Positions 1 through 64,000 of a stretch of DNA of 64,000 nucleotides are shown here, in pieces. A program made the position numbers and the translations under genes. How positions within the stretch are numbered: the first letter of the stretch is position 1; each line of letters begins with the position of its first letter. The notes beneath the pieces are model-generated. The model was not told the origin of the DNA. It worked only from the letters and a program-made list of their open reading frames with translations, and made no database searches. This stretch comes from Blastocatellia bacterium (GTDB lineage: Bacteria > Acidobacteriota > Blastocatellia > UBA7656). Location of the stretch: positions 10,182 through 74,181 of the forward strand of contig DATNBZ010000069.1 of the NCBI GenBank assembly GCA_035607285.1, read 5' to 3'.

Positions 1-234
1 ATATCCGATTGTTGATTCCGCCTCCCGAGGTAAAGAAGGCACAAACCCTACCGAGTGCAACTAATTGATTCCTTTCCGGCGAAGGCCGGCGGCCCTACCG
101 TAACGAAACCCGTATCCAGTCCAGGGGGAAACCAGATTGACGAAACATTGGATCAAATCTACTGCAACCTCAGTGCACAATAATAAACGCTGATTCGGAG
201 GAGCGCCACTAAACCATGATGCAGAGTTTGCTCG

Positions 235-358
235 GGGGGTGATTAAGAGCCGGACTTCTCACGTAGTAACGAATTTGTCCGTTTCTGAGAATCCCAACGA
301 ATAAATTCGTTACTACTTGGGCGTTATCCGTTGAAAGTCCCACTTTTTGATCACACCC
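235..358. mobile_element. MITE-like element copy 1, 124 bp. Terminal inverted repeats are GGGGGTGATTAAGAGCCGGACTT and AAGTCCCACTTTTTGATCACACCC. It is flanked by a perfect 8-bp direct repeat TTTGCTCG at 227-234 and 359-366.
   Basis: Read directly: the termini are reverse-complementary, the internal hairpin is GTAGTAACGAATTT...AAATTCGTTACTAC, and the flanking 8-mer is identical on both sides. The same termini recur at 1187-1498 and 60821-61112. Confidence 0.55.
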
Positions 359-433
359 TTTGCTCGCTGGAACGCCGCGTCGCTTTCGGCCTGCACAATT
401 GACGCCGACATTGAGGGAAGTATCCCGCACGAA

Positions 434-1090
434 TTATTCGTGACGGATTCGGAGCCAGAACTGGCTGTCGCAGTCCATTCCGGATAGTTCCTCCACTTTA
501 AGCGCGCGCCGTTTGCACTGCTCAACAATCCATGTCAATGAGTGCTTTATTACACCGGGCGTATCCGACTCGTGGCTTGTGCCGATCCAGTCATTGCCCT
601 TGTAATCCTCCTCCGAGGACCGGGCCGGGAGATAGGAGGTGAGAAAGATACTCGAAGGATTCGAATCGCGAATAAACGAATCGAGCATAGCTGCGATTTG
701 GGGCTTGCTTGCATGTGTCCAGATCGATCTTGCGAGGAAGAAATCGAACCGGGCGCCGAAGACGGAAGAGTCGAAGCGCGGGTTGAAATCGAACCGTGGC
801 TCCTTGAGAGTCACTTCCTCGGGCGTGAAAAGATATCGTAGTCCGTACTCAACCCGCTGCCGCGCCGGTTCGATCCCGTGATAGCAACCGGGGTCGAGAA
901 ATCTTACGAGCCAATAAGCAATGCGTAGGCATCCGCAGCCAATCTCGAGTATTTCCGATTCGGGGTTCAACCCTTCGCCGAGTAAAGCAATCAGTTGTTC
1001 GCGCCCCGCTTGCTCGAACGTCTCGACGGGAACCCCCAGAAAACCGTGCTGGGATATCATTTCTTCCGCGAGCTTCTGAACTCTGGACAT
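434..1090 (-). CDS. Class I SAM-dependent methyltransferase
   Basis: 218-aa ORF with the glycine-rich SAM-binding motif LEIGCGCLRIAYWL and downstream Rossmann-like pattern. Confidence 0.7.
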   Translation of the reverse strand: MSRVQKLAEEMISQHGFLGVPVETFEQAGREQLIALLGEGLNPESEILEIGCGCLRIAYWLVRFLDPGCYHGIEPARQRVEYGLRYLFTPEEVTLKEPRFDFNPRFDSSVFGARFDFFLARSIWTHASKPQIAAMLDSFIRDSNPSSIFLTSYLPARSSEEDYKGNDWIGTSHESDTPGVIKHSLTWIVEQCKRRALKVEELSGMDCDSQFWLRIRHE

Positions 1091-1186
1091 AAACCATTCC
1101 CGTCAATAAAGCGTTCCGGAGATGTGTTAAATAAGAAGGCTAACTGCCGACTGCTATTCTATATCAGACGCATCACAGTTTAACGA

Positions 1187-1498
1187 GGCGTGATTAAGAG
1201 CCGGACTTGGGTGGGACGTAAGTCACCCGGAACTCAGCGCGGGGAATCGAGCGTTCCGCCCGGCAACCCCGTAGGGGTGCGATGTTTATAGTTACGGACG
1301 CCGACCCGGACTTCCTAGCTCCGTTAGATGCGGCATACAAGCTGAGCGCAGGGACATTTCACCCCTACGGGGTTCGCAACCTATGGAGCTCGTACTATAG
1401 ACATTCTACCCCTACGGGGTTCCAGGGAATTCTCAGGACCTTCCTCCGGCGAAGAGTCGCGGGCGATTACCGGCTCAAGTCCCGCTTTGATCACACCC
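1187..1498. mobile_element. MITE-like element copy 2, 312 bp. It has the same terminal inverted repeats (GGCGTGATTAAGAGCCGGACTT ... AAGTCCCGCTTTGATCACACCC) and a conserved structured core with three CCCC-NNN-GGGG hairpins.
   Basis: The termini match copy 1. The internal segments ATCGAGCGTTCCGCCCGGCAACCCCGTAGGGGTGCGATGTTTATAG, CACCCCTACGGGGTT and TACCCCTACGGGGTT are shared nearly verbatim with the copy at 60821-61112. Flanks TTTAACGA and GTTAAAGA form a degenerate 8-bp duplication. Confidence 0.5.
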
Positions 1499-1564
1499 GT
1501 TAAAGAGTTTGGCGGGGCCGCGCCTTTGTCGCTGATCTGTCAGCCATAGTATTCTCTCCAACAC

Positions 1565-2956
1565 ATGAAACTCTGGGGCGGAAGATTCAAAGGCGAAGCC
1601 GATGCCGAGTTCGCGCGGTTCAACTCGTCATTTTCCTTCGATCGGCGATTGATTGAAGCCGACATCGAGGGAAGCCTCGCCCACGCCGAAGCGCTCGTCG
1701 CCGCTGGAATCCTCAGCCAGGAAGAAGCGCGCAGGATCGCCTGGGCTCTCAAGGAGATTCTCAGTCGCGCGCGCGCCGATAAAAGCCGCCTCCTGGGTTC
1801 GAAGGACGGCGGCGATGCGGAAGATGTGCACAGCTTTGTAGAAGCCGAGCTCGTGGCCGCGATCGGCGATGTCGGTTACAAATTGCACACGGGCCGCAGC
1901 CGCAACGATCAGGTTGCGACGGATCTGAGGCTGTTTTTGCGCGCCGAAATAGACGCGTCCCGCGAGTTGATTCGCGACCTTCAGCGAGCGTCGATCGAGC
2001 TGGCTGAAAAGTATCCCGATTGTGTGATCCCGGGCTACACCCACCTGCAGCGCGCGCAGCCGATCTTGTTCGCGCACTACTTGCTAGCCTATTACCAGAT
2101 GATGAAACGCGACCGCGAGCGTCTTGAACAGATGCGCCGGCGCGTCAATGTGTCGCCCCTGGGAGCAGGCGCTCTCGCGGGTACGGGGTTTCCACTCGAT
2201 CGCGAATTGATAGCGCGCCGGCTTGGCTTTGATGGAGTATGCGACAACAGCGTCGATGCGGTAAGCGATCGTGATTTCGTGATCGAGTTCATCGGCGCGG
2301 CCGCGATCGCAATGGTGCATCTCAGCCGGCTTGCCGAAGACCTGATCATCTACTCTACAACCGAGTTTGGCTTTATCGAGCTTTCGGATGCCGTTTCGAC
2401 CGGGTCGTCGCTGATGCCCCAGAAGAAGAACCCTGATTCGCTGGAGTTGATTCGCGGGAAGGCCGGTCGAGTGTTTGGTCATCACGCCGCGATGCTCGCG
2501 ACGATGAAGGGACTGCCGCTGGCCTACAACAAGGACATGCAGGAAGACAAGGAAGCGCTGTTCGACACCATCGACACGTTGAGCGGCTCGCTGAGGGTGA
2601 TGGCAACTGTGCTTCGAAACATCAAGGTGAACAGTGAAGCTGCCAGGCAAGCCGCATCGACTGGCTATCTGAACGCGACGGACCTGGCGGACTACCTTGT
2701 GCGAAAAGGCCTCGAGTTTAGAAAGGCTCACGAGCTTGTCGGGCGCGTCGTAACGCAGGCGATCGAGCAAAGCAAGCCGCTGGAAGGGATCACCCTGGAG
2801 GAATACCGGGGATTCTCAGATCTGTTCGGTGATGATCTTTACGCGTCACTGAGCCTGGAGTCTTCGCTTGGCAGTAAATCGGCGATCGGGGGAACGTCGG
2901 CAGATCGTGTGGGCCAGTCATTAGTAAACGCTCGCAAAGAAATAGACCACGGATGA
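1565..2956 (+). CDS. argH: Argininosuccinate lyase
   Basis: 463-aa ORF with the N-terminal MKLWGGRF motif and the lyase class I signature region GSSLMPQKKNPD. Confidence 0.95.
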   Translation: MKLWGGRFKGEADAEFARFNSSFSFDRRLIEADIEGSLAHAEALVAAGILSQEEARRIAWALKEILSRARADKSRLLGSKDGGDAEDVHSFVEAELVAAIGDVGYKLHTGRSRNDQVATDLRLFLRAEIDASRELIRDLQRASIELAEKYPDCVIPGYTHLQRAQPILFAHYLLAYYQMMKRDRERLEQMRRRVNVSPLGAGALAGTGFPLDRELIARRLGFDGVCDNSVDAVSDRDFVIEFIGAAAIAMVHLSRLAEDLIIYSTTEFGFIELSDAVSTGSSLMPQKKNPDSLELIRGKAGRVFGHHAAMLATMKGLPLAYNKDMQEDKEALFDTIDTLSGSLRVMATVLRNIKVNSEAARQAASTGYLNATDLADYLVRKGLEFRKAHELVGRVVTQAIEQSKPLEGITLEEYRGFSDLFGDDLYASLSLESSLGSKSAIGGTSADRVGQSLVNARKEIDHG

Positions 2957-2990
2957 CACGGATTTAACGGATGGGCACGGATCGTTCTAC

Positions 2991-3560
2991 ATGGCGTCAG
3001 CCTCGAAGCGGAGTGAACCCTACGTTGAGATTGACGTACGGCAAAGCCATCATATAATCAGCCGCAGTTTACGAAACCGGGGGATGACGCTTATCACGAA
3101 AGCTGACTGGAAACTTCATGGGGTTCGCATCGTTCATTCCGAAGACCTCGATGCCAACACTCCTCAAACTCCGGGAATGAATCGAGCCGCGGCGATCACT
3201 CACGCGCGAGCCGGCGCCTCGAAGCTCTGGGCCGGCACTGTAAGCATTCATCCCAACGCAAAGACCGGAGCGCATCATCACGGCGAACTCGAAAGTGTAA
3301 TCTACGTCGTAAAAGGCAAGGCCCGCATGCGGTGGGGCGATCGACTGGAATTCACCGCTGAAGCCGGAGCCGGCGACTTCATCTACGTGCCGCCTTTTGT
3401 TCCTCATCAGGAGATCAACGCCAGCACCGATGAGCCGCTCGAATGCGTGCTCGTGCGAAGCGGGCAGGAACCAATCGTAGTCAATCTCGACATTCCGACC
3501 GTCGAGCCGCCTGAAGAGGTTCGATGGATCGACGATGTGCATCCGAAGGCGCCACAATGA
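2991..3560 (+). CDS. Cupin-domain protein. The start is uncertain; an internal Met at 3084 is possible.
   Basis: Two-His cupin motifs (GAHHHGELESVIYVVKG ... DFIYVPPFVPHQ). Confidence 0.6.
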   Translation: MASASKRSEPYVEIDVRQSHHIISRSLRNRGMTLITKADWKLHGVRIVHSEDLDANTPQTPGMNRAAAITHARAGASKLWAGTVSIHPNAKTGAHHHGELESVIYVVKGKARMRWGDRLEFTAEAGAGDFIYVPPFVPHQEINASTDEPLECVLVRSGQEPIVVNLDIPTVEPPEEVRWIDDVHPKAPQ

Positions 3561-3580
3561 AAGCGCAGTTGACGAAGAGC

Positions 3581-3732
3581 GGGTTCAGGGTTCTGTTTGC
3601 GAGCTTTGCGGTCCTTTGCGAGCTTTGCGCTAAAGGAACCTGAAAATACATTAGCGCAAAGCTCGCCAAGGACCGCAAAGTTCGCCAAGGAGCGCACCCG
3701 TTCGCCAAGGACCGCAAAGCTCGCAGAGAATA
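3581..3732. repeat. Family-A heptamer palindrome (CTTTGCG-type arms), a terminator-like inverted repeat between convergent genes.
   Basis: Arms TGCGAGCTTTGCGGTCCTTTGCGAGCTTTGCGC and GCGCAAAGCTCGCCAAGGACCGCAAAG are reverse-complementary. Confidence 0.7.
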
Positions 3733-3754
3733 CCTTGAACGCGGAAACCGCCAC

Positions 3755-4210
3755 TCACTTGTCGAGCGGGACGCTGACCACCGGCGTGTCCCAGTGCCCA
3801 AGCAGAATCTCGAACCTCCGCTGCTCTTCGCGTTTGTAAGTCTCCTGATCCGGATACAGCTTTTTGATGATCGGCTCTTCGCTCGCCTGGTCCGATGCCG
3901 CAGCCATATTCCTGAAGACTATCGTCACGCGATAATCCCAGCGCCCTTCTTCCGTCGCGTGATAACGCGGCTTCACGCAGGTTACGCTGAGTATCCGCCC
4001 CGTCTCCATCTGTTTCTTGAGTATCGGGTAGTGGTTCTTCAGGAATAGCCGTATGAACTCGTCGGCATATCCCCACCTGGCCTTGTAGTAGTAGTCCGCG
4101 GCGAACGGTTCGTCCACGGTTTTTGTCTGGCTGTTCACTGTTCCCCCGGCGCACACAAGAACGAGCCCGATCACAATAACCGCCATCGCGTTGCTAAGTC
4201 TGTGAGTCAT
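3755..4210 (-). CDS. Secreted hypothetical protein with a signal peptide, about 18 nt downstream of the second kinase gene.
   Basis: 151-aa ORF with hydrophobic N-terminus MAVIVIGLVLVCAGG and GGAGGA upstream of the ATG. Confidence 0.55.
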   Translation of the reverse strand: MTHRLSNAMAVIVIGLVLVCAGGTVNSQTKTVDEPFAADYYYKARWGYADEFIRLFLKNHYPILKKQMETGRILSVTCVKPRYHATEEGRWDYRVTIVFRNMAAASDQASEEPIIKKLYPDQETYKREEQRRFEILLGHWDTPVVSVPLDK

Positions 4211-4228
4211 GCATTCCTCCAGTGAGCG

Positions 4229-7200
4229 TTATCTGAAATCACTTATCAGGACTACGTCCGAAGTCTGAGCGCCACGCGCACATGCGAGCCGGCCATCACG
4301 AGACCAGTCCCAGGAAAACATTAGATCAGATTTGAAGTTGGTTAACTGTACCGGTGTGCCGCCCGCCAGCGGCTGGCCCCAAAGGTTTGAGACTCCCTGG
4401 TGAGTGTCGATGTAAGTCAAATACCGTCCGTCAGCAGTCCATCGAAGCTCGCGCCATGCGTTGATGGTCATGGTGTCGAAGACATGAGCCGGTTTCCCAT
4501 CTTCAAAGGAGAGGGCTGCGATGCGCAGTTGCCAGTCCGAACCCGGGGGTATGAAGTTACATGCGATCAGCTTTCCGTCAGGCGAAACGGAAGGCCGTTG
4601 CACCACGTCGTTCGCGCTGGTCACCTGGACCGGGACGCCGCCCTCGATAGGCGTCTTCCACAAAAGATGATTTCCGCCGGACTCCAACTGGAAGATCACC
4701 CACTTACCATCAGCGGAGCAGCTTGGAAACCAGCCTCCGTCAAAGTTCACTTGTGTAGGATTGTTTCCATCCGGGTCGATTCTCCAAATGTCGCTTCTGC
4801 CGGCTCGGTCGGAACCAAAGACGATGTAGCGGCCATCAGGCGAGACAGACGGATTGACGTTAGAGCCGGCGTCTGAAGTCAGTTGTTTTTGAGCAGTCCC
4901 GTCCGGGTTCATTATCCACAAGTCGAGCCGGCCGCTTGCCAGCGAGTGATACACGATCCTGCCGTCGGGCGTCCAACAAACGCCTCCCCCGTTATCCGCT
5001 CGGCCGGCGCCGGTTGGATTGTGCACGAACACACCCGCTCCGTATCTCCCGCCCCCGGACGTAATTTGTTTTGCACGAACGGCATCACCGCCGGGCGCAA
5101 CCCAGATGTTTGACACTTGATCGCTCTGCACGGTAACCAGGGCCTTTGAATCGGCGGTGAGGCTTATGTTGTTATAACCGTTCAGGTCGTTTGTAATCCT
5201 CCGCGCCTCACCGCTCGGATAAGCGAGGTGCCAGATCTGCGGCTGGCTTGAAGCTTTGTCTGACCCGGGAACCAGCAAACCGTTGCCATCCGGCAGCCAG
5301 GCGATTCGTCCGACGTTAAACCATTTCTGAGACTTGATCGGTTTCTCGGCCCCGCCCGATGTGGGAGCTTCTACGATGCTGAAACTGCCGTCCTGGAAGT
5401 TCTGAACGGTGAAAGCGATCACGCGGCCGTCAGGCGACCACGCCGAATCGTAAATGATCTCGGGCGTCCAACGCGAAGTAATCTTTCTTTCGCTGCTTCC
5501 GTCGGAGTTCATGACTAAGAGCAACTTCTCCGAGCGAGGCCCCTCTCCCCGGCCGGGTCTCCATCGAGCGAAAGCGATCTGCTTGCCGTCAGGAGAAAAC
5601 GTGAGACCGCCGTGCACTCTTTCTGTGATCTTCTTTGGGGCGCCGCCCAGCACCGGCATTTGATAAAGCGTGCTGTCCGGGAGACCTTCCTCTTGTTTGA
5701 CGTAGTAGACGTAATTCCCGTCGGGCGAAAAGATCAGCCCGTTGTATTGCGCGCCGCTGGCCGGTGCTATCAACACGCTGCTTGAAGTGGCGACCTGGCG
5801 CATCCAGATGTTCTGACCGGCTGCATCATTCATCACGAACGCCACGTATTTGCCGTCGGGCGATATTGCGGCTTCGGTGACACGGCCGGTCGTGGTGAGC
5901 CTGGCTACATTCATCGTTTGAAACGGCGCGGCGAGCTTATCCTGGCCAACAAATCGGTACAAACCATAGCCCACCGCGCCGATTAGAAGAATCACCGTTA
6001 ACAGCGCAATGGCCGCGCCGGTTTTGTGACGCTTGATTTCACTCAGGATTATCTCGGCGCTTGACGTAGTCCTGGGCGCCGGGCTGCCGGCGGTGTCCAG
6101 TGCAGGCGTTCCGCCGGTTCGAGCCGCAGCTTGCCGGCCCTGGGTACCTGCGCCGCGAGCATCGCCGGCGGTGGAATGCGCTGAAGGCCTGAGCTTTGAT
6201 TCGATCTCCAGTTCCTGCTTGAGGCTGCGCAGGTCGACCATGAAGTCGCGAACGCTTTGGTAGCGTTCCTCTCTGTCCTTCCGCAGGGCCTTGCTGACGA
6301 TTCGCTGAAGCTCAGCCGGAACGCGCTCAACATATCGCTCCAACTGCTCGGGCTCCGTCTTGAGTATCGAAGCGATAACGTCGCTTGTGGTCTCGCCCTG
6401 AAACGGCAGATGGCCCGTGACCATTTCGTAGAGCACCACGCCGAGACTGAAGATGTCTGTCCTCCCATCGACCGGGTGGCCGCGCGCCTGTTCGGGCGAC
6501 ATGTAATAAGCCGTACCGACGATCGTGCCTGGATCGGTCTGCAGCTTCATCACCGTCAGCGCCGTCTCGCTTGCGGGCGTTCGACTCTCCGTAAGCTTGG
6601 CCAGTCCGAAATCCAACACCTTCACGTAACGGTCGGGCCGCAGCATGATGTTTTCCGGTTTTATGTCCCGGTGAACTATCCCGGCGGCGTGCGCTGCCGC
6701 CAGCGCGCTCGAGGCCTGGGCGCATGCGTCGAGCACCTCGACGAGGCTCGAGCTTCGGCGCCGCATCAACGAGCGAAGCGTTTCGCCTTCGACGTATTCG
6801 GTGGCGATGAAGTGGATGCCGTCTATCTCTCCGACATCGAAAATGGTGAGAATGTTTGGATGATTCAATGCTGAAGCCGAGCGCGCCTCCATCTCGAATC
6901 GGCGCAGCCTGTCCGGGTCGCGGGTGTAAAAAGCCGGGAGCAGCTTGAGCGCGACGCGACGACCCAACCGGCGGTCCTGGGCGAGGTAGACTTCGCCCAT
7001 CCCTCCCACTCCGAGCACCTCGGTAATCTTGTAAGCCCCAAGCTCTCTTCCTATAAGAGATTCGCTCTCGCCATTGATCACAAGCTCGGCGGCCGCTTCG
7101 AAGACGGGCGCCTCGATGAAGCTGCCGGCTTTATCGTGAGAGTCGATCAACGCCTCGACTTCGCGGCGCAACGAACGATCTCCCTTGCATGCCTCATCGA

Positions 7201-7282
7201 GAAACGCCGCGCGCTCCGCCTGGCCGCGATCGAGCGCAGCCTGAAAAATGCCGTCGATTTGTTTCCAGCGTTCGGCCTTCAA
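4229..7282 (-). CDS. Ser/Thr protein kinase with C-terminal TolB/WD40-like beta-propeller repeats (paralog 2).
   Basis: 1017 aa. Hanks kinase motifs are present (GVGGMGEVYLA, VALKLL, HRDIKPENIM, DFGLAK, SPEQ), followed by a transmembrane helix and repeated SPDG/TPDG propeller blades. Confidence 0.9.
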   Translation of the reverse strand: MKAERWKQIDGIFQAALDRGQAERAAFLDEACKGDRSLRREVEALIDSHDKAGSFIEAPVFEAAAELVINGESESLIGRELGAYKITEVLGVGGMGEVYLAQDRRLGRRVALKLLPAFYTRDPDRLRRFEMEARSASALNHPNILTIFDVGEIDGIHFIATEYVEGETLRSLMRRRSSSLVEVLDACAQASSALAAAHAAGIVHRDIKPENIMLRPDRYVKVLDFGLAKLTESRTPASETALTVMKLQTDPGTIVGTAYYMSPEQARGHPVDGRTDIFSLGVVLYEMVTGHLPFQGETTSDVIASILKTEPEQLERYVERVPAELQRIVSKALRKDREERYQSVRDFMVDLRSLKQELEIESKLRPSAHSTAGDARGAGTQGRQAAARTGGTPALDTAGSPAPRTTSSAEIILSEIKRHKTGAAIALLTVILLIGAVGYGLYRFVGQDKLAAPFQTMNVARLTTTGRVTEAAISPDGKYVAFVMNDAAGQNIWMRQVATSSSVLIAPASGAQYNGLIFSPDGNYVYYVKQEEGLPDSTLYQMPVLGGAPKKITERVHGGLTFSPDGKQIAFARWRPGRGEGPRSEKLLLVMNSDGSSERKITSRWTPEIIYDSAWSPDGRVIAFTVQNFQDGSFSIVEAPTSGGAEKPIKSQKWFNVGRIAWLPDGNGLLVPGSDKASSQPQIWHLAYPSGEARRITNDLNGYNNISLTADSKALVTVQSDQVSNIWVAPGGDAVRAKQITSGGGRYGAGVFVHNPTGAGRADNGGGVCWTPDGRIVYHSLASGRLDLWIMNPDGTAQKQLTSDAGSNVNPSVSPDGRYIVFGSDRAGRSDIWRIDPDGNNPTQVNFDGGWFPSCSADGKWVIFQLESGGNHLLWKTPIEGGVPVQVTSANDVVQRPSVSPDGKLIACNFIPPGSDWQLRIAALSFEDGKPAHVFDTMTINAWRELRWTADGRYLTYIDTHQGVSNLWGQPLAGGTPVQLTNFKSDLMFSWDWSRDGRLACARGAQTSDVVLISDFR

Positions 7283-7304
7283 TGAACGTCCTTGACGCTA
7301 CCGA

Positions 7305-10300
7305 TTATCTGAAGCCGCCAATCAAGACCACATCGCTGGCGATGCTTCCGCGCGCCACAGCCAGTTGTTTGCCGTCACGCGACCAGGCGTGACTAAATAT
7401 TTGATCGGTCCTGAAGTTGGTCAACTGCTTCGGCGCGCCGCCGTCGATCGGATATGACCATATATTAGAAATGCTGTCGCGCAAGTCCGTGTATGTCAGC
7501 GCACGCCCGTCAGGCATCCAGTGAACCACTTGTTCAAGAGGCTGCGGCAGGTCAAAAACCTTTGTACGCTGCCCGCCTTCAACCGTTATAAGGGCGAATC
7601 TCTGACGCTTTGGCGTTGCCTGCTCATCCACGAATCTAAAGACAATCTGTTTTCCATCCGGAGATGGGGCGGGTCTGGCCGAAGAGTAGTCCGTGAGCCG
7701 AATTGGATTGCCGCCATCGATAGAGACCTTCCACAACTGGCTTACGCCCGTTTCGGTGCCTGAGTAAACCACCCATTGACCATCGGGGGTTATCTCCGCG
7801 TTCTGAGCGCTGGCTACGCCGGTCAATTGTTTCGGATTGCTGCCGTCCAGCTCCATTCTCCAAATACAGGAATTGCCTGTGCGATTCGAAGAAAAAACGA
7901 TATAGCGTCCGTCAGGGGAAACCGTTGGTCCAAGGCTCGCACGCTCATCAGCAGTCAATTGTTTCTGGCCTGTCCCATCCTTATTCACGATCCATATGTT
8001 CACGACGCTTCGCGTTCTGCTCGTGTAGATAATTCTGCCGTCAGGGGTCCAACATAAGCCGGACAAACCATCTGAGTTGTTCGATGTAATCTGGGTGGCG
8101 CGGCTTGCATCACCTGCGGGCGCTATCCATATGTTTGAGTTTTGCTGGGTCTGCACTGTGCCCAAAGCATTGGAGTCTGCGGTCAGGCTGATGCCGCCAT
8201 AATCATTCGTGTCATTTGTGATCCTTCGTACCTGGCCGCCGGGATAGGAAACATGCCAGATTTGCTGTGACGGATACGACTCTTTGTCGGAAGCGGCGAC
8301 GATCAAGCCGCTTCCATCCGAAAGCCATGCCAACTGACCGGCCGAACGCCACTGCTGATGGGTGATCTGCTGTTCGGTGTGATCTTTAATCCGGACCGTC
8401 ATCACATTCCAGTGGCTGCCGGAGGCGTCGCCGATTCTTAACGCATAGGCAATCCTCTCCCCATCGGGCGACCAGGATGGGCCCCAGGCTTTCTTTGATG
8501 TGGAATAGATGTCACGCTGGCTATGCGTAACCAGAGCTTGCTCTCCTGTGCCATCAACGTTCGAGGTCGCTACGACTCCTTCGTCGCGCTGCGGATAACC
8601 GCGCATGTAGACTAGTTGTTGGCCGTCGGGAGAAACACTGATGGCTCCATCCACATCCCTGGCCAGCATTTTTACCGAGCCGCCAAGGACCGGCACTCGA
8701 TACATCGCATTCTCGACCGATTCCCACCTTAGAAAGTAAATGTAATTCCCATCCGGAGAGAAGATCAGCGAGTTGTAGTCAACATGATCGGCGGGAACAA
8801 TCTCTGTATCGCTGCCCGTCGCAATATGCCTCAGCCAGAGGCTCTGCTGCCCTTTCCCTCCCAACGCGTGCGCCACATATTTCCCGTCTGGTGAGATCGC
8901 CGCACAACTCGCCTTTCCGGTTGTAGTAAGCCTGGTCAGTTTCATGCTGGCGAAGGACTCGGGCGATTGCGGTGCGATTTGTCGCTGGCTGAATAGCCTT
9001 GCTATTCCCATCCCAACTCCGGTAATCAAAATCGCCACGCCAATGAAAACCAGCGCCGCGCCTTTCTTGTGCCGCTTTATCTCGCTGAGGATGACCTCAG
9101 CGCTCGACGTCGTGAGCGCACCACCGTCTCCCGTCTTCTTCGGTGTTTGGCCGTCAGTATCGATGACCGCTTGCGTTCGAGTAGTCGTCCTGGAATCGTC
9201 GATATCCGGCGCTATGACTTGCGCACGCGCGGCTTGAAACTCGAGCTCCTGTTTTAGCCGCCGGAGATCAACCATCATGTCTCTTGCCGTCTGATAGCGG
9301 TCATCCCTGTCTTTCGTCAGCGCTTTTGTGACGATCCATTGCAGAGCCTCGGGAACATCATTCGAATAGCGCGCCAGCGGCGGCGGCTCCTTCGAAATTA
9401 TCAGGGCAATCAATTCGCCGGCAGTCTTGCCTTCAAACGGCGGGCGCGCCGCGATCATTTCGTAGAGTACCATTCCAAGACTGAAGAGATCGGTCCGCGA
9501 GTCGAGCGGCAACCCGCGGGCTTGCTCGGGCGACATATAATTCACTGTTCCCAGAACCGTACCCGGATCGGTATCGACCCGCGCGATGGTGGCCGCTTGA
9601 GTGTTGTCCGCGGCGCCGTGGCTCTCCGAAAGTTTCGCGAGCCCGAAGTCCAGGACCTTAACGAAACCATCGCGTCGCACCATTATGTTCTCCGGCTTTA
9701 TGTCGCGATGAATTATCCCGGCCTGATGCGCGGCCTCGAGCGCATTCGCCACCTGGATCGTTATCTCGAGAGACTCTTTCACGCTGAGGGTCGCGCTTGA
9801 TAGCCGCCGGCGAATTGTTTCCCCATCGATGTACTCCGTCGCCAGGAAACGGATTGAGTCTGCTTGTCCAATCTCGAAGATCGTGATGATGTTTGGATGA
9901 TTCAAGGCTGACGCGGCGCGCGCCTCTTGTTGAAATCTCCGAAGCCGCTGTTCATCCGCGGTGAAGTAATCCGGCAGGAGTTTCAGCGCCACGTTCCGGC
10001 CGAGACGGCGGTCCTGCGCGAGATAAACGTCACCCATCCCGCCCGCCCCGAGCAGTGCGGTGATCCTGTAAGGCCCAAGCTCTCTTCCGATCAGAATTCC
10101 ACCGTGAGCAGTTGCCAGGAGTTCAGGAGCCTGTGCGAAAACGGGAGACTCGATAAAGCTTCCGGCCTTGTCAGAAGAATCGATCAAGGCCTCTACTTCG
10201 CGGCGCAACGAATGATCTCCCTCGCATGCCTCATCGAGAAAAGCCTCGCGCTCCCGCGGGTCGCGTTCGATCGCGGCTTGAAACACCTTGTCGATTTGCT

Positions 10301-10319
10301 GATAGCGTTCAGGAGTCAT
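7305..10319 (-). CDS. Ser/Thr protein kinase with C-terminal TolB/WD40-like beta-propeller repeats (paralog 1).
   Basis: 1004 aa with the same architecture. The N-terminal 60 aa is nearly identical to paralog 2 (…REAFLDEACEGDHSLRREVEALIDSSDKAGSFIESPVF). Confidence 0.9.
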   Translation of the reverse strand: MTPERYQQIDKVFQAAIERDPREREAFLDEACEGDHSLRREVEALIDSSDKAGSFIESPVFAQAPELLATAHGGILIGRELGPYRITALLGAGGMGDVYLAQDRRLGRNVALKLLPDYFTADEQRLRRFQQEARAASALNHPNIITIFEIGQADSIRFLATEYIDGETIRRRLSSATLSVKESLEITIQVANALEAAHQAGIIHRDIKPENIMVRRDGFVKVLDFGLAKLSESHGAADNTQAATIARVDTDPGTVLGTVNYMSPEQARGLPLDSRTDLFSLGMVLYEMIAARPPFEGKTAGELIALIISKEPPPLARYSNDVPEALQWIVTKALTKDRDDRYQTARDMMVDLRRLKQELEFQAARAQVIAPDIDDSRTTTRTQAVIDTDGQTPKKTGDGGALTTSSAEVILSEIKRHKKGAALVFIGVAILITGVGMGIARLFSQRQIAPQSPESFASMKLTRLTTTGKASCAAISPDGKYVAHALGGKGQQSLWLRHIATGSDTEIVPADHVDYNSLIFSPDGNYIYFLRWESVENAMYRVPVLGGSVKMLARDVDGAISVSPDGQQLVYMRGYPQRDEGVVATSNVDGTGEQALVTHSQRDIYSTSKKAWGPSWSPDGERIAYALRIGDASGSHWNVMTVRIKDHTEQQITHQQWRSAGQLAWLSDGSGLIVAASDKESYPSQQIWHVSYPGGQVRRITNDTNDYGGISLTADSNALGTVQTQQNSNIWIAPAGDASRATQITSNNSDGLSGLCWTPDGRIIYTSRTRSVVNIWIVNKDGTGQKQLTADERASLGPTVSPDGRYIVFSSNRTGNSCIWRMELDGSNPKQLTGVASAQNAEITPDGQWVVYSGTETGVSQLWKVSIDGGNPIRLTDYSSARPAPSPDGKQIVFRFVDEQATPKRQRFALITVEGGQRTKVFDLPQPLEQVVHWMPDGRALTYTDLRDSISNIWSYPIDGGAPKQLTNFRTDQIFSHAWSRDGKQLAVARGSIASDVVLIGGFR

Positions 10320-10363
10320 GGAGCTGTGGTGATCACGATATCTGATCTATCTGCTGCCGGCGA

Positions 10364-10945
10364 TCAGGCTTCATCTGTCGCTCCTTCCTTAATCTCGCGA
10401 TAGAGCCATGCTTTTGCCGCTCGCCACTCTCGCTGGACCGTAGCAGGCGAAATAGCGAGAACCTCGGCGGTCTCTTCTATGTTCAGCCCGCCGATGTATC
10501 GCAGCTCGACGATTCGCGCCTTCCGCTCATCCATCGCTTCGAGGCTCGTCAGCGCATCGTCAAGCGCTACGAGATCGGCCGCCTGCTCTTGAGAGACAAT
10601 TGCCGCTTCGTCGAATGAAACCTTGACGGCTCGCCCGCCGCGCTTTGCGAAGTGGCGCTTTCGAGCATGCTCAACCAATATGCGGCGCATGGCCTGCGCA
10701 GCAACCGCGAAGAAATGTGCTCGGCTCTGCCAACGCATCTGGCTGTAATCCACCAGCCGCATGTAAGCTTCGTTGACCAGCGCCGAAGTTTGGAGCGTAT
10801 GGCCCGGCCGCTCCCGGCGCATGTAATAGGCGGCTAACCGGCGGAGTTCCTGGTACACGACGGGCACCAGCTTATCCAGCGCCGCCTTGTCGCCGTTGCC
10901 CCAATCCAGCAATAGTTGAGTAACTTGATTTTGTGAGAGTGTCAC
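10364..10945 (-). CDS. ECF-family RNA polymerase sigma factor (sigma-70 regions 2 and 4), first gene of the sigma-kinase-kinase operon.
   Basis: 193 aa with region-2-like [11 protein letters not shown] and a C-terminal region-4 helix-turn-helix ([26 protein letters not shown]). It lies 44 nt upstream of kinase 1. Confidence 0.8.
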
Positions 10946-10993
10946 GGCCGAATGCTCGTTTAGTCGACTGAAGAAGCCAGCTCAAACGCGCGG

Positions 10994-11019
10994 ATTATAC
11001 CACGCTCGGTTGCTGGCAA
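10994..11019 (-). promoter_or_regulatory. Candidate sigma-70 promoter with an extended -10 (TTGCCA-N14-TGgTATAAT) for the ECF sigma/kinase operon.
   Basis: On the minus strand, the sequence TTGCCAGCAACCGAGCGTGGTATAAT lies about 50 nt upstream of the sigma gene ATG. Confidence 0.35.
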
Positions 11020-11200
11020 GAACAAATGTAGGTCGTCCCTCCTCAGAAACCCTGCCGGTACTTTTTTGCATCAGGCCACGCGTATAAAGAAACTCTGTAA
11101 AGCTGCAATGTTCGTAGTCCGGCCTTCAGGCGGAAGTTCGTAATTCAACGTAAACGCATGAAAGCTCCCCAAACCTACGGTTGTGGTAAGCCCGCGTAGT

Positions 11201-11340
11201 GGGCACTGGAGTTTGGAGATTTACAACCACGAAGTGGGCGCTGGAGTTTGGAGATTTACAACCACGAAGTGGGCGCTGGAGTTTGGACATTTACAACCAC
11301 GAAGTGGGCGCTGGAGTTTGGAGATTTACAACCACGAAGT
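11201..11340. repeat. Perfect-phase tandem repeat: 4 copies of a 35-bp unit (GGGCGCTGGAGTTTGGAGATTTACAACCACGAAGT).
   Basis: Read directly. The four units differ at only two positions. Confidence 0.9.
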
Positions 11341-11660
11341 GGTTGCGACCCAAAGCCCAGGGTTGCGGTACTCCGCTACCCTGGGTGACGGTGCCGTGCC
11401 GAGACCACTCAACGGGGTGGCACCAACCCCAAAGGGGTTGCGGCGTGGCTCGCGAGGTAGATTAACGACGAATGCGGCGGGCAGTGGGTGATGATGCGAT
11501 GGCAGGCCGCAACCCCTTCAGGGTTGGGCCAAACGAATTGGGTAGTCTCGGCACTGCACGGTCACCCAGGGTAGCAGAGTACCGCTACCTGAGCTGTAAG
11601 ACGCATCCCCTTCGGGGAAATGTCCAACTCAATCCCTAAGCCTGCGGTTGAGGGATTGCA
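11341..11660. ncRNA. Candidate structured non-coding RNA or regulatory region with long-range complementary segments and a UUCG-type hairpin. Its strand and function are unknown.
   Basis: CCGTGCCGAGAC pairs with GTCTCGGCACTGCACGG; GGGTGACGGTGC pairs with GCACGGTCACCC; CCAGGGTTGCGGTACTCCGCTACCCTGG pairs with the later CCAGGGTAGCAGAGTACCGCTACCTG; CCCCTTCGGGG forms a tetraloop hairpin. No credible ORF is present. Confidence 0.35.
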
Positions 11661-11736
11661 GTCTTCCGTTGGTAGGAACTATTTCCCGGCGGCGGAAGCC
11701 ATTTCCCCGCGGCGGGAACCATTTTCCGGACGGTCC

Positions 11737-11860
11737 TTTTTACATTAGCCCAGGCGTTTACGCCTGGGTTCACAGGATTTTTACATTAGCCCAGGCGTTT
11801 ACGCCTGGGGTCACGGGATTTTTACATTAGCCCAGGCGTTTACGCCTGGGTTCACGGGAG
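11737..11860. repeat. Three tandem 41-bp units, each carrying the perfect hairpin CCCAGGCG-TTTA-CGCCTGGG. Two inverted-orientation copies lie at about 11966-11990 and 12032-12052, and a perfect palindrome CAAGCCCCGTTAACGGGGCTTG lies between them.
   Basis: Read directly. The units are nearly identical and the hairpin stem is 8 bp. Confidence 0.85.
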
Positions 11861-12325
11861 TTGTGAGTCTCATTTTCGAGCCCGATTTATCGGGCTTTGT
11901 CCACCGATCGAAGATGGCTAAAGCGTTTTTCAAGCCCCGTTAACGGGGCTTGAAGAATGTGGTAGCTCAGGATTCCCAGGCGTAAACACCTGGGCTACGG
12001 AAAAACGTGGCCGCTCAGGAGCCAAGGCGTAAACGCCTGGGTTAAGAAAAAAAGTTCTCCGTTGCCACGCCAGCGGTTGCTTCGTCGCATCGGCTCGTTA
12101 ATGCGCGCAAGACTACGCCGTGGGCGCCCCTCGTTACCATTGCCGTAGGCTTGCCAGGAGGGGCGGCCACGGAGGGCCGCCCCTAAATGTGTTTATCAAA
12201 ATGATTGTTCGCCAAAGTGATTTTTTTGGCTCGGCGTGATGGGATTCCCGATCGGTTCTCGCCATATGGTCCGAGGACAGAAGTCGAGGATCAATTCGAT
12301 TATCGAGACACGAAAGGAGAACACC

Positions 12326-12883
12326 ATGAAAAGAACACTTATGATAGCAGTCGCAATCGCCGGCGCAGTCTTCTGCGCATTTCAGTTGAGCACCCCGAGT
12401 GTATCAGCTCAGCAACAGACAGATGACAAGCTTCCGAGCAAGATCTGGAAGCGGGGCCTTGCCATCGCGCCGGTCGCCCTAAACCTCACCGGCAAAGACA
12501 AGGTCCTGGTTGGCGAAGGCAGTTACCTCGTCAACACTATGTGCGTAGACTGCCATACCTCCCCCGCATTCGCGGCGGGCGGCGATCCGTTCTCAGGTCA
12601 GCCTGAGAAGATCAATGCCGTAAACTACCTTGCAGGAGGCGAGCATTTCGGCCCGTTCACTTCGGCTAATATCACCCCCGATTCCAAAGGCCTACCCGCC
12701 GGGCTGACGCTCGATCAGTTCAAACAAATGATCCGAACCGGCTTCGACCAGGAGCGGCACCCTCAGTTCGGACCGTTCCTCCAGGTGATGCCGTGGCCGG
12801 CTCTTTCGAAGCTGACGGACGATGATCTCGAGGCGATCTACGAGTACCTTCGCGCCGTTCCACACGCTGAGCCCGCTCAGTAA
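12326..12883 (+). CDS. Secreted c-type cytochrome family protein (CxxCH).
   Basis: AAGGAGA ribosome-binding site, signal peptide MKRTLMIAVAIAGAVFCAF, and heme-binding motif MCVDCHTSP. The ORF-track start at 12236 appears to be an over-extension. Confidence 0.65.
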   Translation: MKRTLMIAVAIAGAVFCAFQLSTPSVSAQQQTDDKLPSKIWKRGLAIAPVALNLTGKDKVLVGEGSYLVNTMCVDCHTSPAFAAGGDPFSGQPEKINAVNYLAGGEHFGPFTSANITPDSKGLPAGLTLDQFKQMIRTGFDQERHPQFGPFLQVMPWPALSKLTDDDLEAIYEYLRAVPHAEPAQ

Positions 12884-12967
12884 GACGTGATGAGCAATTC
12901 TCATCAGACGCAGCCGCGACTGCGCTGCTTGATCTCAATTCAGACGACATAACAGAAAGGAGACGGT

Positions 12968-14134
12968 ATGACCAATAAGAGGTTTCCACTTTATTCACTC
13001 GCAGCGGCCCTGGTTCTCGCATTCACAAGCATAAGTGCCAGCGCCCAGTCTGCAACCACCTCAGTATTAACCGCAGGGCTGAAGACGCCTACCAGAATAA
13101 TTGTCAGCCCGAAAGGTAATCTGCTCGTCGCCGAAGCGGGAAACGGGCCGAACACCGGACGAATTTCAATCATCGACCCGGCAACGGGCAGTCGTCGAAC
13201 CCTGGTAGACGGATTGCCGTCCGGGTTTGCTCCTCCGGAGGGCGACGCGTCGGGACCTTCGGGGCTGGAGATGCGCGGGCGCACTCTGTACGTGGTTATC
13301 GGAGCGGGCGATGGAACGATGAATGGACCGGTGCCCGGAACCGAACTGCCAAACCCCAACCCGTCGTCGCCCTTCTTGAGCTCTGTGCTGTCGATTCGCC
13401 TGAGTGCACTCGCGGAGGACACGACGCAGGGCTTTACGATCGCTGCCGCCGATCAGGGGTCGTTGGGGTTTAAGAAGCTTTCGGACGGAGCCGGCAATGA
13501 ATTGGTCATCGAGTTGGTGACGAATTTCCGCAACTTCAGTGAAGAGCCCATTCCAGGGTTTCCTACAACCGTTCGGGCCTCGAATCCATTCGGCATAGCG
13601 CTTCGGGGAAACACTCTCTACGTCGTCGATGCGAGCCAGAACCTGGTCTGGGAAGTCGACAGCGATACGGGTGCGACTCGGCGCTTTGTAACCTTCGCGT
13701 CAAGACCAAACCCGTTGCCGTTCGGCCCGCCCTTCATAGATCCGGTGCCTGACAATGTTAGGCTGATGGGCAAGAGCCTGCTTGTGCCGTTATTGACCGG
13801 CTTTCCATTCCCTGGCGGCTCGGCAGAAGTGCGCAAGATCAGACTCGTCAATACCGCCAACGAGCCGTTCATCACCGGGCTTTCGTCGGCAATTGACGTG
13901 CTGCCTGCAAAGAACTCGAGCGGTCAGGATCAATTCTTTACGCTCGAATTCAGCACGGATATGCTGGCCAACGGACCCGGCCGATTGATGCGATTCGACG
14001 GCATCGGAGGATCTCGTGTAGTACTGGTGGACAACCTGATCTCGCCCACCGGCATGGCCCAGAATCCAACAACCGGAGACCTCTACATTGTAGAGACCTT
14101 CCCCGGGCTCATCCTTCGAGTAAAGACGCAGTAA
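12968..14134 (+). CDS. Secreted beta-propeller-like hypothetical protein.
   Basis: 388 aa with a signal peptide and repetitive Gly/Pro/Asn-rich blades. The product could not be assigned. Confidence 0.5.
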   Translation: MTNKRFPLYSLAAALVLAFTSISASAQSATTSVLTAGLKTPTRIIVSPKGNLLVAEAGNGPNTGRISIIDPATGSRRTLVDGLPSGFAPPEGDASGPSGLEMRGRTLYVVIGAGDGTMNGPVPGTELPNPNPSSPFLSSVLSIRLSALAEDTTQGFTIAAADQGSLGFKKLSDGAGNELVIELVTNFRNFSEEPIPGFPTTVRASNPFGIALRGNTLYVVDASQNLVWEVDSDTGATRRFVTFASRPNPLPFGPPFIDPVPDNVRLMGKSLLVPLLTGFPFPGGSAEVRKIRLVNTANEPFITGLSSAIDVLPAKNSSGQDQFFTLEFSTDMLANGPGRLMRFDGIGGSRVVLVDNLISPTGMAQNPTTGDLYIVETFPGLILRVKTQ

Positions 14135-14145
14135 CACCAGCAGGT

Positions 14146-14265
14146 CTTAACGCAAGGACGCAAAGTCGCAAAGCCGCAAAGCCGCGATAGGAAGAAGAAA
14201 AAAGACTTTGCGTCCTTGCGTCCTTGCGGCTTTGCGTTAAAGAGATCTGCTTGCGGCTTTGCGTT
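14146..14265. repeat. Family-A-related palindrome (CGCAAAG/CTTTGCG units), terminator-like between convergent genes.
   Basis: CGCAAGGACGCAAAGTCGCAAAGCCGCAAAGCCGCG is reverse-complementary to CTTTGCGTCCTTGCGTCCTTGCGGCTTTGCG. Confidence 0.7.
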
Positions 14266-15163
14266 AAGGCGACTCGGCTGAGCTGATCATCGTGCCCGCG
14301 CCTTCGTCGGTGAAGACTTCGTGCAGAAGCGCGTTGCGCCTGGAACCGTTGATGATGTGCGCGCTGCGAACGCCTCGGCGAATAAGGTGGGCGATTGCGG
14401 CTATCTTCGGAAGCATGCCCGCGGATACGACTCGGTCTCGCACCAGGCGGTCAGCTTCCTCGGCAGTCAGTTTTGAGATTCTTGAAGAAGGGTCATCGCG
14501 ATCGCGCAGGATCCCGTCGACGTCGGTAAGCAAAATCAGTTTTTCAGCCTGTAGTTTGACGGCGATCTCCGCCGCGATCGTATCCGCGTTGATGTTGTAG
14601 ATGTTACCTTGCTCATCCGCGCCGAGCGAAGAGATCACCGGCACGTAGCCGTTCTCGAGCAATAATCGGAGCAGGCTCACGTTGATCTCGACGATGTCCC
14701 CCACGTGACCAAAATCAATCGTCTCGACTTCACCGGTCTCCTGGTTCATCACGTTTTGAATTTCGCGCCGCCGGGCGTGAATGATGTTCCCATCGATTCC
14801 CGACAGCCCGACCGTTTCGCATCCCGAGCGGCGCAACGCGGACACGATGTCCAGGTTGATCTGTCCCGCGAACACCATCTTTGCGACTTCGAGGGTCTCG
14901 GTGTTGGTGACTCGCCGCCCGTTGACGATTCGTTGTTCGATGCCCAGCCGTTCGGCGATGGTCGTGAGCTGTTTACCTCCACCGTGAATGACGGCGATGT
15001 GAATGCCGACCTGTTGAAGCAAGGTGATCTCTTCGGCAAGCGAGTTGAGTTGCTCCTGGTCCTCGGTGACTTTGCCGGAGAGCTTTACTACAAAGGTCTT
15101 GTTCTTGAAACGCTGTATGTAAGGAAGCGCTTCTCGTAGTAGATCGAGTCGTTCGTTAATCAT
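14264..15163 (-). CDS. argB: Acetylglutamate kinase
   Basis: 299-aa amino-acid kinase fold (VVKLSGKV, HGGG, GG at the C-terminus), sitting within arg gene context. Confidence 0.9.
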   Translation of the reverse strand: MINERLDLLREALPYIQRFKNKTFVVKLSGKVTEDQEQLNSLAEEITLLQQVGIHIAVIHGGGKQLTTIAERLGIEQRIVNGRRVTNTETLEVAKMVFAGQINLDIVSALRRSGCETVGLSGIDGNIIHARRREIQNVMNQETGEVETIDFGHVGDIVEINVSLLRLLLENGYVPVISSLGADEQGNIYNINADTIAAEIAVKLQAEKLILLTDVDGILRDRDDPSSRISKLTAEEADRLVRDRVVSAGMLPKIAAIAHLIRRGVRSAHIINGSRRNALLHEVFTDEGAGTMISSAESP

Positions 15164-15171
15164 TGAATGCT

Positions 15172-15312
15172 CGGTTCAAGGTTCAGGGTTCAGTCTTCTT
15201 TGCATGCTTTGCGGTCCTTTGCGTCTTTGCGTTGAGAATTTTCCGCGCCGTTGAGAATTCTCGGTGGTTCTCAACGCAAAGACGCAAAGGACCGCAAAGC
15301 ACGCAAATAAGA
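15172..15312. repeat. Family-A palindrome in the argF-argB intergenic gap.
   Basis: TTTGCGGTCCTTTGCGTCTTTGCGTTGAGAAT is reverse-complementary to ATTCTCAACGCAAAGACGCAAAGGACCGCAAAG. Confidence 0.8.
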
Positions 15313-15316
15313 AGAA

Positions 15317-16324
15317 CTAAATCATTGAAGCCAGCACCGCCTTCTGCACGTGCAAGCGATTCTCAGCCTCATCAATTGCCGCGTTTTGCGGACCATCCAA
15401 CACCCCATCCGTCACGACGACGTTCCGGCGCACGGGCAGGCAATGCATGAACCAGCCCTTGTCCGTCGCTCGCATGATCTCTTCGTCCACGCGCCAGTGT
15501 TTGTACTCCTGTCTGAGCTGTATGTCGGCTTCCACGCGCCCGTAAAACTGCTTCGCGCCCCAGCTTTTTGCGTAGACGATCCGCGCCCCTCGACAAGCGT
15601 CTCGCTGATCGCGAGAGACTCGAACGACACCGCCGCTTGAACTCGCTCCCGCCTGGATCTCGGCAATGGTTTCATCGCCGAGATCATATTCCGGCGGACA
15701 CGCAATCGTCAGATCGAGCCCCATCTGCGCCGCGACCAAAGCAAATGAATTCGGCACAGCCATCGGCAACGGCTTGGGATGATAAGCCCACGACAGAACT
15801 ACTTTCTGATGTGAGAATGCTCCGAGCTTCTCCCTGATAGTCATAGCGTCGGCCAACGCTTGAAAAGGATGGTGCCTGGAGGATTCGAGATTAAAGACCG
15901 GCGCGTCGCTGTGTTCTGCAAAGCCTCGAACGACGCTATCATTCATCTCCTCTTCGTAGTTCTTCATTTCGGGAAACGCTCGCACGCCGATCGCCGCAAC
16001 GTAGCGCGACAGCACACGGGCGGCTTCCTTGATGTGCTCGGTTTTGTCGCCATCCATCACGACGTTCTCGCGATGCTCCAGACTCCAGGTACCTTTGCCG
16101 ACATCGAGCGTGACCGGGTTGCCGCCGAGATCGAAGACCGCGATCTCCATCGAGGCTCGCGTTCGAAGCGAAGGATTGAAAAACACCAGCGCGACGCTCT
16201 TGCCTTGAAGCGGCCGCTCTCGATAATCGCCGGCTTTGATCTTCGTCGCGAGATCGATCAACGCCGTCAATTCGTCCGCCGTGAAGTCCGCGGTACTGAG
16301 AAAATCTCTTCCTCTCATGTTCAT
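15317..16324 (-). CDS. argF: Ornithine carbamoyltransferase-family enzyme (ATCase/OTCase fold). It has a divergent carbamoyl-phosphate motif SLRTR instead of STRTR, so it may be an N-acyl-ornithine transcarbamylase type.
   Basis: 335 aa with FNPSLRTR near the N-terminus and HCLP near the C-terminus, typical of the OTCase/ATCase family, in arg context. Confidence 0.8.
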   Translation of the reverse strand: MNMRGRDFLSTADFTADELTALIDLATKIKAGDYRERPLQGKSVALVFFNPSLRTRASMEIAVFDLGGNPVTLDVGKGTWSLEHRENVVMDGDKTEHIKEAARVLSRYVAAIGVRAFPEMKNYEEEMNDSVVRGFAEHSDAPVFNLESSRHHPFQALADAMTIREKLGAFSHQKVVLSWAYHPKPLPMAVPNSFALVAAQMGLDLTIACPPEYDLGDETIAEIQAGASSSGGVVRVSRDQRDACRGARIVYAKSWGAKQFYGRVEADIQLRQEYKHWRVDEEIMRATDKGWFMHCLPVRRNVVVTDGVLDGPQNAAIDEAENRLHVQKAVLASMI

Positions 16325-16337
16325 TTGGGGTTTGACT

Positions 16338-16434
16338 CTCTTTTGCGTTCTTTGCGGTCCTTTGCGTCTTTGCGTTGAGAATTCTCAACCAGGAATTCCT
16401 AACGCAAAGACGCAAAGGACCGCAAAGAACGCTA
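16338..16434. repeat. Family-A palindrome in the argD-argF intergenic gap.
   Basis: Same arms as at 15172-15312. Confidence 0.8.
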
Positions 16435-16444
16435 AGAAGCAACC

Positions 16445-17626
16445 TTATCCGAGAGCGATCCCGCTCAGCTCATCCAAAAACAAATCAATCTCTGCTCGCT
16501 TGAGCGTGAGCGGCGGCAACAGCCTCAGAACACTCGGATCATCCGAGAGCCCGGTGATGATCTTCCGATCGAGCAGCCCCTGCTGCACGGGCTTTGCGCT
16601 CCCGCCCGCGAACTTTATTCCGACCAGGTAGCCGAGCCCTCGCACTTCCTCAACCAGCAACATCTTTCTCAGCTTTCGAAACAGGTACTCGGAATTCTCG
16701 CGAACGTTCTCGAGCAGCCCTTCATCCCGAATAACATCAACCGTAGCCTCGAGCGCCGCGCACGCCAGAGGTCCTCCGCCAAAAGTGGTTCCCAGATCGC
16801 CCGTCTTTATCTCACCGGCAATCGCGTCGGTCATCAGCAGGGCGCCCATCGGCACTCCGCTGGCGATGCCTTTCGCGAGCGCGGCCATATCCGGCACGAC
16901 GCCCAGTTGCCCCGCGAAAAAGAACTCGCCGGTCCGCCCCATCCCCGTTTGCACTTCGTCGTAGATCAGCATCGCGTTAGCTTCATCACACCGCTCACGC
17001 AATGTTTGGTAGAACTCCGGCTCGGCCATTCGCACGCCGCCCATCGATTGAATCGGTTCGAGGATGACGGCCGCCGTTTCTTCATCAAGCAATGAGCTCA
17101 CGGAGTCAATGCTCCCGAACTCGGCGTACACGTGGCCCTCGAGAAGCGGCGAGACGTTCTCGCGATACTTGGCCAGCCCGGTGGCGGAAACCGATCCCGG
17201 GGTTCGCCCGTGAAACCCGCCTTCAAACGAAATGATCTTCTTCCGGCCGGTCAGCATCCGAGCGATCTTCATCGCGTTCTCATTAGCTTCGGTTCCCGAG
17301 TTGACGAAGAACGCTTTCGAAAGATCCGGCGGCGCAATCTCGACCAGCTTTTTGGCGGCTCGAGCGCGTGCGTCGTTGTAGACGAGATTCGAATAGAAGA
17401 TCAATCGCGAGGCTTGATCAGTGATGGCCTTAACGATGCGAGGATGCGAATGTCCGGTCGACACAACGGCATGCCCGCCGTAGAGATCGAGATATCGCTC
17501 ACCCTCTGACGTGTAGACCCAAACGTCTTCGCCACGTTCTATTACGAAAGGAAACTTCTTATAAGTCGCGACCTGGTATTGCTCTTCGATGTCGATCAGG
17601 TTTTCGAGTGTTGGTTGTGTAGTCAA
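16445..17626 (-). CDS. argD: Acetylornithine aminotransferase (class III PLP aminotransferase).
   Basis: 393-aa class-III aminotransferase pattern (GGHAVVSTGHSHP ... DEVQTGMGRTG), in arg context. Confidence 0.9.
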   Translation of the reverse strand: MTTQPTLENLIDIEEQYQVATYKKFPFVIERGEDVWVYTSEGERYLDLYGGHAVVSTGHSHPRIVKAITDQASRLIFYSNLVYNDARARAAKKLVEIAPPDLSKAFFVNSGTEANENAMKIARMLTGRKKIISFEGGFHGRTPGSVSATGLAKYRENVSPLLEGHVYAEFGSIDSVSSLLDEETAAVILEPIQSMGGVRMAEPEFYQTLRERCDEANAMLIYDEVQTGMGRTGEFFFAGQLGVVPDMAALAKGIASGVPMGALLMTDAIAGEIKTGDLGTTFGGGPLACAALEATVDVIRDEGLLENVRENSEYLFRKLRKMLLVEEVRGLGYLVGIKFAGGSAKPVQQGLLDRKIITGLSDDPSVLRLLPPLTLKRAEIDLFLDELSGIALG

Positions 17627-17648
17627 CTCTATGTTACTCCGAAAAAGA

Positions 17649-17733
17649 GTTCGTAGTTCGGCCTTCAGGCGGAAGTTGGTATGTGAGTGGTCCGGAAAGC
17701 GTTACGAACTTCCGCCTGAAGGCCGAACTACCA
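17649..17733. repeat. Family-C palindrome (GTTCGTAGTTCGGCCTTCAGGCGGAAGTT and its reverse complement).
   Basis: Read directly. Related copies are at 11110-11143 and 34481-34569. Confidence 0.75.
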
Positions 17734-17819
17734 ACACCGACCATGGCGAATGAACACGCATCCTAACAACTACCATCTTCATAGCACGCCATAGTATTAT
17801 CGAATCGCCGGAGGCATCT

Positions 17820-18119
17820 ATGACAACCTCTCTGAAGGATCCGCTTCATACGCCCGGCAATATGCCGGCGTCTTTGCGTCGCGACGGCGCTATCAACCTT
17901 GAGGTTAAACAAGGTGTCATCATCTTACGAGCCTCGAAAGGTGTCCAGGATCGCATTGAATCATTGTTAAACAAACAGCAAACCGCAAAGCTGACTCGTT
18001 CCGAAAAAAGAGAATTACAACAGTACGAACAAATCGACGACTATTTGAGTTTGTTGAATCGTCTCAGCCGCAATCTGGCGCAGTCTCAACAGGCCCAAGA
18101 GGCAGCCGGTGCCCCATAA
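17820..18119 (+). CDS. Small hypothetical protein, partner of the downstream HNH endonuclease. The coding sequence is low-GC.
   Basis: 99 aa. It overlaps the start of the HNH ORF by 11 nt and has visibly lower GC than its neighbours. Confidence 0.5.
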   Translation: MTTSLKDPLHTPGNMPASLRRDGAINLEVKQGVIILRASKGVQDRIESLLNKQQTAKLTRSEKRELQQYEQIDDYLSLLNRLSRNLAQSQQAQEAAGAP

Positions 18120-18555
18120 GCTCTCCGCCTCTGTTCAATCGCAAGTTCGTCAGCGCGCCAGCTTTCTGTGTGAGTATTGCCACACCGATGAAACGTGGCA
18201 GTACGTTCTCTTCTCGATAGATCATATCGTTCCAGTCTCCGAGGGCGGCGAAGACCATCTCGAAAACCTGGCCCTGGCCTGCTTCCACTGCAACCGCCAC
18301 AAATCGAACAAGCAGATAGCATTCGATCGAGAGACAGGGCAAACGCTTCCTTTGTTCAATCCGCGCAAACATCGCTGGCCAGACCACTTCATCTGGTCAC
18401 GCAACGGTCTGCTAATGGTCCCTCTAAGCGCGATTGGACGAGCGACCATTGATTTGCTCGAACTCAATCGAGAACGCATTCAACAAATCCGCGCGGCTGA
18501 TGTAAGCATAGGTCGTCATCCCCCTTTTGACGACCCGGTTCAACCAATAGGATGA
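18109..18555 (+). CDS. HNH endonuclease
   Basis: CEYCHTDETW...DHIVPVSEGGEDHLENLALACFHCNRHK is a classical HNH (His-Me finger) motif with two CxxC pairs. Confidence 0.8.
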   Translation: MPHKLSASVQSQVRQRASFLCEYCHTDETWQYVLFSIDHIVPVSEGGEDHLENLALACFHCNRHKSNKQIAFDRETGQTLPLFNPRKHRWPDHFIWSRNGLLMVPLSAIGRATIDLLELNRERIQQIRAADVSIGRHPPFDDPVQPIG

Positions 18556-18606
18556 GCGTAGCGATGCTGCGATCGGTTGACTACCCATATATCGATCGCG
18601 ATCACG

Positions 18607-19071
18607 TCAACTCTTAACAATGTCAGACCATCGCTCTGCCCGCTCCTCTTCCATCGTCTCTTCGACACGAGAGGAGATCGTCCACACGTGCCCGGAAGGA
18701 TCCATAATTCTTCCGGTGCGATCGCCCCAGAACTGGTTCTTCACCGGTAGCAGGATCGTAGCTCCGGCGGCAACTGCGCGCTCTACCGTTTTGTCGACAT
18801 CCTCAACGTAGACGAACATAACCACCGGCGAGCTGGCGTCCTGCTGCGGCGCGCGGCTCGCAAGCGTGGGCCACTCGGCTTCGATGATGATCATCTCCCC
18901 GCTGATCGTCAGCAACGCATGAGCGACGTTCCCATCGGGCCCTGGTCTGCGCCCCACCTCTACCGCCCCAAATGTAGTTTTGCAGAAGTCGATCTCTGCC
19001 GAGACGTCGCGGCATACCAGCATTGGAATCACCGCCGAGGAGTTGTCCGGTATCGGTTTCACGTTGGTCAT
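18607..19071 (-). CDS. VOC/glyoxalase-family (PhnB-like) protein. The likely true start is at the internal Met preceded by GAGGAGG.
   Basis: A glyoxalase-like fold is inferred from the sequence pattern. A ribosome-binding site precedes MTNVKP. The longer ORF-track version begins 34 codons upstream with no ribosome-binding site. Confidence 0.5.
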   Translation of the reverse strand: MTNVKPIPDNSSAVIPMLVCRDVSAEIDFCKTTFGAVEVGRRPGPDGNVAHALLTISGEMIIIEAEWPTLASRAPQQDASSPVVMFVYVEDVDKTVERAVAAGATILLPVKNQFWGDRTGRIMDPSGHVWTISSRVEETMEEERAERWSDIVKS

Positions 19072-19227
19072 GATCGTTACCTCCTCTGAAGTGCTGGTAC
19101 TGAGCGGGCGAGTCAGATTAACCGCTGATTTGCGCTGACTGGCGTAACGTTGATGTTCGCAGATCGGCGGCAATCAGCGAACCGAAGGCAGTCAAGATCA
19201 GCGGTGAATCATCCGCCGCTAACAAGG

Positions 19228-20259
19228 CTACGGATTGCTACCCGGAAACACTAATCCTTCGCGCTCCTCGAACCCAAACATCAAATTCATATTCTGAACT
19301 GCTTGACCCGCGGCGCCCTTTACCAGATTGTCGAGCGCGACGAACACGATCACCGTGTCGCCGCTCGCCGCCCATCCTATGTCTACAAAGTTTGTATTCT
19401 TCACCCAGTTGATGTCAGGCGAGCCCTCAACCAACCTGATAAAAAACTCAGTGCCGTAGAACTCTCGAAAGACGTTGCCGACTTCGTCGCGTGTCATCCG
19501 CCTCGCCAGAGTGACGTAGATCGAGGCAAAGATTCCTCGCACGACCGGGATCGAGTGAACCTGGAACACCAATGAACTCTCAGATGACCACTTCGAGTTG
19601 ACTGAAGCAAGCAACTGTTCGACTTCGGGTTGGTGCTGGTGCTCGAACATCTTGTAAGCGTAGAAGCTGTTCGCGCGTTTCGGATGATGCGTGTTGACCG
19701 CCGGCTTCGCTCCCGAGCCCGACGATCCGGTCTTCATGTCCGCGATGACCTTGCCTTTCACAAGGCCGGACGCGACTAACGGAAATAGTCCCAACTCGAG
19801 CGCGCTCGCGAAGCAGCCGGGATTAGCGATGTGCGTCGCTTCTTTGATCTGATTGCGATTCACCTCGGTCAAGCCGTATACAAATTCGCGCTGCGCTTCC
19901 ATCGCCGAGTGTTCGCGTCCGTAGAACTTCTTGAACGCATCGGCGTCGTTCAATCTGAAATCGCCCGAGAGGTCTATCACTTTCACCGAGCGAGGCGCCG
20001 AAGGGACGATGCCCATCGCCTGGCCGTGAGGCAGAGCAAGAAAAACACAGTCGAGGCTTTCGAGCGTGCTCGGGTCAGGCATTGATTCAAATTTGAGATC
20101 GGTAAGTTTCGCAAGATTCGGATGAACAGAATCGACTCGCTTGCCGGCGTGCTCGTTGGCGGTGACTAGCACGAGCTCGACTTGCGAATGAAACAGCAGA
20201 ATGCGAAGCAGTTCGCTTCCGCCGTAACCTGAGCCACCGAGTATGCCTGCTTTGATCAA
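19228..20259 (-). CDS. argC: N-acetyl-gamma-glutamyl-phosphate reductase (TTG start).
   Basis: 343 aa with GILGGSGYGG NAD-binding N-terminus and a semialdehyde-dehydrogenase catalytic region with Cys (NPGCFA). Confidence 0.9.
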   Translation of the reverse strand: MIKAGILGGSGYGGSELLRILLFHSQVELVLVTANEHAGKRVDSVHPNLAKLTDLKFESMPDPSTLESLDCVFLALPHGQAMGIVPSAPRSVKVIDLSGDFRLNDADAFKKFYGREHSAMEAQREFVYGLTEVNRNQIKEATHIANPGCFASALELGLFPLVASGLVKGKVIADMKTGSSGSGAKPAVNTHHPKRANSFYAYKMFEHQHQPEVEQLLASVNSKWSSESSLVFQVHSIPVVRGIFASIYVTLARRMTRDEVGNVFREFYGTEFFIRLVEGSPDINWVKNTNFVDIGWAASGDTVIVFVALDNLVKGAAGQAVQNMNLMFGFEEREGLVFPGSNP

Positions 20260-20275
20260 TCGTTTTTCCCTTTGT

Positions 20276-20384
20276 ACTTTTGCGTGCTTTGCGGTCCTTT
20301 GCGTCTTTGCGTTGAGAATTCAGGAATACTCAACGCAAAGACGCAAAGTACCGCAAAGCACGCAAAGCGGACACGCAAAGCCTG
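20276..20384. repeat. Family-A palindrome between the unknown arg-cluster gene and argC.
   Basis: TTTGCGGTCCTTTGCGTCTTTGCGTTGAGAATTCAGGAATACTCAACGCAAAGACGCAAAG. Confidence 0.8.
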
Positions 20385-20391
20385 CAAACAG

Positions 20392-21498
20392 CTAAGCGGA
20401 GAGATTAAGCCAGGCCGCTACCTTCGCTTGAATCAAGCTGCCAAGCTGCTCGCCACCGTTCACCGCATTCGCCGCATCAAGCCCAAGTTCGCGCTTTACA
20501 TAGTCGATGCCCATCTGCGAATCGGACACCGGGCCGGAGACCACGTCGATCTTTACACCTTGACCGGCCAGCAATTCACGCCCGCCCCACGCGCCCACGA
20601 AGTCGTTGGCGCAGAACACCAGTGCGGCCGCAGCTTTCATCAACTCTCTGTCTTCGAAGATCGTATTCACTCCGTACCCGCCGAGTATTCCATCGCCCAA
20701 CTCGATCACTATGCAGTCGGGTTGCATCTCCGACAGCTTCGAGATAATGCCTTTCGCGATCGGCGCGAGATCCTCGACACCCACCGTAGAGGGCAGCCCG
20801 CAATCGAGAAAGCTCAGCGTCTTGATCGCGCCGTGATCCTGCATATTAAGAGTATCGCGCAGGCAGGCCACTCCCGCGAGCTTTGCGCCCGCCACGCGAT
20901 GACCCGCGCGTGTAAGGTGTTTGATGATTTCCGTCGCGGCGTACGTCTTTCCCGAGTTCATGCAAGTGCCCGCGACCAGCACAAGCGGAGTCGCGCCGTC
21001 GAGTGTCTCTCGAGGCGCCACCGCGCCTTCGGCTATGTTCAGTATCCGGCCGTCGACGACCGGCATACCGAGCACTTCGACTTCAATGGCATTGCTGAGA
21101 CTATGATGATGCCCGACGCATTTTCCGATGAGTCCGCCAAGGTTAAGCAGGTGCAATCGGTCTTTTGAATTGACGGCTTCCGGCACGTCACCCACAAACC
21201 CTTTGAGCGCCCGGCGATAACCGAGCACGCCGGCGATCACGTCGCCAGGATTTATTTTGGCCATGCGTCCGGTCACCAGCTCGAGCGTGTTGTAGGTCGC
21301 GTTATCGGTGAGGGTGCGCACGACTACTACGTTGCCGGCTCGCGCCTCACAGTTAGTGGTTATCTCGATCTCATGATTGAGATTGAGATTCACCGTTGAC
21401 GAGGCGATCTTGTCAACGCGCACAAGGTGCAGCTCGGAAGCGGGCTGTTCCACGATCGGCGAAATTGGTTCGGCAAAAGTTTGCATCATGACTTCCAT
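20392..21498 (-). CDS. Conserved hypothetical protein embedded in the arg operon (between argG and argC). It has a deviant P-loop-like motif and may belong to the DUF1611/COG3367 type; this is unverified.
   Basis: 368-aa ORF with AGTCMNSGKT, no match to canonical arg enzymes, and tight spacing to argG (16 nt). Confidence 0.5.
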   Translation of the reverse strand: MEVMMQTFAEPISPIVEQPASELHLVRVDKIASSTVNLNLNHEIEITTNCEARAGNVVVVRTLTDNATYNTLELVTGRMAKINPGDVIAGVLGYRRALKGFVGDVPEAVNSKDRLHLLNLGGLIGKCVGHHHSLSNAIEVEVLGMPVVDGRILNIAEGAVAPRETLDGATPLVLVAGTCMNSGKTYAATEIIKHLTRAGHRVAGAKLAGVACLRDTLNMQDHGAIKTLSFLDCGLPSTVGVEDLAPIAKGIISKLSEMQPDCIVIELGDGILGGYGVNTIFEDRELMKAAAALVFCANDFVGAWGGRELLAGQGVKIDVVSGPVSDSQMGIDYVKRELGLDAANAVNGGEQLGSLIQAKVAAWLNLSA

Positions 21499-21514
21499 CC
21501 TCTGTCTTCGATCT

Positions 21515-22741
21515 TCAATCCTCGTTTCTTTTCTCTTCGGCCATCTTTCGCATTCTCAAACGCAACGCGTTGAGTTTTATGAAGCCTTCCGCGTCGCGCT
21601 GGTTGTACACCGTGTCATACTCGAACGTAGCGAACTCCTCCGAATACAACGAACAAGGTGAGCGACGGCCCACCACCATGCAATTTCCCTTGTAGAGCTT
21701 CAGCCGCGCAGTGCCGTTGACGTTCTTCTGACTCTGGTCTATCAAGGCGCGAATAGCTTCAAACTCCGGCGTATACCAAAAGCCGTAATAGATCATCTCG
21801 GCCACTCGCGCGTTGAGCGAGTCCTTCAAGTGCGCAACCTCGCGATCCAACGTGAGCGATTCGACTGCGCGATGCGCGGAGTGAAGGATGGTCACACCCG
21901 GCGTCTCATACACGCCTCGCGATTTCATTCCCACAAACCGATTCTCGACAAGATCTACTCGCCCGATTCCATGCTCTCCTCCGATTTGATTCAGGCGATC
22001 GAGAAGCGAAGCGGGCGAAAGCGTCTCGCCGTCTACGGCGACCGGTACTCCCGATTCGAATTCAATTTCGACATAAGCCGGCTTATCGGGCGCGTCTTCC
22101 GGCGCTCGAGTGAGAATGAAGATCTCTTTTGGCGGCTCGGCCCAAGGGTCTTCCAGAATCCCACCCTCGTAACTTATGTGCATCAGATTGCGATCCATCG
22201 AGTAAGGCTTTTCTTTCGTCGCGGTGATCGGAATCTTGTGCTGCTCGGCATAGGCGATCAGGTCGGAGCGCGACTTGAACGGCCACTCACGCCACGGAGC
22301 GATCACCCGAATGTGCGGATCGAGCGCGTAGTAAGTCAGCTCGAACCGAACCTGATCGTTTCCCTTCCCGGTCGCCCCATGCGAAACCGCGCGCGCGCCT
22401 TCCTTGTGCGCGATCTCGATATGCTTCTTCGCGATCAGCGGCCGCGCGAGCGATGTTCCCATTAGATAAACGCCTTCATACACCGCGTTGGCTTTGAGGG
22501 CGGTGAAAACAAAATCGCGCACGAACTCTTCACGCAGGTCCTCGACGTAGAGCTTTGAGGCGCCTGTAGCGAAAGCCTTTTCTTCCAGCCCGCCGAGTTC
22601 TTCCGCTTGCCCGACGTCCGCCGCAAAGCAAATCACTTCGCAGTTGTAAGTCTCCTTCAACCACCTGAGAATGACCGAGGTATCGAGCCCTCCGGAATAG
22701 GCGAGCACGACCTTATCTATCTTTTCCGATCCAGTTTCCAT
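21515..22741 (-). CDS. argG: Argininosuccinate synthase
   Basis: 408 aa with [11 protein letters not shown]-loop motif and conserved ArgG body. Confidence 0.95.
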
Positions 22742-22772
22742 CTATTGAATTCTCCGGAAGTTTCTCCAGTTA

Positions 22773-23258
22773 TCAGCGCGGCCAAAGAATAGCAGTCCGC
22801 GAGTTGAGCGCGGGCTTGTTCTTTGCGCCCGAACGCGCCGCGGCGAACAGACCAACAATCTTCTTGATCGCCAGACGCTGAGCGGCGCCGTTTTTGACTG
22901 CGACAAGAATCGTATCGTCGCCGGCAACAGTGCCGACAATTTCGGCGATCGCAGCCCGGTCGATTGTTAGCGCCGCCGGTTGGGCGAGGCCCACTTCGGT
23001 GCGGACGACGATAAGGTTGTCGCCCGCGGTGTCGATGGAGGTCAACGGCCCGCCAGCTTTCACCGCGGCTTCCGGCGCTACGTAATAGCCGCCAACCTTC
23101 GTCAGCCCCAGCTTGACTATATCGCGCGAAACGCTCGACTGAGTCGCGGCAAATCCGCGCTTCGAGAGGTGCGCCGCGAGCTCCTGCTGGGTAGCTACGG
23201 GCTTGGCGCTGACAATATCGAGGATCTTCTGATGACGGGCTTTTGACATTTTATGCAC
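22773..23258 (-). CDS. argR: Arginine repressor
   Basis: 161 aa with an N-terminal winged-helix (QQELAAHLSKRGFAATQSSVSRDI) and a C-terminal oligomerisation/arginine-binding region (GDDTILV). Confidence 0.85.
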   Translation of the reverse strand: MHKMSKARHQKILDIVSAKPVATQQELAAHLSKRGFAATQSSVSRDIVKLGLTKVGGYYVAPEAAVKAGGPLTSIDTAGDNLIVVRTEVGLAQPAALTIDRAAIAEIVGTVAGDDTILVAVKNGAAQRLAIKKIVGLFAAARSGAKNKPALNSRTAILWPR

Positions 23259-23261
23259 TCT

Positions 23262-23310
23262 GGCCAGATTTTATGCGCATATCCGTATTTGAGATGCATA
23301 AAGTAGCACG
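23262..23310 (-). promoter_or_regulatory. Candidate ArgR operator/promoter region with repeated TTTATGCA and ATGCGCAT palindromic motifs upstream of argR.
   Basis: The motifs are read directly. No consensus ARG box for this lineage is known to me, so this is speculative. Confidence 0.2.
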
Positions 23311-23335
23311 AAGATTTGTATCCGGTCAACCTGGA

Positions 23336-23466
23336 ATTTGCGTGCTTGCGGGTCCTTGGCGTGCTTTGCGGTCCTTTGCGTGCTTGCGGGTCCTTGGCGT
23401 GCTTTGCGGTCCTTTGCGTCTTTGCGTTGAGTATTATTTCTCGCAAAGGGCCGCAAAGCACGCCAG
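23336..23466. repeat. Family-A repeat cluster (tandem GCGTGCTTGCGGGTCCTTGGCGTGCTTTGCGGTCCTTTGCG units plus an inverted arm).
   Basis: Read directly. Confidence 0.75.
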
Positions 23467-23566
23467 CTCATACGGTGTGTTGGGAAGTGTGGCTGGGAGT
23501 CAGGACAAAACTCAAATGACCATCGGCCAATCCGATGGTCTCATGGAAAGCGCTGGCACGGGTATC

Positions 23567-23740
23567 TCAAAAGCCTTTGTCGCGAAACACCAGCAAATAA
23601 ATCCCGGCGGCGAAGATCGGAAACAGCAGGATCAAGGCCATCAGCACAATCTTCGTGGTCGTGTCGCGGTTTGATTTCATCACGTCCGTGAGCGCGAATA
23701 TGTCGAGTATGATGGCGGCAATTCCAAACAATGTGAACAT
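23567..23740 (-). CDS. Small membrane protein of the PLD-nuclease N-terminal-domain (PLDc_N) type, 57 aa. It is absent from the ORF track because it is under 60 aa.
   Basis: Manual translation gives MFTLFGIAAIILDIFALTDVMKSNRDTTTKIVLMALILLFPIFAAGIYLLVFRDKGF, matching the conserved DV+KS...K+LW+L++ +P IG I Y + R pattern of that family. Confidence 0.5.
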   Translation of the reverse strand: MFTLFGIAAIILDIFALTDVMKSNRDTTTKIVLMALILLFPIFAAGIYLLVFRDKGF

Positions 23741-24002
23741 AGGTTGATTCTCCCTTCAGCTCGGTTTTGTCTTATGGTTCGCTCTGAGTTACGAACCGCT
23801 CAATTCGAAAGTTCGACTGTAGCGCTCAATAGCCGATTCATGAACTTTCCAGTGTTGATTGGGGCGTTTTTTGCCGGTCAATTTCTGGGTGGAAGGATTT
23901 ACCCGAAGGAGTCCGTCGGATGAGGAGTTCGAACCAGACTAAGTGGAGCGGAGGAACACCGCGCAACAAAGGCTTCGCCGCCGGTGTTCCTCGCCGTCAA
24001 GC

Positions 24003-24230
24003 TTATTGGCAGTTTCGAATGCAGGCTTCGAGGCGCTCTCTCGCCCTCCGCTCGCACTCGCGCTGTTCCTGAGGTGGAAGGTTGCGACAGCGTTGTCGAG
24101 CTTCTCTGAATTCCTCGCGGCACCTGCGGGCGCAGGGACTGCGACGGTCCGACACCTGGGCTTGTGTCGGTGCAAACGCGCCGACGCCGACCGCGAGCAA
24201 CAGAACTAACAGCAACAGGACTTTTCTCAT
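24003..24230 (-). CDS. Small secreted Cys-rich peptide. The mature peptide is about 50 aa with twin Cx3C pairs.
   Basis: Signal peptide MRKVLLLLVLLLAVGVGAFAPTQAQ followed by SPCARRCREEF...CERRARERLEACIRNCQ. Confidence 0.4.
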   Translation of the reverse strand: MRKVLLLLVLLLAVGVGAFAPTQAQVSDRRSPCARRCREEFREARQRCRNLPPQEQRECERRARERLEACIRNCQ

Positions 24231-24455
24231 TTCAGCATCTCCTATTTCGGTGTGGCTCATCCGGGCAATGCTACGCCATTGAATCGCGAGGACGAGTTTG
24301 AGGTTGATGACTTGGAGAGAGCTTATTGACTTGGACGCGGGCTTAGGACAGTTAGTCTGAAAATCGACGGAATGTCCGACAAACTTCAGTTTGTCGATTT
24401 CACCAAATACGTTTGTGGTATGAAGCCTGAAGATCAGGTGAGAGCTGAAGTGCTG

Positions 24456-25742
24456 CTAGGGCTTCTTCCTCTCGACCGGTCGAAGTTTCTCCAGAAGCTG
24501 AAATGATTCGTTCGCGATGAAGCTGCCGAAGGTCGGCCCGAAGAGCGAAATGCTCGACTCATACGTCTTATGCCGATACTCGTCCTCGGTGATGATGTAA
24601 CCCAGCGCGTCATTTGTCAGGCCCAGCAGGAACGTCTTCTCGAATCCAAGAAGCTTGCCGCGTTCCTTGACCTGGAAATTCAAGATGCTGCCGAGCTCAC
24701 CCGGAATCGCAACGAAAGCGAAGCGGTTGTCAAAGGAAATCGCATTGATCTCTGAATCGTAAGTTGGCGGGTAAGTCATACCCGGCGGGAACGCCGGCGT
24801 CGGCACAAGCTTGAGCGTGAGAGGCGCGCGAACGAGCTTGATATCGACCGAATCCTGCGGCTTGATCATCATTGTGACTTTGAACACCTCAGCCGCCAGA
24901 ATCGCGCCAACGTTTTCGGCTCGCCCCCAGCCGTCAGCGCCCAGAAACGCACGCGGCGCTATTGTGCCCTGCGCGCCGTTGGCGAATACCGCGATCACTT
25001 CGCCGCCTATCATGCGCTCGAGTGTGTTTCTGGCATACCCCACGAAGTCAGCGGAATAAGTCATGTTCTCGGGACCGAGCACGGTCGGATGCGCGGCAAA
25101 GTTCATCAGCACCGCCATCGGCTTCCCGGTGGCAATCGAATCGACGCGAATCACGCCGACTTCCGGATCGACCGGACCGTCGGGCGGCCACGTCGAACGG
25201 AAACGCGAGATGCCGCGAGCTTCGCCCGATCCGAACGCGATGCGAACGGGCTTCAGCGTTTTGTTGGCGGCGATGATCGCCTCGGCGGTTTTCTCCTCGT
25301 AGAGCGCGCGGACTTTCGCATCGAACTTGCCGGCGAGCACATTCGCAAGCAGCGGCAGCATCTCCATATAAGATCCGCCGCCCGAGTGCGTATGCGACGA
25401 CATCACGAAGATGCGATCGGGCAGAATGTGAGTGGCTTCAGAGGCGATCGCCCGAATGCGCTCGACCATGCCGTGATCAAACCCGAGATGATCGACGCTG
25501 ACGAAGGCGATTTTCTCGACTCCATTGTCGATGATGAGCGCCCGCGCTTCGGTTGGATCGTGTACGCCGGTCGACGGAGCGCCGCGTCGCGCTCCGTATC
25601 CGGCAAGTGGAGTTCCGATGGGCGGCGTGATGTTCGCCTTTCCCACACCCGCCGTCAAGGAGTGCTGCGATTGCTGTGCGGACGCGGTGACTACGCAAAG
25701 CAGAACAAGCGCTGCTGCAAGAATGTGCCGAGCCCTTTTCAT
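24456..25742 (-). CDS. Secreted neutral/alkaline ceramidase-like hydrolase.
   Basis: After a signal peptide, GVGKANITPPIGTPLAGYG...GVHDPTEARALIID...AFVSVD matches the conserved N-terminus of the neutral ceramidase family. Confidence 0.5.
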   Translation of the reverse strand: MKRARHILAAALVLLCVVTASAQQSQHSLTAGVGKANITPPIGTPLAGYGARRGAPSTGVHDPTEARALIIDNGVEKIAFVSVDHLGFDHGMVERIRAIASEATHILPDRIFVMSSHTHSGGGSYMEMLPLLANVLAGKFDAKVRALYEEKTAEAIIAANKTLKPVRIAFGSGEARGISRFRSTWPPDGPVDPEVGVIRVDSIATGKPMAVLMNFAAHPTVLGPENMTYSADFVGYARNTLERMIGGEVIAVFANGAQGTIAPRAFLGADGWGRAENVGAILAAEVFKVTMMIKPQDSVDIKLVRAPLTLKLVPTPAFPPGMTYPPTYDSEINAISFDNRFAFVAIPGELGSILNFQVKERGKLLGFEKTFLLGLTNDALGYIITEDEYRHKTYESSISLFGPTFGSFIANESFQLLEKLRPVERKKP

Positions 25743-25836
25743 ATTCGTCTTGAAGACAGCAAAGCCCACGATGCCGGCATTCCATTGGCCGGGCATCTTT
25801 GAGCTGCGCAGTTATCTGAATCGAAACAGCTCGAGC

Positions 25837-26100
25837 TTATTTCGTCCCGAAGCTGTAGTTGAAGCCGCCACTGGCGACGTTGAGAACGATGCACAGGATA
25901 ATCAAGACTGTCCAGATCATCATAATGTTCTTGATTCCCAGTTTGCCCGCGTTCATCCAGCCCCAAATAAAGCACCAGAGGCCGCAGATCAACCCGAGAA
26001 TGCCCTGAAGCACGCCGGCGGTTTGAAACATCTTGACCAACACGATAATGAAGCAAATCAGAGATCCAAGCGACATCAACATAGCTAGCAACGATAGCAT
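25837..26100 (-). CDS. Small integral membrane protein (hypothetical).
   Basis: 87 aa with three predicted hydrophobic helices. Confidence 0.45.
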   Translation of the reverse strand: MLSLLAMLMSLGSLICFIIVLVKMFQTAGVLQGILGLICGLWCFIWGWMNAGKLGIKNIMMIWTVLIILCIVLNVASGGFNYSFGTK

Positions 26101-26147
26101 TTTCTGCCTCCTGAGGGGTTTAGGTTACAGAGACTCGCTCGATGCTG

Positions 26148-26933
26148 CTAAGCGATAGTTCCGCCGCCGTCTACAACTACCGTGTGACCGGTGATGTAGC
26201 CTGACGCCGGCGATGCAAGAAAGACTGCTACACCTTTAAGCTCGCCTTCGGCGCCGACGCGTCCCATCGGCACGCCGGCTTCTATCCCGGGTTGCGCCAC
26301 GGCGAGAAGTTTCTCAGTCATTCGCGAGGGGAAGAACCCGGGCGCTATCGCGTTCACGCGAACGCCGCGGCGCGCCCACTTGGCCGCGAACTCGCGGGTC
26401 ATCGCTATCAAGCCACCTTTTGCCGCGACGTATCCCACGATGTGCTGGCCGCTTTCCATCGAGCCTCGGAGCCCGGCGACCGAAGCCACATTGATGATGT
26501 TGCCGCTTCGGCGCTTGAGCATCTCGCGACCGACGCGTTGAGAAAACAGGAACGCGCCGGTCAAATTGGTCTGAAGCACCATATTCCACTTTTCAATCGC
26601 ATGCTCTTCGATGGGTTCCGCCCAGGTTACGCCTGCGTTGTTGACCAGAATGTCGATCCGGTCATACTCGGCAATAGTTTTGTCGACTGCGGCCTGGACA
26701 TCATGGACGTTTGAGACATCGCACAGCGTACCCGTGCAAGCGAAGCCGCGTGCGCGAAACTCCTCGACGGTAGGCGTCAACCACTGCTCGCGTCTGGCCA
26801 GAAGCATCAGCGAGGCGCCCGCTTCCGCTAGCCCCTCGGCCATTTCCTTGCCGAGTCCACGCGAGCCGCCGGTTACCAGTGCTACTTTACCCGAGAGGTC
26901 GAATAGCTCCTTCAACGCAGGCACGACCGTCAT
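26148..26933 (-). CDS. SDR-family oxidoreductase. The start is assigned at the internal Met after GGAGGAG.
   Basis: GKVALVTGGSRGLG cofactor motif, NNAG, and a catalytic YxxxK region. Confidence 0.8.
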   Translation of the reverse strand: MTVVPALKELFDLSGKVALVTGGSRGLGKEMAEGLAEAGASLMLLARREQWLTPTVEEFRARGFACTGTLCDVSNVHDVQAAVDKTIAEYDRIDILVNNAGVTWAEPIEEHAIEKWNMVLQTNLTGAFLFSQRVGREMLKRRSGNIINVASVAGLRGSMESGQHIVGYVAAKGGLIAMTREFAAKWARRGVRVNAIAPGFFPSRMTEKLLAVAQPGIEAGVPMGRVGAEGELKGVAVFLASPASGYITGHTVVVDGGGTIA

Positions 26934-27034
26934 CTCCTCCGTGTTGCTTGTGAATGTGGATGACGCTTTATACCGTAAGCGAGGTTGAGAAGCAACGCTT
27001 GGTAGTGTTCGGATTCTGCGTTGCTTAATAACCT

Positions 27035-27131
27035 CCGCGTGCTTTGCGACCTTCGCGTTGAGTATTGTGTCTTGCTCCTTCAACACCCAATACTCCGCGC
27101 AAAGGTCGCAAAGGACCGCAAAGCACGCGAA
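27035..27131. repeat. Family-A-related palindrome between the SDR gene and mazG.
   Basis: GCGTGCTTTGCGACCTTCGCGTTGAGTATTG is reverse-complementary to CAATACTCCGCGCAAAGGTCGCAAAGGACCGCAAAGCACGC. Confidence 0.75.
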
Positions 27132-27149
27132 GGATTGTATGCACAGCGG

Positions 27150-27992
27150 TCATTCATCCGCCCCCGCAGCCTGCTTCTCTTTCACCTTCGCTTCATCCCA
27201 CAGCGCATCCATCTCAACGTGATCCGAGTCAGCCGGCTTGCGGCCCTGCTCGCGCAAGCGGTCTTCGATGTAGCGAAATCTTCGCCTGAATTTTCGATTA
27301 GACGTCTTCAGCGCGCTTTCGGGATCGACGCCCAGCAAGCGAGCGACATTCACCGCTACAAAAAGCAAGTCACCAACTTCTCCCGCGATTTCCTGATGAT
27401 TCGGTTGCTCGGTAGCGACTGCTTCCTTCAACTCTTCGACTTCTTCATCGAGTTTCTCCAGCACCGACGGAACGTCCGGCCAGTCGAAGTCGACACGCGA
27501 GACCTTCGTGGTCATCTGAAAGGCTTCCATCACAGCGGGCAACCTGGTCGAAACGCTGTCGAGCATAGAGCCGTCGTCGTCCTTCTTTCCTTTTTCCTGA
27601 AGTTCGGCCTCCTTGATCGCTTCCCAGTTGCGCAGCACCTCATCGGATGTCTGCGCGGTGTCCTCGCCGAAGACGTGCGGATGGCGGCGGATCATCTTTG
27701 TCGAGATGCGGTCGATAACTTCCCCGACTGTGAAGCGGCCTTCCTCATCGGCGATCTGACTGTGAAAGACGACTTGAAGCAACAGGTCGCCAAGCTCTCC
27801 GATCAACTCCTCGTCATCGCCTTCGTCGATGGCCTCGACCACCTCGTAGGCTTCTTCGAGCATCATCGGCTTGAGGCTTTCGTGAGTCTGCTCGCGGTCC
27901 CACGGGCAACCGCCCGGCGCGCGCAGCCGTGCGATCAACTGCACAAGCTCGGCAAACTTTTCACCTTTGATTGCTGCGGACGATTCGCTCAC
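27150..27992 (-). CDS. mazG: MazG nucleoside triphosphate pyrophosphohydrolase.
   Basis: Two EExxE-type MazG domains (LEEAYEVVEAI ... EEVEELKEAV). Confidence 0.85.
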   Translation of the reverse strand: MSESSAAIKGEKFAELVQLIARLRAPGGCPWDREQTHESLKPMMLEEAYEVVEAIDEGDDEELIGELGDLLLQVVFHSQIADEEGRFTVGEVIDRISTKMIRRHPHVFGEDTAQTSDEVLRNWEAIKEAELQEKGKKDDDGSMLDSVSTRLPAVMEAFQMTTKVSRVDFDWPDVPSVLEKLDEEVEELKEAVATEQPNHQEIAGEVGDLLFVAVNVARLLGVDPESALKTSNRKFRRRFRYIEDRLREQGRKPADSDHVEMDALWDEAKVKEKQAAGADE

Positions 27993-28032
27993 GGACGGAA
28001 TCTACAAGATGAATGTGCAAAGAGCAAAGTGG

Positions 28033-28170
28033 GAAGAGCAGGGGTCATTGGTCATTAGTCATTGGTCATTGGTCATTAGTCATTGGTCATATTGGTCATT
28101 AGTCTTTTGAGATCGCTCAGAGTGATATCGATCACCGAATGACAAATGACTAATGACCAATGACTACCTT
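28033..28170. repeat. Family-D palindrome built from a tandem TGGTCAT/TAGTCAT heptamer array and its reverse complement.
   Basis: GGTCATTAGTCATTGGTCATTGGTCATTAGTCATTGGTCAT ... ATGACAAATGACTAATGACCAATGACTA. Confidence 0.8.
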
Positions 28171-28247
28171 CGGCCTTCGCTCTTATCCGCCTCCAGTGTT
28201 AGCATAACTGCTCTCAAGATACTGAATCTCTTCCTGGGTGAATCGAT

Positions 28248-28838
28248 ATGGCCGAACGAGAAGACACAGGTTTCAAAGTAACCGACCGCAGAAAATACAA
28301 TCCCGACGGGAGCCCGCGCGAATCCGCCGAACCGGAAGTCGAAACCGTAGCTTCAGAACCTGACGCGGAAACCGAAGCCCAAGCTCCGCCGCGCGAACCG
28401 GCAGCAAACAACGTCCTTTCGTTTCCCGGGGAGCCCGCGAAGAAACAACCGGAGGCGGAGCCTGCGCCTCAGGTCGCCGCTACGCCTGATGCCAGGGCTG
28501 CGGCGCCGGAGCCGACCGCCGAGCAGATTGCCGCGGGTCAGGCCGAGCAAGCCTACAATCAGGCAAGAGGCCCTAATTCCACCCGACTCCCCGCGCCCTC
28601 ATTTCTCAGCCTGGTGAACATGCTTGGCGTCGAAGCGGCGATGCACCTCGGGCTGATTCAGACTCCGGGCGAAGAGCCCTTGCCCGTCGACACGGAAGCG
28701 GCTCGGCACCTGCTCGACATGCTGGGCATACTCCAAACAAAAACACGCGGCAATCTGACTGAAGAAGAAGACCGCCTTTTTGAAAACATGCTGGCTGATC
28801 TGCGGATGCAGTTCGTAGCGGTTTCGAGAAGGCGATGA
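28248..28838 (+). CDS. DUF1844-type protein
   Basis: The C-terminal block FLSLVNMLGVEAAMHLG...LLDMLGILQTKTRGNLTEEEDRLFENMLADLRMQFV matches the DUF1844 signature. The N-terminal region is Pro/Glu-rich. Confidence 0.55.
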   Translation: MAEREDTGFKVTDRRKYNPDGSPRESAEPEVETVASEPDAETEAQAPPREPAANNVLSFPGEPAKKQPEAEPAPQVAATPDARAAAPEPTAEQIAAGQAEQAYNQARGPNSTRLPAPSFLSLVNMLGVEAAMHLGLIQTPGEEPLPVDTEAARHLLDMLGILQTKTRGNLTEEEDRLFENMLADLRMQFVAVSRRR

Positions 28839-29635
28839 AGATCACCTTTCTCGGGACCGGCACGTCGGTAGGTGTTCCATCAGTGGGATGCGAATGCGAT
28901 ACCTGCTTGTCGGACGACCCGCGCGACAATCGGCTGCGCACATCCGTGCTGATCGAGCATCAGGGACAGAACATCCTCATTGATCCATCGACTGACTTTC
29001 GTCAGCAGGCGCTTCGCATCGGACTCAAGCACCTTGCCGCTATTCTGGTCACCCACTCACACGCCGATCATTGTTTTGGGCTGGATGATACGCGCCCGAT
29101 AATGTTTCGCGACGGCGCGATACCGGTATACGCGAGCGAGGTGACCTGGCAGGGACTCAGGCGAATATACTCTTACGTGTTCGAGCCCGCGGGTTATCCC
29201 GGTGTCCCTCGAATCGTGCCGCACAGCATCGAGAGTGACTTCAGTCTTCTTGGCCTGAACATCGAACCGGTGACGGTGATGCACGGACAATTGCCGGTCA
29301 CTGCTTTTCGAATAGATCGCTTTGCGTATGTGACTGACTGCAACTTTATTTCGGATGAGACGTGCGCCCGGCTGATGGGATTGGAGCTGCTGGTGATTGA
29401 TGCATTGCGTTTCAAGAAGCATCCAACGCACATGAGTTTGGACCAGGCGCTCGAATACATTCAGAGGCTCGAGCCGCGCCGCGCTCTTCTGACGCACATC
29501 TCGCACGACATCAAGCATTCAGAGACCAGCGCGCATCTGCCTGAGCGGGTGGAGATTGCTTATGACGGGTTGGCGGTTGAGCTAACGAGTCCGACAAGCT
29601 TTCAGCTTGTCGAGGATCGGATTGTTGAGAGCTAG
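28835..29635 (+). CDS. MBL-fold metallo-hydrolase (PhnP-like).
   Basis: HSHADH metal-binding motif in a 266-aa ORF, with an ATGA overlap onto the previous gene. Confidence 0.75.
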   Translation: MKITFLGTGTSVGVPSVGCECDTCLSDDPRDNRLRTSVLIEHQGQNILIDPSTDFRQQALRIGLKHLAAILVTHSHADHCFGLDDTRPIMFRDGAIPVYASEVTWQGLRRIYSYVFEPAGYPGVPRIVPHSIESDFSLLGLNIEPVTVMHGQLPVTAFRIDRFAYVTDCNFISDETCARLMGLELLVIDALRFKKHPTHMSLDQALEYIQRLEPRRALLTHISHDIKHSETSAHLPERVEIAYDGLAVELTSPTSFQLVEDRIVES

Positions 29636-29676
29636 TTTGGAGACTCTAGTTTGGAGACCAACGACAAGCTGGAAGC

Positions 29677-30645
29677 TTGTCGGACGAGATGAAGATATTC
29701 CGTAACATCCATGACAGCGACATCAGCGCGCCGACTGCGCTCACCTTCGGCGTGTTCGATGGGCTTCACCTCGCTCATCAGCTCATAGTGCGCCGGGTTG
29801 TGGAGCGCGCTCGATCTCTCAATGTCCCTGCGACGGTGGTTACATTCGACCCACACCCTCGCGCTGTGCTGCATCCGCAAACCGCACCGCCGTTGCTTCA
29901 AACCTTCGAACAGAAGATGGAAGCAATCGAGCGCCTGGGCATAGATCAAACCGTCGTGCTCAGCTTCACCCACGAGCTTTCGCAAGTGACCGCCGAAGAC
30001 TTCCTGTTGAGATTCATCTTCGGGAGGCTGGACGCTCGCGAAGTCTACCTGGGTCAGGGATTCGCGTTCGGGCACAACCGCGAAGGACGGTTTGAGCTTT
30101 TGAGGCGCGTCGCCACGCGTCTTGGCCGTGTTGCAGACGAAGTGCCCGAAGTGCTCATACGCGGGAATCGCGTAAGCTCAACAATGATTCGGCGGCTGCT
30201 TGGAGCGGGCCGCGTGAACCTCGCGCGCCGAATGCTCGGGCGGCCGTACGGCATCGAGAGCCGCGTGATCGAAGGCCGAAAAATCGGGAAGGCTCAACTC
30301 AAATACGCAACCGCGAACCTTAAGCCTCAGAACACGATGATTCCAGCCAGTGGTGTTTACATCACCCTGACGCTTGTTGAGGGAAGATGGCGGCACTCGA
30401 TTACCAACATCGGGAACAGGCCGACATTTGGAGGCGAGCCGGAGCTGACGGTCGAAACACACGTGATGGACTTCGATCGCGAGTTATACGGCGAGAAGAT
30501 TCGGGTCCGCTTTCTCCACAGGCTGCGCGGTGAAAAGAAGTTCGAGTCAATCGACGCGCTGCGGGATCAGATCGATCGCGATTACCTTAGGGCGATGCAT
30601 TACTTTCAGATGGGCGGCGTCCGGCGCAACATTGATCTTCGGTAA
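29677..30645 (+). CDS. ribF: Bifunctional riboflavin kinase / FMN adenylyltransferase.
   Basis: [11 protein letters not shown] adenylyltransferase motif and a C-terminal riboflavin kinase domain. Confidence 0.9.
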
Positions 30646-30736
30646 CTGTACTTTTCAACCGCCATGAGCGGCTTGAGACGACATTCCGCTGTGGTAAGAT
30701 GGGTTCATCAGAACACACGCGGCAGTAAGCACGTTT

Positions 30737-31360
30737 ATGTCAATCAGCATTCCTCAGACTCTGAATGTCACGGGACCTCCTGCCGGGAAGCCCGATGATT
30801 TCATCTGGCGCTTGAGCGTCGGGCAGTACCATGAAATGATCCGCGCCGGTATTCTCACAGCGGATGATCCGGTGGAACTGCTCGCAGGATGGCTCGTCTA
30901 CAAGATGCCCAAGAACCCGCCACACCGCATAGCGACGAGACTTGCTCAGCAAGCGCTTGAAGCAGTTGTGCCGGCCGGCTGGTACGTAGATGCTCAAGAG
31001 CCGATCACGCTGAACGACAGTGAGCCGGAGCCGGACGTGATGATCGTACGCGGCGACACCCGAGACTACCGGGATCGTCATCCCGGTCCCGAGGACGTGG
31101 CTCTGATAGTTGAAGTGGCTGACTCCACGCTCGAGCGTGATCGAGGAGTGAAGAGAATGGTCTACGCTCGCGCCGGCGTTCCCGTCTATTGGATCGTCAA
31201 CCTCCTAGAACGCGTGCTTGAAGTCTATTATGATCTTTCGAGTGCGGGCGAAGACGCGGACTATAGACAGCACCAGGACTACAACTTATCGGATTCCGTG
31301 GCAGTTATCATCGACGGACTCGAAGTCGGCCGCGTTGCGGTTCGGGACCTCTTGCCGTGA
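30737..31360 (+). CDS. Uma2-family (DUF820) putative endonuclease.
   Basis: PD-(D/E)xK-like core EPEPDVMIV ... ALIVEVADST with the characteristic Uma2 N-terminal region. Confidence 0.65.
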   Translation: MSISIPQTLNVTGPPAGKPDDFIWRLSVGQYHEMIRAGILTADDPVELLAGWLVYKMPKNPPHRIATRLAQQALEAVVPAGWYVDAQEPITLNDSEPEPDVMIVRGDTRDYRDRHPGPEDVALIVEVADSTLERDRGVKRMVYARAGVPVYWIVNLLERVLEVYYDLSSAGEDADYRQHQDYNLSDSVAVIIDGLEVGRVAVRDLLP

Positions 31361-31532
31361 TTCAACTCGGCCTTACGATAATCCCTCATCGATATTTGCA
31401 ACCGTAGCACACAGAGTTCGATTCGACTTGTAACCCGGCGAGTTCAGTTGTATAAAAAGCAAGCTGGTTTGAGCGGATCCGAATCAAGGAAATCATTCCT
31501 GAATCGCGCACACAATCTAACGAGGTGCTTCA

Positions 31533-32021
31533 ATGAAGAAATCAATAAACATTACCGTGAACGGCGTGCCTCACAGCGCAGAGGTCGAGCCCCGCGTGTT
31601 GCTGGTTTACTACCTGAGAGATGTTCTCGGACTCACCGGCACACACGTGGGCTGTGAGACTTCGATTTGCGGCGCTTGCACGGTCATCGTCGACGGGCAG
31701 TCCGCCAAGTCATGCACGATGTTCGCTGTGCAAGCCGATGGCTACAACGTCACTACTATCGAAGGCATGGCCGCGAACGGCGATTTGCACGCGGTGCAGG
31801 AAGGATTCTGGGAACAACACGGCCTGCAGTGCGGCTACTGCACGCCCGGCATGATTATGGCTGCCGCACAAATCCTGGATCGCAATCCTGATCCAACCGA
31901 CGCCGAGATTCGACACGGATTGGAAGGAAATCTGTGCCGTTGCACAGGCTACCAGCACATCGTTGAAGCAGTTCAGAACGCCGCACGAAAGATGAAAGGT
32001 CAAGAGGCAACGGGAGACTGA
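31533..32021 (+). CDS. (2Fe-2S)-binding small subunit of a xanthine dehydrogenase-family molybdoenzyme (CoxS-like).
   Basis: [10 protein letters not shown] and CGYCTPG cysteine clusters. Confidence 0.85.
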
Positions 32022-32026
32022 CGAGA

Positions 32027-32106
32027 ATTGCGGATTGCGGATTGCGGATTGGATCAGCGATCTCCATTCGTGCGTAATCCTCAATCCGCAATCCGCAATC
32101 CGCAAT
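32027..32106. repeat. Family-F palindrome built from TTGCGGA heptamer repeats.
   Basis: GAATTGCGGATTGCGGATTGCGGATTGG ... CCTCAATCCGCAATCCGCAATCCGCAATC. Confidence 0.8.
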
Positions 32107-32116
32107 CGGAGGTATC

Positions 32117-34477
32117 ATGCCTAAGTACGTCGGACAGAGAGTCAAGCGCACCGAAGACCCAAGGTTGATCCAGGGGCTCGGGCACTACGTCGATGACATC
32201 AAGCTTCCCGACACGCTGCACGTCGCGTTCCTGCGATCGATGTACGCGCACGCGAAGATCAAGAGCATCGACACCAGCGAAGCCTCGCACGCGCCCGGAG
32301 TCGTCGCCGTTTATACGGGCGCGGATGTAGCCGGCAAGATAGGGCCGGTCCCTTGCGCCGGCGCTTTGCCGGGGTTGAAGATCCCGAACTATACCGTGCT
32401 GGCAACCGATCACGTAACTTTCGTAGGCCACCCGATCGCCGCGGTTGTTGCGACTGATAAGTATGCGGCTCGCGATGCGATCGACCTGATCATGGTCGAC
32501 TACGATGAGTTGCCGGTGGTGGTCGATGTCGAAGAAGCCGCCAAGGGCGGACCTCTGGTCTACGAAGAGTACGGCGACAACATCGCGTACAAGCTCACAA
32601 GCGGCGAGGGCGACATCGAAGCCGCGCTGGCCGAATCCGATCATGTAATCAAGCAGCGCATCGTGCATCAACGACTGATTCCGATCGCGATGGAGCCGCG
32701 CGGCGTGCTTGCACGCTACTATCCGGGTGAAAAAGAATTGACCATCTGGACCTCAACCCAGATCCCGCATCTGGCTCGAACTCAACTCGCCATAATGCTT
32801 GGCGTGCCGGAAAACAAAGTACGCGTGATAGCGCCGGAGGTCGGCGGCGGGTTCGGCTCGAAGCTCAACGTCTATGCCGAAGAGGGACTGGTTGGCTGGA
32901 TCTCAATGCAAACGGGCAAGCCGGTGAAATGGATCGAGGGACGAAGGGAGAACATCCAGGCAACGATTCACGGCCGGGGTCAAATTGGTTATATCGAGGT
33001 GGGTTGCAAGAACGACGGCACGATCACCGGACTGCGCTACAACGTGTTCGCCGACATGGGCGCTTATCTTCAACTGCTCACGCCGGCGATCCCAACGCTG
33101 ACCGGCTTGATGCTTTCGGGCTGTTACAAGATTCCCGCGATCCAAATGAACGTGACCGCGGTGTTCACGAACAAGATGTCGACGGATGCGTATCGCGGCG
33201 CCGGCAGACCCGAAGCTACGCAGGTGATAGAGCGAGCCGCCGATTTGATTGCGGCTGAGCTTGGCATGGATCCAGTCGAAGTGCGTAGAAAGAACTTCCC
33301 CGAGCCTTCCGAGTTTCCCTTCAAGACCGCGACCGGATTGTTCTACGACAGCGGCAATTACCAGGGCGCGCTCGATAAGGCGTTAGGCATGGCCGACTAC
33401 ACAAAAATGCGCGAGGAGCAGAAGAAGGCTCGCGAGCAAGGCAGAATCGTCGGCGTAGGCATCTCGACTTATGTTGAGATATGCGCGATCGGGCCTTCAG
33501 CGGCTACGCCCGCAGGCGGCTGGGAAAGCGCCACGGTTAGAATCGAACCCACTGGCAAAGTAACCATACTCACTGGCGCATCGCCGCACGGCCAGGGCCA
33601 GGAGACTTCGTTCGCGCAGCTCGCGGGTGATGAGCTGGGGGTCGATCTGAACGACGTTACTGTAATTCACGGCGACACCTCGATCGTTCAGTACGGCATC
33701 GGCACGTTTGGAAGCCGCGGCACCGCGGTCGGCGGAACCGCGGTCTTCAACGCGATTCAAAAACTAAAAGAGAAGGCGACCGAGCTCGCCGCGCATTTGC
33801 TTGGGGCGGATGCATCCGCGGTCTCGTTCAAGGAAGGGCGATTCAGCGTAGAGGCTGCGATGGCAGCCGCGGGTGGAAACGGCGATGCCGCAGCCGAAGC
33901 GGCTACGCCTAAGAGCGTCTCGATTCAGGAAGTGGCGCTTGCGGCTCACGTGGCTCACCAGATACCTCCGGGATTTGAACCGGGACTTTCAGCTACAAAC
34001 TTCTTTGAGCCTTCGAACTTCACCTTCCCGTTTGGGACTCACATCGTTCAGGTAGAGATCGATCGCGAGACCGGCAAGATCGAGATCCAACGCTATGTTG
34101 CGGTCGACGATTGCGGCAAGGTGCTCAACCCTATGCTCGTAGACGGCCAGGTTCACGGCGGCATCGTCCAATCAATCGGCCAGGCTCTCTACGAAGAAGC
34201 GGTCTACGACGATCAGGGTCAGTTGGTGACTGGGACGCTGATGGACTACGCGATTCCCAAGGCGGCGATGGTTCCGTGGATGGAGCTTGAGCGCACGGAA
34301 ACTCCTTCGCCGGTCAATCCGATGGGCGTTAAGGGAGTCGGTGAAGCAGGAACGATTGGAGCTACGCCGGCGATTGTCGGCGCGGTCGTCGATGCGCTTT
34401 CGCCGTTTGGTGTACGGCATCTGGATATGCCCATCAAGCCGGAGAACGTGTGGCGGATAATCAGTGGGCAGGGCTAG
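32117..34477 (+). CDS. Molybdopterin-binding large subunit (CoxL-like, form II; AYRGAGR active-site motif).
   Basis: 786 aa with TDAYRGAGRPEAT, which matches form II rather than form I (VAYRCSFR) aerobic CO dehydrogenase. Confidence 0.85.
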   Translation: MPKYVGQRVKRTEDPRLIQGLGHYVDDIKLPDTLHVAFLRSMYAHAKIKSIDTSEASHAPGVVAVYTGADVAGKIGPVPCAGALPGLKIPNYTVLATDHVTFVGHPIAAVVATDKYAARDAIDLIMVDYDELPVVVDVEEAAKGGPLVYEEYGDNIAYKLTSGEGDIEAALAESDHVIKQRIVHQRLIPIAMEPRGVLARYYPGEKELTIWTSTQIPHLARTQLAIMLGVPENKVRVIAPEVGGGFGSKLNVYAEEGLVGWISMQTGKPVKWIEGRRENIQATIHGRGQIGYIEVGCKNDGTITGLRYNVFADMGAYLQLLTPAIPTLTGLMLSGCYKIPAIQMNVTAVFTNKMSTDAYRGAGRPEATQVIERAADLIAAELGMDPVEVRRKNFPEPSEFPFKTATGLFYDSGNYQGALDKALGMADYTKMREEQKKAREQGRIVGVGISTYVEICAIGPSAATPAGGWESATVRIEPTGKVTILTGASPHGQGQETSFAQLAGDELGVDLNDVTVIHGDTSIVQYGIGTFGSRGTAVGGTAVFNAIQKLKEKATELAAHLLGADASAVSFKEGRFSVEAAMAAAGGNGDAAAEAATPKSVSIQEVALAAHVAHQIPPGFEPGLSATNFFEPSNFTFPFGTHIVQVEIDRETGKIEIQRYVAVDDCGKVLNPMLVDGQVHGGIVQSIGQALYEEAVYDDQGQLVTGTLMDYAIPKAAMVPWMELERTETPSPVNPMGVKGVGEAGTIGATPAIVGAVVDALSPFGVRHLDMPIKPENVWRIISGQG

Positions 34478-34480
34478 GTG

Positions 34481-34569
34481 AGACTGTGTGAAAGTTTGTA
34501 GTTCGGCCTTCAGGCGGAAGTTTGTAGCTTGCATCGACGCTGAATTAGGAACCTTTCACACAGTCTCAG
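34481..34569. repeat. Family-C palindrome with outer arms GAGACTGTGTGAAAG and CTTTCACACAGTCTC.
   Basis: Read directly. Confidence 0.75.
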
Positions 34570-34678
34570 GTGTTGGCGGGTTCAACTCGCCGCGCCGAGA
34601 ATCATGAAGAAAACAGAAGCAGGCGACGATCTACGCGCGAGCGAGAAGTTGGGCAGTTTGCCGGCAAGGAGTAGTGGT

Positions 34679-35125
34679 ATGGGCGTGAACTGGGCGCGTC
34701 TGTCAGCAGAATCGCATTATCAGGTCGCTGTTGAGATAGAGCGAGCACTGCTCCAGGGTGACTTCGAAGAAGCGGAAGCCGGCATCAAGGAGTTGATTGA
34801 CGCGTTGGGCAGATCTGAAAAACGAGCGCTAAAAAGCCAGCTTGTTCGCCTGATGGCTCATGTCATCAAGTGGAAGACACAACGCGAGCGTCGGTCTTAT
34901 GGTTGGGTGGCGACAATCTGCAACACGAAGGAAGAGATTGCCGATATTCAGTCAGAGACACCCAGCTTGACGAGTGACGCTGTCCGGGGCTTATGGGAAG
35001 CGAGCTTCCGGGTTGCGACACGTGAAGCAGAAGGCGAGATGGATCAGAGATCCGAGGTCTCGTCGCTCTCGTGGCAAGAAGTGTTTGAAGATGAGTACGA
35101 AATGGACGGCGCGTCGCAGCAATGA
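34679..35125 (+). CDS. DUF29-domain protein inserted between the large and FAD subunits of the cox-like operon.
   Basis: LGRSEKRALKSQLVRLMAHVIKWKTQRERRSYGWVATI matches the DUF29 core. AAGGAG precedes the Met at 34679; the ORF-track start at 34604 is also possible. Confidence 0.55.
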   Translation: MGVNWARLSAESHYQVAVEIERALLQGDFEEAEAGIKELIDALGRSEKRALKSQLVRLMAHVIKWKTQRERRSYGWVATICNTKEEIADIQSETPSLTSDAVRGLWEASFRVATREAEGEMDQRSEVSSLSWQEVFEDEYEMDGASQQ

Positions 35126-35148
35126 CGCCATAGGAAACGAGGTAAGAA

Positions 35149-36015
35149 ATGATACCAACTCAGTTTGATTACCTGACTCCCAAGACGCTCGATGAAGCGA
35201 TCGGGCTGCTTGCTCAACATCCCGAAGAAGCCAAGCTGCTCGCCGGCGGGCACAGCCTGATTCCTGCGATGAAGCTTCGGCTTGCGACTCCGCAGATCCT
35301 CATCGACCTCGGCCGGATCAAGGACCTTTCATACATTCGCGAAGAGGGCGGACAGATTCGAATCGGCGCAATGACTACGCACTACAGGCTGGAAGCGTCC
35401 GACCGCCTGCGCGAGATATGCCCGTTGCTCCCCGAATGCGCCGCTCAAATTGGTGACGTTCAGGTACGAAACAAGGGAACGATTGGCGGAAGCCTCGCTC
35501 ATTCTGATCCGGCGGGCGATTGGCCCGCGGCAATCATCGCTCTTGACGCGGAGCTTGTTGCGGTAGGCGCCGGAGGCGAGCGCGTGATCAAGGCTGGCGA
35601 CTTCTTTGTCGACATGCTGACGACGGCTCTCGAAGCCGGCGAGATATTGCGCGAGATTCGGATCAACCCGTTAGCCGCGCGTTCCGGCCAGGCATATCTG
35701 AAAGTACCTCAGCCGGCTTCGGGGTTCGCGGTAGTCGGTGTAGCAGTCAATCTCACTAAAGATAACAACGGGGCCTGCGCTTCAGCCGCCGTTGGCATAA
35801 CCGGCGTCGCCTCGAAGGTCTATCGCGCAAGCGCCGTCGAAAAAGCGCTCAACGGAAGCGCCCTTGACGATCAAGCCATTGCCGCGGCGGCTTCGCATGC
35901 GACCGACGGTGTTTCGGTCAACGGCGATCTCTACGCGTCGGATGCTTATCGCAGTCACCTTGCCCAGGTTTACACTCGCCGCGCAATTGAAGCCGCAACC
36001 TCGCGAGCGAAATAG
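35149..36015 (+). CDS. FAD-binding medium subunit (CoxM-like).
   Basis: AGGHSL FAD-binding motif and CO dehydrogenase flavoprotein fold. Confidence 0.85.
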   Translation: MIPTQFDYLTPKTLDEAIGLLAQHPEEAKLLAGGHSLIPAMKLRLATPQILIDLGRIKDLSYIREEGGQIRIGAMTTHYRLEASDRLREICPLLPECAAQIGDVQVRNKGTIGGSLAHSDPAGDWPAAIIALDAELVAVGAGGERVIKAGDFFVDMLTTALEAGEILREIRINPLAARSGQAYLKVPQPASGFAVVGVAVNLTKDNNGACASAAVGITGVASKVYRASAVEKALNGSALDDQAIAAAASHATDGVSVNGDLYASDAYRSHLAQVYTRRAIEAATSRAK

Positions 36016-36144
36016 GTTCAGAGTGAGGATTCAGAGCTCTTTGCGTCTTTGCGGACCTTTGCGTCTTTGCGCGAAACGCCACGTTCGAACGCCATGTTTC
36101 ACGCAAGACGCCTGAACTCGGAACCCTGAACCACGAACCCTCTT

Positions 36145-36687
36145 ATGAAAATCGAAGGCACTCACGAGATTCATTCCAGCGCCGCACGCGTCTACCAGTG
36201 TCTAATCGACCCTGCGGTGCTGCAGCGATGCATACCGGGTTGCGAGAGGCTCGAGAAGACCGGGGAGAATGCGTACTCCACAACGCTCCGCGCCGGCGTC
36301 GGCTCGATAAAAGGGCTTTTCACCGGAAATGTGCGGCTTGAAGATCTCAGGCCTCCACATCACTTTAGGATGGTAGTCGATGGAAAAGGTCAGCCGGGTT
36401 TCTTGAAAGGCGCCGGTGATCTGGATCTCGCGGGGCAGAACGACGTAACCGTGATCACTTACAGCGGGGACGTTCAGGTGGGCGGTACAGTAGCAAGCGT
36501 GGGCCAGCGAATGCTCCAGGGCGCGGCGAAGATGATGGCCGCCCAGTTCTTCACTGCGATTGAAGCCGAGGCGAAGACCGAAGCACATGAGGATCCCCCA
36601 AAGCATGACTTTTTTCGAACAGCCCTGAGATGGTTCTCGGGGTGGCTCCGCAGGATGTTTCGAAGTACTCGGCAATCGACGAAGTGA
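36145..36687 (+). CDS. CoxG-like SRPBCC-family protein.
   Basis: 180 aa with an N-terminus typical of carbon monoxide dehydrogenase subunit G (MKIEGTHEI...). Confidence 0.7.
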   Translation: MKIEGTHEIHSSAARVYQCLIDPAVLQRCIPGCERLEKTGENAYSTTLRAGVGSIKGLFTGNVRLEDLRPPHHFRMVVDGKGQPGFLKGAGDLDLAGQNDVTVITYSGDVQVGGTVASVGQRMLQGAAKMMAAQFFTAIEAEAKTEAHEDPPKHDFFRTALRWFSGWLRRMFRSTRQSTK

Positions 36688-36772
36688 ATGGTTTAGATCA
36701 GTCGTTCACAGACCCGCCAGAGAGATTGGCGTTACGCAAACTACATTCGTTTGAAGGAGAGATCTCCTAACA

Positions 36773-37900
36773 ATGGGCGATCAAAGGCACCTCCAGATGA
36801 TCCAAAGTAGCGTCGACGAGTGGAATCAATGGCGAAAGGACGCCCCCTTAGTACGCCCCGACCTCAGTGGTGTAAATCTCAAAGACGCTGATCTAAGAGG
36901 GATCAATTTACGGTATGCAGACTTAGTTTCTGCGCGCCTTGATGGGGCAGACTTAACTGGGGCAAACTTGATGTATAGTCACTTGACCAACACACATTTT
37001 GAGCGCGCCGAACTCGTGAGATCGATGTTTTTTGGAGCAGTCGGGGGAGAGCCACAGTTCCTCGAGTCTAATCTAAGCTATGCGAAAATGACTGGGGCCC
37101 ATCTTGGTGCGACCAATATGGAGAACGCTTTGCTCGAAGGTGCAGACCTCGGGGATACGGATTTCACTTACTCCCAGTTTGATAAGGCGAATCTCACTTC
37201 CGCAGACCTTCGCGGTACAAATCTCTCCAAAGCAAGTTTGTTAGACGCAAATCTTGATCGGGCATTGCTAAGCGGAACTGTTTTTGGTGACACTTCCCTT
37301 TTGGGTACTAGGAATTTGGAGACCTGTGTGCACTATGACCTGAGCATCATTGATGTGCAGACTCTTGCAAGGTCCGGGAGACTCCCTCTCGGTTTCTTAC
37401 GTGGCTGTGGTCTGCCCGAACACTTTATCGACTATTTACCATCGCTCCTGCGTGAAGCAATTCAGTTCTACTCCTGTTTCATAAGCTACTCAACCAATGA
37501 CCAGCCTTTTGTGGAGCGCCTCTATGCAGATCTTCAAAGCAAAGGCGTACGATGCTGGTTTGCCCCCGAGGACTTAAAGATCGGGGATAAGTTTCGACAG
37601 CGGATCGACGAATCAATTCGGCTTCACGATAAGCTATTGCTGGTTCTTTCTGAGAAGTCTATAGCCAGCCCGTGGGTGGAGGATGAGGTGGAAGCCGCAC
37701 TGGAGAGAGAGCGTCGCGAGCGAAAATCGGTTCTATTCCCTATCAGCATCGATGAATCAGTATCGAAGAGTGAGATAGCCTGGGCGGCATCGCTCCGTAG
37801 GGCGCGACATATCGGTGATTTTAAGGATTGGAAAAGTCATGACGCGTACCAAAAGGCGTTTGAGCGTTTGCTACGGGATCTCAAAGCCGAAATCCAGTAA
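36773..37900 (+). CDS. Pentapeptide-repeat protein fused to a C-terminal TIR domain.
   Basis: N-terminal A(D/N)LxG pentapeptide repeats (DLSGVNLKDADLRGINLRYADLVSARLDGADLTGANL...). C-terminal FISYSTNDQPFVERLYADLQSKGVRCWFAPEDLKIGDKFRQRIDESIRLHDKLLLVLSEKSIASPWVEDEVEAALE is a TIR pattern. GC is markedly lower than the flanks. Confidence 0.75.
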   Translation: MGDQRHLQMIQSSVDEWNQWRKDAPLVRPDLSGVNLKDADLRGINLRYADLVSARLDGADLTGANLMYSHLTNTHFERAELVRSMFFGAVGGEPQFLESNLSYAKMTGAHLGATNMENALLEGADLGDTDFTYSQFDKANLTSADLRGTNLSKASLLDANLDRALLSGTVFGDTSLLGTRNLETCVHYDLSIIDVQTLARSGRLPLGFLRGCGLPEHFIDYLPSLLREAIQFYSCFISYSTNDQPFVERLYADLQSKGVRCWFAPEDLKIGDKFRQRIDESIRLHDKLLLVLSEKSIASPWVEDEVEAALERERRERKSVLFPISIDESVSKSEIAWAASLRRARHIGDFKDWKSHDAYQKAFERLLRDLKAEIQ

Positions 37901-37979
37901 GCAGGTTGCGATCCTAACCAGATACTTGGATCGCCATTGATAGCCCCTTCAAGGTATCGAAGAGAAATCAAGCGCGGAC

Positions 37980-38723
37980 ATGCAGATCACAACGCAGTAC
38001 CTCGACATACACTCCGTTGGAACCGAAATGCGAACGTTCGTAGCCGCGCCGAGTCGCGAGGGCAAGTTTCCCGGAGTTCTTCTCTATTCCGACATTTTTC
38101 AGCTCACCGCTCCGACACTGAGATCGGCGGTGCGACTGGCCGGCTACGGATTCGTAGTTGCAGCGCCTGAGATATATCATCGTCTCGAACCCCCGGGAAC
38201 AGTGATCCCGTTCGACGACGACGGTCGCGACCGCGGTCTCGCGGATGCCGCAAGAACCGCCGTCGCGGAGTTCGATGACGATTGCCGCGCCGGGCTTGAT
38301 TATTTGAAGCAGCATGCCGACGTCGAACACGGAAGCTTGGCGGCTACCGGTTTCTGCATCGGGGGACATCTCGCTTTTCGCGCTGCGTTGCAGCCGGATG
38401 TGCGTTCAACGGTGTGCTTTTACGGGACGGGCATCCACAACGGCAGGCTTGGCAAAGACGAAAACGCCGGCTCGCTCGAGCGCGCTTCTGATATCAGAGG
38501 AGACCTGCTGATGATCTTCGGCTCGCTCGACCCGCACGTGCCTGCGGAAGCTCGCGAAAAGATCCGAAGCGCGCTCGAGGGCGTCGGTACAAAGTTCAAG
38601 ATGAGCGTTTACGACGCCGAGCATGCGTTCATGCGAGATGAAGGACCGCGCTACGACCCGGAAGCTACCGATCGAGCGTGGGATGAGATGATTCGTTTCC
38701 TGCGGCGGTCCGACAAACTTTAG
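37980..38723 (+). CDS. Dienelactone hydrolase-family protein.
   Basis: 247-aa alpha/beta-hydrolase with the DLH pattern (GFCIGG nucleophile elbow). Confidence 0.75.
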   Translation: MQITTQYLDIHSVGTEMRTFVAAPSREGKFPGVLLYSDIFQLTAPTLRSAVRLAGYGFVVAAPEIYHRLEPPGTVIPFDDDGRDRGLADAARTAVAEFDDDCRAGLDYLKQHADVEHGSLAATGFCIGGHLAFRAALQPDVRSTVCFYGTGIHNGRLGKDENAGSLERASDIRGDLLMIFGSLDPHVPAEAREKIRSALEGVGTKFKMSVYDAEHAFMRDEGPRYDPEATDRAWDEMIRFLRRSDKL

Positions 38724-38846
38724 TTTGTCGATATGGACAGAAGACCGAAGACGACAAACTGAAGTTTGTCGGACATCAATCGAAAATGCTTTGTCTCACA
38801 CCGGCAAGCGGTCTAGACTATCGAGGTAGGCTTCACGTAGGCTTCA

Positions 38847-39515
38847 ATGGCAACCCAGAAAGAAGACCTAAAGCTGTGCCGGGAGTGTGGCGCCAGATTA
38901 GCGCCCGACCTTCGTTACTGTGTTCACTGCTATTCTCCCGTAGGCACAGGCTCGACACGCGCGCACGTCGAGCTTGCCGGGGAGATAACGACAACACGCC
39001 GCGTTGATCCGACGAGGGTCTTCTCGCCTGAAAGGCATGAAGCAATAGCGCGACGCACGCGCGGCCGGAAGCGCTTGGTAGTTGCGGCAAGCATGGTGAT
39101 GCTGGCTGTCATCGCGGGATCGGTCAGCCTTAAGATGCTCAACCGGCGTTGGCGTGAAACCGAGCGAGTGATGGCGCGCGAAAAAGCCGCCCAGCGCGAG
39201 ATTAGCTCTATGGCCGATGCCCTGGAGCGGTTCCGAAACGACGTATTGCGTTATCCGACAAACGACGAGGGGCTCCGGAGCCTGGGGAGACGCCCGGCAG
39301 TGATCAACGATGGCGGCTCCGGCCGTATGACTTTTTGGTACGGGCCTTATCTGGACAACGTGCCCGAGGTTGATCCGTGGGGAAACGATTACATTTATAA
39401 GACGGCCGACGATGGCCGCAGCTTTGAGCTCTTTTCCTACGGCCCCGGTGGTGAAACAGGCTCTGACAGCCGATTTCGTGTCGCCTCCACGAATGCGACT
39501 GCGGCAAATAATTAG
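38847..39515 (+). CDS. Membrane protein with an N-terminal zinc ribbon and a C-terminal type II secretion GspG-like (pseudopilin) globular domain. It has no prepilin leader.
   Basis: CRECG...CVHC zinc ribbon, a transmembrane helix LVVAASMVMLAVIAGSV, then LRYPTNDEGL...WYGPYLDNVPEVDPWGNDYIYK...FELFSYGPGGETG, which matches the GspG C-terminal domain. Confidence 0.55.
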   Translation: MATQKEDLKLCRECGARLAPDLRYCVHCYSPVGTGSTRAHVELAGEITTTRRVDPTRVFSPERHEAIARRTRGRKRLVVAASMVMLAVIAGSVSLKMLNRRWRETERVMAREKAAQREISSMADALERFRNDVLRYPTNDEGLRSLGRRPAVINDGGSGRMTFWYGPYLDNVPEVDPWGNDYIYKTADDGRSFELFSYGPGGETGSDSRFRVASTNATAANN

Positions 39516-39692
39516 AATGGCGGTGACCGCGTTCCCTGAGAACCTTGATCGAAGAGAACACGCCAAAGAATAACGCTTCTAACACTCTCTCGGCGGCCCG
39601 ATAAAGTTCAGCCTTCAAGCCGCTGACTTACTCTCTCTAAGAACTACTGGTTCTCGCAACGGCGAGACCGGGAGTCATTTTCTGAATCGGAG

Positions 39693-40859
39693 TTGAGAAT
39701 GCAAACAGAGCAGGCCGCGTCTGGTGTACTTCAAATAAATGAAAAAGGCTTTGGCTTCCTTCGCCATCCGGAAAGCAACTATCTCCCCTCGCCAAAGGAT
39801 GTGTTTGTTCCCCGAGGGCTGATTCAACACTTTCGGCTGCGCGAGGGAGTGCAACTGTCGGGAACATCGAGCGCGTCCGACAATGGCGCCGGAGGCCAAG
39901 GCGGCCGCGGAAGCCGCGGGCGGCCGCAGTCGGATCAAATGACAAGCATCGAGCTGATAAACGGGATTGATCCCGACCAGTATGTTCGCATACCGGAGTT
40001 CACACAACTCACCAGCGTCGATCCGACCGAGCGCCTCGAGTTGTCGGCCGGAAACCCTAACCTGTCGATGCGAGTCCTCGATCTGATCGCGCCGATCGGA
40101 AAGGGTCAACGTGGTTTGATCGTCGCGCCGCCCAAGACCGGGAAGACCACCCTCATTGAAGAAATCGCCGAAGCAGTCGCCGACAATCATCCCGAGACCC
40201 ATCTGGTCGTTCTTCTGGTAGACGAGCGCCCCGAGGAAGTGACGCACATGAAGCGACGCGTGCGCGGCGAGGTGATCGCCTCGTCGTCTGATCAGAACTC
40301 AGAATTTCATCTGCAGATCACACATCTCGTACACGAACGCGTGAAGCGAATGGTCGAGTGCAAACAGGACGTAGTCATGCTGCTCGATTCAATCACTCGC
40401 CTCGCGCGAGCGTCCAACCGGGAAACGAGTCGTCGCGGGAGAACGATGTCGGGCGGAGTCGATTCTCGCGCTCTTGAATTCCCTCGCAAGTTCTTCGGGG
40501 CCGCGCGCAAGGCCGAAGAAGGAGGCTCGCTCACAATCATCGGCACAGCATTGATCGACACCGGAAGCCAAATGGACGAAGTGATCTTCCAGGAATTCAA
40601 GGGTACCGGCAATCTCGAGATTCAGCTCGATCGAAAGCTCGCCGAGCGCCGCATCTTCCCGGCGATCGACATATCGAAGTCGGGCACTCGAAAAGAAGAG
40701 AAGCTCTTCGATGCGGACACGATGCCGCAAATCAACCTGCTACGGCGCGCGCTGGCGGGCAAGAAATCGATTGAAGCGATGGAGATGTTACTCAAGGGTC
40801 TGAGCGAAACCCGCGACAACCGAGAGTTTCTGGATCGACTGAAGCAAACCGGCGCATAG
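39693..40859 (+). CDS. rho: Transcription termination factor Rho. It has a short N-terminus with no room for the N-terminal helix bundle, and a Gly/Arg-rich insertion.
   Basis: GFGFLR RNA-binding motif, Walker A APPKTGKT, and the Rho core. An in-frame stop at 39624 limits N-terminal extension; the start is TTG or the ATG two codons later. Confidence 0.85.
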   Translation: MRMQTEQAASGVLQINEKGFGFLRHPESNYLPSPKDVFVPRGLIQHFRLREGVQLSGTSSASDNGAGGQGGRGSRGRPQSDQMTSIELINGIDPDQYVRIPEFTQLTSVDPTERLELSAGNPNLSMRVLDLIAPIGKGQRGLIVAPPKTGKTTLIEEIAEAVADNHPETHLVVLLVDERPEEVTHMKRRVRGEVIASSSDQNSEFHLQITHLVHERVKRMVECKQDVVMLLDSITRLARASNRETSRRGRTMSGGVDSRALEFPRKFFGAARKAEEGGSLTIIGTALIDTGSQMDEVIFQEFKGTGNLEIQLDRKLAERRIFPAIDISKSGTRKEEKLFDADTMPQINLLRRALAGKKSIEAMEMLLKGLSETRDNREFLDRLKQTGA

Positions 40860-40865
40860 TCTCGT

Positions 40866-40978
40866 CAATCCGTGAGAATCCGCCGGATCAGCGTCATCCG
40901 TGGTCTATTTCCAAAAGACCAACCGCGAGTGTTACATAGACCACGGATGACGCTGATTCGACGGCTTCTCACGGATCT
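40866..40978. terminator. Long inverted repeat (CACGGAT-type arms) between convergent rho and rhodanese genes, a probable bidirectional terminator.
   Basis: CGTGAGAATCCGCCGGATCAGCGTCATCCGTGGTCTAT is reverse-complementary to ATAGACCACGGATGACGCTGATTCGACGGCTTCTCACG. Confidence 0.6.
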
Positions 40979-40984
40979 CTTCAC

Positions 40985-41464
40985 CTAGCTGCCCTTCTCC
41001 ACCGGATAACCTTTTGAGGTCCAGTCCTGGCCAAAAGTGTTGGGGAGATACAGCATCTTGATGTTCTTGAACCCCAGTTCCCGAAGCGTTCGATAAGCCG
41101 GCCGCGTGTTAGGACAATTCTCCCACGGACAGCATCCGCAGTAGCAAACCACCTGGCTTTTTCTATCCAGACCCTGCGCCTGTTTCTTCAACGCATCCAG
41201 TCCCTCGGCGCCACTCGCGGGGCCCGCGTATTTCGAGCCCGGTATGTGACCCATCTTATAAAGGTGAACGATTCCTATCTGAAACATGACGGGCTTGTTT
41301 TTGCCTTTAAGTAATCCGGCAAGTTCCTCGGGCTGCATCAAGTCCGCGGGCGACCACGGATCCTCATTCACAATGCCTCTGTCGGCCTGCGGGCGATTGG
41401 TGAACGCAATGCACATTAAGAAAGCCGCTAACGCAAGAACAACCATCTTCAAAAACTTCTTCAT
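40985..41464 (-). CDS. Secreted rhodanese-like domain protein.
   Basis: Signal peptide and the VVCYCGCCPWENCP active-site cysteine loop. Confidence 0.65.
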   Translation of the reverse strand: MKKFLKMVVLALAAFLMCIAFTNRPQADRGIVNEDPWSPADLMQPEELAGLLKGKNKPVMFQIGIVHLYKMGHIPGSKYAGPASGAEGLDALKKQAQGLDRKSQVVCYCGCCPWENCPNTRPAYRTLRELGFKNIKMLYLPNTFGQDWTSKGYPVEKGS

Positions 41465-41502
41465 CTTTCACCTCCTGGTTTTTGTCGCTCTAATCAACCT
41501 TC

Positions 41503-41590
41503 CTTGTAGGGGCGGCCCTCGGTGGCCGCCCCTCTTACCAAGGCGCCCTTTGACTGAAGAGGGGCGGCCACGGAGGGCCGCCCGTACATG
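41503..41590. repeat. Family-B palindrome pair (GGGGCGGCCCTCGGTGGCCGCCCC ... GGGGCGGCCACGGAGGGCCGCCC).
   Basis: Read directly. The same family occurs at 12157-12190, 45085-45174, 50532-50696 and 58336-58372. Confidence 0.85.
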
Positions 41591-41608
41591 CTTCTTGCGG
41601 AGTCGCCG

Positions 41609-42749
41609 CTACTGACCGCTCAGCCTGGCAGAAGCAGCCGGCACATCGCGATAAGAAAAAGTCTTGTCAACTGATGAGAACGCTTTGCCGTCAACCTCCG
41701 CGTAAGGATAGACAAAATAGTTGAGCGGTTCCCCTCCCTGCTTAGGATTGAGAGTCAGATCCCGGCCGATACTGAACTCGACGCGATTCTCGTCGTGAGC
41801 GCCAAAGAAATATTCACGCCTGGCCGGGTTCTTTGCCGCTTCGGACGCGTCTATCGGAATCCAGCCGATGCCTTTTACAAAGACCTCAGCCCAGCAATGA
41901 TAACCGCTTATCTGGCCGGCGCCTCTATCCGCAGGCAAGGGAAAGCCGATCGCAAATCGCGCTGGGATGCCCAGCGCGCGCGAGTAGCCGATGACGATCG
42001 CGTGAAAGTCCGTGCAGTTTCCGCGCCTTGCATCGCAAGCGTAATAGATATCACCGCGTCCCCAACCCTGTCCGCTCTTATCGTATCTGACGGTTGAAAC
42101 GACGTGGTTGTAGATGGCCCTGACCTTTTCAAGGTCGGTCTTAGCCCCGGCGGCGTCGACGACTTCATGCGCCCACTGCTTGACCTTTCCGTCAATCGGC
42201 ACAAGGCGGTCCGGTTGAAGCCATCGCGCCATCTCAGGATCGCGATCTTCCTTCGCACCGGAATAGACGTCCACGTGTAGCCTCTCCTGAATATGCTCCC
42301 TGCGCATCGCATTGAAGCGCATACGGTCAAGCTCGATTGTTGAGGGTTCTTCAAGCTGATGTGTAAGACCCTGTTTCCGTATTGCGCGGTGCTGGTGCGA
42401 TAAGGATATGGAGACTCGATCTTCAAGTCTGTGATTTTTGGAAGGGGCCCTCATGCGGGACCGGTATCCAGAGATCAACCGTCTTCGCGCCGGTCGGAAT
42501 GTCTTTGATTGTAGCGACGTATTCGACCTGGAAGCTGCGCTCGCGCGGAGTCGCTGCCATCGACTGAACAACTGCCAGCAACGTCATCGCCAACACCGCA
42601 CAGGTCCGACATGCTGCCAGCCGGCCGAGGCGAGTAATGTAGAGCACCAGGTTGGCGAGAAGACTCTTCGACAAGCCGGCAGCTTGTCGGACAACGATGT
42701 AGCAAAAAACCATCCTCGCACGCACTGTCATGGTTCCTCCTGAAATCAT
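41609..42749 (-). pseudogene. Transglutaminase-like (Cys-His-Asp) secreted protein gene disrupted by two frameshifts near its 5' end. This is either a pseudogene or a sequence error.
   Basis: Three consecutive frames carry contiguous protein-like sequence: ...PHEGPFQKSQT|KIESPYPYRTSTAQYGNRVLHISLKNPQQ|STIELDRMRFNAMRREH... The transglutaminase core is GNCTDFHAIVIGYSRALGIPARF ... GYHCWAEVF ... IPIDAS. Frame switches fall near 42424 and 42340-42375. Confidence 0.45.
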
Positions 42750-43004
42750 GCGTCACACAAGACATTCATTATATTCGCTGACATGACCTCCGGTCTATTT
42801 GTTCGCACCCGCGGTGCAAGTCATACCGGTCAGCTCGACGCGGCACGCACGTTGCACCCAACTCTGGTGGGAGTGAATGAAGACTGTAAATCGGCTTGTT
42901 TCGATACGCTGTCCGCGAATGGTGATCCATTCCAAAACAATCGCGATCGGCCGTTTCGCTCCGACGAAAGATGAAGCAGAAATTCAAGAACTCAGGGGGT
43001 TGTC

Positions 43005-43598
43005 ATGAACGAATATTCCGAGAGACGAACCGTAGTCGAGGACGACGTACCAATCAAACGCGCGAGGCCAGTGGTCGAGACTCAGTACGATTCAGTAGTT
43101 CGTGAAGAGCGAGGCATGTCCGGCGGGGCCGTTGCGGCGTTGGTCCTGGCCGCGATCGCAGCGGCGGTTGTGATCACTATGCTGATTCTCAATAATCAGC
43201 AAAAGAATACTGATGATGAACTGGCGCAGGAAAGAGCAAGGGCGGCTGCGGCGCAGCAAGCGACTTCGCAACAACCTGCTCAACCAGCGCAACCCGCTCA
43301 AGTACCGCCTGTCGTTGTAATGCCGTCACAGCCGATGCCTGCTGTAACTACTCCGGTCACGCCGCCGCCTGCAACCGAGACCGCGCCCTCGAGCGCTCAG
43401 GTGGAAATAGATGTCACCTCAACTCTATTGGGCGATTCCGAGCTGCGAACTTTCCCGATTGATGTGAAAGTCGCAGGCCGAACGGCTATGCTTAGCGGAC
43501 ACGTTCCGAGCGATGACTTAAAGATACGCGCCGAAAAGCTTGCAAGGACCGTCAAGGGAGTGGGGAAAGTTATCAACAACATTACTGTCGAGCCGTAA
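43005..43598 (+). CDS. Membrane-anchored BON-domain protein with a Pro/Gln-rich linker.
   Basis: Transmembrane helix, PAQPAQPAQ linker, and C-terminal BON-like DVKVAGRTAMLSGHVPSDDLKIRAEKLARTVKGVGKVINNITV. Confidence 0.6.
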   Translation: MNEYSERRTVVEDDVPIKRARPVVETQYDSVVREERGMSGGAVAALVLAAIAAAVVITMLILNNQQKNTDDELAQERARAAAAQQATSQQPAQPAQPAQVPPVVVMPSQPMPAVTTPVTPPPATETAPSSAQVEIDVTSTLLGDSELRTFPIDVKVAGRTAMLSGHVPSDDLKIRAEKLARTVKGVGKVINNITVEP

Positions 43599-43613
43599 CT
43601 GGATAGTACAAAC

Positions 43614-45083
43614 ATGATTAGATCTTTCTGGAACAATGAGCGCCGTCTCGGAACGGCAACCCGAATCTTTCGTTTGATGAGCACGCTCATTGGCCTCAGC
43701 TTGGTTTTGGCAGCGGCAGGCTGTGTTCAGGAGTCTCCAAACGGAAATACGGCTCCTGCTTCAAACACAAACGCAACGAGCAACGCGCCTCCAATCGCCG
43801 AGACACCGCCGCCGAAGGCGGACAACCCGGCGCCGAAGGATGAAACGCTCACTCTACCGGTGCTCGACGCGTTCTTCGCACAGGAGAGCTTCGCGGATGA
43901 ACTCAAGGCGAAGCTGCAACTCACCGACGCGCAAGTCAATCAACTCCGCGCCATCGCGCGTCAGGAAACTTCCAAGCTGCGCGAGAGCAAAAGTGACGAT
44001 CAATACACCGGCAGTGCGGCGGCGGCGCGGCAGGAAGCCGTCCAGCAGATCAGAACGGCCATTGGCGCGCAAAAGTCGGACGAGCTGCTGGCCTTTGTAA
44101 GCGACCGATGGAACGGCGGCGCGACCGCCGCTACAACGCCGGATGCCAAATCCGGCGACAAGTCCAGTGCCAAGTCCAGCGCCGCGTCCAGCGCCATACC
44201 TGCTGATACGCGCATCGTCGTTAACGCTCCAGCGTTTCGGATGGATGTCTTTGAAGATGGCCGGCTGAGCAAGTCCTACAAGATCGGCATCGGCTATCCC
44301 GAGTTCCCTCTACCAATCGGCCTCCGCAAAGCAGAGACGATAATCTTCAACCCTTCGTGGACGCCGCCAGATGAACCGTGGGTCGAATCTGCGAACAGCA
44401 AAGTGAAGATTGGAGAAAAGGTCGCGGCAGGCGACAAGTTAAATCCGCTGGGGCCGATCAAAATTCCCATAGGCCTGCCGTCGTTGATCCACGGCGGCAA
44501 GGCTCCGGCAAAGCTCGGGGGCTTCGCCTCGCACGGTTGTGTTGGATTGACGACTCCGCAGGTACAAGACTTCGCCGCGCGCCTCGCTCAACTGTCCGGC
44601 ACTCAGTTGACCCAGGAGCAGTTCGCAGAGTACCTGAAACACAAGACCGACACGAAGTCAGTCAAGCTTGCGAGACCAGTGATGGTGGAGTTGCGCTACG
44701 ACACGATTACGGTCGAGGACGGCAAGCTGCATATCTACCGCGATGTGTATGAGCGTGGCACGAACACCGAAGAGAATTTGCGCGCCGTTTTGCAATCAAA
44801 CGGGATGAGTTTCGATAAACTGAGCGACGCCGCACGCACCGCCGCGTTGCGGGCGCTCAACGCCATGTCACGAAATGCCGGCGGGAAGCCCGTCACCGAA
44901 ACTGATTCCAAACCAGCTAAGAACAAGGATTCAACCGGCAAGGTGACTCGGCTCATCAAGGGCGCCAAAGAAGCGGTGATAGACATTCCAGAACTGGCAG
45001 GCAAAGGCTATCCCGCTGCGGTAGATCTCGACACCGGAGTACCGCCAAAGGCGCAGGCTCCGCGTGCTCGCAAGCGGCGATAG
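43614..45083 (+). CDS. L,D-transpeptidase (YkuD) domain lipoprotein.
   Basis: Lipobox LAAAGC, and a catalytic region IHGGKAPAKLGGFASHGCVGL with His/Cys. Confidence 0.75.
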   Translation: MIRSFWNNERRLGTATRIFRLMSTLIGLSLVLAAAGCVQESPNGNTAPASNTNATSNAPPIAETPPPKADNPAPKDETLTLPVLDAFFAQESFADELKAKLQLTDAQVNQLRAIARQETSKLRESKSDDQYTGSAAAARQEAVQQIRTAIGAQKSDELLAFVSDRWNGGATAATTPDAKSGDKSSAKSSAASSAIPADTRIVVNAPAFRMDVFEDGRLSKSYKIGIGYPEFPLPIGLRKAETIIFNPSWTPPDEPWVESANSKVKIGEKVAAGDKLNPLGPIKIPIGLPSLIHGGKAPAKLGGFASHGCVGLTTPQVQDFAARLAQLSGTQLTQEQFAEYLKHKTDTKSVKLARPVMVELRYDTITVEDGKLHIYRDVYERGTNTEENLRAVLQSNGMSFDKLSDAARTAALRALNAMSRNAGGKPVTETDSKPAKNKDSTGKVTRLIKGAKEAVIDIPELAGKGYPAAVDLDTGVPPKAQAPRARKRR

Positions 45084-45084
45084 A

Positions 45085-45174
45085 ATGTAGGGGCGGCCCT
45101 CCGTGGCCGCCCCTCGTTGCAAGGCAATCGCCGCGATTCGACCCAGGGGCGGCCACGGAGGGCGCCCATACATG
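45085..45174. repeat. Family-B palindrome pair.
   Basis: TGTAGGGGCGGCCCTCCGTGGCCGCCCCT ... AGGGGCGGCCACGGAGGGCGCCCATACATG. Confidence 0.85.
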
Positions 45175-45178
45175 TAAT

Positions 45179-45928
45179 TCAATGTTTCACCAGTAACGGA
45201 TAAGGATTGATTGGATCGCCGCCGCTCCACTTGCCCGGCGCTGAAATCCTCGAGATCGCAAAGTGGAGGTGGTAATTTCCGGCGCCGGCGTTGCCCGTAT
45301 CTCCCACGTAAGCAATAACATCTCCCCGTCGCAATTGCTTCCCTTCCGCTATTCCGTCTTCGTAACGCATCAAGTGCGCATAGTAATAAACATAACGTCC
45401 AGAGGGGTCGAGTTGATAAAGGGTTATTCCGCCCCGCTCGCTTTGAAAAAGTTTCGTCACCACCCCATCAGTCGTCGCGAGCACTGGAGTTCCCTGTGGC
45501 GCCTTTATGTCGAGAGCATCGTGCTGCCTCCCTTCGGAGCGCGACTCCTTGAAGGTGTCGTGTACCTGGCTCGCTGATATTCCCCTCAAAGGTATCAGAA
45601 GGTTTCTCGAGACGAGATAGTCAATATCACTATCGGTGACGTTGCTCGGTTCAGCGGTTGAAGGAGCAGTCTCCCGGGAAGGCGCAGCCGGAGCTTCCCT
45701 GGGCCGACTCCCTTTCTCGTCGCTGGTAGCCGGCGCGCTCACAGAGTCTACTTTGCGCGCAACAGGCTGTGACCCGTGTGGTGTTTGCAGGTTTAGCAGC
45801 TCAACGGACATCAGAATGACAGCCAGGCCCGACAACACGAGCAACACTATGCGTCGATATTTGATTGGCAATTTTGTGCGCCGTCCGTTTCCTAAGATGC
45901 CGCTGAGCTTCAAGGGGCGGGCCTCCAC
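45179..45928 (-). CDS. M23-family metallopeptidase.
   Basis: HxxxD (HDALD) and HLHF (NYHLHFAI) zinc-binding motifs. Confidence 0.8.
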   Translation of the reverse strand: MEARPLKLSGILGNGRRTKLPIKYRRIVLLVLSGLAVILMSVELLNLQTPHGSQPVARKVDSVSAPATSDEKGSRPREAPAAPSRETAPSTAEPSNVTDSDIDYLVSRNLLIPLRGISASQVHDTFKESRSEGRQHDALDIKAPQGTPVLATTDGVVTKLFQSERGGITLYQLDPSGRYVYYYAHLMRYEDGIAEGKQLRRGDVIAYVGDTGNAGAGNYHLHFAISRISAPGKWSGGDPINPYPLLVKH

Positions 45929-45939
45929 GCCAGGCGGGG

Positions 45940-47850
45940 TCAGTGATTTTGAGTCTGTTCAGTCTCATCGCCGGTTGTCGATCTGGCTACTGCCGGCCGT
46001 TGCGCGAGTCCGCCTTTGCAAACCGCCAACTGCGCGACGATCGATGCATCTCGCCCCGACAATTGCTGCGCGAGCGAGAGGGCACGATCGAAGTCTGATT
46101 TCGCGAGCACCGCCAGCGTTTTTTCGAGACTCGGCCCATTCAGATCGTCAAGCGCAAAGGTCCGGGCAGCGTTTCCTTTTGCTGCTGAAGCCGGCTCATC
46201 CTTCGATTCCTGCTGACGCTTGCTCGCTTCGTTGATCGTCTTTATCGCCGACTGCAGCGTTTCGAAACTGCTTATGTAATCGAAAGCTGCGAAGCTGCCG
46301 GCGATCTTGAGCAGCGATCGCGCACGGTCCATCAGCGCCGCCCTGGCCGAGCAGGTTGCGGCCTCGTTGAGCAGCTCGACCGCGCGGCCTTCCTCTCTCG
46401 AAACCAGCGCACCGTTTGCGAGCATCACCATAACGTCGGCGCGCAAACTAAGATCGACAACTCGCCGGGCAAGGGCCAGGGCATCTTCGATTCGCTTTGC
46501 AGACGAATACCGCTGCACGACCTGAATCAACACCCGGTCGCGCGTTGCGTCGTTCGAGATTCTAATTGCTGTTTCCTCCGCCTCTTTCAACCCATCTCGC
46601 GCGAGCCAGCCAAGGGCCGCTCGAGCCCACAGCGAATCGCGCTCGCTTTTGTCTGTAGCCTCGATTGCATCCCGCGCGATGTCGGCGGGCGCGCGAACGC
46701 CGAGGTCAGAAGCGTCGATCAAGGCGTCTGGCGTCGAAGCGTCTGCCCCGGCCTCAATCGCGGCGCCGGTTCCGCTGGCGACGTAGCGTTGCAACTGGCC
46801 CGCGCGTTCTGGCAGATAACGCTCGACCAAATCAGTAAGCTGCCGGCCAATGAAGTACGCGGCCGAGTCGTCGCGGGTCGTGATTGCCGAGGGGTTGGAC
46901 TCGCCCCGCGCAATCTTGGTCAACGCAAGGTTGAGAAAACGAACGACAAGCTCCTTGCTGAGGCTTTGGTCGGATGTGACGTTGACGACCGAAACAACGT
47001 ATGAACCCAGGGCGTGGACATCTGTAAGGTTGATCTCCGATGACTCTTCGAGCCGGGCTACCACATTTGAAAAGAGCAGGTCGGCTCGTTCGGCATCCAC
47101 CGCTCGTAAAAGCGTCATGAACCTTGCGAGATAAGGGGACACGCCTAACGCGACACTCATCTGTGCGAATGCCATCGCTTGCTGCGGATCGCGCTCGACA
47201 ATCTGCAGAGCGGCGCTCATCAGCAGCTCGCGGCGTTCGGTGTCTTCTCGCGTCGGACTCGGGTTTATCGTTGAATGCGCGCTTTGCGAGGGGTTCGCAG
47301 TGCCCGAACTCGCCCCGCAATCCGGTGACGTGCCGTCCTTGCAATCGCGCGATGAACCCTCGATTTTCTCGGCTACGCTCCCGGCAAGCTCTTCCGCCAG
47401 AACCGGGTCGTGCGCAGCGATTTGGTTGAGTAGCTCGCTCCGAAGCTGTCGCTTGCGCGCCGCACTCAACTCTGGTCGAGCCGCGGCGCCGGAAGAGCCG
47501 GACGCGTTGGTTTTTTGATCGCCGGATTTGGCCGGCGCCGTCGCAAGAGACTCGAAGGCGCGGCGATAAATCGAACTCGCTCGCCCGGCGTCCCGCGACC
47601 ACAGCAGCGTCGCCGCTTGCGCCTGCGCTCGCACAGCGAAGGCGAGGTCATCAGAAGCGCGGGCTTCATCGGCCAACCGCTCGAGCAGCAAAGTTATTCG
47701 GGTCGTCCGGGTGGCCTGTTGAAGATCCTCTTCTTTCTCGATCTTTGCGGCGGCGGATACGGCCGGCTGCGAAAGCTGGGCGTTCGCTACGATGGGTCCC
47801 AGGGCCAGGGCGACTAAGACTGCGCAGCCTTTTAGAAAGTTCCGCGCCAT
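45940..47850 (-). CDS. Secreted Ala/Arg-rich helical hypothetical protein.
   Basis: 636-aa ORF with a signal peptide MARNFLKGCAVLVALALGPIVANAQ. No recognisable catalytic motif. Confidence 0.5.
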   Translation of the reverse strand: MARNFLKGCAVLVALALGPIVANAQLSQPAVSAAAKIEKEEDLQQATRTTRITLLLERLADEARASDDLAFAVRAQAQAATLLWSRDAGRASSIYRRAFESLATAPAKSGDQKTNASGSSGAAARPELSAARKRQLRSELLNQIAAHDPVLAEELAGSVAEKIEGSSRDCKDGTSPDCGASSGTANPSQSAHSTINPSPTREDTERRELLMSAALQIVERDPQQAMAFAQMSVALGVSPYLARFMTLLRAVDAERADLLFSNVVARLEESSEINLTDVHALGSYVVSVVNVTSDQSLSKELVVRFLNLALTKIARGESNPSAITTRDDSAAYFIGRQLTDLVERYLPERAGQLQRYVASGTGAAIEAGADASTPDALIDASDLGVRAPADIARDAIEATDKSERDSLWARAALGWLARDGLKEAEETAIRISNDATRDRVLIQVVQRYSSAKRIEDALALARRVVDLSLRADVMVMLANGALVSREEGRAVELLNEAATCSARAALMDRARSLLKIAGSFAAFDYISSFETLQSAIKTINEASKRQQESKDEPASAAKGNAARTFALDDLNGPSLEKTLAVLAKSDFDRALSLAQQLSGRDASIVAQLAVCKGGLAQRPAVARSTTGDETEQTQNH

Positions 47851-47883
47851 GCCTCGAATCTAGCACGGAGCAAGAACAGAGTA

Positions 47884-48004
47884 AAAGGCTGGCGTTCAGA
47901 AGCGGGCGTTCAGAGTACCGACTTTAGTCGGACAGTGCTCTTATTATTCGGATCTTCTGTGATGCACTGCCCGACTAAAGTCGGTACTCTGAACGCCCGC
48001 TACC
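47884..48004. repeat. Palindrome GGCGTTCAGAGTACCGACTTTAGTCGGACAG / CTGCCCGACTAAAGTCGGTACTCTGAACGCCC.
   Basis: Read directly. Confidence 0.75.
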
Positions 48005-48015
48005 GTGCAATCTCT

Positions 48016-48789
48016 TTATGTGATCTTTTCAGCCTTGAAGATCAGGAACACAGGAACCCGAATCGCCTGATCGTAGCGAGACGCATTCTTCAACGCGAAC
48101 TCACTCGACGGCGCGGGCTCGAGCATATCCGTAATCGAGAGGCAGGCAGATTTGAGGGCACTGAAGTAATCCGCGAGCGTATGATGATGGCAAAAGATGC
48201 GACGGCCTTCAGTTGATACTGCACCGAAGCCCAGCCACGGCGTCTCAATCGATCGATGCGGCGAGCCGAAATACCAACCCTCCCAGGGGTCCGGCACGTC
48301 GACCTGTTCGGAGCCAGCCAATGGAAATTGCGCGGTCGACATCGGATGCAACACACTGGCGATCAGCCGCGCGCTGGGCTTCATCACGCGCGCCACTTCT
48401 TTCATGAACTCTCCGATGTCTTCCACATAGTGCAGCGCCGTTGCGGTGAAGACGACGTCGAATTCGGCGTCACCGAATGGAAGCGGCTCGCGAATGTCCG
48501 CCACGCGAAAGTCAACTTCGACGCCGCATCTGTGCGCTCTTTCCTGCGCGAGCGAAATCATGGTCGCCGACAGATCGAAGGCGACTACCTGACCTCCCTG
48601 CTCCGCAAAGGACACCGAGTAGGTGCCCGAGCCGCAGCCGAGATCAAGAAGACGCGCGCCATCGATGTTACCGATTAGTTGCCGGATAGCCGGGCGCTCG
48701 AGGTTGTCCGCGAAAGAGTCCGAAGCCGTTGTGAAAGAGTCAAAGGCTTCGCCACACGCATTCCAGATTCGCTTTACGTCGAGAGGCAT
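48016..48789 (-). CDS. Class I SAM-dependent methyltransferase. The start is assigned at the internal Met outside the upstream palindrome.
   Basis: LLDLGCGSGTYS SAM motif. The ORF-track N-terminal extension runs into the family-E repeat. Confidence 0.75.
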   Translation of the reverse strand: MPLDVKRIWNACGEAFDSFTTASDSFADNLERPAIRQLIGNIDGARLLDLGCGSGTYSVSFAEQGGQVVAFDLSATMISLAQERAHRCGVEVDFRVADIREPLPFGDAEFDVVFTATALHYVEDIGEFMKEVARVMKPSARLIASVLHPMSTAQFPLAGSEQVDVPDPWEGWYFGSPHRSIETPWLGFGAVSTEGRRIFCHHHTLADYFSALKSACLSITDMLEPAPSSEFALKNASRYDQAIRVPVFLIFKAEKIT

Positions 48790-48799
48790 AGGGAGTGAT

Positions 48800-48917
48800 G
48801 AGTGAAACGTAAAACGTGAAACGTGATGCGTGATGCGTGAAACGTGAGAGCGATTGATCTGAATGCGATCACGGATCACGCATCACGTTTCACGCATCAC
48901 CCATCACGTATCACGTT

Positions 48918-48920
<3 letters not shown>
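48800..48920. repeat. Family-E palindrome built from ACGTGAA/GCGTGAT heptamers.
   Basis: GTGAAACGTAAAACGTGAAACGTGATGCGTGATGCGTGAAACGTGA ... TCACGCATCACGTTTCACGCATCACCCATCACGTATCACGTTTCA. Confidence 0.8.
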
Positions 48921-50420
<1,500 letters not shown>

Positions 50421-50531
50421 TCAGCTCGACGTTTTTTCGTTTTACGTTGTGCTGTGCGAGTGATGCCGGCCAACTAGCTGACCAGCTTCGGAGGTTATCA
50501 AAGCGAAATAGTGAATGCAAGTTGGGTGGTC

Positions 50532-50696
50532 ATGCATGTAGGGGCGGCCCTCCGTGGCCGCCCCAGAGTCGTTCAGGAGAAGTAGTAGGCCATGGTGGGA
50601 CGGCCCTTCGCGGCCGCCCTTCTTGATTGCCCTTCTTGGTTGCGAATAATATCCAGTTCCATGCAGGGGCGGCCACGGAGGGCCGCCCCTACATGT
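50532..50696. repeat. Family-B palindrome cluster (three copies, the outer pair inverted).
   Basis: CATGTAGGGGCGGCCCTCCGTGGCCGCCCC ... GGGACGGCCCTTCGCGGCCGCCC ... CATGCAGGGGCGGCCACGGAGGGCCGCCCCTACATG. Confidence 0.85.
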
Positions 50697-51326
50697 TTAC
50701 TTCCTATGGTATTTCCAGTGTCTGGATTTTCCCTCGGACATCCACTCGACCGCCGATTCCAACCGTTTCTTACGGGTCTCGTCGCTCCTGGCTTCGGTTA
50801 TCCAATCGACATATTCTTTCTTGTTGGTGTAGCTGAACCCATCGAACGTAGCCTTCGCTTTCTTGTTCTTCTTGAGCGCCGCGGTAAGGTCAGCCGGGAC
50901 CTCCAGCTCCTTCTTCTCGGTAGTCTTCGGGCGGGGCGCCGGCTTGATGCCCGAGTCGTGAACCCTCATTGCGTCTTTGATCTGTTTCACCAACTGCTTG
51001 TCCTTAGGCAAGTCGGACAGCGCGGTGATCTTTCCGAATTGACCCATCCCTTCCGAGGACGGTCTCGTTTCGTCGCTCATCACCCAGCCGCCGGAGTACC
51101 AGAATCCGAACGCGCAGTGTTGCTTGAAAGAAGCCATGCTGCAAAGCACTCGAGACTTGCGGTCAGCCGCGCTGGTGTACATGAAGTGCGGAAAGCTCCA
51201 TTTCATCGTCTCCTCGACTGTCGGACAATTGTCGTGAATCAATTCTCTTAAGTGAGCGAGTATCGGCTTCGCGAAGTCGGCTGACTTCGCTATGTAAGCA
51301 TCAATACGAGGGTCTTTGGTTCCCAT
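50697..51326 (-). CDS. DUF1801/YdeI-family protein.
   Basis: Start at MGTKDPRIDAY preceded by AGGAGC. The N-terminal DUF1801-like and C-terminal YdeI-like patterns are inferred. Confidence 0.5.
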   Translation of the reverse strand: MGTKDPRIDAYIAKSADFAKPILAHLRELIHDNCPTVEETMKWSFPHFMYTSAADRKSRVLCSMASFKQHCAFGFWYSGGWVMSDETRPSSEGMGQFGKITALSDLPKDKQLVKQIKDAMRVHDSGIKPAPRPKTTEKKELEVPADLTAALKKNKKAKATFDGFSYTNKKEYVDWITEARSDETRKKRLESAVEWMSEGKSRHWKYHRK

Positions 51327-51373
51327 CTCTAAGCTCCTGGATTGATTTTGTGAATTCGCAAGTGCGACAGACT

Positions 51374-51760
51374 CTAGTCGCGCGCCTCGTACTCCGCTAT
51401 CGCGCGCTTCGACGCAAGACCGCGCCACGCTTCTTCGATCAAGCCCCGCAGCAAATTCAACTCGACGTTCTTCAGTCGCACGAGCATGAAAGGCCAGCAA
51501 CGATAGTGATCGGTGACGTAAAACATATCCGGTTGGGTTGCGGTCAGCACTTCACGTGCAACGAATTCCACCTTGAGGACCAGCGACTCACCGTCCTGGT
51601 GAAACCTCGCCAAAATCTTGCCGGAGACGCGAAACGCCGGTGTCCCGTAAGACGTTCCCTCTTCGACTCGGGGCAGCGCCAGCGCAAGTTGGCGAACCGT
51701 GTCGAAAGTGACGCCGCCCTCGGTTTTGCTCACCGCATTTTTCTTTTTCGTTTTAGGCAT
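51374..51760 (-). CDS. MmcQ/YjbR-family protein.
   Basis: About 128 aa from MPKTKKK. The assignment is weak. Confidence 0.4.
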   Translation of the reverse strand: MPKTKKKNAVSKTEGGVTFDTVRQLALALPRVEEGTSYGTPAFRVSGKILARFHQDGESLVLKVEFVAREVLTATQPDMFYVTDHYRCWPFMLVRLKNVELNLLRGLIEEAWRGLASKRAIAEYEARD

Positions 51761-51837
51761 CCAAAACTTTCGCGAGCGCGGCACGATGCACCGTGAACAC
51801 TAACCCGCCGAGTATTTTTCGGCGACACGTTGAGAAG

Positions 51838-51906
51838 AAATAGACAGGGATTAACAGGATGAACAGGATGGCAAACAACATCCTGAATATCCTGTCCATC
51901 CTGTAA
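51838..51906. repeat. Family-G palindrome (ACAGGAT heptamers).
   Basis: GATTAACAGGATGAACAGGATGGCAAACAACATCCTGAATATCCTGTCCATCCTGT. Confidence 0.75.
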
Positions 51907-51999
51907 AGCTCTTATCGAACTCGACAGCGAAGCCCTTGTGCCCGAGCAGTAATTCACCTTCGAATCTTTCTCTCTTTGACTTCGTCATCCGCGCGGGGC

Positions 52000-53571
52000 T
52001 CAGTTAAGCGTGCGTTTCTGAAATTGCTCGATGAAATCAACCTGCTCTTTCAAAAGATGATTTCGCACCTGAACCGAATCACCGAAGTCCAGATAGGGCT
52101 CCGACTCGCGGTTGTAGGACGCCCACTTCGGCAAGCCTGCGCCGTTCGGGTCCCCGGTCTTCGCAAAGTTCACCCAGTAGCTCATCATCGTGTCGGCGAG
52201 TTTCTGATCGGCCTCAGTCAACAGCGGGTTCTGACGGTTGAGATTATTAAACACGTAAGGAATCTCACTGGCGTGATAAGCGCCAAGATACTTGCTCCGC
52301 GGATTGGGCGGAACGTGGCTGAAAGAATAGAGGTAAGCTTTTGATCGCCCGTTTGCGGTCATTCTCGCCCACGTCCGCATGTTGAGCGTGAACAGCCCGT
52401 CCCGCAGGGCGCCCAGATAAGCGGGTGCGATGTCCGCGCCGGTCTTCACCGGATAGACCGCGTCGAATTCCGCAATCATTTCGCCGTACTGCATCGAGAC
52501 TCGTTTGCGATATTCCTCCATCGTCTTTGGCACCGAATCCGGAGTGGTCAGCGTCGTCATCTCGTTGGCATTCGAACCGACAATCACCGGCACATCATTG
52601 TGCATTTTCCGGGCAAAGATATTTCGGATCTCATCGGGCAGCACCCATCCATCGACGCACGGCTGTGTTCTGAACTTCTTCCCCTCCGCATCATTGTTGA
52701 AGACGTCGACGATTTTCTCGGCAGGCAATTCGCGAAGCGCTTTGATTGAATCCGCGCCGGCGGCTTTGGCAAAGGCCACACCGACTTTCTCGGCTGACGC
52801 TAACTTGTTCCGGTCATCTTTGAGGTAGGGCATCGGCCCGAAGTATGCGCCGCTCTCGCCGATCGCGCGGTGAAACAACCCTTTGGCCAGCGGCGTCGCG
52901 ACAAGAGTGTTGACGCTCCACGACCCGGCGGATTCGCCAAAGATCGTGACGTTCTTCGCATCGCCGCCGAAGGCTGCGATGTTCTTCTGCACCCACTTCA
53001 GCGCCGCAACCTGATCGAGCACGCCATAGTTTCCAGACGAGTGCCGGGCTGATTCGCTCGTCAAGTCCGGGTGAGCAAGGTACCCGAGAGGACCCAGACG
53101 ATAATTGACCGTCACCAGCACCACGCCCTTCTTCGCCAGCGCCGTTCCGTCGTAAGTAGGCCGCGAGCCGGAGCCTCGTGTCAGCGCGCCGCCGTGAATC
53201 CACACCATCACCGGCCGCTTTTCGCCGGCGTTGGCGGCCGTCCAAACATTAAGGTATAGACAATCCTCGCTCATCTTCTCTGGTGGTGAATAATACATTG
53301 AGGCTTGCGGGTAGGAAGACTGCGGACATGCCGGACCGAAGGCATCGCATTTTCGAACTCCATCCCAGGCGACGACCGGCTGCGGCGCTTTCCAGCGCAG
53401 CTCGCCGACAGGCGGAGCTGCGAATGGAATGCCTTTGAAACTGCGAACGCCGTCGGCGGTCGTGCCGGAGATCAACCCGCCTTCAACTTTGATGTTGCCG
53501 TTGGGTGACAGTGCCGATGTGGAAACGGCGACGGCCAGAGCGAAAACAAGCAGAGTCAGATTACGGCGCAT
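52000..53571 (-). CDS. Secreted carboxylesterase/lipase (type-B alpha/beta hydrolase).
   Basis: Signal peptide and the GESAGS nucleophile elbow in a 523-aa ORF. Confidence 0.85.
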   Translation of the reverse strand: MRRNLTLLVFALAVAVSTSALSPNGNIKVEGGLISGTTADGVRSFKGIPFAAPPVGELRWKAPQPVVAWDGVRKCDAFGPACPQSSYPQASMYYSPPEKMSEDCLYLNVWTAANAGEKRPVMVWIHGGALTRGSGSRPTYDGTALAKKGVVLVTVNYRLGPLGYLAHPDLTSESARHSSGNYGVLDQVAALKWVQKNIAAFGGDAKNVTIFGESAGSWSVNTLVATPLAKGLFHRAIGESGAYFGPMPYLKDDRNKLASAEKVGVAFAKAAGADSIKALRELPAEKIVDVFNNDAEGKKFRTQPCVDGWVLPDEIRNIFARKMHNDVPVIVGSNANEMTTLTTPDSVPKTMEEYRKRVSMQYGEMIAEFDAVYPVKTGADIAPAYLGALRDGLFTLNMRTWARMTANGRSKAYLYSFSHVPPNPRSKYLGAYHASEIPYVFNNLNRQNPLLTEADQKLADTMMSYWVNFAKTGDPNGAGLPKWASYNRESEPYLDFGDSVQVRNHLLKEQVDFIEQFQKRTLN

Positions 53572-53589
53572 GGGATACCTCTTGGTTTA

Positions 53590-53700
53590 GATTGTCGCGC
53601 GTCTAATTTGGAGTGCGGCGGCATCTGTGCGTCGCCGCCGCTTTAGCTCACTACTAGTCGAAAGCGGCGGCGACGCACAGATGCCGCCGCACTCCAAATC
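53590..53700. repeat. Family-H palindrome (TTGGAGTGCGGCGGCATCTGTGCGTCGCCGCCGCTTT and its reverse complement).
   Basis: Read directly. A related copy lies at 56430-56580 on the other side of the iorAB-like pair. Confidence 0.8.
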
Positions 53701-55945
53701 ACGCCAATTGCTTCTTGACGGGCAATTCGCGAATGCGTTTGCCGGTTGCCGCAAATATCGCGTTGCAAATTGCGGGTGGCATCGGCGGCACACCGGGTTC
53801 GCCGACTCCGGCGGGCGGCGCGTCGCTTTGCACGATGTGCACTCGCGTTTCGATCGGCGCCTCCTCCATCCGCGGGACCCTGTAGTCATGAAAGTTCGAC
53901 TGTTGAACTTTGCCGCCCGAAGCGGTGATCTCATTCAGCAACGCTATGCCGGCGCCGAACACCGCGGCGCCCTCGAACTGAGCCTTCACGCGATCCGGGC
54001 TTATCACACGGCCCGCATCAACCGCCATATCGACGCGAGGAATTCTCACCTTGCCGTTGTCATCCACCTCTACTTCGACGACGGCGGCAACGTAAGTGTA
54101 GAAGCTCCAGTGCGCGGCAATGCCAAGCGCTCGGCCTTTCGACGGCTTCTTCTTCGCCCAACCCGAGCGCTCGGCCGCAACCTCAATCACGTTTCGCAAC
54201 CGGCCGGTATCGAGCGGGTACTTGGCGGCAAGCGGACTCTTCCCACCGAGATCGATCGTGCGGGGCTTGCCCAACACCTCGAGCAGATACTCGACCCGGT
54301 CTCGCCTGGCGAGATTCGCCAACTCATCGACGAACGAGTGAATCGCGAAGGCGTGTTGGATGTTCGCCACCGAACGCAGCCAGCCGATGCGAAGATGATT
54401 CTGAGCCGGTCCGTTTTCCGCTCGATGATTAGGAATGTCGAACGGCAAGTTCGTCCAGCCCATACCCAGCTCGCCGCCGCTGGCAGAGTTGGCCGCCGGG
54501 CTAAACGTCGACATCAGGGATGGGAACGCGCAACGTTGCAGCCACGCCGTCGGTTTGCCCTTCTCATCGAGCGCCGCTTTGACGTACATCGCCGAGACGG
54601 TGTGATAGTAATCGAAGCGGATATCGTCCTCGCGGCTCCACGCGACCTTGACCGGTTTGCCGACGGCTTTCGACAGGATGGCCGCTTCCGCAACGTAGTC
54701 GGGTTTCGATTTGCGGCCGAAGCCGCCGCCGAGCAGCGTCACGTGACATTCGACATCCTTCTTGTCGATGCCCAGCGCCGCCGCAACCGTATCCTGGACG
54801 GCCTGAGGGTTCTGCGTTGCCGCATAGGCTACGACTTTGCCGTCTTTGAATTCGACTACCGCGGCGGGTGGTTCCATCGGAGCGTGCGAAAGATGAGGCA
54901 CGTAGTACTCAGCTTCATGCGTCTTGCCGCCTTTCGCGAACTCCGCGTCCACGTCCCCGATGTTGCGCGCGGCCTTTTGAGGTTTGCGAACAGTTTCGAA
55001 CAGCTCTTTTTTGTATGCGGCCGATTCGTAGCCCGCATGGTCGCCGGACTCCCATTCAACCTTTAAAGCCGCGCGGCCCTTCATCGCAGACCAGGTGTTA
55101 TCGGCGATGACTGCCACGCCGCCGAGCGCCTGAAACCCGTGAGGCGGCTTGAACGTCGGGATGACCACGGTCTGCTGCACGCCGGGTACTTTCTTAGCTT
55201 CCTGGTCGTCGAAACTTTTGAGCTTGCCGCCAAGCACCGGCGAGCGCTCGATTGACGCATACACCATTCCCGGCATTCGCGCATCGATCCCGAAGGTCCC
55301 GCGTCCGGCGCTGATATCGTCGCGGTCAACCGTCGGAAAATCCTTGCCGATGTAGCGGTACTCCGACGCGGGTTTGTACTTCAGCTCTTCTTTCTTAGGC
55401 ACCGGCTGCGCGGCAGCCAGCGTTGCCAACTCTCCGTAGCCAAGCTTACGTTTGCTGGAAGCATGAACGACCTCATGGTTCTTCGCCTTGCACTCATCGG
55501 CGGACACGCCCCACTTGGAAGCCGCCGCGCGCTCGAGCATAAGCCGAGCAGTCGCGCCGGCGTCGCGCATCGCATCGCCAAAATCGCGAATCGAGCACGA
55601 GCCGTCGGTGTTCTGCGAACCGTACTTTACATCACCGAGGGCCTGCTCTACTTTCACACGCGACCAGTCGGCGTCGAGTTCGTCGGCCACTATCATCGGC
55701 AGTCCTGTGCGAATTCCCGTGCCCATTTCGGAACGGTGCGCGACGACGATCACGGCGCCGTCGGTCTCGATTCCCAGGTAGACACTCGGATGCCAGGCGG
55801 CATTGTCGGCTCCGCTTGCAGTGCTCGTGCCTGCGAAGGCCGAGAAACCCTGGGCCGGCAAGAGGCGAGCGCCGAGCACAAAAGCTCCAGCCGAGAATAC
55901 TCCTCCTAAGAAAGTGCGGCGTGTTACGAGGTCGATGCGATTCAT
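53699..55945 (-). CDS. Tat-exported molybdopterin-binding subunit of a two-subunit xanthine dehydrogenase-family enzyme (IorB / aldehyde oxidoreductase beta-like).
   Basis: Twin-arginine signal [26 protein letters not shown] preceded by GGAGGTG. The large MoCo-binding fold spans about 750 aa. Confidence 0.8.
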
Positions 55946-56403
55946 TTCTTCACCTCCGCCGCCATTTTGATCGCCTGGCGAATGCGCTGATAGGTTCCGC
56001 ACCGGCAGATGTTGCCTCGCATCGCGATGTCGATGTCCGAATCGTCAGGCTTCGGATTCTGTTTGAGCAATGCCGCGGCGGCCATAATCTGTCCGCTCTG
56101 GCAGTAGCCGCATTGCGGAACGTTGGCCTGGCGCCAGCACACCTGGACCGGATGCTCGGCGTTCGCATTCAGGCCCTCGATAGTCACGATGGTTTTGCCT
56201 ACAGCGGTCTTTACGCTCGTCTGACAACTGACCACCGCCGCACCGTTGAGGTGGACGGTGCATGCTCCGCACAGCCCCATTCCGCAACCGAACTTGGTGC
56301 CGGTCAGCTCGAGCGTGTCGCGCAACACCCAGAGCAGCGGCATGTCCGGACTGACGTTTACAATCCGGTCCTTCCCGTTGACGTTGATTGTCATCGCAGG
56401 CAT
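55942..56403 (-). CDS. (2Fe-2S)-binding subunit (IorA-like), with an ATGA overlap onto the large subunit.
   Basis: [10 protein letters not shown] and CGYCQSG cysteine clusters. Confidence 0.8.
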
Positions 56404-56429
56404 CAGTCTCTCCCTTACCAATGTCGAGT

Positions 56430-56580
56430 GTTAATTTGGAGCGCGGCGCAATGTACTCCGCGGTGCCGTTGCTTTGGAGTGCGGCGGCAAGGTACTCCGC
56501 GACGCCGCTTTGCTGACAATACAATTCGAAGCCAAAGCGGCGTCGCGGAGTACCTTGCCGCCGCACTCCAAAGGTACAAG
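56430..56580. repeat. Family-H palindrome.
   Basis: TTTGGAGTGCGGCGGCAAGGTACTCCGCGACGCCGCTTTG is reverse-complementary to CAAAGCGGCGTCGCGGAGTACCTTGCCGCCGCACTCCAAA. Confidence 0.8.
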
Positions 56581-56604
56581 CAAATTTGAGAGTTGCCAAG
56601 CTCG

Positions 56605-58314
56605 TCAGCCTGCGATGCTTCGCGCCGGCGGCTGCTGCTCCCAGAACTTTCGAATCTCGCTGCGCGGATCGTTCTCGACTCGAGTGTCTGTATCGAAGAT
56701 CATCGTTGCGCGACTCGTCGCATCGTAAGCCGGCCAGCGAGGGATGCGCGCGTTGTTCGGATCACCGGTCTTCGCAAAAGACACCCATGCCGACGCCAGC
56801 CGATCGCACATCACCTTGCCTTCGGGGTTACCAACTCCAACGATATTGTCGCGCACGTTGTGGAATGAAGCAGACACGTCCGTGCCGTGTACCGCACCGA
56901 ACTTCCCGCCAAAGCCCGGGGATACCCATTCCCATAAATACATGAACACCGGAGCCTTCCCAAGCGCGGCCTTGCGCTCAGCCTGGGCGATTGCCGAGCG
57001 GCGAAAACCCGAATCCGTGAACACCTGAGCTTGAAGCAGGAAAGGCGACTTCTGCGGATAGCGTTGCTTGTAAAGCGCGAGAATCTCGTCCGCCTTCTCT
57101 GCATACCGTTGCGTGAGAATCGTCTTCAGGGCGGCTTCGGTAAGATCAAAATTTGTCAGGGCAAGCGCGGCGTCTTCGAGCGTCGTCGAAACTATGATCG
57201 GCACATCCGCCGACTCCGGCGGCGCGACTGGATCGAACGGATGATGCGGAAGAATCGTTCCGTCGACGACCGGCGAAAAACCACCGCCAAGCCCGGGAGC
57301 GACTGCGGCCTGAGCCTCGAGCAATTGTTGCCAGGATATCTTCTGCAGGTCGGCGATCCGTGACTTCGGGATCTCGAGCTTAGCCAGCAGCAGCTCGGCG
57401 GTTTTCGTGGCCTGCTCGCGCGTGGTGAGCCGGAGCGACGAGCCGCTCTGCACCGCGGCCCGGTGAAAAAGACCCTTTGCGGAAGGCGTCGCAAGCATCG
57501 TCGTTGTCTTTGCGCCGCCGCCCGACTGCCCGAAGATCATCACGCGTCCGGGGTCGCCGCCAAAGTTCGCGATGTTGTCTTTCACCCATTGCAACGACGC
57601 GACCAGGTCCATTATTCCGCTCACGCCGGCGTAAGCGAATTCGGGCGGCGCGCCCAGGTCGGCCAAATGCGTGTAACCGTAACTGGCGAGCCGATGATTG
57701 ACTGTAACCACCACTACGTCGCCAAAGAGAGCCAATTGCGCGCCGTCAAATCCAGGCGCATTGCCCGACCCGGTGCTGAAGCCGCCGCCGTGGAACGAAA
57801 CAAGCACGGCTCGCTTTGCTCCGTCGTTTACCCCGGGCGTCCATACGTTGAGCACCAGGCAATCCTCACCCATGCCACCGGACTGTTGATCCCATTGGAT
57901 CATCATTCCATATTCCGACCGCAGGCTGGAAAGAGTTTGAGGACAACACTGGCCGTGAGTGAAGCACTCGCGCACACCGGTCCACGGCGCGGGCTTCCTG
58001 GGCGGCATGAACCGGTTTTTGCCGCCGGTGGATGCGCCGTACGGAATGCCCTTGAATTCCTTGATCCCGGCGGTAGCTATCCCTTGAACCTTGCCCGAAG
58101 TAGTTTCCACTACATGAAACAGTGCGCTCTCGGCGTTGCTTCCGAGACTACCGGCCGGACGAGAAGGCGCGGCGGTCTGGGCCGAAGAGCCACGCGGAAG
58201 CGCGGACGTCACGCCCGCGGCAGCGACTGCGAGTGACATCCCTTTTAGAAAACCGCGGCGGCTGTGCTTGCCAAAAGCCTCCTGACTATCTGGATAGGTA
58301 TTCTTGGTGGTCAT
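56605..58314 (-). CDS. Tat-exported carboxylesterase/lipase (type-B), a paralog of the gene at 52000-53571.
   Basis: RRGFLKGMSLAVAAAGV Tat signal and GQSGG nucleophile elbow. Confidence 0.85.
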   Translation of the reverse strand: MTTKNTYPDSQEAFGKHSRRGFLKGMSLAVAAAGVTSALPRGSSAQTAAPSRPAGSLGSNAESALFHVVETTSGKVQGIATAGIKEFKGIPYGASTGGKNRFMPPRKPAPWTGVRECFTHGQCCPQTLSSLRSEYGMMIQWDQQSGGMGEDCLVLNVWTPGVNDGAKRAVLVSFHGGGFSTGSGNAPGFDGAQLALFGDVVVVTVNHRLASYGYTHLADLGAPPEFAYAGVSGIMDLVASLQWVKDNIANFGGDPGRVMIFGQSGGGAKTTTMLATPSAKGLFHRAAVQSGSSLRLTTREQATKTAELLLAKLEIPKSRIADLQKISWQQLLEAQAAVAPGLGGGFSPVVDGTILPHHPFDPVAPPESADVPIIVSTTLEDAALALTNFDLTEAALKTILTQRYAEKADEILALYKQRYPQKSPFLLQAQVFTDSGFRRSAIAQAERKAALGKAPVFMYLWEWVSPGFGGKFGAVHGTDVSASFHNVRDNIVGVGNPEGKVMCDRLASAWVSFAKTGDPNNARIPRWPAYDATSRATMIFDTDTRVENDPRSEIRKFWEQQPPARSIAG

Positions 58315-58491
58315 CCCCGTTTCTCCTTTTTGACCTGTAAGGGCGTCCTTCCGTGGGCGTCCCTCTGTGGCAATGTGAGTACTTAGCAGGCTGCTGAAAA
58401 AGGGACGCGACAGCTCACATCGGATGCCGATAATCCCACCAACGCACGAGGTGGGTATGAACTGCCGTGATTAATTACAACGACGACTAAA

Positions 58492-59139
58492 TCACGATTT
58501 AGGGCTTCCAGCTTCAGGTTTGAGCAGGCCACCCAGCGCGATGTTTGTAATCTCTTCGGAGACCTGCTCGGGCGTCAGGCGGCCATCCGGGTTGTACCAG
58601 CGAGCGACCCAAAGAATCATGCCGAGCAGGCTGAATGTCGCAGCATCCAGGTCGACGTCCCTCAATCGTCCTTGCGCTTCCAGTTGCTTGAGGGTGCCTT
58701 TGATCAAATCCACGTAAGCGCGCTTACGCTGATCGGTCTTGCGCCGCTGAGCCGGGGTCAGGCCTGCAACTTCATCAAGAACGATTGACACCGGATTATT
58801 GCCCTGCGGCGTGCTGCGGCTGGTGATCAGATGCACGTGGTTGATGATGATCGTCTTTATGCGCCGCTCCGGATCAGCGATGCCGCGCGACGGGGCGATG
58901 ACTTGCTCTTCGAGCGAATCCAATCCGAAGTTCATTATGTTGAAGAGCAGATTTCGTTTTCCCGAAACGTGATGATAGAGACCCGACTTCGTGATCCCAA
59001 CAGCTTCCGCAATATCATTCATCGAAGTAGCGTCGTAACCTTTTTCGCAAATTATCCGGGCTGCCGCGCGGTAGATGTCGGCAAGACGGTCCGGTTCGGC
59101 TGAGGCAGAGAGGCTGAAAGGATTCTTCGTTGTAGCCAT
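58492..59139 (-). CDS. TetR-family transcriptional regulator.
   Basis: HTH block SMNDIAEAVGITKSGLYHHVSGKRNLL. The start is assigned at MATTKN. Confidence 0.8.
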   Translation of the reverse strand: MATTKNPFSLSASAEPDRLADIYRAAARIICEKGYDATSMNDIAEAVGITKSGLYHHVSGKRNLLFNIMNFGLDSLEEQVIAPSRGIADPERRIKTIIINHVHLITSRSTPQGNNPVSIVLDEVAGLTPAQRRKTDQRKRAYVDLIKGTLKQLEAQGRLRDVDLDAATFSLLGMILWVARWYNPDGRLTPEQVSEEITNIALGGLLKPEAGSPKS

Positions 59140-59281
59140 GATTCCAGATGGGAGTGCACTCGGCACTCGAGAATAAGCGCAATGAGATCTACCGCGCCGG
59201 TTCCACTGGGAGAGCGTCAATATAGCGCGTTCAATTCCCGCCCGCAAAGCCAGACTCTGTCCGCAGTGGGTCAAGTTGAGG

Positions 59282-59362
59282 TTCAGAGTTCAAGCTTTAG
59301 CTTGCTCTCGATCTTTATGGTATGAAAAATGGCAAGCTAAAGCCTGAACTCTGAACCGGACC
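59282..59362. repeat. Palindrome GGTTCAGAGTTCAAGCTTTAGCTTGC / GCAAGCTAAAGCCTGAACTCTGAACC, which may be a TetR operator region or a repeat element.
   Basis: Read directly. Confidence 0.6.
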
Positions 59363-59444
59363 TTCAACCTGACCCACTACTCGAAGCCAGTCCAAATCAG
59401 CGGTTACCTGCATCGGCGCGGCAGACTGAACGGCTATTCAACAT

Positions 59445-60068
59445 TCACAGCCTCCTCATCGCAGCAAGTCCCAACCCTGCGCCGATCAGGAATCCTCCTG
59501 CTATTCGATCCGTCAGTATGGAAAACCTTCCCTTGAGCATCAGCCGGCTGCCTCGCTCGGCCGCCCATCCATAAGTCAACAAAACGCAGACTTCTATTCC
59601 GAGCGACACGATTCCCAGCATTGCAAACTGCTCGACCACGCCGCCGTCCGGTGACAGGAACTGAGGCAGAAGCGCGCTGAAGAATACTATCGCCTTTGGG
59701 TTCGACAACTGGGTCACGAGCCCCTCGGAGAAAAGTCTGATCGATGGTTTGGCTTCGATCGAGAGATCCGGATTCGCCGGGCGCTCTTTCGCCAACAACA
59801 TCCTCAGACCGATGAACACCAGGTACGCGGCGCCCGTCCACTTGATTGCCTGGAACAAAGTTGCCGACGACATCAAAAGCGCGCCCAGTCCCAGCGCCGA
59901 AAGGATAAAGTAAATCGCGTTACCGACGAGTATTCCGAGTATGCCCTTCTGGCTGGATTTGAACCCGCTCCTCAGACCTTGCGAAACAACCAACAAGACT
60001 GCAGGATCGGGAGTCAGACAAAGGAGAAATTCCGTAACCGCAAAAACGAGAAGCAATCGTGCTGACAC
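59445..60068 (-). CDS. LysE-family amino acid exporter (GTG start after AGGAGG).
   Basis: LysE/RhtB N-terminal motif LCLTPDPAVLLVVSQG and six hydrophobic segments. Confidence 0.7.
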   Translation of the reverse strand: MSARLLLVFAVTEFLLCLTPDPAVLLVVSQGLRSGFKSSQKGILGILVGNAIYFILSALGLGALLMSSATLFQAIKWTGAAYLVFIGLRMLLAKERPANPDLSIEAKPSIRLFSEGLVTQLSNPKAIVFFSALLPQFLSPDGGVVEQFAMLGIVSLGIEVCVLLTYGWAAERGSRLMLKGRFSILTDRIAGGFLIGAGLGLAAMRRL

Positions 60069-60257
60069 ACAACCTCCTGAGGGTGATCTCCAACAATCGG
60101 CGCGCTTCACGTTCACCCAAGTGGAGAGAATAGTGTGAGAGCTGCTTGTGAATCAACGAACGCCTTGCGGAATGCTTTGCGGAGCGAAACAGGCGCAGCA
60201 AATCTTACGCGCCGGCGGGCGTCATAGCGGACGAAGTGGTGGTTGTTCCGCGATTGG

Positions 60258-60686
60258 TCAGGACTCTTGCAAAACGGGGAGCGCCTCTTTCAAATGCGCC
60301 TGCATTTCTCTGAACGCGAGCCGCAATGTGTGCATTTCAGCTTTGGTATGATGAGCTACGCTAGCGAGACGATCGATTTCGTTATCCACCAGACTGAAGC
60401 GTGCATTAACCTGATCAAAGCGCTCGTCAATCTGAGCAAAGCGCTCGTCAATCTGAGCAAAGCGTTCGTCAATCTGAGCAAAGCGCGCATCAACCTGATC
60501 AAAGCGCGCATCAACTTTCCGTTCAAGGGCATCGATCCGCTCGTCGATCTTTTGCTCAAGCGCGTTGATCCGGTCGTCGATCGTTTTCTCGAGGGCGTTG
60601 ATTCGGTCGTCGATCTTCTCATCGAACGCGCCGATTCTTTCAAGGACTGTTTCGATGGTAGGCCGGGTAGTCATGTCGTCAGTCAT
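60258..60686 (-). CDS. Coiled-coil hypothetical protein built from heptad repeats (DERFAQI x3 and variants), encoded by a 21-bp tandem DNA repeat.
   Basis: The DNA at 60400-60545 has tandem 21-mers (GAGCAAAGCGCTCGTCAATCT-type). The translation is IDDRINALE...DERFAQIDERFAQIDERFAQIDERFDQVNARF. Confidence 0.55.
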   Translation of the reverse strand: MTDDMTTRPTIETVLERIGAFDEKIDDRINALEKTIDDRINALEQKIDERIDALERKVDARFDQVDARFAQIDERFAQIDERFAQIDERFDQVNARFSLVDNEIDRLASVAHHTKAEMHTLRLAFREMQAHLKEALPVLQES

Positions 60687-60820
60687 TTTCCTCTCCTCTA
60701 CCCAGGAAGATCGTTGAAGAGATTAATACACCTGCAAGGTAAAGCCAGTCAATGCCGCGGCACAATATCAACCCGGCTATCACGGGTCCTGTCTAACTAG
60801 ACTCTTGCCTGTAGAGAGGT

Positions 60821-61112
60821 GGGGTGTATTAGAAATCGGACTTGGGTCGCGGCACTTCGAAGCGGCGATCGAGCGTTCCGCTCGGCAACCCCGTAGGGGT
60901 GCGATGTTTATAGTAAATACCGCACGCGGACTTCCGAGCTCCGTTAGGAGCGGCATAAACCTCTAGCGCGCAGAACATTCCACCCCTACGGGTTTGCAAC
61001 CTAGCGATCTCGATACTATAAACATTCTACCCCGACGGGGTTCTATGAATTCTCCAGAGCTTCCATCGACGAGGTGCCCCGTCCACCATAAGTCCTATTC
61101 TTAATCACGCCC
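60821..61112. mobile_element. MITE-like element copy 3, 292 bp. Termini are GGGGTGTATTAGAAATCGGACTT ... AAGTCCTATTCTTAATCACGCCC, and it shares the structured core with copy 2.
   Basis: Termini and core are homologous to 1187-1498 (shared ATCGAGCGTTCCGC.CGGCAACCCCGTAGGGGTGCGATGTTTATAG, CCGTTAG..GCGGCATA, CACCCCTACGGG.TTGCAACCTA, CATTCTACCCC.ACGGGGTTC). Flanks AGAGAGGT and AGAGCGTG form a weak duplication. Confidence 0.5.
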
Positions 61113-61136
61113 AGAGCGTGTCTTGAATTTAGCTGA

Positions 61137-62342
61137 TCAGTTACGCTTACCCGAAATGATTTCTTCCAGAGTTTGCTTCACCTGCTCCAGAGTCGCTCTA
61201 AGGGCCCTCGAGGCTTCGGCGTCATCTCTCATACGTAGCTGACGCTCTCTAACACTTCGTCGACTCACGCCCATGTCCGCGAGCGCGATATTTCTCGCGT
61301 CGTAGAGACCACCTTTCAGACCTTCGTAGAGAACACTCCAGGTTTTTTCATCGAGCGACGGGAACCTGATCTTCAGTAATTCCAGCGCGGATGGTTTGTC
61401 GATCGCTTCGGGTATGAGCCACAACTCGCTCTCTGTTTTGTCAAATGCCTCGACCAGTTCGTTGTCAGAGACGCCCAACGTTTGGTCGATCTTGCGCAAG
61501 ACATGCGGCGCCTGAATCCTCATCCCCTCTGCCTTCGCCAAAATCGGAGCAGCTTGTCTTGCGTCGCCCTCAAACGTGCCATCTTCAAAAACAGCGAAGG
61601 TGATCGTTATGCCGCGTCCTTCAACCATCCCAAGCCGTATCTCGTCGGACGTAGCTCCCGCTGCGATGGCTGGCGTATTTCTTCGCCCTTCGGCTCCAAA
61701 CCCCGTTCTTCCACTCGCGACGTTGAACGCCGAAACGTTTTTGCTTGATGTGTTTTTCAGCCAGAGCCGATAACCCTCAAGGTGCTGCTCGAGTCTTTCA
61801 ACCGCGAGAGCCGTCGTGTTATTGACTATCGGAAACTCTTCACCCGGATTCAACACGCGAGTCTTTGCCACCATTAGCTTCAGCTCGAAAGGCTCTATGC
61901 CAAGCTGAGTCAGTTCAGGCGGACGAATAGATTCTCCCTCGTGAAGCAAGTAAGAGTACGATGCGGTCAGCCTTGGCTTCCTCTCGGTCGACAAGTCGGG
62001 GTTTGAAGAACCATTATGGAATATAAACAGCGTTATCCTGATCGCGTCGCCAACATGTTCAGCCGCCAGCGACACACTCGCGAAGTCGCCGGCGGCGTTT
62101 GCATCGATAACCATCAGTTGCTCGCGGCGAATTTGCGTGGAGCTGTAGCCCCTACTCAACGCGAGCCTGATCGCAGGATTTGTTGTCCCCGTGAGAATGA
62201 TGTCCAACGCCACGTCGTCCTTAGGCAGCCCTGTCTGGGCAACCGCGTTCGTGGAGAAGATGAGCGCCACGAAGAGCAGAACGGCTGGTCTTAAGAACGA
62301 ACCAACTGATGACCGGACTCGAGCGGGGGTTAGGGACGTCAT
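61137..62342 (-). CDS. Secreted hypothetical protein.
   Basis: 401 aa with a signal peptide LLFVALIFSTNAVAQ. No recognisable motif. Confidence 0.5.
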   Translation of the reverse strand: MTSLTPARVRSSVGSFLRPAVLLFVALIFSTNAVAQTGLPKDDVALDIILTGTTNPAIRLALSRGYSSTQIRREQLMVIDANAAGDFASVSLAAEHVGDAIRITLFIFHNGSSNPDLSTERKPRLTASYSYLLHEGESIRPPELTQLGIEPFELKLMVAKTRVLNPGEEFPIVNNTTALAVERLEQHLEGYRLWLKNTSSKNVSAFNVASGRTGFGAEGRRNTPAIAAGATSDEIRLGMVEGRGITITFAVFEDGTFEGDARQAAPILAKAEGMRIQAPHVLRKIDQTLGVSDNELVEAFDKTESELWLIPEAIDKPSALELLKIRFPSLDEKTWSVLYEGLKGGLYDARNIALADMGVSRRSVRERQLRMRDDAEASRALRATLEQVKQTLEEIISGKRN

Positions 62343-62409
62343 GAGTGTCCTCCTTTACAAAACGATGGCACCAATTGTACACCCGAACTGAGCCGCGTTA
62401 GGCATATTT

Positions 62410-63168
62410 CTACAGTGCTCTTATCCACACATTCCGATACCGGATTGGATTCCCATGGTCCTGAAGCCTGAGCGAACCCGGGCCGTGCGCAATGTAATTT
62501 GCCGCACGATCGTGCCAGGTGTTGCCGTAGATCTCGACGTTGTTCTGTATAAGCACTCCATTGTGAAGCACGGTGATTCGCGCGCGCTCGGTGACCTTGC
62601 CTTGCTCATCGAACCGCGGCGCCTTGAAGATGATGTCGTAGCTCTGCCACTCGCCGGGCTTGCGCGAAGCGTTGACCAGCGGAGCGTATTGGTTGTAAAT
62701 CGAACCGGCCTGGCCGTGAAAGTAGGTCTTGTTTTCGAACGAATCCAAAACCTGCACTTCGTAGCGCTCCATCAGAAAGACACCGCTGTTTCCTCGCTCC
62801 TGACCTTCGCCCTTCACGTCGGACGGCGTAGCCCACTCGATGTGTAACTGGCAATCCGTGAACTCCTGCCTGGTTGCGATGTCGCCCATTCCCGGCGCCA
62901 CTTCCACGTAACCGCCTTGCACCTTCCATTTCGCTTCACCATTGCCCGATGCCGCGCGCCACTTCGAGAGGTCCTTGCCGTCAAACAGAACAAGAGCATC
63001 CGACGGGGGATCCCCAACGGACCTTCCCGGCGTAACGACCGCCGGCTCGTGCTTCGGTGGCGGAAACGGTTTCGGCTCTTGCGTGGTTTTCCCTACAAGG
63101 CTGACGGCGGATGCGGCTAAGGCGAGGACTGAAATGCTGATGAGGATTCTAGTTTTCATAAGGATCAT
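62410..63168 (-). CDS. DUF1080-family (3-keto-disaccharide hydrolase-like, LamG jelly-roll) secreted protein.
   Basis: [11 protein letters not shown] ... [18 protein letters not shown] ... [10 protein letters not shown] pattern typical of DUF1080. Confidence 0.65.
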
Positions 63169-63689
63169 TGCTCCGGTTTCTTCTCCATTGTGGGGTTAGT
63201 GTTGTACTCGCGAGACTGGCCTTTGGGTATGCTGATCCAATCCCAATTTCCGCCGCTGAAGATCCGGGCCAAAACCACTATCTGCCCGACATGATATGAA
63301 ACGTGAGCGAGCGATCTGCACAGCGCTTCGTGAACAGTCCATGCCTGGCCCCTGATGTAGACTGTTTGTTGAAGGTGCTCATCGGTCAGCATCGAAAGCT
63401 GCGTCTCGAGTACACGCCAACCTTCCGCCCACATCTTTTCGACATCCTCCGCCTCATATTTCTTATCTTCAAACTCCGAATCCCGGTCCCTCCATGTCTT
63501 CTCACCGTCGGTGGTGAGAAAGTCGGTGAAGCGCGAAAGCAGGTTCCCGCTGATGTGCCTGACGATGACGGCGATCGAATTGTTGTCCGTGCCAATAACC
63601 GCGTTCAGGTTCTCGCCGGGCACCTGGCGGAGCGCCTTTTCGCCGATGGCCCTGTAACGCGCGTACTCGTCCGTGAAGTCCTTCAGCAT
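63165..63689 (-). CDS. DinB/DUF1572-like four-helix-bundle protein (start at MLKDF).
   Basis: His-containing helices (HISGNL ... HVSYHVGQI) suggest a DinB_2-like fold, with an ATGA overlap onto the downstream gene. The assignment is moderate. Confidence 0.45.
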
Positions 63690-63947
63690 GGATCGTTTTC
63701 TCTTCGCGGATACTATATTCGGAGGTGGCCGATGACAAGAGCGGCCAGCTTGCAGTCCTCGGCGTCCTCCGCGTCCTCTGCGGTTGATTTCCATTAATGA
63801 TCAAGTAGAACCGCCGAGGACGCGGAGGACGCCGAGGAGTACGATTGTGACCGGTCAACAGTCTCTACCCCCTGCCAAACCGAGCCGAAAATTGACGCTC
63901 GCGGAATCCCGGTGTTAGACTCCTGACCTCGATAACAGGAGGCGCAC

Positions 63948-64000
63948 ATGCCGGTAAGTGAGAGACTTCTCGAGATACTTGCCTGTCCGGTTTGCAAGGT
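63948..64000 (+). CDS. Trm112/UPF0434-family small protein; only the N-terminal fragment is present, and the gene continues beyond the window.
   Basis: MPVSERLLEILACPVCK matches the Trm112-like MxxxLLEILVCPxCKG N-terminus. AGGAGG lies upstream. Confidence 0.55.
   Translation, partial: MPVSERLLEILACPVCK

Follow-up and report, generated by a model that had tools for sequence, protein, structure and literature searches.

Among the dispersed repeats described in bacteria, those closest to the elements analysed here are the REP, BIME and REPIN sequences of E. coli and Pseudomonas, which are short, high-copy intergenic palindromes that often lie within operons and near the upstream stop codon, lack a target-site duplication and occur as several families per genome. 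Their imperfect palindromes measure 20-40 bp and have stems of 8-15 bp. They lie mostly between convergent or co-directional genes, and in a REPtron cognate copies border the gene for a RAYT (Y1 transposase). On one side, REPs further end in a tetranucleotide tag, GTAG (or CGTC), that stays unpaired (PMC3733652), and they have been proposed to act as RNA hairpins (PMC3733652, PMC3116915). MITEs such as Correia/NEMIS, RUP, ERIC and Nezha are non-coding, hairpin-folding elements of about 100-190 nt that insert next to genes, and are recognized by terminal inverted repeats with a target-site duplication and by a conserved internal sequence. DNA uptake sequences are short motifs over-represented downstream of genes, and inverted pairs of them act as terminators in Neisseria and Haemophilus. 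Finally, the cyanobacterial STRR heptamers are long simple-sequence repeats with units of 5-11 nt (Mrazek 2007, as summarised in PMC4679880). The repeat that we call family A is best read as a tandem-unit variant of the known, REP- or MITE-like kinds of dispersed palindrome. It is probably a REPIN/MITE-like palindromic repeat, dispersed and non-autonomous in its host genome, a Blastocatellia (Acidobacteriota) genome recovered from a metagenome, and not an arginine-specific regulator.

In the window, the whole 64,000-nt stretch of DNA that was analysed, family A is represented by eight intergenic elements across 3.6-36 kb, six of which border arginine genes (Table 1). The CTTTGCG core occurs 71 times against an expected 16.7 +/- 4.0, and triple heptamers at 1-3 nt spacing occur 13 times at eight loci, with an expectation of 0. 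Seven copies of the 32-mer arm quoted in an earlier, sequence-only reading of this DNA were found at two or fewer mismatches, again with an expectation of 0. Whole elements measure 82-160 nt, and the loop between the arms varies in sequence and, within the window, from 2 to 29 nt in length. Seven elements are long hairpins with arms of 36-45 nt and predicted RNA folding energies of -53 to -94 kcal/mol, in line with the very stable RNA hairpins expected in the sequence-only reading; the eighth, at 36.0 kb, is one-armed. An independent ENA assembly has identical copies over 16.3-32.7 kb, and elsewhere the window is matched at 100% by short Logan contigs, one covering 6.8-11.1 kb and the other 61.0-62.5 kb, so the family A copies are not assembly artefacts.

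Table 1. Family A elements and related features in the window, with predicted RNA folding energies (MFE).
Feature	Position	Strand	MFE (kcal/mol)	Arms and units	Site
E1, family A palindrome, GAGCTTTGCG/GTCCTTTGCG variant	3580-3743	.	-93.9	Arms 38 nt, 92% complementary; right arm expanded (19-nt double unit, 3.6 copies); outer flanks GGTTCAGG/CCTTGAAC	Between cupin gene (2991-3560, +), itself a neighbour of argH, and 151-aa ORF (3755-4210, -); argH nearby
E2, family A palindrome	14146-14268	.	-53.5	Units CTTTGCG/CCTTGCG, period 8	After argB, directly abutting its stop codon (TAA, 14264-14266); gap convergent with ScyE-like gene
E3, family A palindrome	15173-15312	.	-85.2	Arms 15194-15238 and 15268-15312, 45 nt, 96% complementary; adjoined by GGTTCAG x3 array (15173-15193)	argF'/argB gap
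E4, family A palindrome	16342-16435	.	-73.9	Arms 43 nt, 93% complementary	Fills argD/argF' gap; argD stop 9 nt away, argF' start 18 nt away
E5, family A palindrome	20279-20384	.	-73.1	Arms 43 nt, 95% complementary; right arm with extra units	Between conserved unknown ORF (20392-21498, -) and argC
E6, family A element	23337-23465	.	-52.8	Left arm duplicated (38-nt unit, 2.4 copies); right arm short	Upstream of argR promoter/operator region
E7, composite-subfamily member	27000-27135	.	-63.3	Family A arms 36 nt, 83% complementary	Between SDR gene and mazG
E8, hybrid element	36015-36141	.	-45.2 (left array largely unpaired)	Outer palindrome GGTTCAG/CTGAACC (36015-36035 and 36111-36141); interior arm of four CTTTGCG units (36039-36071), partner degenerate only	
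32-mer, exact copies	Start 15208, 16351, 20288				
32-mer, near-exact copies	15267-15298, 16395-16426, 20326-20357, 23403-23434	-, -, -, +			
ARG-box-like putative operator TTTATGCAT...TGCATAA	23264-23306				
TTGGTCA array	28043-28166				

The sequence-only reading correctly described REP-like intergenic palindromes with tandem-unit arms inside a co-directional string of arg genes, and the placements of E1 to E6 relative to genes are as it gave them. Its description of the arms as concatenated CTTTGCG holds for the tandem arrangement; the arms are not pure heptamers but have a period of 8-10 nt, made up of the heptamer core and a spacer of 1-3 nt, and by TRF each arm holds 3.6-4.6 copies, at periods of 8-10 and 19 nt. 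It had also listed nine sites as the inverted 32-mer or close variants. Four of these carry that 32-mer and the others share the unit only; eight are real family A elements, while 36110-36130 is the CTGAACC arm of the outer palindrome of E8 and belongs to another family. The stretch 36036-36075, taken for an inverted repeat, does consist of family A units but forms a single four-unit arm without a matching partner, and the family A hairpin recognized at 27035-27131 is part of a longer, asymmetric composite element that starts with GGTAGTGTTCGGATTCTGCGTTGCTTAATAACCTCC at about 27000. The site of this composite element is intergenic, since SDR homology begins at residue 58 of the long ORF.

Family A shares with REP, BIME and REPIN sequences the general traits given above. 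However, its arms consist of 3-5 tandem units of 8-10 nt and reach 36-45 nt against stems of 8-15 bp, the whole element exceeds the 20-40 bp of a REP or REPIN palindrome, bare elements carry no GTAG/CGTC tag and, by crude gene calls, are not depleted in divergent gaps, and the RAYT found in a related genome goes with classical GTAG REPs of another family. Its likeness to MITEs lies in non-coding sequence, length, hairpin folding and insertion beside genes, but the 'terminal repeats' of bare family A are the whole element, its loop is conserved in neither length nor sequence, and it has neither a target-site duplication nor a known parent insertion sequence. One composite subfamily, of which E7 is a member, comes nearer to MITEs: it has terminal inverted repeats (GGTAGTGTTCGG), and the two copies of the composite carrier with both ends recovered show a target-site duplication of 9 bp. 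This subfamily begins with GTAG, and its loop, found in both orientations (10:13), is conserved, unlike elsewhere in family A. Inverted pairing of motifs is also a property of DNA uptake sequences; family A differs from these in its tandem reiteration and its many coexisting unit families, and nothing ties it to DNA uptake. As far as the summary of the STRR work goes, family A resembles those repeats in having tandem heptamer-type units in intergenic positions only, many units per genome and slippage-type changes in copy number, and the arms do repeat a 5-11-nt unit head to tail. It differs from STRRs, as summarised there, in that its short arrays, of 3-5 units, mostly serve as inverted arms of hairpins, that the host is an acidobacterium, and that whole arms, irregular spacers included, have been copied identically to more than 100 loci. 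An identical arm of 30-44 nt is present in 131 distinct copies, whereas repeats of local origin would share no long identical sequence across loci.

The wider distribution of family A is that of a dispersed repeat. We recovered the exact 30-nt arm from 108 metagenomic stretches, with 60 contigs in sample Ga0134124 and 14 in assembly WNFR01; these copy numbers and densities are taken from related populations and are lower bounds. The genes beside the dispersed copies are diverse and include those for prolyl-tRNA synthetase, PolX, galactokinase, a GMC oxidoreductase and MacB/FtsX permeases. At least two family A copies occur at 24 of 97 loci, and dense clusters are found away from the arg genes, with 4 copies in 10 kb at one locus and 5 copies in 16 kb in a permease (transporter) gene array. 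By crude gene calls, 110 of 114 copies are intergenic, the use of gap types tracks their availability (61/16/12 versus 286/90/82, chi-square p = 0.36) and divergent gaps are not depleted (p = 0.36). The median distance is 26 nt to a stop codon (15 nt or less in 19 of 57) and 110 nt to a start codon. Copies have sharp ends and unique flanks, with the consensus CTTY-GCGTG...CACGC-RAAG paired to its end and the flanks free of any conserved tag, and no target-site duplication was found at any offset or length among 77 full bare elements. A blastn search of a plasmid collection with the element consensus, Rfam at the gathering threshold over the whole window (0 matches) and a literature search for the repeat strings each returned no match. 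By these gene calls, family A is present in gaps of all orientations, about as often as each kind is available, and lies near stop codons.

We then find a class of repeats of which family A is one member. The window holds about 25 intergenic palindromes of at least 10 families, and family A is one of dozens of 'tandem-unit palindromes' in this genome, with arms of 3-5 tandem 8-10-nt units. Palindromic intergenic repeats, family A included, are a genome-wide and fast-changing class in this soil acidobacterium, and the turnover can be followed at the arg junctions of its relatives. Conservation at orthologous junctions, which the sequence-only reading had named as a check, is seen for family A at arg junctions within one sub-clade (clade 1; the window, L148, L126, L238 and L127) and ends there: in the sister clade (clade 2; L128 and L129) the hairpins at the arg junctions are built from other units, and the outgroups L239 and L240 have compact arg operons with gaps of 1-20 nt. 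The arg-locus copies are common to one sub-clade and were therefore inherited from its ancestor. E6 is absent from the orthologous site in L148, a presence/absence indel of 124 nt, the left arm of E4 is deleted in the same genome, E5 carries a 23-nt unit expansion in the window relative to L148, and the subtype at orthologous junctions is specific to each genome. Since their inheritance, then, the copies have changed through slippage of units, deletion of arms, gain or loss, and homogenisation within each genome. What looked like an inverted loop at argF'/argB, when the window was compared with L230, was set aside as ambiguous because the loop is itself quasi-palindromic.

It is conceivable, though we find it doubtful, that no transposition was involved and that the elements grew in situ by slippage, became palindromes through intrastrand template switching and were spread or homogenised by gene conversion between existing hairpins. 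The changes in unit number and the arm deletions between direct repeats are consistent with such a history, as are the genome-specific subtypes at orthologous junctions, the two orientations of the composite-subfamily loop and the same architecture in many other unit families. However, 131 copies with an identical arm, sharp ends and unique flanks point to copy-and-paste and not to independent growth, and E6 provides a clean pair of filled and empty sites.

Mobilisation by a RAYT, with family A as the cognate repeat of an unseen REPtron or of an Acidobacteria-type TIR-associated Y1 transposase, is rather unlikely. The elements form hairpins, are intergenic and high-copy, lack a target-site duplication and lie near gene 3' ends, the composite subfamily starts with GTAG, and Acidobacteria have Y1 transposases with long flanking inverted repeats that form repeat families (PMC3733652). 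Against this, bare elements lack the unpaired tag (GTAG or CGTC), and arms of 40-45 nt stand against REP stems of 8-15 bp. Our search for Y1 transposases, by a loose regex and by tblastn with Y1 query sequences, found one RAYT/Y1_Tnp gene in the fetched DNA (L175, 7899-8363; PF01797, E = 1.6e-27), and this gene is flanked by ACTCCGTAGGAGTC...CTATAG REPs of the GTAG family, not by family A. No further Y1 gene was found in about 1.1 Mb of DNA selected for family A, nor was a mobilising enzyme or transposase linked to family A in the fetched DNA. ORFs with family A on both sides, considered as candidate transposases, turned out to be ordinary genes (glyoxalase, DUF1990, 2-hydroxyacid dehydrogenase).

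There is also a small chance, in our estimate, that tandem-unit palindromes form a class of their own among the dispersed repeats of bacteria, one not described before; they would then have to spread by a mechanism not yet known, or depend on a trans-acting factor that different phyla have in common. Such repeats would be polar arrays of 7-10-nt units, single or in inverted pairs, with a conserved 3' flank at the outer ends or by the loop, and would undergo within-genome homogenisation, loop flipping and mutual replacement at the same junctions without any RAYT. In a 596-Gb scan, a CTTTGCG(Y) array whose 5' flank is T-rich and whose 3' flank reads NGARA was found in more than 15 phyla among the matches listed, and this cross-phylum polar array, together with the flip-flop loops, offers leads on how such repeats spread.

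When transcribed, the copies within the arg operon would fold into hairpins of -50 to -90 kcal/mol without U-tracts. By analogy with E. coli REPs, they may serve as generic barriers to 3' exonucleases, as partial terminators or as obstacles to translation termination. A terminator scan of 13.0-28.5 kb gave 15 terminator-like sites, none of which coincides with a family A hairpin, and no U-tract or T-run follows the family A arms, which do not have the form of intrinsic terminators, a G+C-rich hairpin with a U-tract behind it. The stability of the sense strand was weakly favoured in a sign test (39 versus 21) but not in a Wilcoxon test (p = 0.18), and G.U pairs showed no strand bias (115 versus 112). 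Pairing without strand asymmetry would also suit sites that act as DNA, either iteron-like units (direct, at 8-10-bp spacing) bound by a DNA-binding protein, of the nucleoid or of another kind, or structural elements that form cruciforms, and divergent (promoter) gaps that are not depleted and the NGARA 3' flank that polar arrays keep across phyla (among the matches listed) agree with this. We nonetheless regard such sites as very unlikely: no candidate protein was found, the units at the same junction are wholly different between sister genomes, and the elements are dispensable in close relatives. By eye, parS-like and sigma-54-like readings of the units fitted neither in spacing nor in sequence.

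That the hairpins are arg-specific cis-regulators, selected to set differential argD/argF'/argB expression or to bind a dedicated regulator, is highly improbable and already largely refuted: arg genes adjoin six of the eight elements in the window, and the window, L148, L126 and L238 keep family A at several arg junctions, but arg genes are present on only two of the 108 exact-arm stretches (L148 and L230, both the orthologous cluster of a close relative), the sister clade fills these junctions with unrelated units and the outgroups have gaps of 1-20 nt, E6 is missing from L148 and the E4 hairpin is lost there, and a separate, conserved ARG-box-like operator exists. The sequence-only reading had found the concentration in one regulon unusual, a view that finds no support, given the exact arm on at least 106 stretches without arg genes, beside neighbours unrelated in function, the clusters of 3-5 copies at other loci and the arg junctions of relatives that hold other repeat families or no hairpin. 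Counting the arm near arg genes and elsewhere in metagenomic stretches, as that reading had suggested for the genome, found it dispersed, the generic distribution that it had itself named as speaking for repeats with no arg-specific role. ARG boxes are imperfect palindromes, rich in AT and about 18 bp long, that lie in promoter regions and are conserved among orthologous arg promoters. Family A was rejected as an ArgR operator, since it is rich in GC, measures 100 nt and is not kept at the argR promoter; the putative ARG-box-like operator (Table 1) is separate from it and conserved in most relatives examined. However, a local clustering effect at the arg cluster does exist, because all eight window copies come before the 16th of the 26 palindromes (post-hoc p = 0.004) and the exact-arm matches on the 243-kb contig WNFR01000008.1 are confined to the arg cluster. 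This effect counts against the explanation by a generic repeat, which leaves it unaccounted for.

With family A read as a dispersed repeat, an attractive but mistaken account of how the arginine operon is regulated falls away. This reading also draws attention to Blastocatellia genomes packed with unusual hairpin repeats, which have tandem-unit arms, many unit families and fast turnover at fixed operon junctions, and which could influence where mRNAs end in a soil phylum that has received little study. Such repeats break short-read assemblies and inflate predicted ORFs. Contigs were seen to end or to turn chimeric beside hairpin repeats, and one SDR gene is over-extended across one. Finally, a separate array in the window (Table 1) is built from TTGGTCA, which we take to be the STRR2 heptamer.

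The palindromes of CTTTGCG units in the window (family A; elements E1-E8) are real. The 64-kb window, part of a metagenome-assembled Blastocatellia (Acidobacteriota) genome, holds 71 CTTTGCG heptamers against 16.7 ± 4.0 expected from dinucleotide-preserving shuffles; 13 CTTTGCG triplets spaced by 1-3 nt lie at eight loci, and the 32-mer arm quoted in the sequence-only reading occurs in 3 exact copies and in 4 with 1-2 mismatches (0 expected for both). That reading described the arms as concatenated heptamers, but the units are 8-10 nt apart, each being a core plus a 1-3 nt spacer. Four of the nine sites to which it assigned the quoted inverted repeat carry the 32-mer while the others do not; 36036-36075 is a one-armed array rather than a palindrome, and 36110-36130 is a CTGAACC arm of a different, outer palindrome rather than family A. 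Its prediction of very stable RNA hairpins is supported, with E1-E8 folding on the transcribed strand at -45 to -94 kcal/mol, or 3.6-14 SD below shuffled sequence. An independent ENA assembly agrees base for base with the family A copies at 16.3-32.7 kb, and two short Logan contigs (run SRR6185369) are a 100% match to the window at 6.8-11.1 kb and 61.0-62.5 kb.

As also proposed, E2-E6 lie in gaps of the arg cluster, 5' of argR and after argB. This observation is real but an arginine-specific role is unsupported; rather, family A is a set of generic, labile REP/MITE-like hairpin repeats with an unusual tandem-unit build.

Genes (identified with NCBIfam and Pfam), family A elements (arms from inverted-repeat detection on the window) and other palindromes, in window coordinates
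Feature	Position	Strand	Description
argH	1565-2956	+
cupin gene	2991-3560	+
argB	14264-15163	-
argF'	15317-16324	-	N-acetylornithine carbamoyltransferase
argD	16445-17626	-
glyoxalase-family gene	18607-19173	-
argC	19228-20259	-
conserved ORF	20392-21498	-	without family match
argG	21515-22741	-
argR	22773-23258	-
E1 inverted repeat	3596-3688		arms 38 nt, 92% complementary; 3' of cupin gene that adjoins argH
E2	14146-14268		3' of argB
E3 inverted repeat	15194-15312		arms 45 nt, 96% complementary; argF'/argB gap
E4 inverted repeat	16342-16435		arms 43 nt, 93% complementary; argD/argF' gap
E5 inverted repeat	20279-20366		arms 43 nt, 95% complementary; gap between conserved ORF and argC
E6	23337-23465		5' of argR
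E7 inverted repeat	27039-27116		arms 36 nt, 83% complementary; SDR/mazG gap, no relation to arginine
E8	36015-36141		3' of CO-dehydrogenase-type flavoprotein gene, no relation to arginine
tandem-unit palindrome	28043-28166		unit GGTCATT (also written TTGGTCA, the cyanobacterial STRR2 heptamer)
tandem-unit palindrome	32027-32107		unit ATTGCGG
tandem-unit palindrome	48793-48924		units GTGAAAC/GTGATGC
tandem-unit palindrome	63755-63838		unit GTCCTCCGC
further intergenic palindromes	40868-40976, 17649-17735		arms of tandem 7-9-nt units
classical GTAG-tagged REPs	1259-1427, 41505-41588, 45089-45163, 50535-50695
perfect-arm palindromes	53606-53699, 56472-56573		arms 39 and 41 nt

A scan of JGI metagenome contigs with the exact 30-mer arm CTTTGCGGTCCTTTGCGTCTTTGCGTTGAG did not bear out the supposedly unusual concentration in the arginine regulon. 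The arm was found in 108 stretches (894 kb in total), on 60 contigs in the single sample Ga0134124 and 14 in assembly WNFR01 as well as in several other samples; 106 of the stretches are without arg genes. Only L148 and L230, adjacent on WNFR01000008.1, contain arg genes or overlap the window; they carry the arg cluster orthologous to the window's in a close relative (87-92% nucleotide identity). Other copies adjoin genes for prolyl-tRNA synthetase, PolX, a galactokinase-like kinase, a GMC oxidoreductase, a papain-like protease, a phosphodiesterase and MacB/FtsX permeases. Such a spread speaks against an arg-specific role by the test that the sequence-only reading itself had set, namely that a uniform distribution over convergent and tandem gene gaps would mean generic REP elements. 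Clustering like that in the arg cluster also occurs at other loci: 24 of 97 loci have at least two copies, with four in 10 kb on L221, three in 3 kb on L208 and, on contig Ga0134124_10000192, five within 16 kb in the gaps of a tandem permease gene array. Nearly all family A palindromes (110 of 114) are intergenic, and their numbers in co-directional, divergent and convergent gaps (61/16/12) are as expected from how common each gap type is (286/90/82; chi-square p = 0.36).

Nor are the elements conserved at orthologous arg junctions outside one sub-clade. We fetched eight related arg loci and built a tree from ArgG, ArgC, ArgD, ArgF' and ArgB. In clade 1 (window, L148/L230, L126, L238 and L127) the junctions hold family A. 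Clade 2 (L128 and L129) has other hairpins there, with units GGATTYTCACGGATC, GGTCCAA, CTGAGGA or GGTTCAG, a GTAG REP, or a 15-copy direct GTCCTTTGR array. The outgroups (L239 and L240) have compact operons, whose gaps span 1-20 nt and are all but free of hairpins, the sole one being a GGATGAA hairpin in L240. The hairpins are thus insertions into an ancestrally compact operon. The arg operon works without them, and its junctions are permissive slots taken by whichever repeat family is present in the lineage.

Within clade 1, copies in one genome are more alike than orthologues across genomes and bear genome-specific signatures (GTCCTTTGCGTCTTTGCGTTGAG in the window, GCGTCTTTGCGCGAAAC in L126 and GAGCTTTGCGTTRA in L238), a likeness due to concerted evolution or overwriting. 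In the closest relative, at 4.5% amino-acid distance from the window, E6 is absent, as a clean 124-nt presence/absence difference, and the E4 hairpin is lost through deletion of the left arm between direct units, with -14 kcal/mol left; E5 differs by a 23-nt unit expansion. The residual clustering of family A is best explained by shared ancestry and homogenisation: the arg-cluster copies would have been inherited in the sub-clade and then homogenised within each genome. Two ENA contigs of the same organism (L121 and L123) end inside argF' beside repeats. Their ~110 differences from the window all lie within 15533-16295. In L123 the first 320 nt derive from a different relative, one with a GGGCAGGGCTTGTCCCTGCCC palindrome between argD and argF'. 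The repeats seem to have led to a chimeric assembly here.

The consensus of 131 distinct copies is (C)CTTY-GCGTG-CTTTGCG-GTC-CTTTGCG-T-CTTTGCG-TTGAG-WATT, followed by a loop, variable in both length and sequence, and the mirror image. Conservation ends sharply 4-5 nt beyond GCGTG, where unique flanks begin, and bare elements have no target-site duplication at any offset. The sharp ends and identical irregular spacers indicate that copying, rather than independent slippage, links the copies. In a composite subfamily of 25 copies, including E7, the hairpins sit within asymmetric conserved flanks (left GGTAGTGTTCGGATTCTGCGTTGCTTAATAACCTCC, right GAAGGACTGACCACACGTTACAAGTCAGCAACCC). Two members, a 93-nt 'empty' carrier and a full copy, are bounded by terminal inverted repeats and a 9-bp target-site duplication, which makes the carrier a true MITE. 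Inside the fixed flanks the loop occurs in both orientations (10 vs 13), a result compatible with inversion between the arms as well as with insertion either way round. The longest SDR ORF (26148-27086; 312 aa) crosses E7; homology begins at residue 58 and relatives have 258 aa, so the repeat has probably given rise to a spurious N-terminal extension (26925-27086) in the annotation.

Among the genes called over the window, none has a transposase-type Pfam domain. A tblastn search with two Y1 transposase query sequences, followed by Pfam, revealed one genuine Y1 transposase (related contig L175, 7899-8363, PF01797, E = 1.6e-27). It is flanked by arrays of tandem GTAG REPs (ACTCCGTAGGAGTCTCCTGTCTATAG; CTCCGTAGGAGT...CTATAG; L175 7640-8480), making up a REPtron whose REP family also occurs at window 1259-1427. 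This REP family is not family A. ORFs bracketed by two family A copies were ordinary genes. Acidobacteria have Y1 transposases with long flanking inverted repeats forming repeat families (Di Nocera et al., PMC3733652), and on this precedent a dedicated enzyme for family A is possible.

Family A lies closer to stop codons (median 26 nt; at most 15 nt in 19 of 57) than to start codons (median 110 nt). Their position 0-25 nt 3' of stop codons resembles that of E. coli REPs, which shield upstream mRNA from 3' exonucleases and, at up to ~15 nt from the stop codon, can impede terminating ribosomes. By analogy, these hairpins may protect mRNA or hinder ribosomes. The hairpins are not followed by a U-tract, none of the 15 terminator-like sites in 13.0-28.5 kb overlaps them, and no Rfam match was found in the window. 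A strand test on co-directional gaps, with 60 palindromes of family A and 62 of other kinds, showed no clear difference in sense and antisense RNA energies (family A: sign 39 vs 21; Wilcoxon p = 0.18) or in G.U counts (family A: 115 vs 112), giving no sign of strand-specific RNA selection.

A looser pattern of three CTTTGCG cores with 1-3 nt spacers, searched in GTDB species-representative genomes (596 Gb), matched at least 120 stretches (L001-L120), with more than 15 phyla among the matches listed, including Acidobacteriota, Planctomycetota, Verrucomicrobiota, Chloroflexota, Cyanobacteria, Myxococcota, Proteobacteria, Bacteroidota, Nitrospirota and Chlamydiota. None of the arrays among the matches listed lies beside an arg gene, and an inverted partner is no more than 200 nt away for about half of the 154. 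These CTTTGCG-Y arrays have a polarity: the 5' flank is T-rich, the spacers are mostly one pyrimidine and the 3' flank is NGARA. They occur singly or as inverted pairs with the NGARA flank outermost or beside the loop. A factor or an ancestor in common could explain the arrays; equally, any of many possible units could be found to recur in 596 Gb.

A simple seed-and-cluster scan identified 25 palindromic elements in the window, 7 of them family A; E8 falls outside this count because it has one arm only. At least 20 heptamer-type units build such palindromes in ~1.08 Mb of related Blastocatellia DNA. The two perfect-arm palindromes share the start TTTGGAGTGCGGCGGC and flank a molybdopterin oxidoreductase-type gene. 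A 35-nt tandem repeat (11198-11342; 4.1 copies, 97% identity) and a 41-nt repeat (11737-12053; 3 copies, with inverted copies) share a 1.3-kb non-coding gap adjoining an ECF sigma factor gene. Tandem repeats of 21 nt (5.7 copies) and 33 nt (3 copies) at 60397-60635 look like coding repeats of ORF 60243-60800. The protein encoded at 36773-37900, with pentapeptide repeats and a C-terminal TIR domain, may be defence-related.

Just 5' of argR, at 23264-23306, lie AT-rich tandem palindromes, TTTATGCAT...TGCGCATAAAA (also given as TTTATGCAT...ATATGCGCATAAAA), which recur at this position in most relatives examined, including both hairpin-free outgroups. This pair is the likely ArgR operator, distinct from family A. 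The argG/argC interval holds an ORF of 362-377 aa in every related arg operon examined that covers it; orthologues of the window's ORF 20392-21498 were found in L126, L128, L129, L148, L238, L239 and L240. It has no sequence match in Pfam, NCBIfam or PDB and may encode a missing or non-orthologous enzyme of the arginine pathway. Between argC/glyoxalase and argD, 17627-18606 is a variable cargo slot with an HNH endonuclease gene and a 99-aa ORF on the opposite strand in the window, HicA-type toxin genes or other small ORFs in relatives, and nothing in the outgroups. Compared with L126, L128, L129 and L238, the window also has an insert of ~10 kb (4229-14134) between argB and the 151-aa ORF/cupin/argH block; the insert encodes an ECF sigma factor, two Ser/Thr kinases with PD40/Tricorn propellers and a ScyE-like protein.

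Follow-up and report, generated by a model that had tools for sequence, protein, structure and literature searches.

The four-gene cluster analysed here is best explained as a signalling unit of the ECF43 type, in which an N-terminal module shared by two Ser/Thr kinases acts as a docking and specificity domain for the sigma factor, a reading that we hold with slightly better than even confidence. The physical contact between module and sigma factor in this reading is one that we infer from genomic association only. The locus is otherwise an ordinary ECF43 unit, and what is new is the role proposed for the 60-aa module.

A tightly packed sigma–kinase cluster

Within the window (the whole stretch of DNA that was analysed, 64,000 nt), ORF calls recover all four genes of the preliminary description, on the minus strand and at the coordinates listed below. 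Its account of a single tightly packed cluster holds as well, with intergenic gaps of 44 nt (sigma to kinase 1), 22 nt (kinase 1 to kinase 2) and 18 nt (kinase 2 to the small gene).

10994..11002, minus: extended -10-like element TGgTATAAT (candidate), 49 nt upstream of the sigma GTG start, read by eye
10945-10364, minus: ECF sigma gene, 193 aa, GTG start
10333..10374, minus: relic of a module start, 13 codons, resembling module residues 1-12
10319-7305, minus: kinase 1 gene, 1004 aa, ATG start
10137..10319, minus: kinase 1 N-terminal module, residues 1-61, profile match of 112 bits
7305..10136, minus: kinase 1 remainder (linker 62-83, kinase domain, transmembrane segment, propeller region)
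9285-10079, minus: kinase 1 Hanks domain, residues 84-345 (Pkinase match at about 84-343 in both kinases)
Residues 443-1004 of kinase 1: extracytoplasmic PD40/TolB-like beta-propeller region (PD40)
7282-4229, minus: kinase 2 gene, 1017 aa, TTG start
7100..7282, minus: kinase 2 N-terminal module, profile match of 98 bits
4229..7099, minus: kinase 2 remainder (kinase domain, transmembrane segment, propeller ectodomain)
6254-7042, minus: kinase 2 kinase domain (Pkinase)
4210-3755, minus: small-protein gene, 151 aa, hydrophobic N-terminus

The TTG of kinase 2 is the earliest start past an in-frame stop and is preceded by AAGGA. Terminator-like sites in the cluster show no excess over shuffled sequence (7 found, 7.7 expected), and the small gene is probably co-transcribed with the sigma–kinase cluster. 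Its product has no family match in Pfam or NCBIfam and no homologue in any of about 200 related loci; the conserved system therefore does not include it, and on sequence comparison it is lineage-specific.

Upstream of the sigma gene, TGgTATAAT is a candidate promoter element, a function suggested by its sequence; a consensus promoter scan did not report it. The hexamer TTGCCA at 11019-11014 was ruled out as a -35 element because its spacing of only 14 nt places it too close to the -10-like element. At the other end of the gene, the relic of a module start overlaps the final 8 coding bases of sigma and begins at the position where related loci begin their kinase genes. An identical 8-nt overlap of sigma and module is found in loci L014, L022, L035, L037 and L078, and in the relative P0006 the relic is 28 codons long.

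An ECF43-type sigma factor lacking the acidic motif

The sigma factor matches PF07638 (8.5e-57; 192.5 bits, cut-off 21.1) and TIGR02999 (7e-69; 231.4 bits, cut-off 126.15) and is accordingly of the two-domain type (sigma2 and sigma4). The preliminary description had asked for its ECF group, which is ECF43, an assignment in which these two models serve as a proxy for the ECF classification 2.0 HMMs. The sigma gene is followed directly by the genes of two Hanks-type Ser/Thr kinases, across gaps of 44 and 22 nt, and the pairing of sigma factor and kinase is of the known ECF43/Ser-Thr-kinase type.

In region 2.2, residues 52-55 read QTSA, an uncharged sequence in place of the acidic DAED motif. 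Among 157 aligned relatives, the column at S54 holds T (90%) or S (10%) and no acidic residue, the column at residue 53 holds T, P, A or S and is likewise never acidic, and the column at S110 is more variable (S36/T23/E13). S54, together with T53, is thus the likely phospho-acceptor, and S110 in the sigma2–sigma4 linker is a possible second site. ECF43 sigma factors without the acidic motif are intrinsically inactive and are turned on by phosphorylation (PMC8999054, PMC13147305). Since the sigma factor belongs to this kinase-activated class, an anti-sigma factor is not expected; in fact, no anti-sigma family of Pfam or NCBIfam is found in the four cluster genes or the flanking ORFs scanned, in line with the absence reported earlier. 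The further proposal that the module replaces an anti-sigma factor is not needed, because an ECF43 sigma factor carrying QTSA would be inactive without phosphorylation; the module also has no anti-sigma sequence similarity.

Two kinases with a best-conserved N-terminus

Both kinases carry an intact set of catalytic motifs (GxGGMG, VALK, HRDIKPEN, DFG and SPE), with Pkinase E-values of 8.1e-47 for kinase 1 and 3e-47 for kinase 2. Hydropathy reveals one hydrophobic segment in each (residues 422-440 and 423-441, respectively), C-terminal of which lie PD40/TolB-like repeats (PD40 E-values of 6.3e-34 and 1.7e-36). The two proteins are 50% identical overall, and identity falls from 73% in the module (44/60) to 61% in the kinase domain and 45% in the ectodomain. 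Conservation is therefore highest in the module; it had been called almost identical between the kinases, which overstates a similarity that is nonetheless real and well above chance. Third-codon-position identity is also higher in the module (67%) than in the kinase domain (48%), so that gene conversion may explain part of the module similarity.

The module as an independent domain family

A profile search with the N-terminal module alone (62 positions, E<=1e-3, counted as cluster representatives), a check proposed in the preliminary description, recovers an independent domain family of 51,821 cluster representatives that co-occurs with ECF43 sigma genes. Pfam and NCBIfam contain no model that matches the module even at E<=10, and no anti-sigma family of these libraries matches any of 18 module sequences at the same threshold. 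All 29 long top matches (>=350 aa) are kinases, and the module sits almost always at the N-terminus. The predicted fold of the kinase 1 module comprises three helices (3-17, 21-31 and 36-56; AlphaFold2 mean pLDDT 81.4), a generic three-helix unit for which structural comparison gave no informative neighbour. Copies can occur in tandem, up to 10 of them in P0025, and one lineage has module-only ORFs without a fused kinase at a distance of 0.8-4 kb from ECF43 sigma–kinase pairs.

Two samples of loci, both mostly from Acidobacteriota-like soil bacteria, describe the coupling of module and sigma factor from either side. When 80 genome loci were fetched by module sequence alone, in about 70 the module was directly preceded, on the same strand, by an ECF43-like sigma gene (median gap 40 nt across the 63 loci that yielded all of full-length sigma, module and kinase domain), and most exceptions were loci without upstream sequence. 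Conversely, 120 metagenome loci were fetched by a sigma-only motif; in 78 of the 93 that were evaluable the module lies directly downstream (median gap 24 nt), and among the rest are one kinase without the module and 10 loci with nothing. The same arrangement occurs in Gemmatimonadota (a Gemmatirosa plasmid) and in Verrucomicrobiota bins. The module thus marks nearly all kinases partnered with the ECF43 sigma family. Departures occur in both directions: L125 and L017 have a second tandem kinase without a module, L135 has a kinase directly after sigma with no recognised module, and L029, L034, L054, L081 and L215 have module-kinases with no sigma gene within the available sequence. The preliminary description had raised widespread occurrence without a sigma neighbour as a point against its proposal; the module is rarely found without an ECF43 sigma factor. 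We note that the association could reflect inheritance of one ancestral operon and not function.

Module divergence in tandem kinases and with sigma

The tandem arrangement had been marked as worth examining; it is not special, since at least nine further loci show it. In nine tandem pairs with no intact sigma gene between the kinases, the window pair included, modules are 60-93% identical and kinase domains 41-78%. The module is the more conserved of the two in 8 of the 9 pairs, the exception being L141 (module 72%, kinase domain 78%). For unrelated pairs whose kinase domains are 40-60% identical, module identity is only 53-54 ± 5-6%, and in two loci holding separate sigma–kinase units it is only 25% and 29%. 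A truncated sigma remnant between the tandem kinases of L009 shows that entire units are duplicated and later degrade.

In a set of 100 sigma/module/kinase triplets, the module diverges in step with sigma (partial r 0.53 with the kinase domain held constant) more than with its own kinase domain (0.28), although the coding sequences of sigma and module lie side by side, so that physical linkage and recombination could produce such distance correlations. Of the two sigma domains, it is sigma4 that the module follows somewhat more closely. The kinase domain tracks sigma2, the carrier of the phospho-site (partial Mantel 0.35, p=0.001), and does not track sigma4 (0.05, p=0.11) even though sigma4 is encoded nearer, with the proviso that partial Mantel tests are liberal where sequences share phylogeny.

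These patterns bear on what else the module could be. It might regulate the kinase itself, for instance as an autoinhibitory or dimerisation helix bundle without any sigma contact, in which case the coupling would reflect shared ancestry. That all long family members are kinases with the module ahead of the kinase domain fits this reading, as do the generic fold without an informative neighbour and the module-kinases that lack a nearby sigma gene; an array of ten copies would also be unusual for a one-to-one docking site. However, the divergence of the module is closer to that of sigma than to that of its own kinase domain, tandem kinases that share a sigma factor have matching modules whereas separate units in one locus do not, and the kinase-free module ORFs lie near sigma–kinase pairs. 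We therefore consider a purely kinase-intrinsic role unlikely.

A further reading gives the module an anti-sigma-like action, holding unphosphorylated sigma at the membrane and freeing it upon phosphorylation. It draws on the same association data as docking and is consistent with the missing anti-sigma gene, with tethering of the module to the membrane through the kinase, and with the closer tracking of sigma4, a usual anti-sigma contact; we judge it quite improbable. Finally, the module similarity in the window might have no functional meaning and simply result from the tandem genes having recently duplicated, or undergone gene conversion, at their 5' ends. The elevated third-position identity and the sigma remnant of L009 point in this direction, but the excess module similarity recurs in 8 of 9 tandem pairs that all come from different loci and whose kinase domains share only 41-61% identity, and the module family is conserved across phyla, which leaves this explanation with very little probability.

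A proposed docking mechanism

Under the docking reading, the sigma factor would be inactive as synthesised, since its region 2.2 has the uncharged QTSA where other sigma factors have an acidic motif to contact the beta' clamp of RNA polymerase. Each membrane-bound Hanks kinase would sense an extracytoplasmic signal through its own diverged beta-propeller ectodomain, a putative sensor, and would phosphorylate sigma, most likely at S54/T53 and perhaps at S110 in the linker. The phosphate would then provide the missing negative charge and allow holoenzyme formation. The basis of this scheme is the experimental work on EcfP/PknT and EcfK/PknS, and phosphorylation of the window sigma factor by its kinases is proposed by analogy with them. 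The three-helix module, joined to the kinase domain by a flexible linker of about 20 aa, would recruit the cognate ECF43 sigma factor and set partner specificity: two kinases with different sensors and matching modules would converge on one sigma factor, while differing modules would insulate paralogous sigma–kinase pairs within one genome.

Comparison with characterised systems

PknS of Xanthomonas citri is an experimentally proven ECF43 kinase with EcfK as its partner (PMC13147305). As in the window, the ECF43 sigma gene adjoins that of a transmembrane Hanks kinase with no anti-sigma factor, and EcfK likewise has S/T residues replacing the acidic region 2.2 motif and further S/T in the linker. 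The N-terminal 81-83 residues of PknS are invisible in the crystal and predicted to form 3-4 helices on a flexible linker; the authors assign this segment no function, and a construct that includes it, PknS(1-364), phosphorylated EcfK in vitro (PMC13147305). This helical segment of about 80 aa ahead of the kinase domain matches the module profile at residues 9-56, the expected position (PDB 9eed), with a marginal E-value of 8e-4 that makes it very divergent from the window modules. Unlike PknS, which has a TPR ectodomain and is the only kinase for its sigma factor, the window encodes two kinases with PD40/TolB-like propellers. The host here is an Acidobacteriota-like bacterium, that of EcfK/PknS a gammaproteobacterium, and the EcfK/PknS regulon in X. 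citri is the T6SS.

EcfP/PknT of Vibrio parahaemolyticus is the pair with which sigma activation through phosphorylation of a threonine was first described (PMC8999054). EcfP is also an inactive-type sigma factor with an uncharged motif at the beta'-contact site (STTA, compared with QTSA in the window), and the gene of its activator, the Ser/Thr kinase PknT, neighbours that of sigma. The correspondence of QTSA with EcfP STTA and EcfK T51 was drawn via the conserved HTLQxTALVxEAY context and not by direct alignment. Whereas the EcfP acceptor is Thr, the window sigma factor has Ser, as do 10% of the relatives examined. Similarly to class I anti-sigma domains of the RseA, RsrA and ChrR type, the module is a small, membrane-tethered cytoplasmic helical domain whose coding sequence directly follows an ECF sigma gene; unlike them, it has no sequence similarity to known anti-sigma families.

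Implications for kinase–sigma wiring

That sigma factors can be activated by Ser/Thr phosphorylation has been established only recently as a mode of signalling, and in the papers on kinase-activated sigma factors that we consulted we found no explanation of how a kinase finds its own sigma factor. On the docking reading, the module merits its own entry among domain families, since tens of thousands of kinase N-termini carry no annotation in present libraries. More tentatively, and with somewhat less than an even chance of being right, it may be a portable, uncatalogued sigma-docking domain present in at least 50,000 kinase clusters from several phyla and a specificity code for ECF43–kinase pairs; multi-copy (2-10 modules) and stand-alone forms would then be scaffolds or decoys that tune sigma availability. 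If the module is a docking and specificity element, it would serve as a small exchangeable part with which to build orthogonal phospho-controlled transcription. It would also provide a sequence handle for predicting kinase–sigma wiring from genomes, and would explain how tandem kinases merge different signals into one regulon.

A compact sigma–kinase cluster

Four ORFs lie close together on the minus strand (3755-10945), separated by gaps of 44, 22 and 18 nt, and our ORF check confirmed both the coordinates and the spacing that the preliminary description had assigned to them.

ORFs of the sigma–kinase cluster
10945-10364, minus strand: sigma factor, 193 aa, GTG start
10319-7305, minus strand: kinase 1, 1004 aa
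7282-4229, minus strand: kinase 2, 1017 aa, TTG start, with AAGGA and an in-frame stop preceding the start
4210-3755, minus strand: small protein, 151 aa, hydrophobic N-terminus

Terminator-like hairpins within the cluster showed no excess over shuffled sequence. An extended -10-like element (TGgTATAAT), seen by eye and not reported by the scan, precedes the sigma start by 49 nt. Both kinases contain a Pkinase domain (residues ~84-343) with complete catalytic motifs, one hydrophobic segment near residue 430, and PD40/TolB-like propeller repeats. The two proteins are 50% identical overall, with 73% identity in the N-terminal module of about 60 residues, 61% in the kinase domain, and 45% in the ectodomain.

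Arginine-biosynthesis genes flank the cluster on both sides (1565-2956 and 14264-17626), with an argH-like gene on one side and argB-, argF- and argD-like genes on the other, and the cluster may have been inserted among these arg genes. The small downstream gene (4210-3755), considered as a regulon member or partner, was rejected as a conserved component of the system.

We note several further features of this region. A 13-codon relic ORF (10333-10374, minus strand) resembles the module start and overlaps the last 8 coding bases of the sigma gene; its first codon occupies the canonical position for a kinase start, while the actual kinase 1 start lies 55 nt beyond. The P0006 protein of a relative also has a relic, 28 codons long. 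These remnants suggest that a first module decayed or that an upstream kinase was lost. Two tandem arrays (11198-11342 and 11737-11859) lie in the 1.3-kb intergenic stretch preceding the sigma gene, one with a 35-bp unit repeated 4.1 times at 97% matches, the other with three copies of a 41-bp unit and a perfect hairpin, CCCAGGCG TTTA CGCCTGGG. Short dispersed arrays of a 19-nt unit (about CGCAAAGYWCGCMAAGGAC) occur at gene ends (3655-3724, 20333-20381, 23337-23426 and 27098-27134), one of them directly after the small gene closing the operon, and resemble intergenic repeats of the REP type. At 60397-60635, several tandem repeats of 21-, 33- and 42-nt units overlap one another; possibly a repetitive coding region, they are unrelated to the sigma–kinase finding.

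The sigma factor is of the ECF43 type

In ECF43 sigma factors, uncharged residues (STTA in EcfP of Vibrio parahaemolyticus) replace the acidic DAED motif of region 2.2 that contacts the β′ clamp; an adjacent Hanks kinase phosphorylates a threonine in this region and, in EcfK of Xanthomonas citri, a linker threonine as well, and this phosphorylation switches on an otherwise inactive sigma factor without an anti-sigma factor (PMC8999054, PMC8103513, PMC7826278, PMC13147305). The preliminary description had left the group of the window sigma factor to be assigned. It is ECF43-type by its matches to PF07638 (8.5e-57) and TIGR02999 (7e-69), both far over the cut-offs of these models of the kinase-associated ECF43 group, which stand as a proxy for the assignment. 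A PDB sequence search with the window sigma factor returned no match at E≤0.01.

The window sigma factor carries the uncharged residues QTSA (52-55) at the DAED site. In an alignment of 157 relatives, 90% have Thr and 10% have Ser at the region 2.2 column of S54, the neighboring position 53 is T, P, A or S and never acidic, and the column of S110, in the linker between sigma2 and sigma4, is S, T or E. Considering these residues and the family matches together, the locus therefore carries every sequence-testable hallmark of ECF43 and belongs to the known ECF43/Ser-Thr-kinase kind. By analogy with this family, the sigma factor would be made inactive, and a signal perceived by the propeller ectodomain would lead each kinase to phosphorylate S54/T53 and perhaps S110, upon which the phosphorylated sigma factor would become able to bind core polymerase.

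The module is a large family coupled to ECF43 sigma genes

Residues 1-80 of both kinases matched no Pfam or NCBIfam model, and the modules scanned alone matched none even at E≤10. A module profile of 62 positions, derived from both window copies together with 16 fragments, was compared with 1.84 billion cluster representatives and retrieved 51,821 proteins at E≤1e-3, 13,081 of them at E≤1e-10. The module thus represents a very large family that neither Pfam nor NCBIfam covers. Among the best 150 matches, the HRD kinase motif is present in all 29 proteins of at least 350 aa. In 127 of 149 best matches, the module starts no later than residue 5; two tandem copies occur in 30 of 149, and ten copies precede the kinase domain in one. 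Kinases with 2, 3 or even 10 tandem modules ahead of the kinase domain include the proteins P0025, P0068, P0031, P0034 and P0076.

The preliminary description proposed to look for co-occurrence of module and ECF sigma genes, and we find the two coupled in both directions, in samples consisting mostly of Acidobacteriota-like soil bacteria. Scanning a genome collection with the module alone (a tight 8-sequence alignment) gave 553 confirmed matches, of which the best 80 loci were kept. In about 70 of these 80, a strong ECF43-like sigma ORF (>200 bits against the window sigma factor) directly precedes the module in the same orientation. Overlaps of 8 nt between the end of the sigma gene and the start of the kinase gene are frequent, and the median distance is 40 nt over the 63 loci that yielded a full-length sigma, a module and a kinase domain. 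Most loci lacking an upstream sigma have too little upstream sequence; in four of the 80 (L029, L034, L054 and L081) no sigma was found within the DNA at hand. The nearest related loci in this set belong to Acidobacteriota bins of Blastocatellia and Pyrinomonadaceae.

The converse scan, of metagenomes with the sigma hallmark HTLQx[S/T]ALVxEA only, gave 120 unranked loci, 93 of which had at least 300 nt downstream and were evaluated. The module directly follows the sigma gene on the same strand in 78 of the 93 (median gap 24 nt), with the kinase domain also visible in 61. A kinase without a recognizable module follows in one locus, a module-kinase lies elsewhere in four, and neither module nor kinase follows in ten. 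The arrangement is also found on a Gemmatirosa kalamazoonensis (Gemmatimonadota) replicon and in Verrucomicrobiota bins, and spans at least four phyla when PknS is counted.

Modules separate from a kinase were also observed. In one syntenic lineage, module-only ORFs of 62-69 aa lie 0.8-4 kb from ECF43 sigma–kinase pairs and divergent from them (L001 6001-6210, L082 5610-5819, L084 5169-5378, L085 2776-2985 and 6001-6189). Each comes after a ~165-aa gene without a family match, with variable secreted proteins downstream (FecR/pentapeptide, Kelch propeller, OMP barrel). The ~165-aa genes were considered as cryptic sigma factors and rejected, since none of their Pfam matches at E≤1 was sigma-like. 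Most other apparently stand-alone module ORFs on long contigs were discarded as frameshift splits of sigma–module–kinase genes in long-read assemblies, and only the P0018-P0024 and P0239 protein lineages look genuine. In a Thermoanaerobaculia lineage (L208, 19 contigs; 4001-4261 and 2184-2709), the module is a separate 86-aa ORF 21 nt before the kinase ORF, and a frameshifted ECF43 sigma lies 1.3 kb off on the opposite strand, beneath a probably mis-called gene.

Tandem kinases share similar modules

The kinase tandem, singled out in the preliminary description, turned out to be a common arrangement: one sigma gene is followed by two or three module-kinases in eight further loci (L009, L023, L025, L027, L032, L043, L081 and L141). 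Some second tandem kinases, in L125 and L017, have no module. In the closest related locus, L009, a truncated ECF43 sigma remnant (6366-6566, 100 bits) lies between the tandem kinases, which suggests that whole sigma–kinase units duplicate and that the second sigma then decays.

In nine tandem pairs without an intact intervening sigma, including that of the window, the modules are 60-93% and the kinase domains 41-78% identical, and the module is the more conserved in eight (the exception being L141, 72% vs 78%). Between-locus pairs with 40-60% identical kinase domains have modules only 53-54 ± 5-6% identical. Where one locus holds two complete sigma–kinase units, module identity is only 25% (L065) and 29% (L139), the two sigmas of L139 being 53% identical.

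A possible role for the module

Distances across 100 sigma/module/kinase triplets were compared by partial correlation, with partial Mantel tests for the comparisons that carry a p value.

Partial correlations (100 triplets; partial Mantel tests tend to be liberal when sequences are structured by phylogeny)
Module vs sigma, given kinase domain: partial r 0.53
Module vs own kinase domain, given sigma: partial r 0.28
Module vs sigma4, given sigma2 and kinase domain: partial r 0.37, p 0.001
Module vs sigma2, given sigma4 and kinase domain: partial r 0.22, p 0.001
Kinase domain vs sigma2, given sigma4 and module: partial r 0.35, p 0.001
Kinase domain vs sigma4, given sigma2 and module: partial r 0.05, p 0.11

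Gene adjacency cannot account for the coupling between kinase domain and sigma2, which fits the location of the phospho-site. The coupling between module and sigma4 can be explained by adjacency and is so only suggestive.

All evidence on module function is of association, and from it we give an even chance to a docking role: the module, predicted to form three helices and tethered by a flexible linker, would dock the cognate sigma factor and set partner specificity, so that two sensors with matching modules would converge on one sigma. The preliminary description had proposed a sigma-interaction domain that substitutes for an anti-sigma factor; co-occurrence motivates the interaction well, but the module need not replace an anti-sigma factor, since ECF43 systems work without one. 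Among the alternatives, the module could act on the sigma factor by anti-sigma-like sequestration, or it could be a kinase-intrinsic regulatory or dimerization element carried along with the sigma–kinase pair by ancestry. The local similarity of modules could also stem solely from gene conversion. For the window pair, third-codon-position identity is 67% in the modules vs 48% in the kinase domain, and gene conversion may therefore add to the similarity of these two modules.

The docking role can be considered alongside PknS of X. citri, which directly phosphorylates the ECF43 sigma EcfK (PMC13147305). Against all PDB sequences, the module profile has a single significant chain, 9eed_A, which is PknS(1-364), at residues 9-56 (E=8e-4). 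The crystal does not show the first 81-83 residues, which AlphaFold models as three to four antiparallel helices on a flexible linker, and the construct that phosphorylated EcfK in vitro included this segment (PMC13147305). The authors of this 2026 paper, which cites Iyer et al. 2020 on EcfP/PknT, limit the conservation of the segment to the Xanthomonadaceae ("conserved among Xanthomonadaceae homologs") and note that it "may play a functional role", assigning it no function (PMC13147305).

In sum, the module appears characteristic of ECF43-cognate kinases, the experimentally studied PknS included. The interest of the locus lies in this large module family, which is missing from Pfam and NCBIfam.

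Follow-up and report, generated by a model that had tools for sequence, protein, structure and literature searches.

The window analysed here, a stretch of 64,000 nucleotides of a Blastocatellia bacterium (contig DATNBZ010000069.1, positions 10,182 to 74,181), carries a cluster of arginine (arg) genes on the minus strand that is split by two small genes of opposite orientation, one encoding a protein of 99 amino acids (ORF99) and the other a predicted HNH nuclease. The features of the region, with the basis of each assignment, are as follows (window coordinates).

14,264–15,163, minus strand: argB (Pfam)
15,317–16,324, minus strand: argF-like gene (Pfam)
16,445–17,626, minus strand: argD (Pfam)
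17,627–19,227, no strand: whole inserted interval, from the argD start codon to the argC stop codon; the homologous spacer measures 18–130 bp in about 15 relatives
17,649–17,735, no strand: long palindromic hairpin, located between the cassette and the start of argD, with 33-nt arms of 94 % complementarity and a loop of 21 nt
17,767–18,567, plus strand: conserved, putatively mobile unit of about 800 bp, comprising promoter-like region, ORF99 and HNH gene (pairwise blastn)
17,767–17,819, plus strand: promoter-like 5′ region, CAACTACCATCT ... ATAGTATTATC, then GGAGG and ATG (alignment)
17,820–18,119, plus strand: ORF99, 99 aa, ATG start
18,109–18,555, plus strand: HNH nuclease gene, 148 aa, GTG start, reading frame intact
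18,607–19,173, minus strand: VOC/glyoxalase gene (Pfam Glyoxalase, E=1.4e-11)
19,228–20,259, minus strand: argC (Pfam)
20,392–21,498, minus strand: gene X, without a match in the Pfam search
21,515–22,741, minus strand: argG (Pfam)
22,773–23,258, minus strand: argR (Pfam)

The initial annotation had placed two plus-strand genes amid the minus-strand arg genes, between argD and VOC/argC, and its coordinates are exact: in the list of open reading frames, the GTG start codon of the HNH gene falls within the 3′ end of ORF99, giving an overlap of 11 nt. The GC content of 48–52 % that it quoted is also about right (computed values 0.493 for ORF99 and 0.532 for the HNH gene), and the codon usage does differ from that of the neighbours, as the GC3 values of 0.52 and 0.557, respectively, compare with a host background of 0.661±0.038 (GC 0.572±0.022; taken over the 38 genes in the window that encode 200 aa or more). 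The corresponding z-scores for GC3 are −3.7 and −2.8, which by our own rough estimate amount to 2–2.5 sd once the sampling noise of short genes is corrected for, while the composition of the VOC gene is host-like (GC3 0.688). Across all hosts checked, GC3 falls short of that of the flanking genes by 0–0.24 in ORF99 and by 0.06–0.23 in the HNH gene; the low GC3 is thus a trait of the family and not a sign of recent insertion at this locus.

The boundaries of the conserved unit were derived from 21 pairwise blastn comparisons of seven arg-located copies. Similarity begins 30–65 nt (mostly 52–56 nt) 5′ of the ORF99 ATG in all 21 pairs and in most of them stops 0–30 nt past the HNH stop codon; in three pairs it reaches further, into flanks common to both loci, and the flanks outside the unit otherwise differ among the genomes. 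Alignment revealed a −10-like box of the TGTAGTATTATC type about 25 nt 5′ of GGAGG-ATG, which is kept in all arg-located copies as well as in three loci from unrelated contexts (L009, L014 and L101). A conserved promoter-like box, which may act as a promoter, is found 5′ of the first gene only. A scan for consensus promoters and terminators returned nothing informative. The hairpin at 17,649–17,735 contributes to a segment (17,627–17,819) with a predicted folding energy of −74 kcal/mol (z=−6.8). It has relatives elsewhere in the window (11,109–11,143 and 34,493–34,522) and in L002 (7,212–7,308) and is missing from the other arg-located cassettes; it is a repeat element outside the conserved unit. 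The Rfam search over the 10-kb region gave only sub-threshold miRNA-like matches at long palindromes.

The proposal that a foreign two-gene cassette was inserted in antisense orientation into a once-contiguous arg operon is supported by the comparison with about 15 related Blastocatellia genomes. In these, argC and argD lie 18–130 bp apart without ORF99 or HNH (L019, L021, L023, L024, L027–L036 and L039), and L037 represents another clean empty site. The cassette occupies the argC–argD junction only in the window and in L001/L018, L002, L003, L005 and L104–L109, which are scattered among its closest relatives, and not in all relatives with a host-like composition, as would befit an ancient resident gene. 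The insertion is therefore derived, as initially annotated, but it is not very recent, since it is common to lineages whose arg genes have a dS of about 1. The assignment of the VOC gene to the ancestral arg operon did not hold: this gene is missing from the empty-site relatives, is present in L104 at 82 % identity, and is a separate, additional cargo at the argC–argD hotspot. Fragments of neighbouring genes accompany some copies, namely a 129–202 bp argD 5′ fragment located 3′ of HNH in L001–L003, L104, L105 and L107, an argC fragment at the same position in L005, and, in a cyanobacterium (L098–L100), a duplicated 141-bp stretch of a Uma2 gene on either side of the pair. Flanking direct repeats were considered as a universal insertion signature and discarded: they were seen in few of about 45 contexts and thus are not a general feature of the family. 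A tree of the duplicated argD 5′ fragments, which bears on whether one or several insertions occurred, could not be resolved with 125 nt.

The product of the downstream gene matches the HNH profile PF01844 (E=1.7e-14, residues 21–68; score of 54 bits, cut-off 21.4). It retains both CxxC pairs (C21/C24 and C58/C61) as well as D38-H39, N53, H60 and N62, all invariant in 53 homologues, and belongs to the HNH superfamily, which is characterised by a ββα-Me motif with a catalytic His, an Asn and a final His/Asn; its catalytic and zinc-binding residues are intact. Its homologues, of 148–152 aa, form at least 1230 clusters. Searches with PDB sequence profiles recovered generic HNH cores only (Cas9, IscB and 4h9d). 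The AF2 model has a mean pLDDT of about 68.5, with values below 50 in the catalytic core, and a Foldseek search of the PDB with the ORF99 and HNH models yielded nothing at E≤0.001; with models of moderate quality and an empty Foldseek result, no fold was assigned to either protein.

The best match of the HNH protein in a defence library is PtuB (PADLOC, E=2e-12, residues 10–131, extending past the HNH core), and further PtuB subfamily profiles match it with E-values from 2e-12 to 1e-8, although the PADLOC PtuB profiles have no curated cut-off. Together with weak NCBIfam matches to the PtuB of retron Ec78 and to TIGR02646, this similarity would fit an anti-phage defence of the Septu or retron-effector kind, in which a PtuB-like HNH nuclease is triggered by infection and ORF99 replaces the PtuA ATPase as sensor or regulator. 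The nuclease indeed resembles PtuB (Septu and the type I-A retrons Ec78/Ec83) and TIGR02646 in its small size; a relative in which part of ORF99 is fused to a TIR effector (see below) and a pentapeptide-TIR gene located elsewhere in the window also speak for this idea. However, the NCBIfam scores fall far below the cut-offs (19.3 against 150 bits for PtuB and 14.5 against 52.15 bits for TIGR02646), PtuB structures were not recovered by the sequence profiles, and no adjacent PtuA-like ATPase, reverse transcriptase, msDNA locus or other defence gene was found in the window or at any locus examined. The partner is instead an unrelated upstream protein of 99 aa, the immediate neighbours are argD and VOC/argC, and the pair sits among housekeeping genes rather than in defence islands, which makes a defence system of this kind distinctly unlikely. 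A Septu-like reading of one further locus (L191) was rejected, its adjacent ATPase being RecF-like. PADLOC does not recognise the pair as a system.

ORF99, which is 100 % identical to P0121 (NCBI VN937_06585, from a Blastocatellia MAG), has no match in Pfam, NCBIfam, PADLOC or the PDB and is the founder of a large, uncharacterised family, in which clustering at 90 % identity gives at least 1751 clusters and at 50 % at least 326. The family shares 15 invariant positions, and ORF99 shares 49–52 % identity with the proteins paired with HNH nucleases in other phyla; in our judgement, this conservation is unusually high for an antitoxin. The AF2 model (mean pLDDT 64) suggests a β-hairpin (residues 25–38) followed by two helices (40–55 and 60–96), and no recognisable antitoxin fold or DNA-binding domain emerged from the Pfam, NCBIfam, PDB profile and fold searches. 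The idea that ORF99 acts as a DNA mimic was dropped, as the family has no consistent charge signature (pI 9.5 for the window protein, family median 4.8). The domain is also found in fusions: with a receiver (REC) domain at L187, where the fusion gene sits between a GAF sensor histidine kinase gene and HNH; with DUF433 directly 5′ of HNH at L191; and, through its N-terminal portion, with a CAP12/Pycsar-type TIR effector in one relative. DUF433 is known mainly from gene pairs of the toxin–antitoxin type. Such fusions characterise ORF99 as an adaptor through which toxic effectors are regulated. An AbrB-like N-terminal segment on the ORF99 domain of P0292 was noticed by eye only; Pfam found no family there.

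ORF99 and HNH are tightly linked. An HNH homologue lies directly 3′ of ORF99 in 64 of the 67 ORF99-anchored metagenome loci with enough room, the gap between the full-length copies among these pairs ranging from −16 to +61 nt, and the partner lies 5′ of HNH in 12 of 13 HNH-anchored loci. Three of these 13 loci, from a genome with planctomycete-like neighbours, Leptolyngbyaceae and Pyrinomonadaceae, all have an upstream ORF99 homologue. The other ten lie on cyanobacterial plasmids, and nine of them have a small upstream gene; eight of its nine products match the ORF99 profile (E=4e-9 to 4.5e-8), the match of the ninth being weak (L203, E=0.0033), and hhalign gave a probability of 91–93 % for two plasmid partner proteins. 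On a plasmid of Rippkaea PCC 8801, an IS4 transposase gene takes the place of the partner, which suggests that, if this copy is still active, an HNH nuclease can last without a partner. More remote copies of the pair are found in unrelated contexts, in Acidobacteria, in Cyanobacteria (on 34 plasmids) and in other bacteria, and the plasmid copies adjoin ParA/ParB genes, a position typical of addiction modules. The occurrence of homologous pairs in unrelated contexts shows that the pair moves as a unit. Relatives of ORF99 were found neither in IMG/VR contigs nor in GenBank phages, and a phage origin was accordingly discarded.

In some populations the nuclease gene is decaying. A 491-bp deletion removes most of HNH in L006–L008, which are otherwise 99.6 % identical to L005; frameshifts disrupt the gene in L104 and L106, the nearest relatives, as well as in L116, L145 and L182, and it is truncated or missing at eight more loci. 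ORF99 stays intact where HNH decays, in a sample that is anchored on ORF99 and in which loss of ORF99 is not symmetrically countable. The seeming absence of HNH from L015/L016 and L001 proved to be a difference in gene calling, as their DNA is 100 % and 99.9 % identical to loci in which HNH was called.

Both genes are under purifying selection, with dN/dS values of roughly 0.1–0.4. This, the strong conservation of the partner and its coupling to a two-component sensor kinase in one relative would be expected of a resident housekeeping or regulatory pair (such as a stress-gated DNA-processing nuclease) that is inherited vertically and lies among the arg genes by coincidence. We consider such an origin very improbable, given the close relatives with empty sites, the patchy occurrence within the nearest clade, the repeated natural loss of HNH, the occurrence in unrelated contexts and on plasmids, and the atypical codon composition, with a GC3 at or below the host background wherever checked. 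In addition, among arg-located copies compared in the same genome pairs, the dS of the cassette (0.09–0.57) is 3–6 times below that of the flanking arg genes (0.65–1.8), while dN is similar. The low dS points to horizontal spread or replacement at the arg site and indicates that the cassette may be younger than its host lineages, constraint on synonymous sites being the alternative.

A cassette younger than its hosts would imply horizontal spread. In a free-standing homing-type element, the HNH nuclease would cut a conserved sequence of cassette-less alleles at or near the argD 5′ end and repair from an allele that bears the cassette would copy the unit in, with ORF99 as a helper, specificity factor or self-protection factor. 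The locus resembles free-standing homing genes (HNH and GIY-YIG genes of phages, and intronless homing) in that a small nuclease gene with a promoter-like box lies between conserved genes, and one homologous site exists as intact (window, L001 and L005), degenerate (L104 and L006–L008) and empty alleles (L019, L037 and others). The low dS and the patchy distribution at this site fit homing at least as well as a toxin–antitoxin module, the unit boundaries are sharp, and duplicated target sequence (argD, argC and Uma2 fragments) flanks some copies. On the other hand, the pair occupies at least 40 unrelated contexts, most without flanking duplication, and the blastn comparison of the seven arg-located copies showed no co-conversion tract reaching into the arg genes. 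Free-standing homing endonuclease genes usually reside in phages, whereas this cassette, free-standing and not lodged in a self-splicing intron or intein, resides in bacterial chromosomes and on plasmids, where it is common beside partition genes, and is absent from the phage and viral collections. To our knowledge, homing endonucleases normally need neither an obligate, equally conserved partner nor the sensor kinase input seen at L187. Of the options initially listed for the cassette (homing, toxin–immunity or defence), a toxin–antitoxin-like regulated nuclease is favoured by the evidence; homing is unlikely as the full account, although homing-like spread is still a live rival.

The likeness to type II toxin–antitoxin systems lies in the arrangement of the two small genes, which overlap, run in one direction and have a promoter-like box of their own, in the patchy, mobile distribution of the pair over chromosomes and plasmids, in the decay of the downstream gene while the upstream gene persists, and in the fusion of the upstream domain to DUF433. 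Unlike in those families, the proposed toxin is an HNH DNase, a pairing for which no described type II family was found in the literature, and the upstream protein shows no recognisable antitoxin fold or DNA-binding domain and is, in our judgement, far more conserved than typical antitoxins. Type II antitoxins carry a DNA-binding domain and autoregulate their operon. The DNase colicins E7 and E9 with their immunity (Im) proteins offer another parallel, an HNH DNase encoded beside a small cognate protein (85–100 aa). Colicin immunity genes are located 3′ of the toxin gene, the toxin forms one domain within a large protein that is secreted, and Im proteins fold as bundles of four helices; ORF99 shows no similarity to them in sequence or fold. 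Full-text literature searches found no published description of the ORF99–HNH pair. A candidate lead is the asr0855–alr0856 (HNH) pair of Anabaena, which belongs to the TrcR regulon (PMC10272220).

Taken together, these comparisons suggest, with a probability that we put at about one in two, that 17,767–18,567 forms a complete two-gene module in itself, horizontally mobile and of the toxin–antitoxin or addiction type. Its own promoter-like box would drive a bicistronic transcript, translationally coupled through the 11-nt overlap. The downstream product would be a zinc-finger HNH DNase serving as effector or toxin, and ORF99 its obligate cognate partner, which most likely binds the nuclease and restrains or gates it. 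If the partner were lost or inactivated, upon loss of the locus, stress or infection, the nuclease would be freed, while in relatives with REC-fused partners its release may be controlled through phosphorylation by the sensor kinase. The anatomy, the linkage of the pair, the empty sites, the mobility, the asymmetric decay, the fusions and the low dS are observed, and the toxicity of the nuclease, its neutralisation by ORF99 and the role of the module, be it addiction or abortive defence, are presumed. The module presumably entered one Blastocatellia subclade, a small group of soil Acidobacteria, at the argC–argD junction, which is a local hotspot for cargo, and was subsequently exchanged or re-introduced horizontally, while the nuclease decayed in some populations.

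A more speculative proposal, which we hold to be doubtful, is that the pair represents an unrecognised class of chromosomal, site-directed selfish element that would pass between related bacteria into one particular housekeeping locus, in this case the argD 5′ end. Each insertion would duplicate 130–200 bp of the target, later allowing precise excision and re-insertion by homologous recombination, and ORF99 would be a new, widely reused nuclease-gating domain that can be connected to two-component signalling.

Members of the ORF99 family occur in Acidobacteria, in Cyanobacteria, among them plasmids of the models Nostoc/Anabaena and Synechocystis, and in a genome whose neighbouring genes are planctomycete-like; records of the paired HNH family come from Chloroflexi as well. 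The ORF99 family has no Pfam or NCBIfam model and no solved structure, yet its members are nearly always paired with one HNH subfamily. If ORF99 is the brake of the nuclease, the pair would constitute a new toxin–antitoxin or defence family built on a DNase toxin, and ORF99 a new regulatory domain that is reused in receiver, DUF433 and TIR contexts. In the window, the arg operon is split and faces convergent transcription, which raises the question of how argD, argF and argB are expressed in cassette-bearing strains. The arg-operon copies offer a natural case study, a single locus being represented by alleles that are intact, decaying or empty; this allele series, together with an element that appears younger than its hosts, makes the choice between an addiction module and a homing element directly testable.

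Two plus-strand genes lie among the minus-strand genes of the arginine-biosynthesis operon in the window, which belongs to a Blastocatellia (Acidobacteriota) metagenome-assembled genome (MAG): ORF99, encoding a 99-aa small partner protein, and HNH, encoding a 148-aa HNH nuclease. The low-GC two-gene HNH cassette described in the initial annotation is borne out by the open reading frames, by the match of the 148-aa protein to Pfam PF01844 (E=1.7e-14) and by GC3, which is 0.52 in ORF99 and 0.557 in HNH vs 0.661±0.038 in 38 window genes; the adjoining glyoxalase-family gene (VOC) has a host-like value of 0.688.

Features of the arginine operon and cassette (window coordinates; arg genes and VOC assigned by Pfam)
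14146-14272, heptamer palindrome, downstream of argB
14264-15163, minus strand, argB
15186-15312, heptamer palindrome, between argB and argF
15317-16324, minus strand, argF-like gene
16329-16439, heptamer palindrome, between argF and argD
16445-17626, minus strand, argD
17649-17735, strong hairpin of palindromic repeat family 2 (33-nt arms, 94% complementary), between argD start and cassette
17820-18119, plus strand, ORF99, between argD and VOC (ATG start preceded by GGAGG)
18109-18555, plus strand, HNH, 148 aa, between argD and VOC (GTG start)
18607-19173, minus strand, VOC/glyoxalase gene
19228-20259, minus strand, argC
20266-20372, heptamer palindrome, between argC and X
20392-21498, minus strand, X, conserved 368-aa gene with no Pfam match
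21515-22741, minus strand, argG
22773-23258, minus strand, argR
23336-23465, heptamer palindrome, upstream of argR

In the 148-aa product both CxxC zinc pairs are intact, as are the catalytic residues D-H...N...N, and all are invariant in 53 homologues, which marks the product as a bona fide HNH nuclease by sequence. The window ORF99 matches NCBI protein VN937_06585, from an 81-kb contig of a Blastocatellia MAG, at 100% identity. For HNH, the top hit in the protein collection was 85% identical, and the exact window sequence was not found there. In the NCBI record behind L001, a compared locus, an intact HNH ORF (L001 8290-8733) is uncalled, ORF99 being called both there and for the window; thus, some annotation pipelines seem systematically to miss HNH or to treat it as a pseudogene.

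The limits of the unit were defined from seven copies located at the argC-argD junction. In all 21 pairwise comparisons similarity starts upstream of the ORF99 ATG, at a distance of 30-65 nt (mostly 52-56), and in most it ends 0-30 nt past the HNH stop, with three pairs in which the alignment continues into flanks common to both loci. These common limits indicate a unit of approximately 800 bp (17767-18567 in the window). The 55 nt upstream of ORF99 hold a conserved promoter-like motif (CAACTATCATCT ... TGTAGTATTATC ... GGAGG ... ATG), the -10-like box of which is also kept in copies from unrelated contexts.

The proposed insertion into the arg operon was examined in argD neighbourhoods of species-representative genomes, in which arg genes were mapped by tblastn. 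The operon is contiguous (argR-argG-(X)-argC-argD-argF-argB), with an argC-argD spacer of 18-130 bp, in L019, L021, L023, L024, L027-L036 and the Pyrinomonadaceae outgroup L039, and neither ORF99 nor HNH was found at these tblastn-mapped spacers. The cassette was likewise not found in the spacers (172-571 bp) of four further relatives; in L037 the spacer is 465 bp long and holds a PhnB/VOC-like ORF, as judged by eye from its translation. The junction is occupied only in the window, L001/L018, L002, L003, L005 and L104-L109, and in a neighbour-joining tree of ArgC and ArgD these carriers are interspersed among empty-site genomes, with L018 (cassette present) sister to L037 (cassette absent). 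The empty sites in orthologous clusters uphold the insertion, and the cassette is derived. Other cargo at the junction varies from genome to genome: the window has VOC, L104 has VOC as well as a 378-aa gene with an RHH gene, L001 has a 179-aa gene, and L005 has DUF4180 and HTH_37 genes, which marks the junction as a cargo hotspot. The operon split suggested earlier holds in part: argR-argG-X-argC stands 1.6 kb apart from argD-argF-argB, but VOC lies outside the ancestral operon.

Synonymous divergence within the unit is much lower than in its surroundings.

Nei-Gojobori dS of junction-located cassettes and of the genes that flank them, by genome pair
Window and L104: ORF99 0.13; HNH 0.21; argB, argF, argD, argC, X, argG and argR 0.83-1.31; VOC 0.78
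Window and L001: ORF99 0.34; HNH 0.57; flanking genes 0.97-1.80
L107 and L108: ORF99 0.09; HNH 0.25; argC 0.65

Cassette dS approaches host values only in comparisons with L005 (0.64-0.95), and dN is alike in cassette and arg genes (0.03-0.12). Cassette alleles therefore appear to coalesce several-fold more recently than the host genomes, and this recent coalescence, together with a low-divergence tract that ends at the unit limits, implies that the unit was probably introduced horizontally, or replaced allelically, at the arg locus; strong constraint on synonymous sites would explain the low dS less plausibly. The main rival reading of the cassette is a homing element, for which a dS deficit accompanied by intact, degenerate and empty alleles at one site is the expected pattern. 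The cassette shares the population-genetic features of classical homing endonuclease genes, but lacks one of their defining traits, residence in introns, inteins or phages.

Duplicated host-gene fragments accompany several copies. In L001-L003, L104/L105 and L107, the cassette lies between imperfect direct repeats, 129-202 bp long and 81-87% identical, that represent the duplicated argD start region, the fragment just downstream of HNH covering ArgD residues 1 to ~42-76 with the TTG start kept.

Duplicated fragments beside the cassette
L001 8793-8947, L104 8740-8964 and L107 4731-4885, argD 5' fragment at the HNH 3' end
L005 8768-8872, internal argC fragment (residues 272-306) at the HNH 3' end
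L098 3548-3688 and 4451-4591, Uma2 duplication (141 bp, 88.7% identity) bracketing the pair

The cyanobacterial pair in L098 splits the Uma2 gene, and L099 and L100, separate assemblies with identical HNH, have the same gene order. One possibility is that a circle carrying the cassette and a homeologous target segment integrates and excises in a Campbell-type manner, which would account for clean empty sites and reuse of the same site. Flanking repeats are absent from most other contexts examined, and no flanking direct repeats were found at the window cassette. The contigs of the nearest species-representative genomes, L017 and L020 (ArgD 90% identical), break at argD codons ~15-17, at its 5' end, as would be expected in assembly if a duplicated argD 5' segment surrounds the cassette.

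Within the window operon, cassette transcription would converge on VOC and argC; the HNH and VOC stops are 51 bp apart and a terminator scan detected no terminator after HNH. On the minus strand the hairpin at 17649-17735 leads into a T-run (read from the sequence), 5-22 nt ahead of the argD start; further copies of the hairpin family lie at window 11109-11143 and 34493-34522 and at L002 7212-7308. Similar large palindromes between other arg genes of this genome are evidently tolerated: near-perfect CGCAAAG/CTTTGCG-heptamer palindromes (~90-120 bp) occupy most arg intergenic gaps and look like REP- or MITE-like elements, their sub-threshold Rfam miRNA-precursor matches arising because they are long hairpins. 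Every Blastocatellia arg operon examined carries gene X, placed between argG and argC; the gene is absent from the outgroup L039, shows only weak P-loop similarity (BioD/MobB/CobB type, near residues 160-231) and may be an uncharacterised arginine-pathway component. The other clearly low-GC window gene (36773-37900, plus strand; GC 0.50, GC3 0.53) encodes a pentapeptide-repeat and TIR-domain protein (TIR_2 E=1e-26) and could likewise be foreign or of defence type.

More distant pairs (ORF99 57-71% identical) occupy wholly different neighbourhoods: between a COQ7-like and an FG-GAP gene (L009), between a TPR gene and lepA (L011), in CO-dehydrogenase/xanthine-dehydrogenase-type clusters (L014 8001-8706; L101 3642-4459), among planctomycete-like neighbours in a 9.5-Mb genome (L097) and in a Leptolyngbyaceae cyanobacterium (L098). 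In the acidobacterial L101 and L014 the pair is antisense, within or beside operons with FAD_binding_5 and Ald_Xan_dh_C genes, and the element may repeatedly enter metabolic operons in antisense orientation. The linkage of the two genes is nearly absolute: of 67 ORF99-anchored metagenome loci that extend far enough downstream, 64 have an HNH homologue directly after ORF99, and an ORF99 homologue lies upstream in 3/3 HNH-anchored look-ups. Full-length HNH homologues occur in 34 plasmid records, all cyanobacterial; nine of the ten plasmid loci inspected have a small 'hypothetical protein' gene directly upstream (eight match the ORF99 profile at E=4e-9 to 4.5e-8 and one weakly at E=0.0033; hhalign probability 91-93% for the two tested), and the tenth has an IS4 transposase inserted at the partner position.

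The layout of the pair, a small upstream gene overlapping the nuclease gene by 11 nt in the window behind a single promoter-like region, is that of type II toxin-antitoxin systems. Decay is asymmetric: L006-L008 are 99.6% identical to L005 apart from a clean 491-bp deletion that removes HNH from codon ~28 onward and leaves an identical ORF99 intact, HNH is frameshifted in L104 and L106, which are the nearest relatives of the window (ORF99 89% identical), and in the metagenome sample it is frameshifted in three, truncated in five and absent in three loci, each beside a detectable ORF99. Orphan ORF99 genes occur on two cyanobacterial plasmids. A further orphan (L165 5261-5960, minus strand) lies downstream of an integrase-like fragment and is followed, on the opposite strand, by a gene pair resembling an XRE-type HTH antitoxin and a RelE/HigB-like toxin (translations judged by eye), so that several addiction modules may be grouped here in a small island.

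Known nuclease systems were also compared. The closest defence-library profiles to HNH are PtuB subfamilies (E=2e-12, residues 10-131 aligned), with scores far below the NCBIfam PtuB and TIGR02646 cut-offs; no PtuA-type ATPase was found with the pair at the loci examined, and a Septu/retron effector pair was rejected on both grounds. A colicin-Im pair was rejected because no similarity was found and its gene order and context differ. In Anabaena sp. PCC 7120 a trcR mutant is reported to de-repress, by 7-9 fold, genes that include the small ORF and HNH endonuclease pair asr0855-alr0856 (PMC10272220), a candidate relative.

The ORF99 domain also occurs in fusions. In L187 three overlapping genes on one strand encode, in this order, a sensor histidine kinase with a GAF domain, a fusion of a receiver (REC) with the ORF99 domain, and HNH; L191 has a DUF433-ORF99 fusion directly upstream of HNH, DUF2188-ORF99 fusions are present, and one protein joins a CAP12/Pycsar-type TIR effector domain to the N-terminal part of ORF99; the ORF99-domain protein P0292, for which Pfam gave no family, has an N-terminal segment that is AbrB-like by eye. 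The domain thus appears to behave as a regulatory adaptor joined to toxic effectors, with input from signalling domains possible. Plasmid copies adjoin parA/parB, and both genes are under purifying selection (dN/dS roughly 0.1-0.4). Layout, asymmetric decay, fusions, plasmid position, selection and the relatives of HNH together favour a toxin-antitoxin-like module in which ORF99 would hold back or gate the HNH DNase; toxicity, binding and biological role are inferred. Among known systems, the proposed mode of action comes closest to that of type II toxin-antitoxin or addiction cassettes, here with a putative DNase toxin.

No model in Pfam, NCBIfam or PADLOC covers the ORF99 family, which comprises at least 1751 clusters (90% identity) or at least 326 (50%), has no PDB relative, and has members named only 'hypothetical protein' or spuriously; no relatives were found among the viral contigs or phage genomes searched, and literature searches gave no description of the pair or family. 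ORF99-HNH is regarded as a widespread and uncharacterised module of a nuclease and its partner, with a putative function and with well-supported anatomy and evolutionary dynamics.
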